Shown here: piece after piece, positions 1 through 64,000 of the stretch | Layout of the letters: the number at the start of each line of letters is the position of its first letter | Numbering within the stretch: position 1 is the first letter of the stretch | Origin: Felis catus | Lineage: Eukaryota | Reading direction: 5' to 3' | Assembly (NCBI RefSeq): GCF_018350175.1 | Contig: NC_058386.1 | Location: 122,078,001-122,142,000 of the forward strand | Length of the DNA stretch: 64,000 nt | The notes under the pieces: model-generated | Database searches by the model: none | Told to the model about the DNA's origin: nothing | The model's input: the letters and a program-made list of their open reading frames with translations, nothing else | Program-made: the position numbers and the translations under genes

Positions 1-207
1 CTAAGTATCGCAGATACGTATACCAAGCACTGTTGGCGGCTCGGGAGTTCAAAGTGCCTGCCCTGGTGGGGCTTGCAGACCTTAAATAACCAAATAAACA
101 AAGAACGCCAGTGGGCACACAGGGTCTGGACAAATATAAGGCCAGGTGGATTTGCATGTTATTGTTGATAGGGTGGTCAGGCAAAGCCTCATTAGTATTC
201 ATTGACA

Positions 208-610
208 GCTGCGGTGGACACACCCTAAGGTGACCCCCACTAGGTCGTGCCCTTGTATAATCCCCTCCCTTTGGGCGTGGGTAGAACCTGTGCTTCTAAC
301 CAGTAGAATATGGTGAAGGTGAGATAGCATTTCACATGTGTGACTACATTAGGATGTATCTATGAGTCCATCTTGTTAGCACACACTTAGAGGCATTCTC
401 CCACTGGTCGTGGAAAAGCCATATTGTAACTGTCCCTGGAGAGGGCCACGTGGCAGGGAACTCTGGATGGCTTTAGGACCTAATGGTGGCCTCCAGCCAA
501 CAGCTAGTAAGAAGCTGAAAACTTGGCCCTAGAACCACAAAGAAATGGATTCGGCCAACAACCACATGAGCCTGATCAAGGACTCTGAATTCCAGAAGGG
601 ACTGCAGCCA
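208..610 (+). mobile_element. MaLR LTR (MLT1-like)
   Basis: gtataatcccctccc, gagggccacgtggcagggaact, agccaacagctagtaagaagctg, gccaacaaccacatgag motifs. Confidence 0.7.
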
Positions 611-1195
611 GGGTATGTGATGGCTACCCAATTCTCTGCAGAAAGATGGCCTCTCTGTCCTCAATCTAGCTATGGACATAAGCAAAGAAAAGACCAATGG
701 AGAAGGGGGTCCCTTCAATGTTCCAACAAAGCCCAAGAGGTCACAGACACGGCTGAGATTGAACTTGCAGGGCAAATGGAGCGGTGTGAAGGATGAAATG
801 CAGAAGTAGAGTGAGATGATGATGGATGAGAAGTGAGAGCAAAGCCGAAGACTGAGGTTTTGGCCACAAAGTCCAATTTAAGGAACACAAAGCAGATATT
901 TTTCCAAAGTACTTACACACCCCAGCAGACCAGAATATGAAATGCCCTCCTAAATATCAAGGACATTCACACAGTAGCTTCAGCTCACTGAGAGGTATTT
1001 AGGGGAGTAGCCTGGTTTCACTAAAGACTAAAATATTCAGCTGAGAGCATCATAAAAACAGGCCTCCAATGTCTCAAGACAGGCGCCACTTTGTAGCTCA
1101 GTGCCTGCATGAGATTTAATAGAGGCATCCAAAGAAAACAGCCCCAATCTTTCTACATACAGTATATACATAAGCAAGTATTACGTTTCTGGAAT

Positions 1196-1413
1196 ATTTT
1201 TTTTTAATTTTTTAAGTTTATTTATTTATTTCTGAGAGAGAGAGCACGAGTGAGGGAGGGCCTGAGAGAAAGTGGAAGAGAGAAAATCCCAAGCAGGCTC
1301 CAGGCCATCAGCACAGAGCCCGATGCAGGGCTCGAACCCATGAACCCATGAAATCATGACCTGAGCTGAAATCAAGAGTCAGACGCTTAACCGACTAAGC
1401 CACCTGGGTGCCC
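1196..1413 (-). mobile_element. Can-SINE (feliform type)
   Basis: Poly-T/(GA)n tail then tRNA-derived head ending gccacctgggtgccc; TSD gtttctggaat at 1185 and 1417. Confidence 0.92.
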
Positions 1414-1499
1414 TAAGTTTCTGGAATGTTAAAGAAAACATGATTGGTTCCACCTGCAGTTTAAGTTAATGAACCAGACACATACGTTTATCGTCTTTT

Positions 1500-1870
1500 A
1501 TGGGTTGTGTTCATCCAAAAGCCAACTCTAAAACAGAGTGAAGTGCGCAGTGAGTGCCTTTGGGAGACATACCTGTGGAAAGGATGAGAAGGGAGCAAGA
1601 GTGGAAAGAGGCAGCAGCTGAGCTGTGATTCAGGCCCCAGCTAACCCCATGGGGGTTAGGCCAATATGGCCAGATATTTCTACATCACCTTGATAAGTCA
1701 TTGAATGCAGATATACCCTGGGAGGGGTCCGAACTTGGGCAAGGTGGCCCTGTGCAGCTGAGGCAGGCCCCGAAGGGGTGGACAGCCCCAAAGGAGGTGC
1801 CCTCTCAGCAACTGGGGCAAGAAGGCCATCACTGAAAGGGGGTTTAGGTGACACATCCCTCTGTTCACCA
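1500..1870. mobile_element. Old ERVL-type LTR fragment (LTR16-like)
   Basis: Motif resemblance only (gcagctgaggcaggccccgaagg, gcaactgggg). Confidence 0.4.
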
Positions 1871-1929
1871 CACCTCTTCCTCCCTTTAAAATAATCATGA
1901 AGGAACAAAAACAATATAGCCTGACGGCA

Positions 1930-2660
1930 ATAAAGAATGGAAAAGGATGCTCAAATTCATTAGTTATTACAGAAACGTAAATCGAAACCACAAAGAAGTA
2001 GCACTCCACACCCACTAAGATGACCATTATCAAAAACTTTTAAAATCACAAGCGTTGGTGAAGATGTGGAGAAAAATCGGAAAACCTGGACATCGTTGGT
2101 GGCAATGTAAAATGAGTCAGCTGCTGTGAAAATAGTTTTGCAGTTCTGTAAGAAGTTGAAAATAGAAGTATCATGTGACTCGGCAGTTCTACTCTTACAT
2201 ATATACCCAGAAGATTTGAACACTGGTGCTCCAACAAGTGTTTGTACATGCGTGTTCATCACAGCACTATTCACAATAGCCAAACTGGCTGAAATGTCCA
2301 TCGCCAGATAAAGGGATTGTGGTCTAGCTACACGATGGGCTATTATGCATCCATAAAGAAGAAAGGGAGTCCTGATGCATGCTGCAGTATGGAGGACTCT
2401 TGAAAGCATCATGCCAATGGAAAGAAGCCAGACACAAAAGGTCACATATGGCATAATTCCATTTAGAGAAAGTATTCGAATAGGTACATCTACAGAGAGA
2501 ACACCAACTGATGGTTGCCAGGTGTTAGAGGAGGGGATGGAGAGCAAGTGCTGAACATGTACAGGATCTCCTTTGAGAGTGCTGAAAATGTTCTGGAACT
2601 AGACAAAGGCGCTGATTGTACAACACTGTGAACACACTAAATGCCACTGAATAAGTCCTG
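1930..2660 (+). mobile_element. Old LINE-1 3' end (ORF2 C-terminus / 3' UTR, L1M-type)
   Basis: Typical L1 motifs: gatgctcaa..cattag, aaaccacaa, gttggtgaagatgtggagaaa, gcagcactattcacaatagccaaa, gttctggaactaga. Confidence 0.85.
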
Positions 2661-2856
2661 GGGCCACAGAGCTGCGAGTCAACCTCATTCTTAAGCATAA
2701 CCAGACAACAAAGAAAAGCTAAATATTTGAGGATGGTGTACACGATGACAGAGAAGTATCATGAAAAAGAAATAGCAAAGCTGGCCCTATAGGAAAGAGA
2801 TGACTAAGGGACAGGGAAGAACAAGTTAAAAAGGAAAAACAAAAAGACCTTTTATT

Positions 2857-2957
2857 GGGGCACACGGCTTGCTCAGTTGGTGGAGCATGAGACTCTTGAT
2901 CTCAGGATCATGAGTTTGAGCCCCATGCTGGGTGTATAAATTACCTAAAAAAAAAAA
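2857..2957 (+). mobile_element. Short Can-SINE (tRNA-derived head + polyA)
   Basis: ggggcacacggcttgctcagttggtggagcatgagactcttgatctcagg...aaaaaaa. Confidence 0.8.
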
Positions 2958-2978
2958 GCCCCAAAACACAAAAACTTA

Positions 2979-3200
2979 GGGGCGCCTGGGTGGCTCAGTC
3001 GGTTAAGCGTCTGACTTTGGCTCAGGTCATGATCTCACGGTTCATGAGTTCGAGCCCCGCTCTGGGCTCTGTGCTGACAGCTCAGTGCCTGGAGCTTATT
3101 TCAGATTCTGTGTCTCCCTCTCTCTCTGCCCCTCCCCTGCTTGCTCGCTTGCTCACTCTCTCTCAAGAACAAAAAAAACATTTAAAAAACTTTAAAAAAT
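2979..3200 (+). mobile_element. Can-SINE (felid SINEC_Fc-like)
   Basis: ggggcgcctgggtggctcagtcggttaagcgtctgactttggctcaggtcatgatctc...(CT)n + A tail. Confidence 0.93.
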
Positions 3201-3374
3201 ACCTTTTATTAATATCCTCAGAGAGACTTGATATTGAATATATAGAACAAAAACAGATTGGTATAAAAACAGTACTATAAAATGTGAAGGATCACTTGAA
3301 ATTAAAACTACAATTGCAAAATTAAAAATTCAGTAAAAGAACCAAGTTGAGAGGAACTTAAAATATATAGAACA

Positions 3375-3540
3375 GGGGCACCTGGGTGGCTCAGTCAGTT
3401 AAGCTTCCGACTTTGGCTCAGGTCATGATCTTGCCGTCTGTGAGTTCGAGCCCCACGTCGAGCTCTGCGCTGACAGCTCAGAGCCTGGAGCCTGCTTCGG
3501 ATTCTGTGTCCCCCTCTTTGTCTACCCCTCCCCTGCTTGT

Positions 3541-3582
<42 letters not shown>

Positions 3583-3605
3583 AAAAATCAATAAACATTA
3601 AAAAA
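3375..3605 (+). mobile_element. Can-SINE (felid SINEC_Fc-like)
   Basis: Canonical head, (TC)n and A tail; TSD-like ...tagaacag / ...gagaacag. Confidence 0.93.
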
Positions 3606-3619
3606 TAGAGAACAGAAGT

Positions 3620-3860
3620 ACAGGAAAGGACGATACCAAGTGCTACCAAGAACATGGAGCACTTCAAATTCTCCTACTTGCTTGTAGCAGTGCTAATTGC
3701 TACAACTGCTTTGGAAAACCTGGTGGAAGTATTTCCTAAGGCTAAAGCTGAACGTGTGCCTGCCCTAGGAAGCAGCAATGCCATGCCAGTGCATATATTC
3801 AAAACGTGTGAGTGTACTCATGGCCACCAAAAGACACGTACAATTCCCGGTAGCATTATC
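3620..3860 (+). mobile_element. Old L1 fragment
   Basis: tacaactgctttggaaaac...gcaatgcca...caccaaaagacacgtacaa, an L1ME-like 3' segment. Confidence 0.6.
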
Positions 3861-4495
3861 TGTACCACAAGCTTAGTGGCTGTAAACAGCACCCATCTAT
3901 TACCTTGTAGTTTCTATAGGTTAGAAGTCCAGGTGCAGCTTAGCTGGGCCTTTTGCTCAGAGTTTCACAGGGCTGCAGTCAACATGCTGGCTGGGGCTGT
4001 GTTCTCATCTGAGGCTCTGGCTTCCCTTCCCTTCTGGCTCTGGCTGTTGCCAGAATTAAGTTCCTTGTGGATGTAGGACTGAGGTCCTGTTTGCTAGCTG
4101 GCCATCAGCCCTGGGCCACTCTCAGATCCTAGAGACTACTCACAGTTCCTTGCCAGATGACCCTCTCATAGGTGCTCTCACAACATGGTTGTCTACTTCT
4201 TTGAGGCCGGCAGGGAATTGCTCTAATTTCAGGGGAGGCCTGGCCCTCTTTTGAGAGGCTCATCTGGTTAGGTCAGATCCACCCAGGATAATCTCCCTTC
4301 TGATTAACTCACAGCAACTGATTAGGGGTCTTAATTATATCTGCAAAATCCTTTCAGCTTTGCTATATTCTATTGTTTATAAGTAGTGAATTCTGCCCAT
4401 ACAAGGACCAAGGGAGGGGATTATACAAGGACAGGTACACTACAGAAGTAGGAAGCTATATAATAAGGGCTATATAGACCTGTGGCTACCACAGA
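3860..4495. mobile_element. MaLR LTR (MLT1-like)
   Basis: taccacaa..ttagtggct..aaacagcac..ggctgcagtcaa..ggctggggctg..ctcatctgaggctc..cccaggataatctccc motifs typical of MLT1. Confidence 0.7.
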
Positions 4496-4866
4496 GGAAC
4501 CCTGTCTTTCTTGAGCCTTAAGTCCATATCAGAAATATTAATCTAGTCAATTCCACATTTTTCCAGTTACTTTGGGATTTTCTTACTAATTACCAAATAT
4601 CATTATCAGGCAATTCAGGATTTTCTCCTTCTTATGCCTAGGCTACCACCTAAATCCTGTGAGGCAGAGTTTCACGACATTTGGAGAGACAGTGAGCAAG
4701 CACATTTGATCCTTGTCATTGGTCCATGCCAGCCTCCACTGCACTGTGATGTGCAATCCCACCCAGCCCTGAGATAGCACGCCTTCATGCCAGCTTTCAA
4801 TGAGGCATCAGCCTAACCTGGTATGCAGTCCACACCATTTTCCACTGTGACATTCGTTGGAGGGTG

Positions 4867-4868
<2 letters not shown>

Positions 4869-4956
<88 letters not shown>
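4869..4956. repeat. Compound (TC)n(AC)n microsatellite
   Basis: Direct reading. Confidence 0.95.
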
Positions 4957-4959
<3 letters not shown>

Positions 4960-7900
4960 TTCCGTGCCCTTCTTAGGGAACAGGTATATTCAGCTGCTTT
5001 TCCATGCCACTTTAGGGCCACAGGAAGGTCGGTGAGGGGGGGTGGCGGGTGCTGCCTCAGGCACTAATGCAGCTAGGCCATGCTGATCCAGTGTGAGGGG
5101 AATTCTAAGACTCAGTGCACTTTCCATAGTCCAGCAAGAGAACACAAGTCCCTTGCCCTTGGACTTCTACTGCATTCCCACCTTTGACCCTAACTCAGGG
5201 CTGAGGGCAGCACACATCGGTAAGTTGGTAAATACTACATGATACCTCACCACAGCCCAAGGGTGAGGATTCAGGGGAGAGTTCAAGGCTTAGCTTTCAT
5301 TCTGGAGCCAGGACCCTCAGGTGAGCCCTCTTTGAGGACAGGCCCCGCCCCTTCTACTTGCTGCTGTGTCCCCGGGACTAGCACTGCTCATTGGGTTTCA
5401 GAGGATGACTGGGATGAGAGCCATGATCAGAATTACCTGGATGAGAAAGCAGAGCGGCCCAGGCTGTACTCAGCCCACCGCGAAGAGGGGCTGTCTCAAG
5501 CCCACACAGAGTGGCGGGCAGGGCCCTGGTCTCCGGGGGCAGGTGAAATGGTTCTGAGGAGCCTGATGTGGGCTTTGACTGCCACCAAATATGCTGGGCA
5601 CCGAGGACCCCGTTCCTGGAAGTTGCTCTCGTGTGAGGCAGTTCTGGGGGTCTGCTCTCCAATGGCCTGGGCTGCCCTGAGGTCTGTGATGCAGTGGCAA
5701 CATCCTGGCTCCTGGCTGGGGGCTCAAGGCGGTGAAAGTGAATTGGATCACAACCGGCATCTGATTCTGTTGAAGTAGAAGCCCCTTGGAGCATGCGGGG
5801 TAGAAGGACTAGGCATCACGGCAGCCTTGACAGTTGCTGAGCTCCTACCCTGGGTCACGCTCTGTGCCAAGGACCATAAGGTGAGCGGATTCTCTCATAT
5901 GGAAGGGGTTAGTCACAGTCCCATGTGCCTCTGGACATCTTGCAAGCAAGCTTTCCCTTCCCTCATCTTTGCTCCCCTCCTCTCCCCCTTCCCTCTCCTG
6001 TTTCTTTTAAAGCCCAGACTTTTCCATCTTGTTATTCACTGATCCCGCCAGCTCAGCGGGGGTTGCGTGGACAGGTCGGGCTTGGAACAAGCAAACCTCC
6101 TGTTGTCAGAGCCAGGAAGCAGAGCATTTCTAAAATCTTCCACCAGGTGTCTCCCGAGCGCCAGTGTTTGCTAGCAACGCTTCCTAGGTGATTCATTTCC
6201 TCACAAGTATGCATTTTTCGTAGAGCATGAGCTTAAAACAAAATAAGTAAAACAGAAATGCTGAATCAGACCTTTGTAAGCATTGCTTTGTCACTGAGTT
6301 GAGGTATGACCGGTTCTTTTTCCGTTTGCGTTGCATTCATCGGGATGAGTTTACATTTGGTCACTCCCCTTCCTCCCTTTTCCCCGTTCCTCTTGGATTT
6401 AGGGAGGATTTCTGCTTATTCCCTCAGATCCAGTTTGACAAAGAACCTCAGGGAACAGAAACAATGACAGCTCTCTTGGAATAAAAAAAAAAGGACTCTT
6501 GGTAGAATGCTTTCTGAGCCAGGAGAGGCACTTCTGGTCGCTGGGTCTGCAGGCAAAGCCCAGATGTCACCAGGCGTTGCCAGCTTGCACACTCAGGCTC
6601 TGACAAGCAGATGCTTCTTGCAAAGGGGAGTCCACAGCCAGGTTGCCAAGGCAGCTCCCATCACCCCCTGCACTTCTGAAGCAAAAGCCGGAGGACGAGT
6701 CAGAGTGGGAAACACTGTAAGGTTTGGTGCTATTCTTCCAGGGGCCCTTCTGCTGGTGCCCTTATGAAACACACCTCAGGCGTGAATAGATGCATCGAAA
6801 GAAGGAACAGCTAAAGACGGCTTAAAATATGCCACCATCAAGGGATAAAAACAGGAGCATACAAGGAATCTTCGGAGTTGCACCCAATTACCATATGCCT
6901 TGTTAGACAGATGCCCTCATGAAGTTAGTAGCTGACACTGAAAAAGGTAGTAAGAGCTATCTTGCTGGTTTGATGAGGAAAACTGGCCTTCGTTTGCTAT
7001 GACACAAGCCCAGTACTAAAAGGGGTGTCCTGCTTTGCCAAGAATTTCAATTCTGTCTTTACCAAGACATGACGTCCCTCTATGCTACATGCAGCCATCT
7101 GCTTTTTACTTGAAGAAACGTGCCATTTGGGAAGCAGTGGCTGTTATCACTTGTGGAACTGGTGTGATGTGATATGTCTGTAACATCATTGCAAAGCCTG
7201 TCAATATGAAAACTTCTCTAAGGGCCTGTAAGGGACCAATAAAAACACTGAGGGGTGGAAGGCATACCAAAGGGGGTTCTTGTTAAATGGCATGTGCCGT
7301 TCACATTTAAAGTTTTCAAAAGTCCTCAAAGTTGGGATGTCTCTCCATTGAGTCTTGGAGTCCAAGGGCAGCCTTTGAATCCTGGGCAGGAGCAAAGCCT
7401 CATAAGTCCCAGTCCTCCCCCTTGAGTGACAGTGTGTTGAGTGGCCATAAGATGGGACAGTTGAAAGAGCATGGGCTCTGCCATCAGACAGAGCTGCTTT
7501 CAATCCCAGGTCTGCAGCGTGGACGTCGCCTACTGCTAACCTTCCCTGGGTCTCCTGGAAGTAAGAACCCCACAGAGACCAGCTGGTGCCCCTCCCCGGC
7601 CTCCAGTAGGCACTCAGTGAACAGGGGTTGTGTGTAGCCCATGGAGTCCCAGATCCCCGCCTCCTCCGGCTCCAGCCCCACGGGGGCACAGCTGCAGTGA
7701 TCACCGGCTCACCTGAGCCTCACACCGTGGCTCGTGAACTTCACAGAGATGCTAGCAGGGCCAGCGAAACATTTCCAGTTACAAAGCCACAGCCTGTGGC
7801 ATGGGGTGGGGGGGCTTCAGTCTTCACTCAAGTGATGCCTGTCCGGATGCCAGATAGGCTCCAGGGAGCACATGTGGCGTTTCCCAAGTATGCCTTTCAC

Positions 7901-10339
7901 GGTACTAAGATCAGGGGGAACCTGGTTTTCCATTTCCTGTGTAACTGGTCTTCTACATCAACAAGCTGCTTAAAGAGTAAGTTCCCAGAGGGATGCGACG
8001 GTGGGATGGCGGTGGGGTGGCATCAGCATTTCTCATGCCATTGTCAGCTGGCGGGGGGTCAAGTCAAACGAAAGATGACAGCACCACTGTCTTGCTTCTC
8101 TTTCCTGTAACATCTTTGTGCACCAAATCCATTCCAGCCTTTTCAACTCATTAAGTCCTCACTGCGGCCCCAGGGACTGTGCGCTCTGTATTAGCTCCAG
8201 TACACAGATGGTCAGACAGAGGTTTGGAGAAGGGGCATCACTGGCTCAAGGTCTCACAGCCAAAAGGGTTGGAACTTAAACCCTGACCTCTTAGCCACAA
8301 TGCCACACTGCCACAGACTGACCCAGGCCAGGGCCTTGTCTGGGCTGCTGAATGAGCCTTGTACTATGAGGGTGATCACCGTATGTCCTCCCAGGCAACC
8401 AGGGTACATGGAGGGTCACTGAGGCACAGAAGCTGGATGGGCAGGTAAGAGAGAGCTTCTAGATCTTGGGCTGGTAGAAAACCCTAATTTTGCTCAAGGA
8501 AAACATTCACTTGGGAATTCGGGGCCCAAATGAATTCTAATGATAATATCATTAGTCGCCGAGTATGCAGTGAGTGAGAACTATGTGGCACTACCTGAAG
8601 TTTATATCCCAACCAGGGTGTGGGTTCTAGTACCCTCATTTTACATGAGGAGGAAATGGAGGTGAGGAAAGGTCACACAGTTTGTCAGTGACAAAGACTG
8701 ACAAAGACAGGACTCCAGACCCGCTCTCTCACTTACTGCTTTGGTGAAGAGGAAGACAATGAACAAATGTGTGACCGCAAGGCACTCCCCTGCAGGAAGC
8801 ACTCACAGCGCGCCAGGCCCCGTGCTGCCTGCCTCAGCCTCCAGGCTGCCTGGCCTCACCTAACCTCCTTGCCTCCTTAATGTTCACCTGTGTCAGCTGC
8901 AAGACATGAGATCACTAGTCAAGACACCCCCGGGTGAGGGGAAAATATCCAAAATCCTTCGAGAAAAAAATGGAGACGATGAACGAAAACAAGACCACTG
9001 CAGACCAGCCTCAACAAGCTGCTCTCTGGCATCTTTTCATCCTGTCCAGAGAGAACTGACAGGCTCCCCAGGCAGAGGCCTGTGCAAGAGTAACCAGCAC
9101 AGGCTGTGTGGCGTCCTCTCTACCCCTCTCCTCCAGCCATGCTTCCCTATCGATGCTGGCAAAGAGCTGTAGAAGCAGCACTTGGGCGTCTGAGGCTGCC
9201 AAGCTGCTTTCGTCATCACCTTTCTCTCAAAATCAGACCCCAGATCACACTACCTGAGTCATGTGAGTGGGCCCAGGCTCCAGGTGGCTGCACCGTGAGA
9301 CTCACCTGAAGCAAGACTGCGGGCAGACCATGTGTAACATAAACGACTAGTGTACGTACATGCTTTTGCCAAGGGGCCTTCCTATGTTGAGCTCTGCGTC
9401 CATCCCATTTCCACCACGGAAAACTGTGCTGGGTATCAAATGAGATTTCCCATCATGGTGCGGTATGGCAGGAGGTGAGGTATCCACCCATCCAGGTTGA
9501 CGCAGGGAGGGCCTCAGTCCTGGGAAGGGCGTCCCTGGCGGCCGAAGGCTGGAGGAAGGACAAACATCCAGGAACTCTAGGCCTCTATAAATCCAACAAA
9601 TGTTGCCTCTTACTGGTGTTAGTATCACATGTGCACCATGCCTCATCCAAAACCTTGGGCCAGATGAATTTCAGAATTCAGAAAGGTGACAGAGCCAAGG
9701 GCCACGTATCAGTGACACCCTTGCAGGGTCTAGCAAACACATGGACATCACTTCACGGAAACATGTGACTATTAACACCAAGTGTTAATAATGAGGCAAA
9801 TAAAGAATTAAAAAAAAGTGACTATTAACCCCAAGTGTTAATAATAAGGCACATAAAGAAAAAAAAATAAAGAAAATTCAGGATTCTCTAAATAGCTTCA
9901 TGCCATCCATTTTTGGTTTTACCACCAGAAGCGTTTAGGTCAAGCTTACAGAAACACTTCTGGTTACCAAAGCTTTATGGATGACAGAATCGTGGGTGGC
10001 AGATCTTGGACCTGTATTACCTGAGGCGGCAGGCTGACATCGACTCCCACACAGCTGGGAAGAAGCTCCCAGATTTATGCATTGCCAGCACTGACATAGC
10101 CCTCAATTCTCAAACCCTGTCAGTTCGCGTAGGTTCACAAAGCCTCTCCATTGGTCCCAGGGGCCGCCATACATCTTTGGTCAAAATGCATGCACGGCAC
10201 CCAAGACCCCAACCAGGCCACATCCTGTTACAGACTTTTCAGTATCTGCCCATCTCCCATCAGTAGGCTTCAAGATACAGGCCAGCAGTACCCCCCACAT
10301 CCTTTCTTACTTAGCAAAGCCTACTTGGGAAGAGACGCC

Positions 10340-10580
10340 TCTTCAACCACTATTAGTAGTAGAATGCTTTATGGTTTACAGATTGCGCTCACATGAATTA
10401 CCTCGTGTGATCCTCACCCTCAGGAGTTAACCTGGAAAATATTATCACTCCTTCGGGTAGATTTTTATATTAGACCTGTCTTTCAGATGAGGAAATTGAG
10501 GTTCAGAGAGGTAAAGTGATTTGCTTGGGCTCACACTGTAGTAGTGGGGGTGCCACAGATCAATCCCAGGTTCATAACCA
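10340..10580. mobile_element. MIR
   Basis: gatgaggaaattgaggttcagagaggtaaagtgatttgc MIR core. Further MIR-like cores at ~8150-8310 and ~8560-8720. Confidence 0.75.
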
Positions 10581-11479
10581 TAGAATAGACATTGGACTTC
10601 CTGCTATGATCCCCCTATGGAGGACAGGAGCCTGAGCAGCTACATCTAGGTTGCTTTACACACGCACGGGCACGCGCGCACACACACACACACACACACA
10701 AACACACACTTCCCTCTACAGGCAATGAATGCCACTTCACAGCATATCAAAATCTCTCAAACTCCTAAGCCAAAAATTGTACAGTAGACCTGAATTGATG
10801 GTGCCAGGTTGGAGGTGCTCCACAAATGCATCTGCTCCAGCCAAGAACCTTCCTTCAGTTCCCTGCAGGTATCTGGCCCTTCCCAGCAGCCCTTCCCCCA
10901 CTTCCAACCTAAGAAGCCCCTATCTGCCTTCAAGCCCCAGCCCCTCATCCTAAGTCGGTAGTTCCTTCCTATTCACATTGACTGCCTCTCATTCTGCCTC
11001 GTTTCAGGCTCAACAGCATACAGGTCTGCCTGGAAGTTGCCTCCTCTCAGCTCTGAGGAACACACAGTGCACGCCTTCAAGGAACCTCTCGCAAGGTGGG
11101 TGTCTACTGGCTTAAATGTGCTTTGCCTCCCGATGTTCTGTCCCCAGATCTGCCTTCTCCCATCAGCCTATGTTTACACCAGTGCTAACAGACACGTGGT
11201 TATCAAAGGCCCTTCCTCCTCAGCAGGTATCTGATGTACAAGAGGCCAAAGCACCTCCGACCAAGCCAGCCGCAGGGTAGAGCGTGGCTGCGCCTGAGCA
11301 AAGGCAGCTGGTGCCCTACATTGCTTAGCTTACACCCACTCCTCAGGAATACTAGGTGTAGATTTATCCATTCAGTCAGTGTGGGTTGCATAGCCTCAGG
11401 CACTGCGAGAGCCTGACCACACCAGCGGGATGCTGACCCTAGAATGATAATTCTTGCTCTGCAGCTCCCTGGTGGACTG

Positions 11480-13700
11480 GTAGACTGTCAGGTGGGCATC
11501 CGGTTTGAAGGAACACCCTGCCCAACTCTGCTTCCTCCCTCTCCTTCAGTGGGGGTTAGACCCCAATCAGTCTTTGGCATTCCTAACTCCCTCTTGGGGT
11601 CAGCTCCCTGAAGGACTTAATCTGACATCGTTGGTTCCAGAGTGGTCCAAAAAGCAGGTGGCAAGATGGGGTCTAGTATGGGATTACTCTTCTCCTACCC
11701 TACTGGCAATGACGACCCATCCTGGAGGACGGGTGGTGTGCAGATAACCCCAGGCACAAGGAGACAGTCGAGCCACTAAAACTTTCACACTAGAACTTTT
11801 TGCTGAGCTGGCAGGTGGAGAGTAATTTCCTGGCAGGTGAGAAGATCCAGGTATGTGGAATGTATGAGAATGACAACTCTAAGGACGAAGGGAATGGATG
11901 GAGGTGACTTCTCTGCACTAGTGGCTTACAAGGGGATGAGAAGCTGCGGGTGATTAACAAGCTGAAAATGAAGGGGGAGCCCCAGAGTTTCCTTGGTAGC
12001 TTACAAAGTAGCCCCACTTCAGGCAGTGGCCAAAGGTCAAGCTCAGGATTTGATAGGAATGGCTGAACTTCAAAAATGGCTGAACGCTCAGCTAAGGCAG
12101 GCCTGTCATGCCAACATCAGAAGCCCACTTGGGAACACCTGCATCCCTGACACAAGGAACAGGGAGGGACGTGTAGGGGAAGAGCTGGACTCCCCAGAGG
12201 TCTCTGAAACTTGAGTCTGTGGCAGCAGCCCACCCCTTCCCATAGTAAAGTGCTAGTACGTCCACCATAGCTCCGAGGGAGCAACACATTACCCAAGTCT
12301 TTCCCCAGAGGTGCCCTCCGTCCCAGGAGGCAGGGTGGCCAACCATCTTGATTTGCTACAGAACTCACCCTGCTCCAGCCAGAAGAGTTCCAGGGAAAGC
12401 AGGAAGAGATGGGCAGCCTACTGCCAGGTCCTCAACCAGAGTGAAGTCACCATGCCCAGCACAGGCAGGGCATACCAGGCCTGGTCAGGGAAGAAAGGCG
12501 GGAGAGGTAATTCTCCCACCCCTCCCCCACCACGACTGCAGTAGAGGCCCTGGGGTAGCACCGAATGGCCAGAAGCCAGGGGCTCATGATCACAGACATC
12601 ACTGACCAGGAGGTCTGACCCACAGCGTGGTGGAAGTGGAGGCCTTCCTAGCGATGTAATGGACAGGCAACCAGCCAAGGTACAGCCTCAAGTGGATATT
12701 CAAAAGAGCAAGAACACACAGTAAGAAGCTGAGTGCAGCCACCCCAATAAACAAGTCATGATCCCTTGCCCCACTTCTGCCCCTGAGCCAGTTCTGAGAC
12801 CTACAGCTGAGACAGGGAAACTGAAGGACTCCATAAAAATCGGGTTTTTTGCTCCTTTTCCTGCTTTTATTCTTGGTAGGACCTGCACCCCTACTTTACA
12901 CATCTCATAATGCAAATAATGATTTCTCTAGAGTAGATGACATCCAAGGAAGTACCAGGTGACAATGACCAGACGAAGCTGCCATATGCCTATTCCAGAC
13001 CACTGGTGCTAGACATCTTGATGCCAAGGCCCCTGGCTCTAAGGAATGACACCTGGGCCCCCGCCTTTGTTCTAAGGGTTCCTGGATTCCTGAGGGGACA
13101 CATACACCAGGCCTCAATAAAAACCCCAGACCCCAGACAAAGACGAGACTCCCTCCTTTCTTTCCTTCCAGAGTCACCTGAATACTCTGTCCTTGCACTT
13201 TCCCTATATCTTCAATACACTCTGCATTCACCTCCTGCTAGCTCACGTTTGATTTCTATTCTGCGTGCAGCCAGAGACACTCCTGGCTAGTCCTGCAGGA
13301 ACCCTCTGGGTCCTCAGAATTAGCCTGCTGGCATCAAAACCATGGACTAGGGAAGTAGCCAGGTCCCCAGGTAGAAGGACACCACAGCACCATGGCAAAT
13401 AGATACTGGAATGATCCCCCAGCCCTTCCCAAAGGGACCTCTGGGTGAATGAACACTAGGAAACAGGATAACCACAGTTCAAGGCTGTTGGGCACAGTGT
13501 CCAAGTTGACACTGATATGAGAGACTCAATAAACTGTGTCTCCAAATCTGCTTCAGGAGGACCCCCTATGCCGGACCTTCTGAAAAGAGAATGTCATTGG
13601 GTCCAAGGTATGCTGGGCTATCCCTGAGCATCTGTCAGTTGGCCTTGAGTGGGGCAAGTCTGGAATCCGATATACTCCAGGATGAGGTGCAGAGCTTAGT
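11480..13700. mobile_element. Degenerate ERVL-class internal sequence
   Basis: Resembles decayed ERVL gag/pol-type DNA (aagtcatgatcccttgccc...gagccagttctgagacc); no intact ORF. Confidence 0.35.
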
Positions 13701-14701
13701 GAAATGTCTTCTGAGGAACCTTTCCGAACATGGAAGAATACTTAATGTTAAGTGAAAAAATACAAGACAAGATGGTAATACAGAATGAACTCAAAGGAGT
13801 AAAGAAAAAACACAGAGAAAGGTCTAGGGAAGTATGCCCAAATTATGAGCCTTCTTGCCTCCGGGTAATGTCGAAGAGCTCAGGAGTGATGGAAACATGG
13901 AAATGAGCATCTCCCCACCCCCCATTAAAGTTGATATAATAAGCTGTAACATAAATACAAGGGTGTAGAATTCCAGAAGTTCACAGCAACTCCCAAGGTT
14001 CCAACTGGGCTGTGCCACATTCTGTGTGCAGGCCCGAGACCTAACCAGCGACGTCAAAGTAGCCCACCCGTGTCCGCAGGTACCCCACGGTGCAGCTTCT
14101 TCCCATGGACTTAGAGGGCCATTTAAACAAAACCAGAAGTAAGTGGTTCTCAGGCTGGACCACTTGACCTGGGCCACGTTGAGAGGGACACCACCAACAA
14201 GAGTTGCCCAGGGGCAGAGGGGAAGGGGGGCTAGGGGAGTGTGCATCTTGGAAACAGGACAGATGAAGATCTGGAGATAAAAAGGGAGTGCTGGAGCAGA
14301 AGAAACAAGGCTCGCTATCTTTCCACAGCCACACAGCTGCCCTAGCGCTCGTCATGTGTGAGTCCAGGGCACGGAACTAAAGCCAAGCAGTAACCAAGAG
14401 AACTACAGAGGCAAGAATAGAAGGAGCCTTTTCTCATGGGCAGAGTGCTGGGCACACTGGCGCCTCCTCTTGGGGGCTGCTTATCTCAGGTGGCAGGGCT
14501 GGGGGTGGATGGCAGCCCCCAGCAGGAAGCACCCTGGGCGCTCCCTGAACTTTGGGGTCACTTACAAAGTGTCCATGCGAATACTGAGCCCAAAGCAGGT
14601 CCGCAAAGAGAGGAGGAAAAAAGCCCGAGGGGTAGCAGGAAGAATCTGAAACACAAACAACCAAGGCCCAATTTAGTATCCAGACTTCAAAAAGGGCTCC
14701 C

Positions 14702-15250
14702 AATGTGACTCTTGATCTCAGGGTTGGGAATTCAAGCCCCAGGTTGGGTGTGGAGCCTACTTAAAAAGATTTTATTTAAAAAGAAGCTCCCAGGGGCACC
14801 TGGGTGGTTCAGTCGGTTAAGCGTCCGACTTCGGCTCAGGTCATGATCTTGCAGTTTGTGAGTTCGAGACCCGCGTTGGGCTCTGTGCTGACAGCTCAGA
14901 GCCTGGAGCCTGCTTCGGATTCTGTGTCTCCTCCTCTCTCTGCCCCTCCCATGTTCATGCTCTGTGTCTGTCTCTGAATAATAAATAAATGTTAAATATT
15001 TAAAAAAAAAATAAATAAAAATAAAAAGAAGCTCCCGGGGGCACCTGCGTGGCTCAGTCAGTTAAGCGTCTGACTCTTATGATTTTGGCTCAGGTCATCT
15101 CACGGTTCGTGACATCAAGGCCCGCCTCAGGCTCAGTGCTGACAGCACAGAGCCTGCTTGGGATTCTCTCTCTCTCTCTGCCCCTCCCGGGCTCATGCTT
15201 TCTCACTTTCTCTCACTCTTTCAAATAAACTTAAAAATTTTTCACGAAAA
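14702..15250 (+). mobile_element. Three consecutive Can-SINEs (5'-truncated ~14702-14777; 14792-15022; 15037-15250)
   Basis: Two full ggggcacct heads plus a truncated body, each separated by aaaaagaagctccc. Confidence 0.9.
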
Positions 15251-15889
15251 AAGAGCTCCCCTAACTCACTACAAAAAACACAAGCAACTCAATATAAAGA
15301 TGGGCAAAAGGCACTTCAGAGAGGAGGAACCAGACCTGACAAGAAGTATGTGAGGGGAGCCAGGGGTTTGGCTAAAGCTGGTCCCAGACCAGTGGTGCCA
15401 CAAAACACACAGCAGGAGCAAACTGGAAGCCTCTCTGGGCCTCAAAGGCAAAGAAGCACATGGGGTGGGGAGGAGGCAACATTCTCCACAGTGCAGTTTG
15501 CACCTCTTGGCAAGTGAAAGAATGGGTGACAGGGTCAGAGAAGGAGAGGAAGGGAGGAGGTGTATAGGGATCACACTGAGCACAAAGGATCAGCTAGGCA
15601 GGGGAACGTTTGGGCCAAAGAGGATGGCAGAGCCAGAGTGATTAGCACCAAGAGTAACAGTGGTGGCCAGTTCCTAAGGGACAGCTGAAGCCAGGGAGCT
15701 GGGTGGACAGAGGTCACTGGAGAAAAGGATGAGAAACAGCAAAGACAAGTGCTCAGACTGGCCATGGGGGACAGGGAGTTCTACACTGAGCAGGTGCCAT
15801 GGGCTCCAAAGGGGTGATGTCCTGGGGTTGCAGGCCCTGCAAAGGGCAATGGTGAAAACGGCAAGGACTTCCTAAAAGGAAGATGGGAG

Positions 15890-15936
15890 GAAATAAATAA
15901 AAAATAAAAAATAAAATAAAATAAAATAAAATAAAA
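15890..15936. repeat. (AAAAT)n microsatellite
   Basis: Direct reading. Confidence 0.9.
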
Positions 15937-16124
15937 GGAAGATGGGGTGTATTATGGGGACAGAACCGTGGTCTGAAAAATAGTCTCCACAGCCCTGAGG
16001 CCAAAATCCCGGGAAGGTACCCTCTGTCCCTCACCTCATGACCAGCATTCCTGTTTCCTCCCGCTTCTGCCAGGAAAAGACATGGTGCTGCTACCGGAAG
16101 AGAAAGCAGTCCTCCTGTTTCTTG

Positions 16125-16143
16125 TAAATGTTTTTTCATTTAT

Positions 16144-16187
<44 letters not shown>

Positions 16188-16356
16188 TGAGCACAAGTGG
16201 GGGAGGAGCAGAGAGAGAGGGAGAGAAAAAAAAACCCAAGTGGATTCTGTGCTCTCAGCACAGAGCCCTACACAGGGCTCAATCTCACGAACCGTGAGAT
16301 CAAGACCTGAACAGAGATCAAGAGTCATACGCAACCGACTGAGCCACCCAAGCACC
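16125..16356 (-). mobile_element. Can-SINE
   Basis: Poly-T, (GA)n, body ending gactgagccacccaagcacc. Confidence 0.88.
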
Positions 16357-16374
16357 ACAGCAGCCCTCTCTGTT

Positions 16375-16700
16375 GATTTAATATTTACTAAGCAACTACT
16401 GTATCCCAAGTACCTGGGCTACAGAAATGAGTAAGACACAGTCCTGGCCTTCAAGGAACTCAGTGCCCCTGAGAGGACCACAGACTCTGGGAGAGCAGTT
16501 ACAACACTGGGAAATAAGAGCCCAGTGAAAGAAGGGAGGGAGGGAGGTATAGAGTGCTACCTGAACTAGCAGAGAAGAGTGACTGATGCTTGGGCATGAA
16601 GAAGTATACGGGATGATGAATTTGTGCCTGGAAGGAGGACAGGACCTGGCCAGAAGAGGTGAACATTCCACGCTTCAGGTTGTCTTGGTAGGGTATGTGC
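16375..16700 (-). mobile_element. L2 3' fragment
   Basis: atttactaagcaactactgt...agacacagtcctggccttcaaggaactc, typical of the L2 3' end. Confidence 0.65.
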
Positions 16701-17554
16701 GCTCAGGGCACAGGGACTCCACAGCACAGTGACCGACAGGGTTGGGCTGTAAGGAGGGAGAGAGCTGGTGCCACTGGATGGCCCTCCCAGAGCTCCCAGG
16801 TGGTGGGGCGTAAAGAGGATAGAGCTCACCGGTGTTTTCAGTATGGGGTTGATGACGACAGATGTGCAGCTAAGAAACCGAAGTGAACTGATGGCTTGTG
16901 TAGGACCCACTGGAGGAGGAAAGACAGGAGGCATCCAGGCCGGTGTGGAGGCTCAGGTAAAAAGCCCCAGACCTCAGACCTGAACTCAGGAAGTAGCAGT
17001 GGGGACAAGAAGAGGAGCATCTATTCTGATCAGGCATTTGGGAGGCAGGGACACCGGATTTGGTCACCAAGCAAATGCGGAAGGAGGGTGAGGGTAAGGG
17101 AACCCCAGGAACAAAGCAGGGCGACAGGGAGTGTGTTGGGTCCCTGACTGAGAGGTAGAGGGCAGGAAACAGCTCTGACAGGGCGGTTGACTCTGTCTGG
17201 CACATGTCAGGTCTGAGGGGCAGCAGGAAACAGAGTAGGAATTTTTCTTCTCACCTGCAAAATACGTTCATATAAAGTCCGTCCCTCAGGACCCCACTGG
17301 CCATCCCAGGGTGCCCGGGCGTTCAGCCCGGAGGTGCGGGATTCAACCTGCGGGTACCACCCTCTTCCCGCCTCCGTGCTCTCCGGGGTCCATTTTAAGG
17401 GTCACCTCAGGTCGCTGAGGACCCTGGGGCTGCCACTTTGTTGCCTACGAGTGCGGCGCGGACTGGACGCTTATAAAGGGCACTGCCTGGTCTGCGCCAC
17501 TGGCACACCTTTGCTAAGCCCCGCGCGGTTCCCAAAGTCCAACATTCCGGCCTT

Positions 17555-19205
17555 GCCAGCTCCGCCCTCCTCCACCGTAGCTCCACCCCAGCCACGCCCC
17601 GCGACACCCCAGCTCCTCCTCCCAGCCACTACACCAGCACAGCCTTGCTCAACCCCAGCCCCTCCCCGCCAGCTCTTCCACTAGTCCCGCTCCGCTCCTC
17701 CCCTACCACACCCTGCTCCACCCCAGCTCCTCCCCCGAGTTATTCCACCAGTCCCACCCTGCTCCACCCCAGCTTCACCTTCCAGATACCCTACCAGTCC
17801 AACCTTGCTACTCTCCACACCAGCCCCTCCGCAGCTCCTCCTCCGAACTATCCTAGCAGTCCCGCCCAGCCTCTCTACAGCCCCGCCCTGTTCCCCCCTC
17901 CCAGCTATCTCACCAGTCCACTTCGAGCCTCGAAAGCCCCGCCCCACTCCTCCCCATTTTCTGCTCCGAGCTTCCCCCGCCCACGTCGTTCTACTCAACC
18001 CCAGCCCCGCTTGTCACCTCCCCACCTTCTCCCAGCTTTTGCCCATCCCCGTGCCACCCTCCCCACCCCCGGCGCTAGCTACTACTTCTCCGACCTTTCC
18101 CCCAGACCGGCCCGGCTCATCCTCACCTCTCTCTCCTAACTTGCCACCAGCCACGCCCTCCTAGTCCCCCACTTCTGCCTTTGGAGGGTCCCCCAGCCCG
18201 GCCCTGCTACTCCCCAGGTGCTCATCCATTGTGCTTCCCCAGCTCTTCCCATGGCTCCACCTCCGTCTCCTAAATTTCATCCCACTCGTCCGCCAGCTCC
18301 GCCCCGCTCCTCCCCGCCTGCTCCCCTTAGTTCCATCCTGCTCCACCCTACCTCCTTCTACCCGGTGGTTCCCCCACTCCTCCTGTGATTCCACCACCCG
18401 CCAAAGCTTTCTTCCAGCTCCGCCCATCTCCACCCCCACCTCCACCTTCCCAACCTCCCCAGTTCCACCCCGCCCCTCTCCAGCTCCCCTTCTCAGCTCC
18501 GCTCTGCTCCTCCCCACCCCCACACCCATGGGTTCCCTGGCTCCTCCCCTGAACCCCCCCCACCCACAGCTTTCTCTCAGCTCCGCCCCCTCCTGCCCCA
18601 GCTCCGCCTACCCAACCTCCTCAGTTCCACCCCGCCCCTCTCCAGCTCCGCTTCTCAACTCCGCTCAGCTCCTCCCAGGGCCCTCCCCCCAGGGGTCCCC
18701 AGCTCCTCTGACTCTATCCCCCACAGTTTCTCCCAGCTCCGCCTCCACTGCCCCAGCTCCACCCTGCCCCTGCTCCAGCTCCTCCTGTCAGCTCTGCCCT
18801 CCTCCCCAGTGGTCCCCCAGCTTCCCCTTTGGCTCCACCCCAAGCTCCCCCCTGCAACTCCCCCAGTTACACCTCCCCAGGCCCACCCTGCTCTTCCCAC
18901 AGCTACTCCTCCGCAGCTTTCCCATCTCCGTCCTGCTCCTTCCCGCTCATTGCCCTAGGTCCTGCCCCAACTCTTTCCCGCAACTGGCGCCAGCTTCTTC
19001 CACAGCCCTGTCTCACAGCTCCTCCTACCCCAGCTCCTAACCCACAGGTCCGCCCCCACCTACTCCTCCCCCAGCTCCGCCTCCCGCCGCCCCGCCCACA
19101 GCCCCACCCCCAGACTCGACTCGCCCCGCCCCTTTCCCCCCAACGCCCCACCCCCATTTCTATCCTCCTTCCGGTTCCGCTCCAGCCGCCAGCGCCAGCT
19201 CCCTA
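17555..19205. repeat. C-rich cryptic repeat (ccagctcc / ccgcccc motifs) upstream of the EOLA1 CpG island
   Basis: ~1.65 kb of strongly C-skewed sequence with many CCAGCTC(C) motifs and an internal ~60-bp duplication (~18450 / ~18612). Confidence 0.85.
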
Positions 19206-19209
19206 TCAA

Positions 19210-20050
19210 GCCTGATGGTCCCGCGCGCCTCCCGGCCCCTTGAGTCCAACGACGTCTCCTAGCGACCGGGGCCTGCGGGCCTATGTGCGTGTGTACGTAA
19301 GTGCGTGTCCACGTAACTGCTTGTCTGCGTGCCTACGGGCTTTCGCCCTGGCGTGCTGCGTACCTCCGTGTGCGTACGTAACTACGTGGGTACGAGCCGG
19401 CGTATGCCCCGCAAAAAAGGAGCGGCAGCGTCTGTGCGGGTGCGTCAGGTGAGGGGCCGCCGGCGCCCGGCACCTGTCAGCGGTTCCTGGTGTCGGGCGC
19501 GGCGATGGCGGGACAGCCACGACGCGGACCGGGCGCTCTGTCCTCTCTCGGTGGGCCGCGTCGTCTCCTCGCCTGGGCGTGGGAGGCGGTCGTCCCGGCG
19601 CTGGTGGCCTCGCAGGGTCACGGGAAGCGGACGGTCCCGCCCGGTGGCCGCAGCCGAATCGGCCGAGCGCGCCTGCGGTGGGCGGGGGCGGGGCCGGGGC
19701 GGGGAGACCCGCCACGCGTGAAGGGAGCCAGGAAGCCCGTGCGGCTACGGCCTGCTCGACCCTCGGCCAGACGGTGCCTCTGGGCTGGGGGTTCCCGGAC
19801 CAGAGGTCTGGAAGCAAGCGCAGAGCGGCCGCGGACACCCTTCCCTGTCCCCTTCTCCCTCCACCGTCACATGCCCGCGACGTACGTGTGCGCGGAGAAA
19901 CGCGACCATACCTTTGCACGGGCACCGGTCCGCACGCAGTCATTCCGGCCCTCCCCGCCTCCCGCTGGGCCCTTAGGGCCGCGACCTCACCGAGGCCACC
20001 GGCTGTGCGGGATTCAGCCGGTTGCCCCTGGCACTCCTCCCGGGGGGGGG
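19210..20050 (+). promoter_or_regulatory. CpG island / promoter and probable non-coding first exon of EOLA1
   Basis: Dense CpG, GC boxes (gggcggggc at ~19680-19700) and a strong donor CAG|GTGAGG at 19448/19449, about 2.5 kb upstream of the EOLA1 ATG. Confidence 0.75.
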
Positions 20051-21996
20051 GAGGGGGGGAGGCTTCCAGGATTTGATTGAGGGGAACTGGACTGTAGGGC
20101 CCCCAAATCCTTCCCGTGTGACAGTGTGAGGGCCTGGTGTCCTCTTTCTCCTGTTGGATACGGGTCTGCTAGGCTGTGAGAACACGAGCCACTTACATGA
20201 AATGGTTTTCTCTGCTGCCGGCTGGGGCCTTATGTGGTTAGCAGAACCAACCCGTGAGTGAGGTGCAACGTGGAAGGCTGAGAAGTGAAGGAGGGGTGTC
20301 AGTCGTGTCAGGGCTGTCCGGCCGTGAGTTCCATGAAGATGGAACAGGCAGGGGGCAGGTCGCTGGTGCCTGCGGCAACCGGTGTGTTCATGGAGGGGGG
20401 CGGGCAGTGCGAGGCGAAGAAGTAGAGACTGTGAGTGTAGACCGCTGCTCCTGGGACCTCTGCTATGCAGAGGTTTAGACAAGTTGGCAGGTGCTGGAGA
20501 CACGTGCGGGCTCAGGGGCTGGCGGGGGGGGGGGGTCTTTGTTCCTGCAGTGAGGGGTGTACAGGTGTGGCTTTCTGAAAGGGAGACCATCTACTCACAG
20601 GGGAGGGGAGTAGGGCTGCCTGAGCAAGAGCAGACGGGGTGAGGTCCTCCAGTGAAGGACTGTGCTTGGCCGAGAGCACAGCTGAGGGCAGGTGGCCACG
20701 CAGCTCAGCCCCAGACAGAGGGAACGCAGGGGGTGTGGTGCCAGGGCGGCAGAACGGTGGGTCGGGAAAGGGGTGATCCCAGGGCCTTATCTTTGAGAGT
20801 AGATGTGTTCTCTTAAACGAGAGGAGGGGTTGAGGCCAGGTTTATGTCCTTCGAGAACTGGGAGGAGAGATGATCCAGATTCGGGGTGCTCCTGAGTGCA
20901 GCGCAGTGCCCCAGGCCCTGTGATGAGGATGATGATAATGATGAGGGGCGGCCACTGTTTGTGGCTGTCCTGTTAGGTGCCACATGCCGGGCTAGGTGCC
21001 CCTGCACCTTGTCCCCGGTCCTCGCGGCCCCGATGGAGACTGGGGCTCCTTGAGGTGCCAGGACCCAGCTGAGGCTCGCGCCGGGGTCGTGCTCCTCCCA
21101 CTGCACAGCTCTGCCGTGCGCGAGGAGGAGGGACCCCCTCGTCCAGGTGCAAGGACAAGGGGTAGGTGCACTCAGGTCCCCTGCAATCATGGGCTGTCTC
21201 TCTATCCCTCGGCGCCTCCTTCTCAGCTATAGAGCGGGGTGACGAAGCGCTGCCTTACTGGGTTATGTGAGGATCGAATCCTGTGATGTGTTGATTGTGC
21301 CCACCCCAGTGCCTGGCATGGAGACGGTGCGTGCACCCTGGTACCAGTTGTTCCTGCTCTGGTTCCTGGTTTCTCTAGGCCCGGGTCAGGGTCGGGGGGT
21401 ATCTGTTGATGGTGGAGAGCAGTGGGGCAGGAAGGGGTCAGAGGAGAGTGGCGCCCAAAGGGGTCGGGAGGAGACAGCTGCCAGGACCATGTGCGATCAC
21501 AGGGCGCCCCAGTGCTGAGCTGAGGTCGGATACCAAGGGTTTGCGCTCAGCAGCCCCAGGGTGGCGAAGCCCAGGATGTCCCTGTCTGTGCTGGGAGAGG
21601 GGTAGAGCCAGCTCACTGAGCCGTCCAGCCGAGGGGCCCCCCGCCATCTGTGCTCTCCTGGGGCTCAGTGACCTCCGATGTAGAACTGACCACAGGCTGT
21701 CCTGGCCATGCCTTTCTCTAGCTATCCCCGCCCTCCTCTCTGAGGTCCCCAACGACTCCATGTGATGGACACGTCATCCTGACCGCCGGCCCCTTCCTTT
21801 GTGCCCGTCAGCTGACCGTGTAGTGACAGAGGGGGAGGAGCCAAGGCTCTCCGTTCCCCCACTGTCCAGGTCAGTGGGCTGTCAGGGCACCCCCGGAGGA
21901 CCCTGGGGAGAGGTCTTGCCCCCAGGTCATGAGCTTGGAGTGCTGGGCACGATGCCTGTTGACCTTCGTGGTTCTGTGTCTCCGCAGGCCTGGTGA

Positions 21997-22275
<279 letters not shown>

Positions 22276-23032
22276 TGATGAGAAGCCGCATGCTGCTGAG
22301 ACACCCCCAAGGGCTACTCCCCAGGACCTTGCTCAGGAGTTTTGTGCCTTGTTCCCTTGTGTGAGCTGCTTGGTGTGGGGGCCGTGGTTTCTTTAAGCAG
22401 CACACCTTCGGCGGGGCAGCAGGGGGCCCTGGGACTGGGGATGGGGGGAGTTGCTGAGGTCCCACGACTTCAGGTGAACCCTGCTTCCGCTCTGGGCCTC
22501 AGTGCCCGGTTCTGACCTGAGAGACAGGGACAGGTTCCAAGTGTGCATGTGACCTTCGCTCACGGTTGCGCGTGTGCCCGCGTGCGTGCGTGCGACAGAG
22601 ACCGTGGAGGCGGCACGGTGCACACAGTGGGTCGGGGCAGACTCCAGACCCCGGGCTGTTGCCGGGCTTCCTGTGCGATGCCCCACCCCCACTGTCCCTG
22701 CATCCTGGGTGAGTCCCCTAAGCCCTCGGTGGGGGAGGTCCCACACGAGCACCTGCCACCTGCTGAAGTGCTCGGGGACCTGACTGCCTGTTCCGCCCAG
22801 CATCTGGGGCCCTTCTGGTCTGACCTCTGCCTGTTGCCCTAAGCTCTCTGGCTGGGGCCAGCCCATTATTTGGGGGTGGTCGTTGAGGACGAGGCCCTCC
22901 ACTCCGTTTCGCTCCCTCCCTCGGCCTCACCCAGAACTCCCTAAGCAGACTTTGGCGTGTCGGGCATGCTCAGTCCGAGGGGCCCAGTGTACCCGGTGTC
23001 CCCTGGTCTCTGGTGGTTGTAACTTTGAATAA

Positions 23033-23365
<333 letters not shown>

Positions 23366-24578
23366 CCCATCGACTGACCGTCATGCCGCAGACCTACAAG
23401 CCAGGTTCAGTCTGAATCAGCCCTGCCACTGTGTGCTGTTCGTGGAGACAGGTCTCTCCACTCAGATGCAGGGGACAGGGCAGCGGGACTTTCCTCCTGA
23501 GATGCCTGTCTGGGCTCGCCGGCAGTCTCCAGGACTTCGACGTTCGGGATAAAGGGGAAGCGGCCAGTAAATGTCTTGGTGCCGCCACTACTTGAGTCCT
23601 TCTGACTTCCGGGTCGTACAGAGACATAGGTCTGAAGACGACCGGTTCGTGTTTCCTCCTCTCGTTGTTTTGCTCAGAACTCATAGGACGTTTGAACAGC
23701 ATCCAGGGGACCTTGTGGGAAGGCTGGGAGCGGGCGCTAAAGGGGTGTGCAGGGGTGGCCAGCCACGGGTGCCCCCGTTCACCATGGCGACAGCATCAGA
23801 CTGAGACACAGCATCCGTCTGTTCTTACAAATGACTCTTGCTCTGTTGTCGAAGCGTCCCTTGGCCCATGAAGTATGCGTGTTTGACACATCCCACAGCT
23901 AGCTACTTCATGGCCAAAGGAAGGATCCTAAATACAGCACCGATGGGAAAATGATTAAGTCGTGTTGTGTATTCTGTGGGAAATCTTTTGTTGTCGTTGT
24001 GTGCTTTCTTAGCAAAGTTTCTGGTGGTCCTTACCGATGGGGAAGATGGGCTGTCCCTCCCCCCAACCCCCAGGCATTGACTAGAATGGCCCGTCTCTTC
24101 TGAGCAACAAGAAAGTAGCCCCACGTCCCTTGGCAGATGGGGTGGCCCTGCTTTTAGGTGGGCCTCTTTGGCAGGCCCCTGGCTCTTGGGCTAGAGGCGC
24201 TCAGAAGCGCTGATCAGAAGTTTCTGCTGATCAGAAACTTCCCGGCATCACAGGGGCACCCGTGAGGAAAAGCCCTCCTGTTTCAAACACACGAATGATA
24301 CGAGGTGACACCCCCAAGGTCAGGAGTGAGGCGGTTCTGTCTCCTGACCCGCGGGCGAGGCTCAGGGGACCAGATCTTCCTGGGCTTGCCTCCTCCATGC
24401 TCCCTAGCCAGGTCCTTGGCTGAGGCTGCAAAAACGCTGCCGCTTCGAAGGACAGAGGACAGTAGGGGGCCAGAACCTGTCTCAGGCCAGGATTCCCAGC
24501 CTCCCCGGGCTTATCGCATAAGGTGTGTGTAGCATCATACGTGAGAAAGAACACAGATTCGCCATTCTAGTCAGACTG

Positions 24579-24584
24579 TTTATT
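24579..24584 (-). terminator. AATAAA polyadenylation signal of HSFX
   Basis: tttatt on + strand, ~95 nt downstream of the HSFX stop. Confidence 0.6.
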
Positions 24585-24678
24585 TACTCCCGCGGAGTTG
24601 TGTTTGTTTCCATTAAAGCCGAAAATAGATTGATGGTTACAGTGGTGACTTTTTAGCTGTCATCAGTGGCCTGTGAGC

Positions 24679-25269
24679 CTAGGGACCTGGATTTTCCTTG
24701 AAATGTTCACAGAGGGCACACTTGTAATCTGAGGAGCCCTCCTGCTCCTCGTTCTCACTGGGGGCCTCATTTGGGGACATGACTGACAGGGCTGCCAGCA
24801 GGATGGAATAACAGGTGTTATACAGAGACATCACTGTACCATAGTCGGGGTAAACTGGGGGGCTGACGGGCAGTTCCCCTGTGTCATCCCTTCTGGCAGT
24901 AGCCAGGGGCACAAACATCATGTTCCTGGAGGTGCCCTCCCCACTCAGGCCACCTGGCTCACTCGGGCCATGAGTTGCCATGGCATACCCGGCTGCGCTG
25001 CTCAGAGACCAAATGCCAGAGAAGGCGAAGGGCTGGCTGCTGCTGGGACCCTGAGCATTTGGGGCTGCGCCGAGGACCGTCTTGTCGTCGTTGGCGGGTT
25101 CCTCGTGATGGATTCGTGGGGACTGTCTTGTTGCTGCCACCGGCTTCTTTCTCTTTGGAGTTGGTGCACTGGTGCCTAGCCAGGTGGTGGTGACTCTCAG
25201 GTCACTTTTCCTCTGAATGTTCCTGAGCAGGAAAGGCTTGTCTCTCTGAAAGTTGGCGTTGCGGTAAAT
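24679..25269 (-). CDS. HSFX: HSFX3/4-like exon 2
   Basis: Acceptor tctcgtttcag|ATT TAC CGC AAC GCC AAC TTT CAG AGA GAC AAG CCT (IYRNANFQRDKP) completes the DBD. In frame to ...SSDYKCALCEHFKENPGP*; total 362 aa. Confidence 0.9.
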   Translation of the reverse strand: MYRNANFQRDKPFLLRNIQRKSDLRVTTTWLGTSAPTPKRKKPVAATRQSPRIHHEEPANDDKTVLGAAPNAQGPSSSQPFAFSGIWSLSSAAGYAMATHGPSEPGGLSGEGTSRNMMFVPLATARRDDTGELPVSPPVYPDYGTVMSLYNTCYSILLAALSVMSPNEAPSENEEQEGSSDYKCALCEHFKENPGP

Positions 25270-25344
25270 CTGAAACGAGATGCGAGATTCATCATTTTAG
25301 TCATTCTGGGAGGGAAGATTTGTGTCTGCTGCCGCCGAGACTGC

Positions 25345-25592
25345 CACCTCCTTTCCCTCTTCTCCCTCCCCTCCCCCTCCCCTCCCCCTCCCCCTTCTTC
25401 CTCCCCTTCTCCCCCATCCTCCCCCTTGCCTCCCTCTCCCTCCTCTTCCCCCCACAATCCCCTTCCACCTCTCTCCTTCCTCTTCTTCTCCCCCCTCCCC
25501 CTCCTCCTCCCATTCCCCCTCCCCCCTTACCCCCCCCCCCACTCCCTGCCCCTGGATCCCCCCACCACCACTCCCTGCCCCCGGCCCCTCCC
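25345..25592. repeat. Polypyrimidine/polypurine low-complexity tract in the HSFX intron
   Basis: (cctcc/ctccc)n-like, almost purely C/T on the + strand. Confidence 0.85.
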
Positions 25593-25956
25593 ACAGCAGT
25601 CATAATGGTCTGGTTCCACTATGGAGAAAAGTTCCTTTTAAGTTGTCTACAAGGCTCACTATGCCCTGGGACCTAACTAAACTCACTGAATAAAGACACA
25701 TAAAGCCCAGTTGAAGGGATTCACATACCTATTTGACGTTACCTGGCCTCTGAATGTTTAGTCATACCTGCACACTCCATCTAAGGGGGTTGTAGGTTAA
25801 TAGGAAAGCCTAGACTTTCTCATCTCTCCATAATGTCTCTCGAGAAAGAAAGTTGTCCTCGGAAATTAAACCCTTTCAGTAGATCATTCATCTCGGGTCT
25901 ACTAGGAAGGTGCTGAAAAGACAGAAAACATGGGAAACCAAGGACTTTCTACTTAC

Positions 25957-26454
25957 CAGCATTCTCTTATTCCCTGGGGACTGAGTCCCCCGAGGGTTGG
26001 TTGCGCGTATTTTGCTGAAGCCGTACAGGTTCAGCAGGCGGATGAAAGTCTTCAAGCTGTCAGTTTCAAAGATTCTCTCCGCGCCTCTGCGGTGAAGAAC
26101 CTCCCTCTGGAAAAGGTCTTCGTCGATGATCACGGTGTCCCCGGCATCGTTCCAGCGCACGGACGTGAAGGTGTTGTCCTCCAGGATCATCCAAAGCTTT
26201 CTTGGGAAGGAGAGCCCAAGAATACTGTTGTTTTCTCCCACGTTGGCGGCGCCTTGGTTTGGGGCCTGTGGTTGTGGGTTGTCTTGGGGGCCTGGATCTT
26301 GGATCACTGCTTGGTCCCTATTCATCACCAAAATCTCCCCGGAATCCAAATTTGGATCCTGGGATGAACTAGATGGTAATTCTGGTGCTGGCTCTCCATC
26401 ATCAGATGGGGCCAGCTTCCCTTTGGGTATCTCCTTAGCACTCTGACTAGCCAT
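25957..26454 (-). CDS. HSFX: Heat shock transcription factor X-linked (HSFX3/4-like), exon 1 with HSF DNA-binding domain
   Basis: MASQSAKE...LSFPRKLWMILEDNTFTSVRWNDAGDTVIIDEDLFQREVL...FETDSLKTFIRLLNLYGFSKI is an HSF-type DBD. Phase-0 donor CTG|GTAAGT at 25957/25956; 166 codons. Confidence 0.92.
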
Positions 26455-27009
26455 GGAGCTAGTCTAGACCAAGAGCACTTTTGCCATGAGAATGTCTCAC
26501 TGACCTCTCAAGTCGCAAATGCCTTCGGTCAGTATGGGGATGCCCAATATATCCCGTCCACAAAATTCTAGAATCTCGTAGTGAGGCAACCAGCTACCTA
26601 AGTCATCGCCTCTTTATTTGTCATGTGATGTCACAAAGGTGGCTCACAGCTGATCTGGCAAGGCAGCACTGGCCAAGTGTGGGGGAGGGGATGGGCACAG
26701 GGCCCCCAGCTTCTCTCTTTTCCAAAAGTATATGCAAACATCTGGTTTGAGTTCCCAGGAAGGGCTCCTGTCTGCAGCCAGGAAGGAACATTGTTTCATG
26801 GGACCAGGCCCTGGATGGGAAGAGAAACCATGATCCAAGGTCCACTCCCACTCCAGGGATGGGGGAGACAAGTTGCTGGTCTCTCAGATTTGGTCAAGAG
26901 CCAGGCCCTGGTTAGTCCTGGCTTGGGCTGCCCCCAAGACTGCCTGGGTCAGATGGACCCTTGGGGTCGGTACCTCTCAGAAGATGGCAATCCCTAGAGG
27001 ACTTGTCCT

Positions 27010-29097
27010 AGTCTTACTTGGTAGCCCCCGTTTATTCCTACCTGCCCTCCCCCCCCCATACTTACTGCTTTGGTCTCTTCCAAAATTTCCTGCTGGTTAC
27101 TTGGTACTGCTCAGAAAGGCCCCAACAAAAAGTCCTGTTTTCATGCCCCCTGTGTCAAGTTGTCCTCAGGGTAGGGTCTCAGGCCCCCTTTTATGCTGCC
27201 CCCACACAATTCCCTTTTTGGTCTCTTCCAACTGTTCCTGCTAGTTAGTTGGTCCTGCTCAGATAGGCCCCAACAAAGGGTCCTATTTTCTTGTCCCCTG
27301 GTTCAAGTTGTCCCCAGAGTAGGGTCTCAGTTGATGAGCCCCCCTTTTATTCCTGCCCCCCCCCACTTCCTGCTTTGGCCTCTTCCACGTATTCCTGCTG
27401 GTTAGTTGCTCCTACGCATATAGGCCCCAGCAAAGAGTCCTATTTTCTTCCTCCAGGTCAAGTTGTCCTCAGGGCAGGGTTTCAGTTGGTAGCCCCCCAT
27501 TTATTCCTGATGCCCCCCCACACTCACCGCTTTGGTCTCTTCCAACTGTTCCTGCTGGTTAGTTGCTCCTGCGCATAGACCCCAAAAGAGACTCCGATTT
27601 TCTTGCCCCCTAGGTCAGGTTGTCCCCAGAGTAGGGTCTCAGTTGGTAGCCTCCCCTTTTATTCCTGTCACCCCCCCCCCCCACTTCATGGTTTGATCTC
27701 TTCCATTGTTCGGGCTTGTTAGTTGCTCCTGCTCAGATAGGCCCCAACAAAGAGTCCTGTTTTCGTGCCCCTAGGTCAAGTTGTCCTCAGAATAGGGTTT
27801 CAATCGGTAGCCCCCCATTTATCCCTGTCGCCCTTCCCACAACTTACTGCTTTTGTCTCCTCGAAAGATTCCTGCTGGTTAGTTGTTACTGCTCAGACAG
27901 GTCCCAACAAAGAGTCCTGTTTTCTTGCCCCCTACAATAAGTTGTCCTCAGAGTAGGGTCTCAGTTGGTAGCCCCATTTTATTCCTGGCCCCCCCACCAC
28001 TTCTTGGTTTGATCTCTTCCACTGTTCCTGCTGGTTAGTTGGTCCTGCTCAGATAGGCCCCAACAAAGAGTCCTGTTTAATTGCCCTCTAAGTCAAGTTG
28101 TCCTCAGAGTAGAGTCTCAGTTGGTAGCCCCCCTTTTATTGCTGCACCCCCACACTTCCCACGTTGGTCTCCCCCAATTGCTCCTGCAGGTTAGTTGCTC
28201 CTGCTCACCTAAGCCCCAAGAAAGGGTCCCATTTTCTTGTCTTGTCCCCTAGGTCAAATTGTCCCCAGAGTAGGGCCTCAGTTGCTAGCCCACCCTTTTA
28301 TTCCGGACCCATTAACTAACTTCCTGCTTTGGTCTCTTCCAACTGTCCCACTGGTTAGTTGGTGCTGCTCAGATAGGCCCCAACAAAGGGTCCTGTTTTC
28401 TTGCCCCAGGTCAAATTGTCCTCAGAGTACATTCCTAGTTGGTCGCCCCACTTCTATTTCTGCCCCTCCCCCACTTCCCGCTTTGGTCTGCTCCACTGTT
28501 CCTGCTGGTGAGTTGCTCCTGCTTAGGTAGGCCCCAACAAATAGTCCAATTTTCTTCCCCCTAAGTCAAGTTGTCCTCAGAATACGGTCTCAGTTGGTAG
28601 CCTCCGCTTTTATTCCTACCCCTCCCCACACTTTCTGCTTAGCTAACACCTGGTCCTGCTGGTGAGTTGTTCCTCCTCAGATAGTCCCCAAGAAAGACTC
28701 CTGTTTCCGTGCACCCAGGTCAAGTTGTCCTCAGAATAGGGTTTCAGTTTGTAGCCCCCCCCTTTCATTCCCTCTCCCGCACTTCCCAATTTGTGTCTTC
28801 CAACTATTCCTGCTGGTTAGTTGGTCCTGCTCAGATAGGGCCCAACAAAGAGTCCTCTTTTCTTTCTCCCAGGTCAAGTTGTCATCAGAGTTGGGAGTCA
28901 GTTGGTGGACCCCCTTTTGTTCCTACCACCCACCCCACGCTTCCTGCTTTGGTGTTTTCGAACTGTTCCTGCTGGTTGGTTGGTCCTGCTCAGAAAGTCT
29001 CCAACTGTGAGTCCTATTTTCATTCCCCTAGGTCAACCTGATCTCAGAGTAGGATTTCAGATGGTAGCCTCCTTTCTATTCCTACCACTCCCCCCCA

Positions 29098-29141
<44 letters not shown>

Positions 29142-32100
29142 CCTGGTTTGGTCTATTCCAACTGTTCCTGCTGGTTAGTTGGTCCTGCTCAGATAGTCCC
29201 CAACAATGACTCCTATTTTCTTGCCCACAGGTAAAGTGGCCCTCAGAGTAGGGTTTCAGTTGGTAGCCCCCTTTTATTCCTGCTGCCTTTGCCCCACACT
29301 TCCTGCTTTGCTGTTTTCCAACTCTTCCTGCTTATTAGATAGTACCGCTCAGGCCAGAAGGAAGAGCCCTGGTTTCTTGCCCCGTAGATCACCTTGTCCA
29401 TAGAGTAGGATCTCAGTTGGTGTCCACTTTTGTTCCTGCCTCCCCACTTCCTGCTTTGGTCTCTTCCAACTGTTCCTGCTATTTAGTTGGTCCTTCACAG
29501 ATAGCCCCAAAGAGAGAGTCCTGTTTCTTCCCCCCCCCCCCCCGCCTAGGTCATGTATTCCCCAGAGTATGGTCTCAGTTGGTAGCCCCCCCTTTTATTC
29601 CTGCCTCCCCACATTCTGCTTTGGTCTCTAACAACTGTTCCTGATGGGTAGTTGGTCCTGCTCAGAAAGGCCCCAACAAGCAGTCCTATTTTCTTGTCCC
29701 AGATCAATCTCTCCTCAGAGTAGGGTTTCAGTTGGAAGTACCCCTTTTGTTCCTACCGCCCCCCCCACACTTCATGCTTTGTTCTTTTCCAAGTGTTCCT
29801 GCTTGTTAGTTAGTCCTGATCAGATAGGCCCCAAGAAAAAGTCCTGTTTCTGTGCCCCCAGGGCTAGTTGTTCTCAGAGTGGATTTTCAGTTGGAAGCCC
29901 CCTTTGCATTCCTGCCCAGCACACACTTCCTGCTTTGGTCTCTTCCAACTGTTCCTCTTGGTTAGTTGGTCCTGCTCATGTAGGCCCAAACAAAGATTCC
30001 TCTTTTTTTTGCCCCCTAGGTCAAGTTGTCCTCAGAGTAGAGTCTCAGATGATAGCCCCCCTTTTATTTCTGCCTTCTCCCACTTTCTGCTTTGGTCTCT
30101 TACAACTATTCCTGATGGTTAGTTGGTCCTACTCAGATGGGCCCCAAGAAAGAGTCCTCTTTTCTTGCCCCTGAGGCCCAGTTTCCCTCAGAGAAGGGTT
30201 TCCTTTGGGTGCCCCAGTTTTATTCCTGTTCCACCCAACACTTCCCTAGGTGGTCTCTTCAACTGCTCAAGCTAGTTAGTTGATCCTTCTAAGATAGGCC
30301 CCAGGAAGGAGCCCTGTTTTTTGCCCCCTAGGTCACACTGTCTTCAGAGAAGCATATCAGTAAGTAGCCCCCTTTTTATTCCTACCCCCTCCGCACACTT
30401 TCTGCTTAGCTGTCTAACACCTGTTCCTACTGGTGAGTTGGTCCTCCTCAGATGGTCCCTACAAAGTGTCCTATTTTCTTGCCCCCAAGTCAAGTTGTCC
30501 TCGGAGTAGGGTTTCAGTTGGTAGGCCCTCTTTTATTCCCTCTCCCACACTTCCCGCTTCCCTCCCTTCCAACTATTCCTGCTGCTTAGTTGGTCCTGCG
30601 CAGATACGCCCAACAGAGAGTCCTAATTACTTGCCCCCTAGGTCAAATTGTCCCCAGAGCAAGGTCTTAGTTGTTGGCGTCCCCTTTTATTCCTGCACCC
30701 CCTACTTCCTGCTTTGGTCTCTTCCAACAGTTCATGCTGCTTACTAGGTCCTGCTCAGGTAGACCCCAATAAAGACTCCTATTTTCTTGCCCCCTGGTCA
30801 ATTTGTCCTCAAAGTAGGGTTTCAGTTGGCAGCCCCACTTTTATTCCTGCTGCCTCACCCACACAATGCCTGCTTTGGTCGCTTCCAACTGTTCCCTCTA
30901 GGTAGTTGGTCCTACTCAGAACCCCCACCCCCCCCAAATTCCTGTTTCCTTGCCCCCAGGGCATGTTTTCCTCAGAGGTGTGTTTCCGTTGGTAGTCCCC
31001 CTTTTATTCCTGCCCCCACACACTTCCCCCTTTGGTCTCTTCCAACTACTTTGGTAACTTGGTCCTGCTCAGATAGGCCCCAACAAAGAGTCCTGTTTTC
31101 TTGGCCCCAGGTTACATGGTCCTCAGAGTAGGGCCTTAGTTGGTAGCCCCACTTTAATGCTGCCACCCCGCTTCAAGCTCTTGTCTTCTCCAACTGTTCC
31201 TGCTGATTAGTTGGGCCTTGTTAGATAGGCTGCAGCAAAGAGTCCGGTTTCCTTGCCCCCTAGGCCAAGTTGTCCTCAGAGTAGGGTCTCAGTTTGTAGG
31301 CCCCCTTTTATTCCTACCTCCTCTGCACACTTTCTGCTTAGCTGTCTAACAACTGTTCCTACTGGTGAGCTGGTCCTCCTCAGATAGTCCCAACAAAGAG
31401 TCCCGTTTTCTTACCCCCATGTCAAGTTGTCTTCAGAGTAGCGTTTCAGTTTGTAGCCCCCCTTTTATTCTCTCTCCCCCACTTCCTGCTTTGGTCTCTT
31501 CCACCTATTCCTGCTGGTTAGTTGGTCTTGCTCAGATAAGGCCCAACAAAGAGTCCTCTTTACTTGCCCCCTAGGTCAAGTTGTCCCCAGAGTAAGGTCT
31601 TAGTTGTTAGCCCCCCCCCCCTTTCTTCCTGGGCCAACAGTTCTTGCTAGGTTGGTCCAACTCAGGTAGGCCGCAACAATCAGTCCTATTTTCATGTCCT
31701 TATGTCATGTTGTCCTCAAAGTAGGGTTTCTGTCGGTAGCCCCCTTTTTGTTCCTGCCAACCCCTTACACACACTTCCTCATTTCTTCTCTCGTAATGGT
31801 TCCTGCTGGTGAGTTGGTCCTGCTCATGTAGGCCCGAAACAAGAGTCCTGTTTTCTTGCCCCCTAGGTCAATTTGTCCTCAGAGTAGGGTCTCAGTTGGT
31901 TGCCTCCCTTTTTCTCCTGCCTCCCCACATCCTGCTTTGGTCTCTCACAACTGCTGCTATTGGTTCATTGGTCCTGCTAAGATAGGCCCCAACAAAGAGT
32001 CCTGTTTTCACGCCCCCAGATCAAGTTATCCTCAGAGCAGGGTCTCAGTTGGTAGGCCCTCTTGTATACCTGCCCTCCCCACTTCCTGGTCTCTTCCAAC

Positions 32101-35100
32101 TGCTCCTGCCGGTTAGTTGTTCCTGGTCAGGTAAGCCCCAACAAAGAGTTCTGTTTTCTTGCTCCAGGTCAAATGGTCCTCAGAGTAGGGTCTCAGTTGG
32201 TCGCCCCACTTTTATTGATGCCTCCCCTCACTTCCAGCTTTGATCTGCTCCAAAGGTTCCTGCTGGTTAGTTGGTCCTGTTCAGATAGACTCCAACAAAG
32301 AGTCTTGTTTTCTTGCCCCCATGTCAGTTTGTCCTCAGAGTAGGGTTTCAACTGGGAGCCCCTTTTTATCCCTGCACCCCCTCACACACTTCCAGCTTTG
32401 GTCTCTTCCAACTGTTCCTGCTGGTTAGTTGGTCCTGCTCAGATGGGCCCAAAAAAAGAGTCCTGTTTTTTTTTCCCACTAGGTCAAGTTGATCTCACAG
32501 TAGGTCCTCAGTTCGTAGACCCCCTTTGATTGCCTCCACCAAACACCTGCCGCATTGGTCTGTTCCAACTGTATCTGCTGGTTAGTTGGTTCTTCTCAGA
32601 TGGGCCGCAACAAAGAGTCCATTTCTCATGACCCCTAGATGAAGTTATCCTCAGAGTATGGTCTCTGTTGGTTGTACCCCTTCTATTCATGCCACCCCCC
32701 TCTGCCTGCTTTGGTATGTTCCAACTGTATCTGCTGGTTAGTTGGTTGTCTTCCGATAGGCCCCAAGAAAATGTCCTATTTTCTTGCCCTCTAGGTCAAG
32801 TTTTCTGCAGAGTAGGGTCTCAGTTTGTAGCTTCCCCATTTATTCCTGCCCCCCCCCCCCGCTTCCTCCTTTGGTTTAATCCAATATTTCCTGCTGGTTG
32901 GTTACTCCTGCTCAGATAGGCCCCCAGAAGAGTCCTGTTTTCTTCTTGCCCCAGGTCAAGTTCTCCTCCGAGTAGGGTTTCAGTTTGTGGCCCCCCCTAT
33001 TATTTTCTCCCCCCATGCTTCCCGCTTTGGTCTCTTCCAGCTGGTCCTGCTGGTTAGTTGGTCCTGCTCAGGTAGACACGCACCGGTAGTCCTGGTTTCT
33101 TGCCACCGGGTCAAATTGTGTTCAGGATAGGGTCTCAGATGGTTGCCTTCCCTTTTATTTGTTTCCCCCACTTCCTGCATTGGTCTCTTCAAAATGTTAA
33201 TGCTCGTTAGTTGCTCCGGCACAGATAGGCCCCAACAAAGAGTCCTTTTTTCTTGCCCCCAGGTAAAGTTCTACTCAGAGAATGGTTTCAGGTGGTTGCC
33301 CCCCTTTTATTCCTGCTGCCCCCCTCACAGTTTCTGCTTTGGTCTCTTCCTACTGGTCCTGCTGATTAGTGTTCCTGCTCAGATAGGCCCCAAAAAGAGT
33401 CCTGTTCTCTTGCCCCCAGTTCAAGTTGCCCTCAGAGTAGTTTCTCAGTTGGTAGCCCCACCTTTATTCCTACCGCCAACAAAGTTCCGCCTCGGTCTCC
33501 TCCACGTGCTCCTGCCGGTTAGTTGGTCCTCTTCAAATAGGCCACAACAATGAGTCCTTTTATCTTTCCCCCAGGTCAAGTTGTCCTCAGAGTAGGGTTC
33601 CAGTTGGTAGCCCCCATTTTATTCCAGCCACCCCTCCCAGCACACACTCCCATCTTTGGTCTCCACCAAATATTCCTGCTGGTTAGTTGGTCCTGCGCAT
33701 TTAGGCCCGAGCAAAGAGTCCTGTTTTCTTGTCCTCTAGATCAAGTGGTCCTCAGAGTAGGATCCAGTTGGTAGCCCCTCCCCCCCACTTTCTGCTTTGG
33801 TCTTTTCCAACTGTTCCATCTGGTGAGTTGGGCTTGCTCAGATAAGCCCCAAAAGAAAGTCCTGTTTTCTTGCCCCCAAGTCATGTTGTCCTCAGAGTTG
33901 GTTTTCCGTTGTTAGCTCCCCTTTTATTCATGGTGGCCACACACTTCCCACTTTGGTCTCTTCCAACTGATCCTGCTGGTTAGTTGGTGCTGCTCACGTA
34001 ATGCCCTGATAACACGTCCTGATTTCTTGCTCCCTAGGTCACGTTGTCATCAGAGTAGGTCTCAGTTGGTAGCCCTGCTTTTATTCCCGCACCCCCCCCC
34101 CCACTTTTCCTGCATTGGTCTCTTCCAAATGTTCCTGCTGCTTAGGTGGTCCTGCTCACATAGGCCCCAACTTAGAGTCCTGATTTCTTGTCCCATAAGT
34201 CAAGTTGTCCTCAGAGTCGGGTCTCAGTTGGTTGCTCCCCTTTTATTCCCACCCCCCACACACTTCCCTATTTGGTCTCTTCTAACTGTTCCTTCTAGTT
34301 ACTTGGTCCTGCTCACCTATGTCCCAACACAGACTCCTGTTTTCTTGCCCCCTAGGTTCAGTTGCCCTCAGAGTAGGGTCTCAGTTGGTAGCCCCCCTCC
34401 TCACTCTTGCCCCCCCCCCGCACTTCCTGCTTTGGTCTCGTCCAATTGTTCCTGCTGATGAGTACATCCTGCTCAGATAGGCCCCAACACAGAGTCCTGG
34501 TTTTTTTGCCCCCAAGTCAAGTTGTCCTCAGAATAGAATTGCACGCAGTAGCCCTGCCTTTATTCCTGCACATCCCAACTTCCTGCTTATGTCTGCTCCA
34601 AATGTCCCTGCTGGTTCCTTGCTCTGCTTAGGCCCCAACGAAAAGTCCTATTTTCTTGCCGCCTAGATGAAGCTGTCCCCAAGGTAGGGTCTCAGTTGGT
34701 AGTCCCCCTTTATACTCGCAGCCTCACCCCACACATTTTGCTTTGGTCTTTTCCAAGTATTCCTGCTTGTTAGTTGGTTCTGCTCAGATAGGCCCCAACA
34801 AAAAGTCCTATATTCTTGCTCTCTGGTCAAGGAGTCCTCAGAGTAGGGTTTCACGGGGTACCCGTCTTTTATTCCTGCCTCCTCACTTCCCACTTTGGTC
34901 TCTTCCAAATGTCCCTGCCGGTTAATTGTTCCTGCTCAGATAGGGCGAACAAAGAGTTATGTTTTCATGCCCCCTAGGTCAAGTTATCCTCAGAGTAGTG
35001 TCTGAGTTTGTACCCTCCTTTTATTCTTGTCCTCCCCCAATTCCCACTTTGATCTCTTCCAACAGTTCCTTCTGGTTAATTGGTCCTGCTCTGATAGGCC

Positions 35101-36756
35101 CCGACAAAGACTGATTTTCTTCCCCCAGGTCAATTTGTCCTCAGAGTTGGTTTTCAGTTTGTAGCCCCACTTTCATTCCTGCCACCCCCCAACACACGCA
35201 CGCACGCGCACACACACACAGACACACACACACACACACACACACACATTCCTGGTTTGGTCTCCTCCAAATGTTCCTGATGAGTTGGTTCTGCTCAGAT
35301 AGGCACCACCAAGAGTCCTGTTTTCCTGCCCCCTATGTCGAATTGTCCTCAGAGTAGTGTCTCACTTGGTAGCACCCCTTTTATTCCTGCCCCTCCCCAC
35401 TTCCCGCTTTGGTCTCTTGCAACTGTTCCTGCTGGTTAGTTGGTCCTACTCAGATAGGCCCCAGCAAAGAGTCCTGTTGACTTGCCCCCAGGTCAAGTTG
35501 TCCTCAGAGTAGGGTCTCAGTTGGTAGGCCCCCTTTATTGCTTCCACTTGCTGCTTTGGTCTCTTCCAACTGTTCCTTTTGGTTGGATGGTCCGGCTCAG
35601 ATAGGCCCCAGGAAAGAGTCCTATTTCGATGCCCCAGGTCAAGGTGTCTTCAAAGTAGGGTTTCAGTTTTTAGTCCCCCTTTGTTCCCTTCCCCACTCTT
35701 CCCGCTGTGGTCTCCTCCAACTGTTCCTGCTTCTTAGTTGGTCCTGCTCAGATAGACACGCACCGGTAGTCCTGGTTTCTTGCCACCGGGTCAAATTGTG
35801 TTCAGGATAGGGTCTCAGATGGTTGCCTTCCCTTTTATTCGTTTCCCCCACTTCCTGCATTGGTCTCTTCAAAATGTTAATGCTCGTTAGTTGCTCCGGC
35901 ACAGATAGGCCCCAACAAAGAGTCCTTTTTTCTTGCCCCCAGGTAAAGTTCTACTCAGAGAATGGTTTCAGGTGGTTGCCCCCCTTTTATTCCTGCTGCC
36001 CCCCTCACAGTTTCTGCTTTGGTCTCTTCCTACTGGTCCTGCTGATTAGGTGTTCCTGCTCAGATAGGCCCCAAAAAGAGTCCTGTTCTCTTGCCCCCAG
36101 TTCAAGTTGCCCTCAGAGTAGTTTCTCAGTTGGTAGCCCCCCGTTTATTCCTACCGCCAACAAAGTTCCGCCTCGGTCTCCTCCACGTGCTCCTGCCGGT
36201 TAGTTGGTCCTCTTCAAATAGGCCACGACAATGAGTCCTTTTATCTTTCCCCCAGGTCAAGTTGTCCTCAGAGTAGGGTTCCAGTTGGTAGCCCCATTTT
36301 ATTCCAGCCACCCCTCCCCAGCACACACTCCCATCTTTGGTCTCCACCAAATATTCCTGCTGGTTAGTTGGTCCTGCGCATTTAGGCCCGAGCAAAGAGT
36401 CCTGTTTTCTTGTCCTCTAGATCAAGTGGTCCTCAGAGTAGGATCCCAGTTGGTAGCCCCTCCCCCCCACTTTCTGCTTTGGTCTTTTCCAACTGTTCCA
36501 TCTGGTGAGTTGGGCCTGCTCAGATAAGCCCCAAAAGAAAGTCCTGTTTTCTTGCCCCCAAGTCACGTTGTCCTCAGAGTTGGTTTTCCGTTGTTAGCTC
36601 CCCTTTTATTCATGGTGGCCACACACTTCCCACTTTGGTCTCTTCCAACTGATCCTGCTGGTTAGTTGGTGCTGCTCACGTAATGCCCTGATAACACGTC
36701 CTGATTTCTTGCCCCTAGGTCACGTTGTCATCAGAGTAGGTCTCAGTTCGTAGCCC
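27010..36756. repeat. ~156-bp tandem satellite, array 1 (~60 monomers)
   Basis: Consensus GGTCAAGTTGTCCTCAGAGTAGGGTCTCAGTTGGTAGCCCCCCTTTTATTCCTGCCCCCCCACACTTCCTGCTTTGGTCTCTTCCAACTGTTCCTGCTGGTTAGTTGGTCCTGCTCAGATAGGCCCCAACAAAGAGTCCTGTTTTCTTGCCCCCTA. Monomer starts at ~27301, 27456, 27613, 27774, 27935, 28091, 28252, 28409, 28564 (spacing 155-161). Confidence 0.95.
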
Positions 36757-37465
36757 GCACATTCCACACCTCCTCCTCAGGGGCACAGTTGTTCTCCAGG
36801 AGGACCACCCCCAAGACCAGCACCAGGAAGCTGGCCGTGGGCATGCCCTGCCTACTGCTTAGCATCCCATCACATATCAGGCCAAGGATGGTGACCAGGA
36901 AGAAGGAGTGGTCTCTGGCGTCCGCTTCCTTCACGTCAACTCCAACGGCCAGCTGCAGATACTCGCAGGCTTGGCGGAAGATCACGGAGACGTGGTCCTG
37001 GTCATCTTGGCTGACCGCCGCCAGCATCTCCGCCTGTGTGGTCGGTCGGCTGCTGAGTGCGATACTTGAGAGCAGGAATGCCACCAGGTCAGCCAGCCTC
37101 ATGCCGAATGCATCTGGGAGCGAGGGCTGGGCTCCTTGTGGGGCCCCTCTGGTGCTGGACCCCTCCTCATCGGGGCTGCTGGGGTCCTCATCGGACTGGC
37201 TCCACGGAGCACCTGCCATGTCAGCGGGGGAGGGGCAGGCATTCGGAAGGCTCAGACTGACTCTGTTGAGGGGCCCAGGCTCCCTCTGTCCTCCTTCTGC
37301 ATCCTCGCCAAGAATGGCCACAGGGCCCAGGCCCTGCCCTCTGCCCACTTGAGGTGTCCCAGCCGCCTCCCCCCGCCCACACACACACACACACACCCCG
37401 TGTCTGTGAGACTCCACTGTGGAAGTCTGGCCCGACTCATCCACCCAAATGCCCATCCTGCCCAT
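36743..37465 (-). pseudogene. Truncated/chimeric MAGE-A paralog, copy 1 (open 240-codon frame; 158 aa from the ATG at 37219)
   Basis: Contains about the first half of the MHD (...QAEMLAAVSQDDQDHVSVIFRQACEYLQL...GMPTASFLVLVLGVVLLENNCAPEEEVW), then runs into satellite. Lacks the normal N-terminus and the C-terminal MHD. Confidence 0.8.
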
Positions 37466-38617
37466 GGCCCTTCACAGAAGGACGCGGGTGCCCGAACTCT
37501 GGCAGGTTCCTTCTGTGTGTCCTAGGGACCTGAGTCCTTCGGTCCGCCCCCCATGTCCCCACCTGGACTCCCTAGCCCGGCCCGTGCCCCTGCCCTTTCT
37601 GACCTGGGATCCTGTCCCTCACCCCAAGGTCCTCGGCTCCCTCAAACCCCCGAGGTACAGTTGAGTGGACACAGCCTGCGGCCGCCCTCTCCAGAAACCC
37701 CGGCCTCAGCGGGGCCTGAGCGCCTCTACCCAGGGTGGGTGGGTGTAGTAGGCCCTACCGCTCTCCCTCAGGTCCAGACACCAGCTCCAGGAAGAGCCTG
37801 GGCCCGTCCCTCTGGGGCCCCGAGTCTACCACCCTTAGCCCCGCTGGGAGAAGGGCTCCGCCTGACCACCCTGCCGGGGTCTCTCGGGCTGCCGGCTGGA
37901 CTGACCTGGATTCCGGGATGGGGGGGCCGGCCGTGCTCCCTCACATGTCGACGTGCACGCCTTGCTGCCCGGCCGGGCCCCTTCTCTCTGCCGGCCCGAA
38001 CCAGGCATCCCAGACTGAGGCTCCCACCTCTGTCACCATCCTTTCCGGGATCCTCACCTTGACTCTGACCGGCTCGGGCCGTGCCCCCGCCCTCTACACA
38101 GCTGAGTCTGTGCGCCTCAGATCCAGGCTCTCACTCCCTGACTTCCTGGAGACGGAGGCAGGGAGCACACCGCAGCCACTGTCCCCACCCCGCTACATTG
38201 TGATCAGCTACCCAGAAGGCATCACACTGACCAGAGACACCAAGCCAGCCTGGCTCAGGATGTCTCCACTGTAGGGCTCCCCCTGGAGCCACACTGCCTC
38301 ACCCTCCTTTGATTTGTTCTGCTCCTCTTAGGGGACCCTTCCCTGCCTTCCCACTGGGACTGTCGCTGCTAGACAGTCACCTAGGGGTGGGACGTGTCCC
38401 GCCTCTCCTAGTGTCCTCACTGCCAACACAGGGCCCTTCCGAGAGTGAGCAGAGCTCAGCGAATGTCCGGCCACAAATGTCCCAGTGAGCTGGGGACCTC
38501 TGCTCAGATCGAGTGTCTCCTCCTTTCTTGGAGACCCAAGCAAAGGCAGGCACACATCTCTATGTCCCTCGTCCAGAATGACAGACGACAAGGGACGAGA
38601 AGCAAGAACGAACATCT

Positions 38618-38623
38618 TTTATT
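38618..38623 (-). terminator. AATAAA polyA signal, MAGE copy 1
   Basis: tttatt ~470 nt downstream of the stop; on the - strand followed by a GT-rich stretch (gatgttcgttcttg). Confidence 0.65.
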
Positions 38624-39094
38624 GCTCCATGCCCTGAAACCATCCGTTTACTGCCAAGGTCTTCACGTTTGCAAGACATCCCTGTCTGTGCCCAGCCCAG
38701 GCACCGCGTTTCCCTTCTGGATCCCGAACGAGGACGGAAGGGTTCCCAGCTCGTTGCACCAAACGGCACAACTCTGACTCTTGAACACCTGTGGCGTGGG
38801 TGCCACTCCCACACTGAGCCCGAAGCTCACGAAACCTTCTATGACAAGGAACAACATCGGAAAACTTCCTCGAGGAAACAAAGATCGATTTCCGAGGCCA
38901 CGTAGACAGAGAACAAGAACCCACCCAAACGCGCGCTTGGCCCCGCTTTCCCCCAAGCCGCCCTGGCCCTCCACTACTCACAACGCCCAGCGCCCGCTCT
39001 GCTCGCACTCGCAGGGGAGAAGTGGCCTGGCTTCGTGCCCCGCAGGAGAAGCTGCTCGACCCCAGGTGGGAACGGGCCCGGCTGCCCCTCGGGC

Positions 39095-40458
39095 TCAGGC
39101 CCGCTCTTCCTCATGGCTCACAGCCTCTTCGGACAGACACGGAGACCCGGGCTGCCTGCTGTTGACCGCGAGGAAGTGCTGCAGCACTTGCACGCCACTG
39201 GTTTCTGCGTGGGCCCTGGGACCCCACAGGAACTCGTAGCGTGCGGGCTCGCTGCCGGGCACCTGCCGGTACTCCAGGTACCCTTCCTGCACCCAGACGT
39301 CGGTCAGCAGCTCCCTGGGCTCCCCATAGAATACGTGCTCCCTGCCGGCATACACCCCCATGACCCCCAGCGCTTCCCACACCGCCTCCTCAGGGGCACG
39401 GTCCTCCTCCAGGAGGATCACCCACAGGACCAGCACCAGGAGGCTGGTCTTGGGCATGCCGTTCCTACCACTCGGCGTCCCATCGCAGCTGAGGCCCAGG
39501 ATGCTGACCAGGACGTAGGAGCCCTCGCGGGGGTCCACTTCCTTCACGTCGACTCCAAAGACCAGCTGCAGATACTCGCAGGCTCGGCGGAAGATCACGG
39601 GGAAGCGGTCCTGGTCATCTTGGCTAACCGCCGCCAGCATCTCCGCCCGTGTGGTCGGCTGCTTGGTGCGATACTTGAGGAGCAGAAGCAGCACCAGGCT
39701 GGCCACCTTCACGCGGAGAGCATCTGGGAGCGAGGCCTGGGCCCCTGCCGGGGCCCCCCAGGTGCTCGACCCCTCCTCATCGGGGCTGCTGGAGCCCTGG
39801 TGGGACTGGCTCCCCGAAGCGCCTGCCATGGCCCTGGGGGAGGGGCAGGAGCTCCGAGGGCTCTGGGGAGGACTCGGGGACCCGGCAGCAGCAGACCCCT
39901 CCTCCAGGGGGACCAGAATGAGGACAGAGCAGGAGGAGGACAGGGAGGAAGAGGAGGAGGAGGAGGAGGAGGGAGATGGGTACCCCCCCTCCTCCTCCTC
40001 TGCTTTCTCCTCCTCCAACTCCACCTCCTCTTCCAACTCCTCCTCTTCCTCCGACTCCACCTCCTCCACCTCCAACTCCACCTCCAACTCCACCTCCAAC
40101 TCCTCCTCTTCCAACTCCTTTTCCTCGGACTCCACCTCCTCCACCTCCACCTCCCCACCTCCACCTCCACCTCCTCCACCTCAACCTCCACCTCCAAATC
40201 CACTTCTTCCACCTCCTCCTCCTCCTCCACCTTCTCCTCCTTCAACTCCACCTCCTCCACCTCCTCCTCCTCCAAATCCACCTCCTCCACCTCCTCCAAC
40301 TCCACCTCCTCCTTCTTCAACTCCACCTCCTCCTTCTTCAACTCCACCTCCTCCACCTCCGTGTCCTCAGGCTCTGGCAGCGGTGCATCCCATGGCAGCG
40401 GGACCTCTCTTGGCTCCTCCTTAAGCTTGCAGAGCTCACTCCTCTGACGCAGGGGCAT
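39095..40458 (-). CDS. MAGE-A-like protein with poly-Glu/Val N-terminal tract, copy 1 (one 1-nt frameshift at ~40154 as assembled)
   Basis: Acceptor ctgtcttcag then ATG MPLRQRSELCKLKEE (MAGE-A-type start). Complete MAGE homology domain (LLLKYRTKQP...FGVDVKEVDP...GMPKTSLL...YGEPRELLT...YLEYRQVPGSEPARYEFLWGPRAHAETS). Span 1364 nt = 3n+2, with the break inside the CTC/CAC repeat. Confidence 0.85.
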
Positions 40459-40479
40459 GATGGTCGCCAAACCCTGAAG

Positions 40480-42800
40480 ACAGAAGAGGGGTGGCTCCTC
40501 AGGGGGAGGCCCAGCCCACCCAGACCCCGAGCTCCCAGGCCTGAGAGCGGGGCCGCGTGGGGGTTGGGGGCCGAGGGGTCCCCTCTGGGGTGGGATGGGC
40601 GAGCCCCCGGCCCCACGCGCGGAGCACGCACCTCGCCTGGACAACCGACTGGCACGCGGCCTCGCCTCCTCTGCTCTGTGACCTCAGGACTCCTGCCTCA
40701 GACCAAGGCCTCAACTGCAGAGCTCGCAGAGCCCCTGGAAGAGGGAGGGATGGAGGGAGGGAGGGGGGGAAGGAGGGGGCGCCTCAGGGTCTCAGGGTGG
40801 GTGCAGACCGCGAGCACCGCCCCGGGCCCCCACCCCCCACTGCGGCCAGGAGATTCTGGCCAGGACTCTGGGCGGCCCCGCCCCGGGAGCCCCCACCCCC
40901 CACCCCCCATCCAGCCTGGGCCTGCCCCTTCCGGGCCTCCCCTGACAGCCAGAGCGGACCCGAGCGGCAGGGCAGGCCTGGGCCCTACGCAGGTGTCCTG
41001 GGCTGGGAGGCAGCGCCTCCTCTCTCCCCTGCACCCCGGCCAGGGCCCTGGATCCTGCCTCGGCTGACCGGGGTCCAGCCCCGCACACCAAGGCCCTCCC
41101 CTCGCCCAGACCCACCGCGGGGGCGGCTTTCCGAGGGCGGACCCCGGGGCTGGGGTCCAAGGGGCCTCCGGCCGTCCTCCCGCAGGGCTCTCCCGGGGAG
41201 CCCCGGGCCCGCTGCCTCCCACCAGAGCCCTCACGGCCCGGCGAGGTCCGGGCCAAGGCGGCTGGCGTCGCACGAGGCGACCAAGTCCGGGGAGGCCCGG
41301 GGCCGATGGCGGGGGGCTCACGTGGCTTCCTTGGGGTCCCTCAGCCCTATCCTCTCGTCCCCATCCGGACTCCCTGGGCGGCCTGGGCCTCGGGCTCTGC
41401 CGCCTGACGCCGGCTCCTCGCGCGCAACCAGCTCTCAGTCGGGCTGGGACCCAGAGCCCGAGTCCGCCCACGCCGCACGCCCTGGTCACAGTCGTCGTGG
41501 TCGCGCCACCCTGCGGCCTCCACCGCCGCCCCCACCGCCGCACTCATTCCCCTCTGGGTCCCGGCTCCCTCGCTCCTCCCTCTGGGCCTCACCTCGAAGC
41601 CCACGAGGCTCTGCGCCCTTCCCGCGCCTGACGGGATTCGAGGCGCGGCCGGAAGACGCCGACGCCCACGCCGACGCCCACGCCGACGCCGAGGCCCCCT
41701 CGCCACGCCCCGCCCCGCCAGTCTCTTGAGACCCGGATGCGGAAGTCCAGACACCCCGCGGGGCCTCATTCCCACTAGGCGCTTCCCTAGGCTGCCGCTA
41801 GGGGTCGCCTTCCGGGCCGGGGCCGGGGCCTGGGTTCTGGGGGGCCAGAGTCCCTCCCTCGGTGTTCCCTCCGTGGCCTCCTGCACCCCGGGGATGGCCT
41901 GTGCGCGTGGCCGCTGACGATGGGAACTCGTGCCCCTCAGACCGGGGTCCGAAGGTCTCTGGGACGCACCGCCCAGGCTCAGTGACGGGGCGCCCGCCAC
42001 CTCCTGCCACCCGATGCAGGGGCTCCCTGGGCCTGCGGCACGGACTGACTTCGTAGCTCTGGGCTGGGGTGGACCTGGTCTCCTGACAGCACCTGGGCCC
42101 TCCTCCCGTCTGCCCACCGGAGCGGCTGCTCCCGACAGACAGCGGGTCCTCGGTTCTCCCCAGCTCACCCATCCGACCCCCACTCCCCCGTCCAGGTGAT
42201 CCGAGACCTGGATGCCCAAGTCCAGCCTCGCCCAGTGTCCCCATCCCTCCCGGGGGCCTGCGCGGACTGACTCTGTTGTGGGGTCCAGGCTCCTTTGCCT
42301 GCAGGTCCCTCTGTTCCTCATTAGGAATCGCCCCGGGACACGGGCCCTGCCCTCTGCCCACCTGAGGTATCCCAGCCACCCCCCGCCCCCTGCGCCTCCT
42401 CCGGTGTCTCTGAGACCCGGCTGCGGAAGTCTGGCCCGACTCTCCTCCGCGAGTCCCCATGCCTCCCAAGGGCCCTTCTCAGAAGGCCTGAGGTCTTGAA
42501 CTTTGGGACGTCCCCTCTGTCCTGGGGACCCGAGTCCCTCAGTCCTCCCTCTGACCCCCACCTGGACACCGTGGCCCCGTCCTGTGTCCCTGCCCTTTCC
42601 TGACCTAGGATCCTGTCCCTCACCCCAAGGTCCTCAGCTTCCTCAGATCCCCGAGGCACAGTTGAGTGGACGGGGCCTGCGGCCACCCTCTACACGTACC
42701 CCGGCACCGAGGCCCAGGCTGATCTCCTCTCCCCGGGGCGGGATGGGCCCTGCGGATCTCCATGAAGTCCCGACACCTGCTGCAGAGGAGCCTGGGCCCG
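40480..42800 (-). promoter_or_regulatory. CpG-rich MAGE 5' region (introns, non-coding exons, promoter) with CGGAAGT ETS sites, copy 1
   Basis: CpG-island composition; gcggaagt at ~41739 and ~42423 within repeated gagacccgg(a/c)tgcggaagtc modules. Confidence 0.65.
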
Positions 42801-42801
42801 T

Positions 42802-45800
42802 CCCCCCTATTATTCCTGCCGCCCCGCCACACACACTTCCGACTTTTCTCTCTTCCAACTGTTCCTGCTGGTTACTTGGTCCTGCTCAGATAGGCCTGAA
42901 CAAAGCCTCCTGTTTTCTTGCTCCTAGGACAAGTTGTCCTCAGAGGAGGGTCTCAGTTGGTAGCCCCCCTTCTATTCCTCCCCCCTCTCTTCTTGCTTTG
43001 GTCTCTTCTAGCTGTTCTTGCTGGTTGGTTGGTTCTGCTCCGACAGGGCCCCATCAAAGTGTTCTATTTTCTTGACCCCATGTCAAGTTGTCCTCAGAGT
43101 ACTGTTGCAGTTGGTAGCGCCCCCCCCATTTATTCCTGCCGCACCCCCACCCCCCACACACACATTTCTTGCTTTGGTCTCTTCCAACTGTAATCACTGG
43201 TGTGTTGGTCATGCTCAGATATGTCCCAGCAAAGAGTCCTGTTGCCTTGTCCCCAACACAAGTTGTCCTCAGAGTAGGGACTCAGTTGGCAGCCCCCCTA
43301 TTACTCCTGCTCCCTCCCACTTACTGGTTTGGTCTCTTCCAACGATTCCTGATGTGTAGTTGGTCCTGCTCAACAGGCCCCAATAAAGAGTCCTGTTTTC
43401 TTGCCCCCTGGGTCAAGTAGTGTTCCAAGTAGGGTCTCAGTTACTAGGCCCCTTTCATTCCTGCTCACCACACTTCCTGCTTTGGTCTCTTCCAACTCTT
43501 CCTGCTGGTTCGATGGTCCTACTCAGATTGGCTCCAAATAAGAGTCTTAATTTACTTGCCCGCTTTGTCCAATTGTTCTCAGAGTATGGTCTCAGCTGGT
43601 AGCCCCCTTTTATTCCTGCCCCCCAATTCCTGCTTTGGCCTCTTCCGACTGTTCCCACTGGTTAGTTGGTCCTACTCACATTGGCCCCCAAAGAGTCCTA
43701 TTATCTTGCCGCCAGGTTAAGTTGTCAGAATTGGGTCCCATTTGGCAGCCCCCCTCTTATCCCCCCCTCCATTCCCGTTTGGTTCTCTTCCAAAGGCTCC
43801 TGCTGCTTATTTGCTCCTGCTCAGATAGGACCGAACAAACAGTCTTGTTTTCTTACCATCTAGATCAAGTTGTCCCCAGAGTAGGGTCTTACTTGGTAGC
43901 CCCCCTTTTTTTCCTGCCCTCCCACTCTGTCTACTTGGGTCTCTTCCAACGGTTCCTGCTTGTTACTTGGTCCTGCTCAGATAGGGCCCAACAAAGAGTC
44001 CTATTTTCTTTCCCCCAGGTCAAGTGGTCATCAGAGTAGGGAGTCGGTTGGTGCCCCCCCTTTTATTCCTATTGCCCACCCCACACTTCCTGCTTCAGTC
44101 TTTTCAACCTGTTCCTGCTGGTTAATTGGTCCTGCTCAGATAGGCCCCAACTACGAGTCCTATTTTTATTCCACTAGGTCAAGTTGACCTCAGAGTAGGA
44201 TTTCAGGTGGTAGCCTCCCCTTTTATTCCTGCCTCCCCCTTCCTGCTTTGGTCTCTTCCAACTGTTCCTATAGGTTAGTTTGTCCTGCTTGTATGTGTCT
44301 CAACAAAGAATCCTATTTTCCTGCCCCTAGGACAAGTTGTCCTCACAGTTGTGTTTAATTTGGCACCCCCCTTTTGTACCTGCTGACCACGCCACCCCCC
44401 CCCACACACACACTTCCTGGTTTGGCCTCTTTCAACTGCTCCTGCTGATTAGTTGGTCTTGTTCAGGTAAGGCCCAACAAAAAGTCCTGTTTCCTTGGCC
44501 CCAGGTCAAGTTGTCCTCAGAGTTGGGTTTAAGTTTGTAGGCCCCCTTTTATTGCCCCCCCTACACTTCTCACTTTGGTCTCTTTCATCTCTTCCTGCTG
44601 GTTAGTTGGCCCTGCTCAGATTGGCTGCACCAGGATTCCTGTTTTCTTTCCCCCCAGGTCAAGTTGTCTCCAGAGTAGGGTCTTAGTTGGTAGCCCCCTT
44701 TTATTCCCGATCCACCCAGTTCCTGCTTTGGTATCTTCCAAGTGTTCCTTCTCAAGTAAGCTGCAAGAAACAGTCCTAATTTCATGCCCCTAGGTCACTT
44801 TGTTCTCAGCATCTGGTTTAATTTGGTAGTCCCCTTTATATTCCTGCCACTCCTCCAAACACACTTCCTGGTTTGGTCTCTTCCAACTGTTCCTGCTGGT
44901 TAGTTGGTCCAGCTCACATAGGCACGAACCAAGAGTCCTCTTTTCTTGCCCCCGAGGTCACGTTGTCCTCAGAGTAGGGTGTGGTTTGGTTGCCTCCCTT
45001 TTTTCCTGCCCCCCCCCACTTCCTGCTTTGGTCCATTCCAACTGCTCTATTGGTTACTTGGTCCTGCTCACATGGGCCACAAAAGGGAGTCCTGTTTTCT
45101 TGCCCCCAGGCCAAGTCGTCCTCAGATTAGGGTCTCAGTTGGTAGCCCCCGTTTATACCTGCCCTGGCAAACTTCTCGCTTTGGTCTCTTCAAGTACTTC
45201 TGGTGGCTAGTTGGTCCTGGTCAGATAGGCCCCAACAAAGAGCCCTGTTTACTTGCCCCAGTTCAAGTTGTCCTCAGAGTAGGGTCTTCGTTGGTAGCCC
45301 CCCTTTTACTCATGCCTCCCACACTTCCTGCTTTGGTGTCTTCCAGCTCTTCCTGCTGATTAGGTAGTACCGCTCAGATAGGCCAGAAGGAAGAACCCTG
45401 GTTTCTTGCCCCCCAGGTCACGTTGTCCATAGAGTAGGATCTCAGTTGGTGTCCACTTTTATTCCTGCCCCCCTATTTCCTGCTTTGATCTCGTCCAACT
45501 GTTCCTGCTCGTTAGTTGGTCCGACTCAGATAGGCCCCAATAAGAGACATGTTTTCTTGCCTCGTGTGTCAAGTTGTCCACAGGGTAGCATCTCAATTTG
45601 TAGCCCCCCATTTGTTCCTGCCCCCCCCACCTTCCTGGTTTGGTCCTTCCAGATTTTATTGCTGGTTGGTTGGTCCTGCTCAGATAGGCCACAACAAAAA
45701 GTCCTATTTTCTTGCCACCAAGTCAACTTGTCCTCAGAGTAGGATTTCAGTTTGTAGTCCCCCTTTTATTCCCTCCCCACCTCACTTCCTGCTTTGGTCT

Positions 45801-48800
45801 CTTCCAACTGTTCCTGCTGGTTAGTTCGTCCTTATCAGATAGGTCCCAACAAAGAGCCCTGTTTTCTTGCCCCCTAGATCAAGTTGCCCTCAGAGTATGG
45901 TCTCAGTTACTAGCCCCCCCTTTTATTCCTGCCCCCCACACTTCCTGCATTAGTCTCTTCCAACTGTTCCTGCTGGGTAGACATCAATCTCAGATAGGAC
46001 CCCCCAAAATGTCCTGTTTTATGGCCCCCAGAGTCAAGCTGTCCTCAGAGTACGGTCTCAGTTGGGAGCACCATTTTTATTGCTGCCCCCCCGACACTTC
46101 CCGCTTTGGACTGTTCCAACCCTTCCTGCTGGTATAGTTGGTACTGCTCAGATAGGCCCCATCAAAGAAACATATTTTCTGCCTCCTAGGTAAAGTTGTT
46201 TCCAGAGTAGGGTCTTAGTTGGTAGCACCCCTTTTATAGCTCCCCCCCGCCCCGCCACCACTTCTCAATTTGGTCTCTTGCAACTGTTCCTTTATCCTGC
46301 TCAGATAGGCCCCAACAAAGAGTCCTATTTTCATGCCCCTAGGTCAAGCTGTCCTCAAAGTAGGGTTTAAATGGTAGCCCCCTTTTTATTCCTGCCACCA
46401 CCACCCCCAACACACAGTTCCTGCTTTGTTCTCTTCCAACTCTTACTACTGGTTAGTCGGTACTGCTCAGATAGGCCCCAAAATAATCGTGTTTCCTTGC
46501 CCCCAGGTCAAGTTGTTCTCAGAGTTGGGTATAAGGTGGTAGCCCCCGCTTTTATTCCTGTACCTCACACACGTCCCTTCTTGGCCTCTTCCAACTTCTC
46601 CTGTTAGTTAGTTGGTCCTGCTCAGATAGGCCCCAACAAAAAGTCCTGTTTTCTTACCCCCAGATTAACTTGCCCTCAGAGTACTGTCTCCATTGGTAGC
46701 CCCCTTTTTATTCCTGTCCCACAACGCTTCTTGCTCTGGTCTCTTCCAACTGTTCCTGCTGGTGAGTGCGTCTTCTCAGCCCCGAAGAAAGAGTCCCGTT
46801 TCTTGCCCCCAAGGTCAAGTTGTCCTCAGAGTAGGGTCTGACTTGGTTGCCCCTGTTTTATGTCTGAACCCCCACACTTCTCGCTTTGGTCTCTTCCAAC
46901 TCTTCCCGCTGATTAGTTGATCCTGCTCAGAGAGGCCCAGACCAAGTTTCCTGTTTTGTTGCCCCCCAGGTCAAGTTGTCCTCAGAGTAGGGTCTCAGTT
47001 GGTTGCCACCATTTTATTTCTTCCCCCCCCCCCAATTCCCACTTTGGCCTCTTCAAACTGTTCTTGTGGGTTAGTTGGTCCTGCTCAGATAGGCCCCCCA
47101 AGAGTCCTGATTTATTGCCCCTAGGTCAAGTTGTCCTCAGAGTAGGATCTGAGTTCGTAGACCCCCTTTGATTCCTGCTCCCCCCCCACACACACTTCCC
47201 ACATCGGTGTGCTCCAACTGTACCCGCTGGTTGGTTGGTCCTGCTCAGATAGGCCCCACCAAGAGTCCTGTTTTCTTGATCCCTAATTCAAATTGTCCCC
47301 AGGGTAGTGTCTCAGTTTGAAGCCCCCCTTTTATTCCCTCCCCCACCACTTCCCGCTTTGATCCCTACCAACTACTCCTGCTGCTTAGTTGGTACTTCTC
47401 AGATAGGCCCCAGTAAAGAGTCCTATTTTCCTGCTCCAGGCCACATTGTCCTCAGAGTAGGGTCTCAGTCCATAGGCCCCTTTGAAGCCAACACCCCTCT
47501 TTGGTCTCTTCCAAATTCTCCTGCTGGTTAGTTGGTCCTGGTCAGATAGGCCCTAACAAAGAGTCCTGTTCTCTTGTTCCAGGTTGTCCTCAGAGGAGGG
47601 TGTAAATTGGTAGCCCCACTTTTATTGCTGTCCCCCCCACATGTCCCACTGTGGTCTGCTCCAACTGTTCCTGCTGGTTTGTCGGTCCTGCTTAGATAGT
47701 CCTCCACAAAGAGTCCTGTTCTTGCCCTCGAGGTCAAGTTTTCCCCAGAGTATGGTCTCAGTTGGTAGCCTCCCGTTTCATTCCTTCCTCCCCACACTTT
47801 CTGCTTGGGTCTCTAACAACCGTTCCTGCTGGTTAGCTGGTCCTGCTTAGATAGGCCCCGCAAAAGAGTCCTGTTTACTTGCCCCCAAGGTCATGTTGTC
47901 CTCAGAGTAGTGTGTCAGTTAGGAGCCCTCCTTTTATTAATGCCCCTCCCAACTGCCACTTCCCACTTTGGTCTCTTCCAAGTGTTCCTGGCGGTGAGTT
48001 GTTCCCTTTTTAGATAGGTCCCAACAAAGAGTCCTGTTTTCTTGTCCCCAGGTCAAGGTGTCCTTAGAGTTGGATTTAAGTTGGTAGTCCCCCTTTTATT
48101 CCTGCACCCCACACACTTCCCTCCTTGGTCTCTTGCAACCTCTTCTGTTGGTTAGTTTGTCCTACTCAGGTAGGGCCCAACAAAGTGTCCTATTTTGTTG
48201 CCCCCTAGAAAATGTTGTCCCCAGAGTAGGGTCTCATTTGTAGCGTCCTTTTCATTCCTGCCCCCCTGCAATTCCTATCTCTTCCAACTGTTCCTGCTGG
48301 TTAGTTGGTCTTGCTCAGATAGGCCCAAAGAATAAGTCATGTTTCCTTGCCCCCAGGTAAATTGTCCTCAGAGTTGGGTTTAAGTTCGTAGCCCACCTTG
48401 TTTCCTGCACCCCACACGCTTCCCTCCTTGGTCTCGTCCAACCGCTCCTGTTGGGAAGTTTGTCCTGCTCATATAGGGCCCAACAAAGAGTCCTATTTTC
48501 TCTCCCCTAGGTCATGTTGTCCCCAGAGTTGGTTCTCATTTGTAGCCTCCCTTTTTATTCCTGCTCCTCCCATTCCCGCTTTGTTCTCTTCCAACACTTC
48601 CTGCTGTTTAGTTGGTCCTGCTCAGATAGGCCCCAAGAATAAGTCATGTTTTCTTGCCCCAAAGTAAGTTGTCCTCAGAGTTGGGTTTAAGATGGTAGCA
48701 CCCCTTTTATTCCTGCACCACACACAATTCCCTCCTTGGTTTCTTCCAAAATTCTCCTTGGGGTTACTTGGTCCTGCTCAGATACGCCCAAAGAAAGAGT

Positions 48801-51800
48801 CTTGTTTTCTTGCCCCCTAGGTCAGGTTGTCCCCAGAGTAGGGTCTTAGTTTGTCGCCCCTCCCTTTATTCCGCCCCCCCGCCAACCCCCACACACTTCC
48901 TGCTTTGGTCTCTTCCAACTGTTCCGGGTGGATAGTTTGTCCTGCTTAGATAGGCCCCAACAAAAAGTGCTGTTTTCCTGCCCTCAAATCAAGTTGTCCT
49001 CAGAGTATGATTTCAGTTGGTAGTCCCCCTTTTACTACTGCCACCCCCCGACACACACTTCCTGATTTGGCGTCTTTCAACTGTTCCTACTCGTTAGATG
49101 TTCCTTCTCAGGCCCCAACAATACTCCTGTTTTCTTGCCCCGAGTTCAAGTTGTCCTCAGAGTTGAGTTTCAGTTTGTATCCCCCCCCCCCTTATTCCTG
49201 TTTCCCACATACTTGCCTCTTTGGTCTCTTTCCACTGTTCCTGCTGGTTAGTTGGTCTTGCTCAGAGAGGCCCCACCAAGATTCCTGTTTTGTTTTGTTT
49301 TGTTTCGCTCCCTAGGTCAAGTTGTCCCCAGGGTAGGGTCTCAGATGGTAGCCTCCCCTTTTATTCCTGCCCGCCCACACTTTCTGGTTTGGTCTCTTCC
49401 AACTGTTCCTGCTGGTCACTTGTTCTACCTAGATAGGCCTCAACAAAAATCCTATTTTCCTGCGGCCTAGATCAAGTTGTCGCCAGAGGAGGGTCCTAGT
49501 TGGTAGCCTCCTCTTTGATTTCTGCCCCCCACCCACACACACACTTTCTGCTTGGGTCTCTTCCAAATGTTCCTGCTTCTTAGTTGGACTTGCTCAGATA
49601 GGCCCCAACGAAAAATCCTGTTTTTTTGCGCCCAGGACAAGTTGTCCTCTGAGTTGGGGCTCAGTTGGTAGTACCCATTTTATCCTGCCCCCCACATACT
49701 TTCCGCTTTGGTCTCTTCCATCTGTTCCTGCTGGTTACTTGGTCCTGCTTATATAGCGCTCAACAAAGAGTCCTGTTTTCTTGCCTCCAGGTCAAGTTGT
49801 CCTCAGACTAGGGTTTCAGTTGGTACCCCCTTTTATTCCTGCTTCTCCCCCCCCACACACACACACAGACACATAGTTCCTGCTTCCGACTCTTCCTACT
49901 GTTCCTCCTGGTTAGTTGGTCCTGCTCAGATAGGCCCCAACAAAGAGTCATTTTCTTGCCACCAGGTCAAATTGTCCAGAGTCGGGTTTCAACTGTTAGC
50001 CCCACTTTTTTCCCTGACCCCAATGCTCTTCCAGGTTTGGTCTCTTCCAACTGTTACTGCGAGTTAGTTGGTCCTGCTCACATAGGTCCCACCAAGAGTA
50101 TTGTTTGTTTTATTGCTCCCTAGGTCAAGTTGTCCCCAGAGTAGGGTCTCAGTTGTTAGCCCCCCGTTATTCCTGCCCCCACCCAATTCCCACTTTGGCC
50201 TCTTCCAACAGTTCCTGCTGCTTAGTTGGTCCTGCTCAGATAGGCCCCAAAAAAGAGTCCTATTTTCTTGTCCCCTAAGTCAAGTTGCCCTCAGAGTAGG
50301 GTCTCAGATGATAGCCCCCCTTTTATTTCTGCCTCCTCCCACTTTCTGCTTTGGTCTCTTACAACTATTCCTGATGGTTAGTTGGTCCTACTCAGATGGG
50401 CCCCAAGAAAGAGTCCTCTTTTCTTGCCCCCGAGGCCCAGTTTCCCTCAGAGTAGGGTTTCCTTTGGATGCCCGAGTTTTATTCCTGTTCCACCCAACAC
50501 TTCCCTAGGTGGTCTCTTCAACTACTCAGGCTGGTTAGTTGATCCTGCTAAGATAGGCCCCAGGAAAGAGCCCTGTTTTCTTGCCCCCTAAGTCACACTG
50601 TCTTCAGAGAAGCATATCAGTAGGTAGCCCCCTTTTTATTCCTACCCCGTCCGCACACTTTCTGCTTAGCTGTCTAACACCTGTTCCTACTGGTGAGTTG
50701 GTCCTCCTCAGATGGTCCCTACAAAGTGTCCTATTTTCTTGCCCCCAAGTCAAGTTGTCCTCGGAGTAGGGTTTCAGTTGGTAGGCCCTCTTTTATTCCC
50801 TCTCCCACACTTCCCGCTTCCCTCCCTTCCAACTATTCCTGCTGCTTAGTTGGTCCTGCGCAGATACGCCCAACAGAGAGTCCTAGTTACTTGCCCCCTA
50901 GGTCAAATTGTCCCCAGAGTAAGGTCTTAGTTGTTGGCGTCCCCTTTTATTCCTGCACCCCCTACTTCCTGCTTTGGTCTCTTCCAACAGTTCCTGCTGC
51001 TTACTAGGTCCTGCTCAGGTAGACCCCAATAAAGACTCCTATTTTCTTGCCCCCTGGTCAATTTGTCCTCAAAGTAGGGTTTCAGTTGGCAGCCCCACTT
51101 TTATACCTGCTGCCTCACCCACACAATGCCTGCTTTGGTCGCTTCCAACTGTTCCCTCTAGGTAGTTGGTCCTACTCAGAACCCCCACCCCCCCCAAATT
51201 CCTGTTTCCTTGCCCCCAGGGCATGTTTTCCTCAGAGGTGTGTTTCCGTTGGTAGTCCCCCTTTTATTCCTGCCCCCACACACTTCCCCCTTTGGTCTCT
51301 TCCAACTACTTTGGTAACTTGGTCCTGCTCAGATAGGCCCCAACAAAGAGTCCTGTTTTCTTGGCCCCAGGTTACATGGTCCTCAGAGTAGGGCCTTAGT
51401 TGGTAGCCCCACTTTAATGCTGCCACCCCGCTTCAAGCTCTTGTCTTCTCCAACTGTTCCTGCTGATTAGTTGGGCCTTGTTAGATAGGCTGCAGCAAAG
51501 AGTCCGGTTTCCTTGCCCCCTAGGCCAAGTTGTCCTCAGAGTAGGGTCTCAGTTTGTAGGCCCCCTTTTATTCCTACCTCCTCTGCACACTTTCTGCTTA
51601 GCTGTCTAACAACTGTTCCTACTGGTGAGCTGGTCCTCCTCAGATAGTCCCAACAAAGAGTCCCGTTTTCTCACCCCCATGTCAAGTTGTCTTCAGAGTA
51701 GCGTTTCAGTTTGTAGCCCCCCTTTTATTCTCTCTCCCCCACTTCCTGCTTTGGTCTCTTCCACCTATTCCTGCTGGTTAGTTGGTCTTGCTCAGATAGG

Positions 51801-54800
51801 GCCCAACAAAGAGTCCTCTTTACTTGCCCCCTAGGTCAAGTTGTCCCCAGAGTAAGGTCTTAGTTGTTAGCCCCCCCCCTTTCTTCCTGGGCCAACAGTT
51901 CTTGCTGGTTAGTTGGTCCTACTCAGGTAGGCCGCAACAATCAGTCCTATTTTCATGTCCTTATGTCATGTTGTCCTCAAAGTAGGGTTTCTGTCGGTAG
52001 CCCCCTTTTTGTTCCTGCCACCCCCTTACACACACTTCCTCATTTCTTCTCTCGTAATGGTTCCTGCTGGTGAGTTGGTCCTGCTCATGTAGGCCCGAAA
52101 CAAGAGTCCTGTTTTCTTGCCCCCTAGGTCAATTTGTCCTCAGAGTAGGGTCTCAGTTGGTTGCCTCCCTTTTTCTCCTGCCTCCCCACATCCTGCTTTG
52201 GTCTCTCACAACTGCTGCTATTGGTTCATTGGTCCTGCTAAGATAGGCCCCAACAAAGAGTCCTGTTTTCACGCCCCCAGATCAAGTTATCCTCAGAGCA
52301 GGGTCTCAGTTGGTAGGCCCTCTTGTATACCTGCCCTCCCCACTTCCTGGTCTCTTCCAACTGCTCCTGCCGGTTAGTTGTTCCTGGTCAGGTAAGCCCC
52401 AACAAAGAGTTCTGTTTTCTTGCTCCAGGTCAAATGGTCCTCAGAGTAGGGTCTCAGTTGGTCGCCCCACTTTTATTGATGCCTCCCCTCACTTCCAGCT
52501 TTGATCTGCTCCAAAGGTGCCTGCTGGTTAGTTGGTCCTGTTCAGATAGACTCCAACAAAGAGTCTTGATTTCTTGACCCCATGTCAGTTTGTCCTCAGA
52601 GTAGGGTTTCAACTGGGAGCCCCTTTTTATCCCTGCACCCTCTCACACACTTCCAGCTTTGGTCTCTTCCAACTGTTCCTGCTGGTTAGTTGGTCCTGCT
52701 CAGATAGGCCCAAAAAAAGAGTCCTGTTTTTTTTTTCCCACTAGGTCAAGTTAATCTCACAGTAGGTCCTCAGTTCGTAGACCCCCTTTGAGTGCCTCCA
52801 CCAAACACCTGCCGCATTGGTCTGTTCCAACTGTATCTGCTGGTTAGTTGGTTCTTCTCAGATGGGCCGCAACAAAGAGTCCATTTCTCATGACCCCTAG
52901 ATGAAGTTATCCTCAGAGTATGGTCTCTGTTGGTTGTACCCCTTCTATTCCTGCCACCCCCCTCTGCCTGCTTTGGTATGTTCCAACTGTATCTGCTGGT
53001 TAGTTGGTTGTCTTCAGATAGGCCCCAAGAAAATGTCCTATTTTCTTGCCCTCTAGGTCAAGTTTTCTGCAGAGTAGGGTCTCAGTTTGTAGCTTCCCCA
53101 TTTATTCCTACCCCCCCCCCCGCTTCCTCCTTTGGTTTAATCCAATATTTCCTGCTGGTTGGTTACTCCTGCTCAGATAGGCCCCCAGAAGAGTCCTGTT
53201 TTCTTCTTGCCCCAGGTCAAGTTCTCCTCCGAGTAGGGTTTCAGTTTGTGGCCCCCCCTATTGTTTTCTCCCCCCATGCTTCCCGCTTTGGTCTCTTCCA
53301 GCTGGTCCTGCTGGTTAGTTGGTCCTGCTCAGGTAGGTCCCAACTAACAGCCCTGTTTCTTGCCCCCAATGTCAACTTGTCTGAAGAACAGGTTCTCAGT
53401 TGGCAGCCTCCCTTTTTTCCTGCCCCCCAATCCTGCTTTGGTCTCTTCCAGCTGTTCCTGTTAGTTAGTTGGTCGTACTCAGATAGGCCGGAACCAACAG
53501 TCCTGTTTTCTTGTCCCCTATATCGAGTTGTCTTCAGAGTAGGGTCTCAGTCGGTGGCCCCCCTTTTATTCCTGCCCCTGAAATTCACACTTTGGCCTCT
53601 TCCAACTGTTCCTGTTAGTGAGCTGGTCCTGCTCAGATAGGCCCCAACAACGAGTCCTGTTTTCTTGGCCCCAGGTTATATGGTCCTGAGAGTTACATGG
53701 TCCTCAGAGTAAGGCCTTAGTTGGTAGCCCCACCTTAACGCTGCCACCCTGCTTCAAGCTTCTGTCTTCTCCAACTGTTCCTGCTGATTAGTTGGGCCTT
53801 GTTAGATAGGCCGCAGCAAAGAGTCCTGTTTCCTTGCCCCCTAGGTCTAGTTGTCCTCAGAGTATGGTCTCAGTTGGTAGCCTCCCCTTTTATTCCTAAC
53901 CCTTCTGCACACGTTCTGCTTGGCTGTCTACCAACTGTTCCTACTGGTGAGCTGGCCCTCCTCAGATAGTCCCAACAAAGAGTCCTGTTTTCTTGATCAA
54001 GATCTGTTTTTCCAGATCAAGATGTCCTCAGAGTAGTGTTTCAGTTTGTAGCCCCCCTTTTATTCTCTCTCCCTCACTTCCCACTTTCATCTCTCCCAAC
54101 TATTCCTGCTGGTTACTTGGTCTTGCTCAGATAGGGCCCAACAAAGAGTCCTCTTTACTTGCCCCCTAGGTCAAGTTGTCCCCAGAGTAAGGTTTTAGTT
54201 GTTAGCCCCCTTTTACTCCTGCACCCACTACTTCCTGCTTTGGTCTCTTCCAACAGTTCCTGCTGCTTAGTTGGTCCTGCTCAGATAGGCCCCAAGGAAG
54301 AGTCCTGTTTTCTTACTCCCGAGGCCAAGTTGTCCTCAGAGTAGGGTCTCAGTTGGTAGCCCTGCTTTTATTCCCGCACCCCCCCCCCCCACTTTTCCTG
54401 CATTGGTCTCTTCCAAATGTTCCTGCTGCTTAGGTGGTCCTGCTCACATAGGCCCCAACTTAGAGTCCTGATTTCTTGTCCCATAAGTCAAGTTGTCCTC
54501 AGAGTCGGGTCTCAGTTGGTTGCTCCCCTTTTATTCCCACCCCCCACACACTTCCCTATTTGGTCTCTTCTAACTGTTCCTTCTAGTTACTTGGTCCTGC
54601 TCACCTATGTCCCAACACAGACTCCTGTTTTCTTGCCCCCTAGGTTCAGTTGCCCTCAGAGTAGGGTCTCAGTTGGTAGCCCCCCTCCTCACTCTTGCCC
54701 CCCCCCGCACTTCCTGCTTTGGTCTCGTCCAATTGTTCCTGCTGATGAGTACATCCTGCTCAGATAGGCCCCAACACAGAGTCCTGGTTTTTTGCCCCCA

Positions 54801-57038
54801 AGTCAAGTTGTCCTCAGAGTAGAATTGCACGCAGTAGCCCTGCCTTTATTCCTGCACATCCCAACTTCCTGCTTATGTCTGCTCCAAATGTCCCTGCTGG
54901 TTCCTTGCTCTGCTTAGGCCCCAACGAAAAGTCCTATTTTCTTGCCGCCTAGATGAAGCTGTCCCCAAGGTAGGGTCTCAGTTGGTAGTCCCCCTTTATA
55001 CTCGCAGCCTCACCCCACACATTTTGCTTTGGTCTTTTCCAAGTATTCCTGCTTGTTAGTTGGTTCTGCTCAGATAGGCCCCAACAAAAAGTCCTATATT
55101 CTTGCTCTCTGGTCAAGGAGTCCTCAGAGTAGGGTTTCACGGGGTACCCGTCTTTTATTCCTGCCTCCTCACTTCCCACTTTGGTCTCTTCCAAATGTCC
55201 CTGCCGGTTAATTGTTCCTGCTCAGATAGGGCGAACAAAGGTTATGTTTTCATGCCCCCTAGGTCAAGTTATCCTCAGAGTAGTGTCTGAGTTTGTACCC
55301 TCCTTTTATTCTTGTCCTCCCCCAATTCCCACTTTGATCTCTTCCAACAGTTCCTTCTGGTTAATTGGTCCTGCTCTGATAGGCCCCGACAAAGACTGAT
55401 TTTCTTCCCCCAGGTCAATTTGTCCTCAGAGTTGGTTTTCAGTTTGTAGCCCCACTTTCATTCCTGCCACCCCCCAACACACGCACGCACGCGCACACAC
55501 ACACAGACACACACACACACACACACACATTCCTGGTTTGGTCTCCTCCAAATGTTCCTGATGAGTTGGTTCTGCTCAGATAGGCACCACCAAGAGTCCT
55601 GTTTTCCTGCCCCCTATGTCGAATTGTCCTCAGAGTAGTGTCTCACTTGGTAGCACCCCTTTTATTCCTGCCCCTCCCCACTTCCCGCTTTGGTCTCTTG
55701 CAACTGTTCCTGCTGGTTAGTTGGTCCTACTCAGATAGGCCCCAGCAAAGAGTCCTGTTGACTTGCCCCCAGGTCAAGTTGTCCTCAGAGTAGGGTCTCA
55801 GTTGGTAGGCCCCCTTTATTGCTTCCACTTGCTGCTTTGGTCTCTTCCAACTGTTCCTTTTGGTTGGATGGTCCGGCTCAGATAGGCCCCAGGAAAGAGT
55901 CCTATTTCGATGCCCCAGGTCAAGGTGTCTTCAAAGTAGGGTTTCAGTTTTTAGTCCCCCTTTGTTCCCTTCCCCACTCTTCCCGCTGTGGTCTCCTCCA
56001 ACTGTTCCTGCTTCTTAGTTGGTCCTGCTCAGATAGACACGCACCGGTAGTCCTGGTTTCTTGCCACCGGGTCAAATTGTGTTCAGGATAGGGTCTCAGA
56101 TGGTTGCCTTCCCTTTTATTCGTTTCCCCCACTTCCTGCATTGGTCTCTTCAAAATGTTAATGCTCGTTAGTTGCTCCGGCACAGATAGGCCCCAACAAA
56201 GAGTCCTTTTTTCTTGCCCCCAGGTAAAGTTCTACTCAGAGAATGGTTTCAGGTGGTTGCCCCCCTTTTATTCCTGCTGCCCCCCTCACAGTTTCTGCTT
56301 TGGTCTCTTCCTACTGGTCCTGCTGATTAGGTGTTCCTGCTCAGATAGGCCCCAAAAAGAGTCCTGTTCTCTTGCCCCCAGTTCAAGTTGCCCTCAGAGT
56401 AGTTTCTCAGTTGGTAGCCCCCCGTTTATTCCTACCGCCAACAAAGTTCCGCCTCGGTCTCCTCCACGTGCTCCTGCCGGTTAGTTGGTCCTCTTCAAAT
56501 AGGCCACGACAATGAGTCCTTTTATCTTTCCCCCAGGTCAAGTTGTCCTCAGAGTAGGGTTCCAGTTGGTAGCCCCCATTTTATTCCAGCCACCCCTCCT
56601 CAGCACACACTCCCATCTTTGGTCTCCACCAAATATTCCTGCTGGTTAGTTGGTCCTGCGCATTTAGGCCCGAGCAAAGAGTCCTGTTTTCTTGTCCTCT
56701 AGATCAAGTGGTCCTCAGAGTAGGATCCCAGTTGGTAGCCCCTCCCCCCCACTTTCTGCTTTGGTCTTTTCCAACTGTTCCATCTGGTGAGTTGGGCCTG
56801 CTCAGATAAGCCCCAAAAGAAAGTCCTGTTTTCTTGCCCCCAAGTCACGTTGTCCTCAGAGTTGGTTTTCCGTTGTTAGCTCCCCTTTTATTCATGGTGG
56901 CCACACACTTCCCACTTTGGTCTCTTCCAACTGATCCTGCTGGTTAGTTGGTGCTGCTCACGTAATGCCCTGATAACACGTCCTGATTTCTTGCCCCTAG
57001 GTCACGTTGTCATCAGAGTAGGTCTCAGTTCGTAGCCC
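42802..57038. repeat. ~156-bp tandem satellite, array 2 (~90 monomers)
   Basis: Same consensus and orientation, lying between the two MAGE cassettes. Confidence 0.95.
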
Positions 57039-57653
57039 GCACATTCCACACCTCCTCCTCAGGGGCACAGTTGTTCTCCAGGAGGACCACCCCCAAGACC
57101 AGCACCAGGAAGCTGGCCGTGGGCATGCCCTGCCTACTGCTTAGCATCCCATCACATATCAGGCCAAGGATGGTGACCAGGAAGAAGGAGTGGTCTCTGG
57201 CGTCCGCTTCCTTCACGTCAACTCCAACGACCAGCTGTAGATACTCGCAGGCTTGGCGGAAGATCACGGAGACGTGGTCCTGGTCATCTTGGCTGACCAC
57301 CGCCAGCATCTCCGCCTGTGTGGTCGGTCGGCTGCTGAGTGCGATACTTGAGAGCAGGAATGCCACCAGGTCAGCCAGCCTCATGCCGAATGCATCTGGG
57401 AGCGAGGGCTGGGCTCCTTGTGGGGCCCCTCTGGTGCTGGACCCCTCCTCATCGGGGCTGCTGGGGTCCTCATCGGACTGGCTCCACGGAGCACCTGCCA
57501 TGTCAGCGGGGGAGGGGCAGGCATTCGGAAGGCTCAGACTGACTCTGTTGAGGGGCCCAGGCTCCCTCTGTCCTCCTTCTGCATCCTCGCCAAGAATGGC
57601 CACAGGGCCCAGGCCCTGCCCTCTGCCCACTTGAGGTGTCCCAGCCGCCTCCC

Positions 57654-57684
<31 letters not shown>

Positions 57685-57753
57685 CCCGTGTCTGTGAGAC
57701 TCCACTGTGGAAGTCTGGCCCGACTCATCCACCCAAATGCCCATCCTGCCCAT
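57025..57753 (-). pseudogene. Truncated/chimeric MAGE-A paralog, copy 2
   Basis: Near-identical to copy 1; 242-codon open frame. Confidence 0.8.
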
Positions 57754-58909
57754 GGCCCTTCACAGAAGGACGCGGGTGCCCGAACTCTGGCAGGTTCCTT
57801 CTGTGTGTCCTAGGGACCTGAGTCCTTCGGTCCGCCCCCCATGTCCCCACCTGGACTCCCTAGCCCGGCCCGTGCCCCTGCCCTTTCTGACCTGGGATCC
57901 TGTCCCTCACCCCAAGGTCCTCGGCTCCCTCAAACCCCCGAGGTACAGTTGAGTGGACACAGCCTGCGGCCGCCCTCTCCAGAAACCCCGGCCTCAGCGG
58001 GGCCTGAGCGCCTGCCTCTACCCAGGGTGGGTGGGTATAGTAGGCCCTACCGCTCTCCCTCAGGTCCAGACACCAGCTCCAGGAAGAGCCTGGGCCCGTC
58101 CCTCTGGGGCCCCGAGTCTACCACCCTTAGCCCCGCTGGGAGAAGGGCTCCGCCTGACCACCCTGCCGGGGTCTCTCGGGCTGCCGGCTGGACTGACCTG
58201 GATTCCGGGATGGGGGGGCCGGCCGTGCTCCCTCACATGTCGACGTGCACGCCTTGCTGCCCGGCCGGGCCCCTTCTCTCTGCCGGCCCGAACCAGGCAT
58301 CCCAGACTGAGGCTCCCACCTCTGTCACCATCCTTTCCGGGATCCTCACCTTGACTCTGACCGGCTCGGGCCGTGCCCCCGCCCTCTACACAGCTGAGTC
58401 TGTGCGCCTCAGATCCAGGCTCTCACTCCCTGACTTCCTGGAGACGGAGGCAGGGAGCACACCGCAGCCACTGTCCCCTCCCCGCTACATTGTGATCAGC
58501 TACCCAGAAGGCATCACACTGACCAGAGACACCAAGCCAGCCTGGCTCAGGATGTCTCCACTGTAGGGCTCCCCCTGGAGCCACACTGCCTCACCCTCCT
58601 TTGATTTGTTCTGCTCCTCTTAGGGGACCCTTCCCTGCCTTCCCACTGGGACTGTCGCTGCTAGACAGTCACCTAGGGGTGGGACGTGTCCCGCCTCTCC
58701 TAGTGTCCTCACTGCCAACACAGGGCCCTTCCGAGAGTGAGCAGAGCTCAGCGAATGTCCGGCCACAAATGTCCCAGTGAGCTGGGGACCTCTGCTCAGA
58801 TCGAGTGTCTCCTCCTTTCTTGGAGACCCAAGCAAAGGCAGGCACACATCTCTATGTCCCTCGTCCAGAATGACAGACGACAAGGGACGAGAAGCAAGAA
58901 CGAACATCT

Positions 58910-58915
58910 TTTATT
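58910..58915 (-). terminator. AATAAA polyA signal, MAGE copy 2
   Basis: Paralogous to 38618. Confidence 0.65.
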
Positions 58916-59386
58916 GCTCCATGCCCTGAAACCATCCGCTTACTGCCAAGGTCTTCACGTTTGCAAGACATCCCTGTCTGTGCCCAGCCCAGGCACCGCG
59001 TTTCCCTTCTGGATCCCGAACGAGGACGGAAGGGTTCCCAGCTCGTTGCACCAAACGGCACAACTCTGACTCTTGAACACCTGTGGCGTGGGTGCCACTC
59101 CCACACTGAGCCCGAAGCTCACGAAACCTTCTATGACAAGGAACAACATCGGAAAACTTCCTCGAGGAAACAAAGATCGATTTCCGAGGCCACGTAGACA
59201 GAGAACAAGAACCCACCCAAACGCGCGCTTGGCCCCGCTTTCCCCCAAGCCGCCCTGGCCCTCCACTACTCACAACGCCCAGCGCCCGCTCTGCTCGCAC
59301 TCGCAGGGGAGAAGTGGCCTGGCTTCGTGCCCCGCAGGAGAAGCTGCTCGACCCCAGGTGGGAACGGGCCCGGCTGCCCCTCGGGC

Positions 59387-60741
59387 TCAGGCCCGCTCTT
59401 CCTCATGGCTCACAGCCTCTTCGGACAGACACGGAGACCCGGGCTGCCTGCTGTTGACCGCGAGGAAGTGCTGCAGCACTTGCACGCCACTGGTTTCTGC
59501 GTGGGCCCTGGGACCCCACAGGAACTCGTAGCGTGCGGGCTCGCTGCCGGGCACCTGCCGGTACTCCAGGTACCCTTCCTGCACCCAGACGTCGGTCAGC
59601 AGCTCCCTGGGCTCCCCATAGAATACGTGCTCCCTGCCGGCATACACCCCCATGACCCCCAGCGCTTCCCACACCGCCTCCTCAGGGGCACGGTCCTCCT
59701 CCAGGAGGATCACCCACAGGACCAGCACCAGGAGGCTGGTCTTGGGCATGCCGTTCCTACCACTCGGCGTCCCATCGCAGCTGAGGCCCAGGATGCTGAC
59801 CAGGACGTAGGAGCCCTCGCGGGGGTCCACTTCCTTCACGTCGACTCCAAAGACCAGCTGCAGATACTCGCAGGCTCGGCGGAAGATCACGGGGAAGCGG
59901 TCCTGGTCATCTTGGCTAACCGCCGCCAGCATCTCCGCCCGTGTGGTCGGCTGCTTGGTGCGATACTTGAGGAGCAGAAGCAGCACCAGGCTGGCCACCT
60001 TCACGCGGAGAGCATCTGGGAGCGAGGCCTGGGCCCCTGCCGGGGCCCCCCAGGTGCTCGACCCCTCCTCATCGGGGCTGCTGGAGCCCTGGTGGGACTG
60101 GCTCCCCGAAGCGCCTGCCATGGCCCTGGGGGAGGGGCAGGAGCTCCGAGGGCTCTGGGGAGGACTCGGGGACCCGGCAGCAGCAGACCCCTCCTCCAGG
60201 GGGACCAGAATGAGGACAGAGCAGGAGGAGGACAGGGAGGAAGAGGAGGAGGAGGAGGAGGAGGGAGATGGGTACCCCCCCTCCTCCTCCTCTGCTTTCT
60301 CCTCCTCCATCTCCACCTCCTCTTCCAACTCCTCCTCTTCCTCCGACTCCACCTCCTCCACCTCCAACTCCACCTCAACTCCACCTCCAACTCCTCCTCT
60401 TCCAACTCCTTTTCCTCGGACTCCACCTCCTCCACCTCCACCTCCACCTCCTCCACCTCAACCTCCACCTCCAAATCCACTTCTTCCACCTCCTCCTCCT
60501 CCACCTTCTCCTCCTTCAACTCCACCTCCTCCACCTCCTCCACCTCCTCCTCCTCCAAATCCACCTCCTCCACCTCCTCCAACTCCACCTCCTCCTTCTT
60601 CAACTCCACCTCCTCCTTCTTCAACTCCACCTCCTCCACCTCCGTGTCCTCAGGCTCTGGCAGCATTGCATCCCATGGCAGCGGGACCTCTCTTGGCTCC
60701 TCCTTAAGCTTGCAGAGCTCACTCCTCTGACGCAGGGGCAT
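59387..60741 (-). CDS. MAGE-A-like protein with poly-Glu/Val tract, copy 2 (one 1-nt frameshift at ~60376 as assembled)
   Basis: MHD translation identical to copy 1. Span 1355 nt = 3n+2; break at cacctc^aactcc, a different site from copy 1. Confidence 0.85.
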
Positions 60742-60762
60742 GATGGTCGCCAAACCCTGAAG

Positions 60763-63052
60763 ACAGAAGAGGGGTGGCTCCTCAGGGGGAGGCCCAGCCC
60801 ACCCAGACCCCGAGCTCCCAGGCCTGAGAGCGGGGCCGCGTGGGGGTTGGGGGCCGAGGGGTCCCCTCTGGGGTGGGATGGGCGAGCCCCCGGCCCCACG
60901 CGCGGAGCACGCACCTCGCCTGGACAACCGACTGGCACGCGGCCTCGCCTCCTCTGCTCTGTGACCTCAGGACTCCTGCCTCAGACCAAGGCCTCAACTG
61001 CAGAGCTCGCAGAGCCCCTGGAAGAGGGAGGGATGGAGGGAGGGAGGGGGGGAAGGAGGGGGCGCCTCAGGGTCTCAGGGTGGGTGCAGACCGCGAGCAC
61101 CGCCCCGGGCCCCCACCCCCCACTGCGGCCAGGAGATTCTGGCCAGGACTCTGGGCGGCCCCGCCCCGGGAGCCCCCACCCCCCACCCCCCATCCAGCCT
61201 GGGCCTGCCCCTTCCGGGCCTCCCCTGACAGCCAGAGCGGACCCGAGCGGCAGGGCAGGCCTGGGCCCTACGCAGGTGTCCTGGGCTGGGAGGCAGCGCC
61301 TCCTCTCTCCCCTGCACCCCGGCCAGGGCCCTGGATCCTGCCTCGGCTGACCGGGGTCCAGCCCCGCACACCAAGGCCCTCCCCTCGCCCAGACCCACCG
61401 CGGGGGCGGCTTTCCGAGGGCGGCCCCGGGGCTGGGGTCCAAGGGGCCTCCGGCCGTCCTCCCGCAGGGCTCTCCCGGGGAGCCCCCGGCCGCTGCCTCC
61501 CACCAGAGCCCTCTCGGCCCGGCGAGGTCCGGGCCAAGGCGGCTGGCGTCGCACGAGGCGACCAAGTCCGGGGAGGCCCGGGGCCGATGGCGGGGGGCTC
61601 ACGTGGCTTCCTTGGGGTCCCTCAGCCCTATCCTCTCGTCCCCATCCGGACTCCCTGGGCGGCCTGGGCCTCGGGCTCTGCCGCCTGACGCCGGCTCCTC
61701 GCGCGCAACCAGCTCTCAGTCGGGCTGGGACCCAGAGCCCGAGTCCGCCCACGCCGCACGCCCTGGTCACAGTCGTCGTGGTCGCGCCACCCTGCGGCCT
61801 CCACCGCCGCCCCCACCGCCGCACTCATTCCCCTCTGGGTCCCGGCTCCCTCGCTCCTCCCTCTGGGCCTCACCTCGAAGCCCACGAGGCTCTGCGCCCT
61901 TCCCGCGCCTGACGGGATTCGAGGCGCGGCCGGAAGACGCCGAGGCCCCCTCGCCACGCCCCGCCCCGCCAGTCTCTTGAGACCCGGATGCGGAAGTCCA
62001 GACACCGCGCGGGGCCTCATTCCCACTAGGCGCTTCCCTAGGCTGCCGCTAGGGGTCGCCTTCCGGGCCGGGGCCGGGGCCTGGGTTCTGGGGGGCCAGA
62101 GTCCCTCCCTCGGTGTTCCCTCCGTGGCCTCCTGCACCCCGGGGATGGCCTGTGCGCGTGGCCGCTGACGATGGGAACTCGTGCCCCTCAGACCGGGGTC
62201 CGAAGGTCTCTGGGACGCACCGCCCAGGCTCAGTGACGGGGCGCCCGCCACCTCTGGCCACCCGATGCAGTGGCTCCCCGGGCCTGCGGCACGGACTGAC
62301 TTCGTAGCTCTGGGCTGGGGTGGACCTGGTCTCCTGACAGCACCTGGGCCCTCCTCCCGTCTGCCCACCGGAGCGGCTGCTCCCGACAGACAGCGGGTCC
62401 TCGGTTCTCCCCAGCTCACCCATCCGACCCCCACTCCCCCGTCCAGGTGATCCGAGACCCGGATGCCCAAGTCCAGCCTCGCCCAGTGTCCCCATCCCTC
62501 CCGGGGGCCTGCGCGGACTGACTCTGTTGTGGGGTCCAGGCTCCTTTGCCTGCAGGTCCCTCTGTTCCTCATTAGGAATCGCCCCGGGACACGGGCCCTG
62601 CCCTCTGCCCACCTGAGGTGTCCCAGCCACCCCCCGCCCCCTGCGCCTCCTCCGGTGTCTCTGAGACCCGGCTGCGGAAGTCTGGCCCGACTCTCCTCCG
62701 CGAGTCCCCATGCCTCCCAAGGGCCCTTCTCAGAAGGCCTGAGGTCTTGAACTTTGGGACGTCCCCTCTGTCCTGGGGACCCGAGTCCCTCAGTCCTCCC
62801 TCTGACCCCCACCTGGACACCGTGGCCCCGTCCTGTATCCCTGCCCTTTCCTGACCTAGGATCCTGTCCCTCACCCCAAGGTCCTCAGCTTCCTCAGATC
62901 CCTGAGGCACAGTTGAGTGGACGGGGCCTGCGGCCACCCTCTACACGTACCCCGGCACCGCGGCCCAGGCTGATCTCCTGTCCCCGGGGCGGGATGGGCC
63001 CTGCGGATCTCCATGAAGTCCCGACACCTGCTGCAGAGGAGCCTGGGCCCGA
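60763..63052 (-). promoter_or_regulatory. CpG-rich MAGE 5' region, copy 2
   Basis: Paralogous to 40480-42800. Confidence 0.65.
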
Positions 63053-64000
63053 CCCCCTATTATTCCTGCCGCCCCGCCACACACACTTCCGACTTTTCTC
63101 TCTTCCAACTGTTCCTGTTGGTTACTTGGTCCTGCTCAGATAGGCCTGAACAAAGCCTCCTGTTTTCTTGCTCCTAGGACAAGTTGTCCTCAGAGGAGGG
63201 TCTCAGTTGGTAGCCCCCCTTCTATTCCTCCCCCCTCTCTTCTTGCTTTGGTCTCTTCTAGCTGTTCTTGCTGGTTGGTTGGTTCTGCTCCAACAGGGCC
63301 CCAACAAAGTGTTCTATTTTCTTGACCCCATGTCAAGTTGTCCTCAGAGTACTGTTGCAGTTGGTAGCCCCCCCCATTTATTCCTGCCGCACCCCACACA
63401 CACACATTTCTTGCTTTGGTCTCTTCCAACTGTAATCACTGGTTTGTTGGTCATGCTCAGATATGTCCCAGCAAAGAGTCCTGTTGCCTTGTCCCCAACA
63501 CAAGTTGTCTTCAGAGTTGGGTTTAAGTTTGTAGGCCCCCTTTTATTGCTCCCCCCCCCCACTTCTCACTTTGGTCTCTTTCATCTCTTCCTGCTGGTTA
63601 GTTGGCCCTGCTCAGATAGGCTGCACCATGATTCCTGTTTTCTTTCCCCCCAGGTCAAGTTGTCTCCAGAGGAGGGTCCAAGTTGGTAGCCTCCTCTTTG
63701 ATTTCTGCCCCCCACCCACACACACTTTCTGCTTGGGTCTCTTCCAAATGTTCCTGCTTGTTGATTGGTCTTTCTCAGATAGGCCCCAATAAAAAATCCT
63801 GTTTTTTTTGCGCCCAGGACAAGTTGTCCTCTGAGTTGGGGTTCAGTTGGTAGTACCCCTTTTATTCCTGCCCCCCACATACTTTCCGCTTTGGTCTCTT
63901 CCATCTGTCCTGCTGGTTACTTGGTCCTGCTTATATAGCCCTCAACAAAGAGTCCTGTTTTCTTGCCTCCAGGTCAAGTTGTCCTCAGACTAGGGTTTCA
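63053..64000. repeat. ~156-bp tandem satellite, array 3 (runs off the window)
   Basis: Same consensus; starts at the same junction as array 2. Confidence 0.95.

Follow-up and report, generated by a model that had tools for sequence, protein, structure and literature searches.

On the human Y chromosome, the TSPY array (DYZ5) is made of direct tandem units of ~20.4 kb that carry a testis gene and that intra-array exchange keeps similar. The human MAGEA9 and HSFX copies, for their part, belong to a large inverted duplication on the X. In primates, the GAGE, CT47 and CT45 families form X-linked ampliconic cancer-testis arrays in tandem repeats (PMC13616518, PMC5687341); the first of these papers also mentions the TSPY array and gives a divergence of 0.49% for tandem X ampliconic copies (PMC13616518). 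A MAGE-HSFX gene order is known from the human Xq28 MAGEA9/MAGEA9B - HSFX1/HSFX2 region (PMC3467283), and HSFX is an amplified gene in cattle (PMC7706723). The DXZ4 of cats is a non-coding, CTCF-binding array of regular units with mapped hybrid-sterility effects (PMC8662614). Here we describe a locus in which MAGE-A genes are embedded in a satellite, within a window of 64,000 nucleotides of the Felis catus genome (the whole stretch of DNA analysed). Our literature searches found no paper on this locus or on its monomer. We consider it probable that it is a real ampliconic locus on the felid X, built by one insertion followed by satellite-mediated exchange.

A tandem repeat of ~155 bp, with about 160 monomers on one strand, extends across 27003-64000. 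TRF places its ~155-bp arrays at 27046-36756, 43161-57038 and 63053-63997, and the register relative to a 155-bp consensus, built from 119 measured monomers, sets their limits at 27003-36756 (~63 monomers), 42803-57038 (~92 monomers) and 63053-64000. All anchor matches lie on the same strand and none falls beyond the 27-64 kb region; two of them, within MAGE genes, are at chance level. The monomers share a mean pairwise identity of 74.8% that is unaffected by the distance between them: neither homogenised monomers nor a multi-monomer period of higher identity was detected at lags 1-12, and identities above 93% within the array are confined to large segmental copies. A higher-order repeat was rejected, as TRF reports periods of 311-327 bp, yet identity is equal at every lag. 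We also rejected a derivation of the monomer from a MAGE gene or nearby DNA (best E = 0.016 for an nhmmer profile against the cassette and the left 27 kb). An Rfam scan of the whole window gave no match in array or cassette, and carnivore-type tRNA-derived SINEs are present in the left flank. We propose that the satellite is old and heterogeneous, and was present before the MAGE genes were inserted.

Two MAGE cassettes, of 6,046 bp (36757-42802) and 6,014 bp (57039-63052), interrupt this array. Each carries one ORF with a MAGE homology domain and one shorter MAGE ORF, all on the minus strand, in agreement with the original prediction of a ~156-bp satellite around 6-kb two-gene cassettes. Cassette 1 splits one monomer at its poly-C tract, and the flanks of the cassette form one continuous monomer, the left one stopping at consensus position 89 and the right one beginning at 88; the junctions of cassette 2 are in register in the same way. 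Such an in-register interruption of a single monomer argues for insertion into a pre-existing array. The upstream part of cassette 1 (40459-42802, minus strand) is GC-rich (GC 70-75%, CpG observed/expected ~0.6), and a stretch inside it (41593-41769) corresponds to the initial 59 aa of a UniProt model from Felis catus. ORFs at 18-21 kb, like those in the GC-rich sequence of the cassette, lack Pfam matches and resemble noise from base composition.

The larger gene is MAGE-A9-like. Its coding exon measures 1364 nt from ATG to stop in copy 1 (39095-40458) and 1355 nt in copy 2 (59387-60741), both on the minus strand. Both lengths are 2 mod 3, and each copy is broken by a different lesion within the Glu/Val-rich repeat (39988-40360 in copy 1, minus strand, CCTCCT-type on the plus strand): an extra stretch of 14 bp in copy 1 (40141-40154, minus strand) and a 1-bp loss at 60375/60376 in copy 2. 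Searches used the two pieces of the broken gene one at a time, with their reading frames left unjoined. The MAGE homology domain is intact and identical in both copies; it matches Pfam PF01454 (7.1e-14, 52.5 bits for a cut-off of 25), as expected of a MAGE-A (type I MAGE) gene, and is 100% identical to the Felis catus entries P0125, P0128 and P0008. MAGE_N scores 24 bits, under its cut-off of 26.6, in a sequence that is contiguous from ATG to stop and out of frame in both copies. The closest named relatives of the ORF are felid 'melanoma-associated antigen 9-like' proteins. As assembled, the domain could be carried only by a possible 244-aa product starting at an internal ATG. Public data contain in-frame versions of 423-448 aa and at least six full-gene variants with the Felis-type domain; the Glu/Val repeat of the cat gene spans 93-118 residues. 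The cat MAGE-A9-like protein is annotated as 244 aa, and the longer form of 423-448 aa, with its N-terminal Glu/Val repeat, has an uninterrupted frame in part of the copies and a broken one in the rest.

The second MAGE of each cassette is truncated. Its ORF encodes 240 aa in cassette 1 (36743-37465) and 242 aa in cassette 2 (57025-57753), both on the minus strand, and the last four codons and the stop of the former are supplied by the satellite. This exact ORF occurs on five Logan contigs, and at least six variants of it are found in public data. The existence of several protein variants hints at additional copies or alleles. An orthology of the truncated MAGE with the intact 'MAGEA8-like' genes of hyena was rejected, as the tree puts the truncated copies on a long separate branch. 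We propose that this second MAGE is a dead fragment ending in satellite sequence. The original prediction had paired a full acidic MAGE with a truncated one; it holds for the truncated ORF and fails for the full copy, which is out of frame in both cassettes.

On its left side, the satellite starts 549 bp from the ATG (26454) of an HSFX/HSFY-family gene on the same strand as the MAGE genes, which agrees with the original placing of the units directly upstream of HSFX. The first coding exon of this gene (25888-26454, minus strand) encodes an HSF-type DNA-binding domain (Pfam HSF_DNA-bind, 4.5e-17); such a domain in an X-linked gene beside MAGEA9 is the mark of HSFX, to which we assign the gene from its first exon, with a probable location on the X. 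The nearest Atlas clusters of the exon are HSFY-like (score 0.97), and it shares 63% identity over 91 aa with the HSF part of a sheep gene model that fuses MAGE and HSF. The position of MAGE beside HSFX is conserved synteny, supported by the human gene order (PMC3467283) and by this sheep model. Identical or near-identical proteins sit on felid contigs of 124-129 Mb, the window is located over 115 Mb from the start of its sequence, and the MAGEA9-HSFX synteny is as on human Xq28. From these data, and in part from general knowledge, on which the divergence times also draw, we infer X linkage. The carried genes are presumably expressed in testis.

The evidence for the duplication, for the number of copies and for both frameshifts is this assembly, with indirect support from protein databases. 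Self-alignment and the list of differences pair 30045-43265 (6.7 kb of satellite, cassette 1 and ~3 monomers) with 50304-63510, giving 13.2 kb of near-identity at an offset of ~20,264. All block edges lie inside the satellite, and the flanks are collinear and in monomer register across each edge. No more than the background identity of 75-80% with other monomers is seen in the 3 kb at the left (27003-30045) and in the spacer of about 6-7 kb between the blocks (43266-49469), for which the window offers no near-identical partner. A third block starts at 63650, within the last satellite segment: over its final ~350 bp, the window shares 90-100% identity with 49470-49818, climbing to 100%, at an offset of 14,182 between units 2 and 3. 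A third unit, which had been thought plausible, therefore very probably follows.

Counting substitutions only and leaving out a replaced patch of 1 kb, the two block copies differ at 65 positions in 12.0 kb (0.54%). With 13.2 kb at 99.46% identity, they qualify as ampliconic under a definition of at least two copies sharing at least 99% identity over at least 10 kb. The value of 0.54% is within the range reported for primate tandem X ampliconic copies (PMC13616518), which counts in favour of the amplicon account. Divergence is distributed as a mosaic, from 0 to 3.7% (chi-square p = 1.6e-17): it reaches 3.7% at the left edge, falls to 0.08% in 34100-36756 and to none in 38700-40000, and is 0.8% in 41100-42802. 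The replaced patch of copy 1 (33011-34000) is a 97-99% copy of 35691-36682, present instead of the content of 53300-54300 in copy 2. Such a strongly mosaic divergence points to repeated gene conversion.

Features of this architecture were encountered in other cats. The tail of the junction, ...EEEVWNVRATN-stop, is also present in Lynx rufus (P0154) and Neofelis nebulosa (P0159), and at least two copies of the cassette gene occur in at least six felid genera, although some of the multiple accession numbers behind these counts may represent isoforms of one locus. These data contradict the suggestion that the arrangement is lineage-specific. Distinct paralogues lie on one chromosome-size contig in Felis, Acinonyx, Leopardus, Prionailurus and Neofelis. 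In the tree, the paralogues group by species with SH-aLRT supports of 91-97, a clustering that recent independent duplications in each species would yield just as gene conversion would.

In the scenario that we favour, an old and heterogeneous 155-bp tandem repeat would have lain upstream of HSFX. A 6-kb segment cut from a MAGE-A gene pair would have been inserted once, at the poly-C tract of a single monomer, before the living cat lineages diverged; it would have comprised one complete MAGE-A9-like gene, the CpG-rich region upstream of that gene and the 5' part of a second MAGE. Gene conversion and unequal exchange, both between satellite monomers and the latter in register, may then have multiplied the cassette with varying amounts of flanking satellite, and the same processes may have kept the copies alike within each species by concerted evolution. 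The window holds two such units, spaced by 20.26 kb, and the first part of a third after a further 14.18 kb. The proposed role of the satellite as recombination substrate is likely, since block edges lie in satellite and in register, spacing varies and divergence is mosaic. The spacer of ~7 kb does not resemble the product of a single simple unequal crossover, and extra events must therefore be assumed.

Alternatively, the locus could result from one or two recent duplications with no ongoing exchange, the unevenness of divergence being produced by mutation hot spots in the satellite and by consensus errors. The low overall divergence is compatible with such a history, as is the fact that many of the differences between the copies are 1-bp indels within C runs. 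However, counts restricted to substitutions still vary about 40-fold by segment, and the 1-kb copied patch, together with a second block that has another end point, testifies to several separate events. Moreover, all sampled felids have species-specific near-identical copies around a common junction. We thus regard recent duplication without exchange as unlikely.

We consider it quite unlikely that the window holds the first two of many head-to-tail units, of constant length (~20.3 kb), of a regular gene-bearing macrosatellite. The offset between units 1 and 2 does stay within 20,250-20,288 bp throughout the block, and two ENA contigs encoding the cassette proteins measure 20,249 and 20,281 bp, like a collapsed tandem unit. 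Nevertheless, near-identity covers only 13.2 of these 20.3 kb, and the sequence after cassette 2 does not continue that after cassette 1 (76-78% identity). The third block lies at an offset of 14,182 instead of ~20,264, so that unit spacing is irregular. With units of unequal length and a spacer that has no partner, the locus is not a regular macrosatellite. The original prediction of a gene-bearing macrosatellite with a ~20.3-kb tandem unit must be revised: a gene-bearing amplicon in satellite is retained, the regular unit and its spacing are not.

An assembly artefact, in which a single cassette was doubled from two haplotypes or by misjoined reads in the satellite, appears very unlikely. 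Repeat-rich contexts of this kind are hard to assemble, the central divergence of 0.1-0.5% would fit the allelic range, and the indels in both MAGE copies are typical of consensus errors. Yet no N occurs in the window, divergence between the copies is as high as 3.7% at the edge and is accompanied by the replaced 1-kb patch, and each copy has its own unique flanking satellite. The truncated-ORF and full-gene variants in public data, at least six of each, also argue against a single cassette, and for several felids whose genomes were assembled independently, RefSeq puts distinct but near-identical copies together on a single X contig. Finally, it is highly improbable that the satellite has been co-opted, with motif-dense monomers, each bearing a poly(A) signal in the orientation of the genes, driving the expression of HSFX and the MAGE cassettes in the germline as well as setting copy number, and with unit number and Glu/Val MAGE intactness affecting male fertility or felid hybrid sterility.

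Our preferred account, one insertion followed by satellite-mediated exchange, does not overturn known ampliconic biology, and the locus looks like a fairly ordinary case of sex-chromosome gene family multiplication. Its value is that it records its own history, with one datable insertion at a junction common across Felidae, followed by what would be in-register exchange. The differing end points of its blocks and their mosaic divergence make it a convenient natural case, in a carnivore, for quantifying gene conversion and unequal exchange, and one that can be compared with primate, mouse and cattle amplicons.

As in the primate GAGE, CT47 and CT45 arrays, the units are direct repeats whose length ranges from several to tens of kb, each has a gene of a cancer-testis family, and the copies are more than 99% alike, apparently homogenised by gene conversion, and clustered by species. 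In contrast to these arrays, over half of each cat unit consists of an older 155-bp repeat that hosts an inserted gene segment, and unit length is inconstant (20.26 and 14.18 kb for the two units and the third's start in the window). The human Xq28 MAGEA9/MAGEA9B - HSFX1/HSFX2 region has the same two families adjacent and duplicated, as in the cat, and given this adjacency in both species the two loci are probably orthologous. The cat copies, however, are direct repeats in satellite, with a single HSFX in the window, and their gene has the long Glu/Val repeat. The cat units recall those of TSPY in being ~20 kb long, in direct tandem and probably kept alike by intra-array exchange, whereas TSPY units are regular, numerous, Y-linked and not built on a short-monomer satellite. 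Like the amplified HSFX of cattle, the locus belongs to a chromosomal neighbourhood prone to testis gene amplification, but it is the MAGE cassette that has been amplified in the cat, HSFX occurring once in the window. With DXZ4, it shares the character of a fast-evolving large tandem repeat of Felidae, in its own case probably X-linked; it differs in bearing genes and in its irregular units, and hybrid-sterility effects have been mapped for DXZ4 only.

The locus is a genuine MAGE-A9-like amplicon, shared across felids and most probably X-linked. A ~155-bp tandem repeat detected with TRF occupies most of 27-64 kb and is broken twice by a GC-rich 6-kb cassette (36757-42802 and 57039-63052), in a window whose N count is zero. 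Array, cassettes and an HSF ORF were all found, and the main anatomy of the original prediction, satellite-embedded two-gene MAGE cassettes near HSFX, is confirmed; the fertility effects proposed along with it are speculative. We found no published description of the locus in the literature searched. Cutting the array at a conserved 17-mer yielded 119 clean monomers with a consensus of 155 bp; all anchor 17-mers lie on the plus strand, and beyond the array range they occur only as chance-level matches within the MAGE genes. The mean pairwise identity of these 119 monomers (74.8%, sd 4.4) is equal at each lag from 1 to 12 monomers, a comparison that revealed no higher-order repeat. The array is therefore old and unhomogenised, and monomer pairs more than 93% identical occur only within large segmental copies, which are few. 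In minus-strand reading, the monomer (27003-64000) carries a AACTAACCA..CAG motif, an ETS-like CAGGAAGT and then AATAAAAG, an arrangement that may resemble a gammaretroviral LTR from its CAAT box to its TATA box. On the gene strand, its consensus also contains AATAAA right after the poly-G tract, so that a transcript entering the array would face one poly(A) signal per 155 bp; the first AATAAA past the truncated MAGE ORF lies ~135 nt after its stop (36605-36610).

Every gene of the window is read from the minus strand. The ORF at 25888-26454 contains an HSF-type DNA-binding domain (4.5e-17), falls closest to HSFY-like clusters in the Atlas, and shares 63% identity with the HSF portion of a sheep MAGE/HSF fused gene model. 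The human gene order MAGEA9B-HSFX2 ... HSFX1-MAGEA9 (PMC3467283) shows that the MAGE/HSFX neighbourhood is ancestral. For the MAGE sequences, the best named relatives are 'melanoma-associated antigen 9-like' proteins of cats, and the homology domain matches Felis catus entries at 100% identity. The left flank contains carnivore-type tRNA-derived SINEs, recognized by an Rfam tRNA match (41.9 bits) and by several repeat copies, 60-185 nt long, whose heads derive from tRNA; they fit a felid origin (tRNA-like match and SINE-type copies at 2862-2934, 2887-3161, 3373-3557, 14703-14975 and 15097-15156). Together, domain identity, cat relatives, SINEs and synteny indicate that the window most probably derives from the domestic cat X chromosome. 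Further along, 18000-22000 is GC-rich (up to 69%, CpG o/e 0.54) and includes a C-rich 162-bp repeat (2.3 copies, 18394-18763). No Pfam family matches the long ORFs of this region, which resemble noise from base composition; the region may represent the CpG island of a neighbouring gene.

Each cassette carries a complete MAGE-A9-like coding exon (ATG 40458, stop 39095 in cassette 1; ATG 60741, stop 59387 in cassette 2) with a MAGE homology domain (7.1e-14). The homology domain is identical between the two copies. Nevertheless, these genes, originally called 'full', are frameshifted in both copies, as they measure 1364 and 1355 nt from ATG to stop, both 2 mod 3. Nucleotide alignment places the lesions in the Glu/Val repeat, with 14 extra bases in copy 1 (40141-40154) and one base missing in copy 2 (60375/60376); the repeats also differ by in-frame length changes. 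The two lesions may reflect genuine decay, or else errors of the consensus where the repeat is purine-rich. In public data, four versions that share this domain are in frame (423-448 aa), among them a Felis catus UniProt entry; their repeat spans 93-118 residues (about 60% Glu, 20% Val). RefSeq cat models start at an internal ATG, giving 244 aa. In a relative of the complete MAGE from Crocuta crocuta (spotted hyena; our protein handle P0007), a repeat rich in Lys, Glu and Val occupies the N-terminal site of the cat Glu/Val repeat, so the charged insert is older than Felidae and has since changed in composition. A 30-bp block of GACGCC-type hexamers (41655-41684) is present in copy 1 and missing in copy 2; it falls where the sequence matches residues 1-59 of a gene model from Felis catus.

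At the DNA level, the second, truncated MAGE ORF (36743-37465 and 57025-57753) matches 490 bp of the complete gene at 82%, after which the match jumps to that gene's upstream region; the ORF stops four codons inside the satellite. Its (AC)n run (37397 / 57679), read as Val-Cys repeats, varies by 6 bp from one copy to the other. Among the public variants (233-241 aa), the called start and single residues vary, and one has no stop. Two Felis catus UniProt models (P0008 and P0140) join a truncated-MAGE N-terminal part to a complete-MAGE C-terminal part (57100-57744 and 39098-39853, minus strand), a layout that needs either a splice that crosses satellite into the next unit, ~17.6 kb downstream, or a chimeric copy at another place in the array.

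The satellite breaks off at consensus position 89 on the left of the cassette and restarts at 88 on its right, both inside the poly-C tract, and in both cassettes the joined flanks form one continuous monomer; two unrelated junctions would be expected to agree in phase to within two bases in ~3% of cases. A monomer profile search of the cassette found nothing related. The cassette has a CpG-rich upstream region and starts mid homology domain. Together with the in-register junctions and the unrelated monomer, these features mark it as a DNA segment copied out of a MAGE pair into an already existing array, and not as a retrocopy.

One alignment pairs 29.6-43.7 kb with 49.9-64.0 kb at 95% identity, a figure that masks structure. 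Identity of 99-100% is confined to 30045-43265 versus 50304-63510 and drops abruptly beyond to 75-80%, the level of any two monomers; the satellite stretches 27003-30045 and 43266-49469 lack a near-identical partner within the window. Across the final 350 bp, identity to 49470-49818 rises from background to 90, 95 and finally 100%, bearing out the expectation of a third unit after the window end. This third block starts 835 bp further left than the block shared by units 1 and 2, at an offset of 14,182. The window thus holds two units and the beginning of a third, irregularly spaced and sharing 13.2 kb, instead of the regular, full-length ~20.3-kb unit first proposed. Two public ENA contigs encoding cassette proteins have lengths equal to the offset between units 1 and 2 (20,250-20,288): one, of 20,249 bp, carries a truncated-MAGE variant together with an ORF identical to that of copy 2, and the other, of 20,281 bp, a pantherine-type MAGE. 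These lengths are suggestive of tandem units collapsed to period-length contigs, one in a big cat.

The near-identical block contains 65 substitutions in 12.0 kb (0.54%), very unevenly distributed (chi-square p = 1.6e-17): divergence is 3.7% in the first 355 bp, 1.1% at 31.4-32.9 kb, 0.08% at 34100-36756, zero at 38700-40000 (homology domain) and 0.8% at 41100-42802. In addition, copy 1 at 33011-34000 is not the counterpart of copy 2 but duplicates 35691-36682 at 97-99% identity. A single duplication would yield even divergence. The identity rising towards the centre, the replaced patch and the different ends of the second block indicate several exchange events. At every block edge, alignments are collinear and keep the monomer register, as expected of homologous exchange between monomers.

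The satellite-derived tail of the truncated ORF (...EEEVWNVRATN, stop) also occurs in one protein of Lynx rufus and in one of Neofelis nebulosa, entered under two accession numbers. Neofelis belongs to the first-splitting lineage of living cats, which branched off roughly 11 million years ago, so that the cassette insertion would predate that split. Five Logan contigs (single-run assemblies) carry the 240-aa truncated ORF in exact form, supporting the junction outside the present assembly. In Felis, Acinonyx, Leopardus, Prionailurus and Neofelis, a single contig of chromosome size holds complete copies that are distinct yet near-identical, and in the tree these copies group by species (SH-aLRT 91-97), a signature of concerted evolution or repeated duplication. 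The amplicon was probably built when a gene segment was inserted into the 155-bp tandem repeat next to HSFX, then multiplied and homogenised through exchange within this repeat. Its architecture is new, although loci of this general kind are well known: tandem amplicons of the primate X, with a mean difference of 0.49% (PMC13616518), resemble the cat locus in that their copies also group by species.

Follow-up and report, generated by a model that had tools for sequence, protein, structure and literature searches.

A MAGEA and satellite tandem unit beside HSFX on the felid X chromosome

The closest described systems are the human X-linked cancer-testis arrays, MAGEA9/HSFX and GAGE, and the felid macrosatellite DXZ4. 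The locus described here lies in a 64-kb window of the cat genome (the whole stretch of DNA that was analysed). It resembles the human arrays, as given in the consulted sections of PMC13616518 and PMC8327908, in that several copies of a type I MAGEA gene occupy the EOLA/HSFX/TMEM185A site; its units may also match theirs in reaching 10 kb or more at about 99% identity, presumably homogenised by conversion. By the same sections, the cat unit differs from them in its spacer, where a 155-bp satellite forms an array of 10-14 kb, and in the truncated paralog fused to the satellite in each unit. As for DXZ4, the consulted sections of PMC8662614 describe it as also X-linked, with a multi-kb tandem unit and a copy number that varies in cats. 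However, its units are of about 4.6 kb, non-coding, CTCF-bearing and located at PLS3, whereas the cat MAGEA unit is of about 20.3 kb, protein-coding and located at HSFX. These sections of PMC8662614 make no mention of MAGE. FA-SAT is likewise a tandem satellite of the cat genome, with a 483-bp monomer, 64% GC and about 90% similarity between repeats, against about 155 bp, about 50% GC and 77% pairwise identity here. The difference in monomer length and GC led us to reject FA-SAT as the identity of this satellite. A literature search found no earlier description of a cat MAGEA-satellite amplicon. The felid amplicon is probably a new addition to the X-linked ampliconic cancer-testis arrays.

The locus is ordered as an EOLA-like gene, HSFX, the 155-bp satellite and then the unit of about 20.3 kb, in which satellite is combined with a gene of MAGEA9-like type and its truncated paralog. 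The features are as follows.

22018..23362, plus strand: EOLA/CXorf40-like gene, two coding stretches (ORF from 22018; ORF 23033-23365)
24679..26463, minus strand: HSFX-like gene, two exons, HSF DNA-binding domain (Pfam PF00447, E 4.6e-17)
27010..36756, plus strand: first array (array 1), satellite of ~155 bp, 62 monomers counted from 27069, ~87% to consensus
28790..30090, plus strand: monomers 11, 12, 14 and 18, collinear paralogs of array-2 monomers 70, 71, 79 and 104/110
33073..34067, plus strand: tract of ~1 kb, 98-100% identical per monomer to the stretch directly before the left junction
36743..37219, minus strand: gene 2, a MAGEA paralog cut short, with its final four codons and stop read from satellite DNA
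36754..36757, plus strand: left junction (J1), satellite C-run (phase 123) fused to mid-MAGE-homology-domain DNA
37253..37808, minus strand: gene-2 upstream unit, paralogous to 42265-42802, joined straight to mid-ORF at ~37253
39095..40458, minus strand: gene 1, MAGEA9-like, N-terminus long and rich in Glu, this copy frameshifted once within the Glu repeat
42265..42801, minus strand: upstream unit of gene 1, truncated at the right junction
42802..42807, plus strand: right junction (J2), MAGE upstream DNA fused to satellite C-run (phases 121-125), 3-nt CCC microhomology
42802..57038, plus strand: array 2, 92 monomer pieces, from 50350 on a copy of 30091-36756
57039..63052, minus strand: second copy of the cassette, differing from the first by 0.4% substitutions
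63053..64000, plus strand: array 3, copy of the array-2 start, with two in-register jumps that collapse it (from monomer 65 to 74, then to 106)

The gene at 22018..23362 we take to be a member of the EOLA/CXorf40 family. A Pfam scan of its second coding stretch (ORF 23033-23365) gave no match, and no IDS motifs were found in 1-27000. With its EOLA-like and HSFX neighbours, which are one of two EOLA/HSFX copies, the unit occupies the X-linked syntenic position; an identical protein is found on an NCBI contig of 127.8 Mb, and the gene order is that of the consulted part of Table S4 in PMC8327908. There, human MAGEA9B is 32 kb from HSFX3, and in pig a distance of about 4 kb separates MAGEA-like genes from each of CXorf40A and HSFX4. 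MAGEA genes are thus native neighbours of EOLA and HSFX in human and pig, which weakens the view, put forward in a preliminary description of this DNA, that the block was captured from a donor. The human-cat-pig-mouse X alignment in the same part of the table has no cat MAGEA entry at the locus, so the locus is probably under-assembled there.

Cassette and satellite are directly seen to repeat as a tandem duplication of about 20.26 kb; the window covers two units and runs into a third spacer. Over 5,995 aligned columns, 24 substitutions separate the two cassettes (99.6% identical). Between units 1 and 2, the 8.7 kb of 34114-42802 differ by 0.08-0.4%, 30091-33025 by 1.1% and the 1-kb tract by 18%; the whole unit is 95% identical. 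The X-ampliconic criterion in the consulted part of PMC8327908 asks that the duplicated DNA span at least 10 kb and be 99% identical or more. The junctions of the second cassette, where CCC ends at 57038 and a 5-C run begins at 63053, had been read as a further instance of the first pair. They are present, but they belong to a 99.6%-identical tandem copy and were rejected as an independent replicate, so that there is one event and not two.

The 6-kb cassette contains one MAGEA gene (gene 1) and one broken MAGEA copy (gene 2). Gene 1, with an AATAAA at 38618-38623 on the minus strand, is of type I MAGE-A, having a MAGE homology domain and MAGEA8/9/10-like proteins as closest relatives. Its matches carry PF01454 and include felid MAGEA9-like models at 94-97%, and its identical-protein cluster includes Felis catus models. 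Both copies in the window are frameshifted, at different sites of the Glu repeat, and intact versions of 435-487 aa are found in other records. Apart from its truncation at the junction, gene 2 also has a frameshift, and frameshifted versions exist. The direct join at ~37253 would be an internal deletion (J3), common to the P. onca and Lynx gene-2 models. Gene 1 groups with Crocuta/Suricata proteins (support 99/96). The truncated gene 2 falls with hyena proteins that are intact (92/89, a value under the star threshold of the tool). This grouping supports the earlier suggestion that the two genes are an older paralog pair.

At J1, array 1 stops at GTAG-CCC (36754-36756) and MAGE coding DNA starts at 36757, in mid-domain. 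At J2, the gene-1 upstream unit is cut and array 2 restarts with a 6-C run (42802-42807), then TATTATTCC. The cassette is thus cut mid-domain on the left and in the 5' flank on the right, as first described. Wrap-around alignment to the 154-bp satellite consensus places the left end at phase 123; the C-run there spans phases 121-125 and also takes in the right end. Both junctions are therefore directly observed to be in register with the monomer. The statement that removing the cassette restores a monomer also holds: the computed join 36756/42803 gives one of 164 bp, whose score of 163 (natural mean 178, sd 28) is higher than that of 21% of the natural monomers. The joined C-run has a length of 8, or 9 with all six right-hand Cs retained, in comparison to a natural range of 1-8, a mode of 4-6 and a length of 8 in 2 of 68 monomers, which means that about 3 Cs are doubled.

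The chance of a register within 4 nt is 0.058 under uniform breaks and 0.12-0.21 if breaks track the indel ends of the array itself, 6-17% of which fall at phases 119-128; it may be about 0.25 if both breaks prefer one of four C-runs. Within the monomer, C-rich stretches act as hot spots for indels. The shared register, with n=1, exceeds chance only moderately. As for the microhomology first proposed at the C-run, it is clear at J2, with 3 nt against the paralogous flank at 37808-37810, but at J1 the paralog has one extra base between C-run and join, and the overlap of 0-3 nt is imperfect and unproven. The short CCC overlap at J2 and the non-homologous joins are like those of MMEJ and FoSTeS/MMBIR, from which the imperfect J1 overlap differs; one event and two would look the same from the window.

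The satellite looks older than the junctions, its monomers being at a pairwise JC distance of 0.27, greater than that of the MAGE paralog flanks (0.22) and of the paralog coding DNA (0.19). This agrees with the idea of a pre-existing array. Monomers left and right of the cassette cannot be told apart (a difference as large as that observed arises in 255 of 1000 permutations, and no majority base differs), which bears out the claim that the satellite did not grow separately on the two sides. Local similarity across the junction is uninformative about former adjacency, as adjacent monomers show no excess of shared derived variants over distant ones. An origin of the satellite from MAGE DNA was rejected, with no profile match within the cassette, and so was one from HSFX-upstream DNA, since 74 of 500 shuffles, as well as 22 of 108 control windows, scored as high as the left edge. 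No homology of the monomer to the cassette or to upstream unique DNA was found, and Rfam gave 0 matches in array 1 (26500-36800).

Array-1 monomers 11, 12, 14 and 18 are about 84-91% identical to their array-2 paralogs (LOD 11.0, 30.4 and 10.1 against a null maximum of 8.2; monomer 12 alone is not significant). Array 1 therefore has collinear paralogs of the right-hand block, which is not specific to the right side. Two further significant matches are non-collinear (monomer 10 to 113, monomer 2 to 151), and monomers 0-10 have no significant paralogy to monomers 63-69. In-register collapse is seen in array 3 and array 1. The tract at 33073-34067, missing from the equivalent place in unit 2, was rejected as an empty site, since the sequence after it matches the unit-2 native monomer and not 42802 onward; it is a conversion tract or an assembly error. 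No empty site was found within the 64-kb window.

The satellite-encoded protein end of J1 is directly seen across Felidae, in Neofelis, Panthera onca, Lynx rufus (8 accessions of the truncated gene, a count that isoforms may inflate) and cat-like records. Hyenas have both MAGEA paralogs intact, and together these observations place the formation of the left junction on the felid stem. Satellite and paralog pair are both older than this junction. All 20 gene-2-type proteins (19 fetched and the one in the window) end at the junction and none continues past it, which also argues against capture from a donor. The searches, made at the protein level and with 15 of the 22 members of the main truncated-protein cluster listed, yielded no felid gene 2 of full length, whereas hyena gene-2 proteins stood high in the ranking. 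The donor may have been lost later. In a search of sequencing runs that listed 24 rows, 14 of DNA or untyped kind share 0.94-0.95 of the words and 6 of RNA share 0.22-0.91; these runs carry no weight in the readings below.

We lean, by a modest preference, towards an origin of the ~20.3-kb felid X amplicon in place, through a deletion and a microhomology tandem duplication followed by satellite-mediated unequal crossover. A native MAGEA pair would have stood beside a satellite array adjoining HSFX, with gene 2 decaying by internal deletion and frameshift. A deletion would then have joined a satellite C-run to mid-gene 2, giving J1, and a microhomology-mediated tandem duplication would have put the gene-1 upstream CCC back into a C-run further up the array, giving J2 and the first repeat unit; the two steps may have come in either order. 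In-register unequal crossover and conversion between monomers and between cassettes, partly visible here, would have set spacer length, copy number and unit likeness. This course gives the same picture as capture would. The human and pig synteny, the lack of an intact donor, the other lesions of gene 2, the C-rich indel hot spots, the visible in-register collapse and the array-1 paralogs of the right-hand block all argue for it. Against it, the register must be a coincidence, of perhaps 6-25% and aided by C-run bias, and the ~3 doubled Cs resemble the scar of one template-switch or insertion event. Furthermore, an undeleted first unit would have given monomers 0-10 paralogy to 63-69, the array-1 paralogy with its two non-collinear matches also fits insertion then contraction, the absence of a donor is a result for proteins, covering the cluster members listed, and J2 is known from this window.

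Those doubled Cs, with both junctions inside one 5-nt run of a 154-nt monomer, are what a single local templated insertion would leave, and we regard this course, the capture model of the preliminary description with a donor close by, as credible, though less probable. From a break or fork in one monomer's C-run, 6 kb of the native MAGEA pair next to it would have been copied before a return to the same run; satellite-satellite crossover would later have doubled the unit, and the donor would have been lost, e.g. by cassette-donor recombination. The older satellite, homogeneous on both sides, the intact hyena paralogs and the frequent crossover of diverged monomers at this locus are consistent with it. 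On the other hand, it is a single event only, the J1 microhomology is imperfect, no donor was seen among felid proteins, the window has no empty site (33073-34067 being a copy that rejoins native monomer sequence) and an extra loss step is required. Multi-kb templated insertions are also rarer than deletions and tandem duplications. A circular intermediate was rejected on the reasoning that the two cassette ends are non-adjacent in the paralog. It is quite improbable that satellite flanked the MAGEA pair already in the feliform ancestor and that two deletions then cut the block back from either side: the paralog pair is no older than the satellite, and one Hyaena scaffold has several MAGEA genes, but the same register coincidence and an unexplained prior step are needed. 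Lastly, the different Glu-repeat frameshifts of the gene-1 copies hint at base-level assembly errors and the 1-kb tract could be misassembled, yet many independent contigs carry the J1 protein end, as do named records from three further felid species. Separate satellite growth on each side is opposed by the indistinguishable monomers and by their lack of homology to cassette or upstream unique DNA. We give artefact or separate growth hardly any weight, and for J1 they are already contradicted.

The mechanisms considered are ordinary ones. What the locus offers is a datable origin, on the felid stem, for an X-linked amplicon of a presumed germline gene, with a satellite as crossover substrate for gene copy number and a junction peptide as a simple family-wide marker. 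A bolder version, which we hold to be rather unlikely, is that a single template switch on the felid stem placed the MAGEA block in an ancient X satellite and so gave rise to a family-wide, gene-bearing macrosatellite of ~20.3 kb, its unit length conserved between Felis and Panthera. If that were true, copy-number change in a presumed testis gene would come from the satellite's own activity as a driver, and felids would have a second X macrosatellite, beside DXZ4, that may bear on hybrid male sterility.

Two GC-rich 6-kb blocks split a ~155-bp satellite into three arrays within the window, and the feature is real: an ampliconic MAGEA array on the X whose spacer is satellite DNA. Array 1 ends in CCC (36754-36756) and array 2 begins with six Cs (42802-42807). 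Alignment to the 154-bp monomer consensus places both ends in the C-run at phases 121-125, so the preliminary description was correct in setting both junctions in monomer register. Joining array 1 to array 2 computationally yields a monomer whose score is ordinary, higher than that of 21% of natural monomers, with 8-9 Cs in the run vs 1-8, mostly 4-6, in natural monomers (n = 68). The junction register is real, with about three Cs doubled. For one event, the chance of register within 4 nt is 0.058 under a uniform model and 0.12-0.21 from the array's own indel ends; it would be about 0.25 if both breaks choose among four C-runs.

The same junctions are found at 57038/63053, but this pair is a copy of the 36756/42802 pair, not a second case: the cassettes differ by only 24 substitutions in 5,995 columns, and a duplication offset of 20.25-20.28 kb places the second pair. 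The proposed C-run microhomology holds at the right junction, where the match to paralogous MAGE sequence is CCC. At the left junction the overlap is 0-3 nt, because the paralog has one additional base separating its C-run from the join and the felid residues W-N-V-R stand against W-K-[VEA]-L in hyena orthologs.

Each cassette carries a full-length gene (gene 1) and a truncated paralog ending at the left junction (gene 2). Gene 1 and an HSF-domain gene outside the cassettes are placed as follows:

24679-26463: HSF-domain gene
39095-40458, minus strand: gene 1, full-length MAGE, clustering with felid MAGEA9-like models

The gene 1 cluster contains MAGEA9-like models of Felis catus, Acinonyx, Leopardus, Lynx, Neofelis and Panthera, which identifies the window as felid and most likely from Felis. 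In felids the N-terminus of gene 1 carries an extended Glu-rich repeat (39988-40360, 60280-60643); the hyena and meerkat proteins have a much shorter one. Both window copies are frameshifted, each at a different place in this repeat, with intact versions in other records. Two tandem upstream units (41696-42075 vs 42379-42749, 61% alike) precede gene 1; they are CpG-rich (o/e 0.77 at 41001-42000) and likely represent alternative promoter or first-exon units.

The gene 2 protein ends in WNVRATN, with four codons and the stop coming from satellite DNA. Named records of Neofelis nebulosa, Panthera onca and Lynx rufus share this end, as do cat-like ENA/Logan proteins. Among the gene-2-type proteins compared, a set that leaves out 7 of the 22 in one cluster, all 20 have this ending, a single protein showing a substitution, and none has the full domain beyond the left junction. 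Gene 2 has further lesions, an internal deletion near 37253 and a frameshift. At 37060-37080, cat-like proteins have a different short stretch from Lynx and P. onca, whose models are flagged low quality there; other records have a frameshift. This suggests that a second, compensating frameshift restored an open frame in cats and their lineage. The Neofelis gene 1 and truncated gene 2 models have consecutive accessions (XP_058568312.1, XP_058568313.1), consistent with an adjacent pair in that genus too.

Proteins of both types are still intact in hyenas. A tree of 31 rows, the truncated ones filling less than half of the columns, places gene 1 with Crocuta/Suricata (support 99/96) and gene 2 with Hyaena/Crocuta (92/89), which bears out the earlier view of the two genes as an older pair. 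The hyena split dates to ~30 and the Pantherinae/Felinae split to ~11 million years. The left junction falls between them, since felids of both lineages share its end and hyenas are intact; the right junction is known from this window alone. Pairwise monomer identity is 77% (JC 0.27), against JC 0.22 for paralogous MAGE flanks and 0.19 for coding paralogs. These distances, which CpG decay and paralog conversion could bias, point to a satellite older than the left junction, as had been proposed.

In terms of array dynamics, with monomers numbered rightwards, the recent ~20.3-kb unit starts at monomer 19 (30091), the match of monomer 111 (50350). Array 3 repeats the start of array 2 in collapsed form, with one jump from monomer 65 to 74 and another from 74 to 106. 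Array 1 has older collinear relatives of that start (11-70, 14-79 and 18-104/110, above the null maximum); 12-71 is a top match without significance, and 10-113 and 2-151 are further matches outside collinear order. A ~1-kb tract (33073-34067), absent from unit 2, copies the stretch before the left junction and stops ~10 bp before the position equivalent to that junction; it is either a recent conversion or a misassembly. Taken together, the array 3 collapse, the collinear relatives and this tract indicate that in-register crossover between monomers is common. A comparison of 48 monomers on the right side of the cassette with 42 on the left side of the following cassette showed no difference (255 of 1000 permutations).

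ENA contigs of 20,249 bp (proteins P0134, P0003) and 20,281 bp (P0145, P0162, P0167) encode cat-like and Panthera-like versions of the cassette proteins. Their lengths agree with the window unit; they may be collapsed units, and hint at a unit length conserved between Felis and Panthera. The arrays at 27010-36756 and 42802-57038 have strong strand asymmetry (GC skew ~-0.23, AT skew ~-0.30). CpG is depleted in array 1 (o/e 0.07-0.36), and (CA)n expansions occur at one monomer phase (29099, 35192, 55477).

An ORF starting at 22018 belongs to what we take to be an EOLA/CXorf40-like gene. Degenerate C-rich tandem repeats (17600-19100) adjoin a CpG island (~19000-20000) upstream of it. In the portion of Table S4 of PMC8327908 consulted, human MAGEA9B and HSFX3 are 32 kb apart, pig MAGEA-like genes lie ~4 kb from CXorf40A and also ~4 kb from HSFX4, and the cat column has no MAGEA entry at the EOLA/HSFX site. 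With MAGEA beside EOLA/HSFX genes in both human and pig, it is native to the site in two outgroups. Lineage-specific local duplication shaped MAGEA clusters, according to PMC3484994.

Two histories yield an identical window. We lean slightly towards an origin in place, in which a deletion would have produced the left junction and a microhomology tandem duplication the right one. The other history, which we hold more tentatively, is one templated insertion, followed by satellite crossover and finally loss of the donor. The register would favour this insertion roughly 2.5-10 fold. Against it stand the synteny in human and pig, the missing donor and the other gene 2 lesions; simple events are also more frequent than templated insertion. 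The array 1 paralogy fits both histories, and a local signal in neighbouring monomers across the junction was looked for and not found. Capture of a MAGE fragment into an existing array, as first proposed, is possible, but no donor appears among the gene-2-type proteins compared and MAGEA looks native here.

In a literature search confined to openly accessible papers, we found no description of this felid ~155-bp satellite or of this MAGEA amplicon; the term "MAGE" is absent from PMC8006817, PMC11216403 and PMC8662614. The literature covered also included PMC3467283, PMC5714208 and PMC13616518. Bredemeyer et al. 2023, which PMC11216403 cites, may cover the locus. The array joins the known class of X-linked ampliconic MAGEA arrays, with a left junction common across Felidae.
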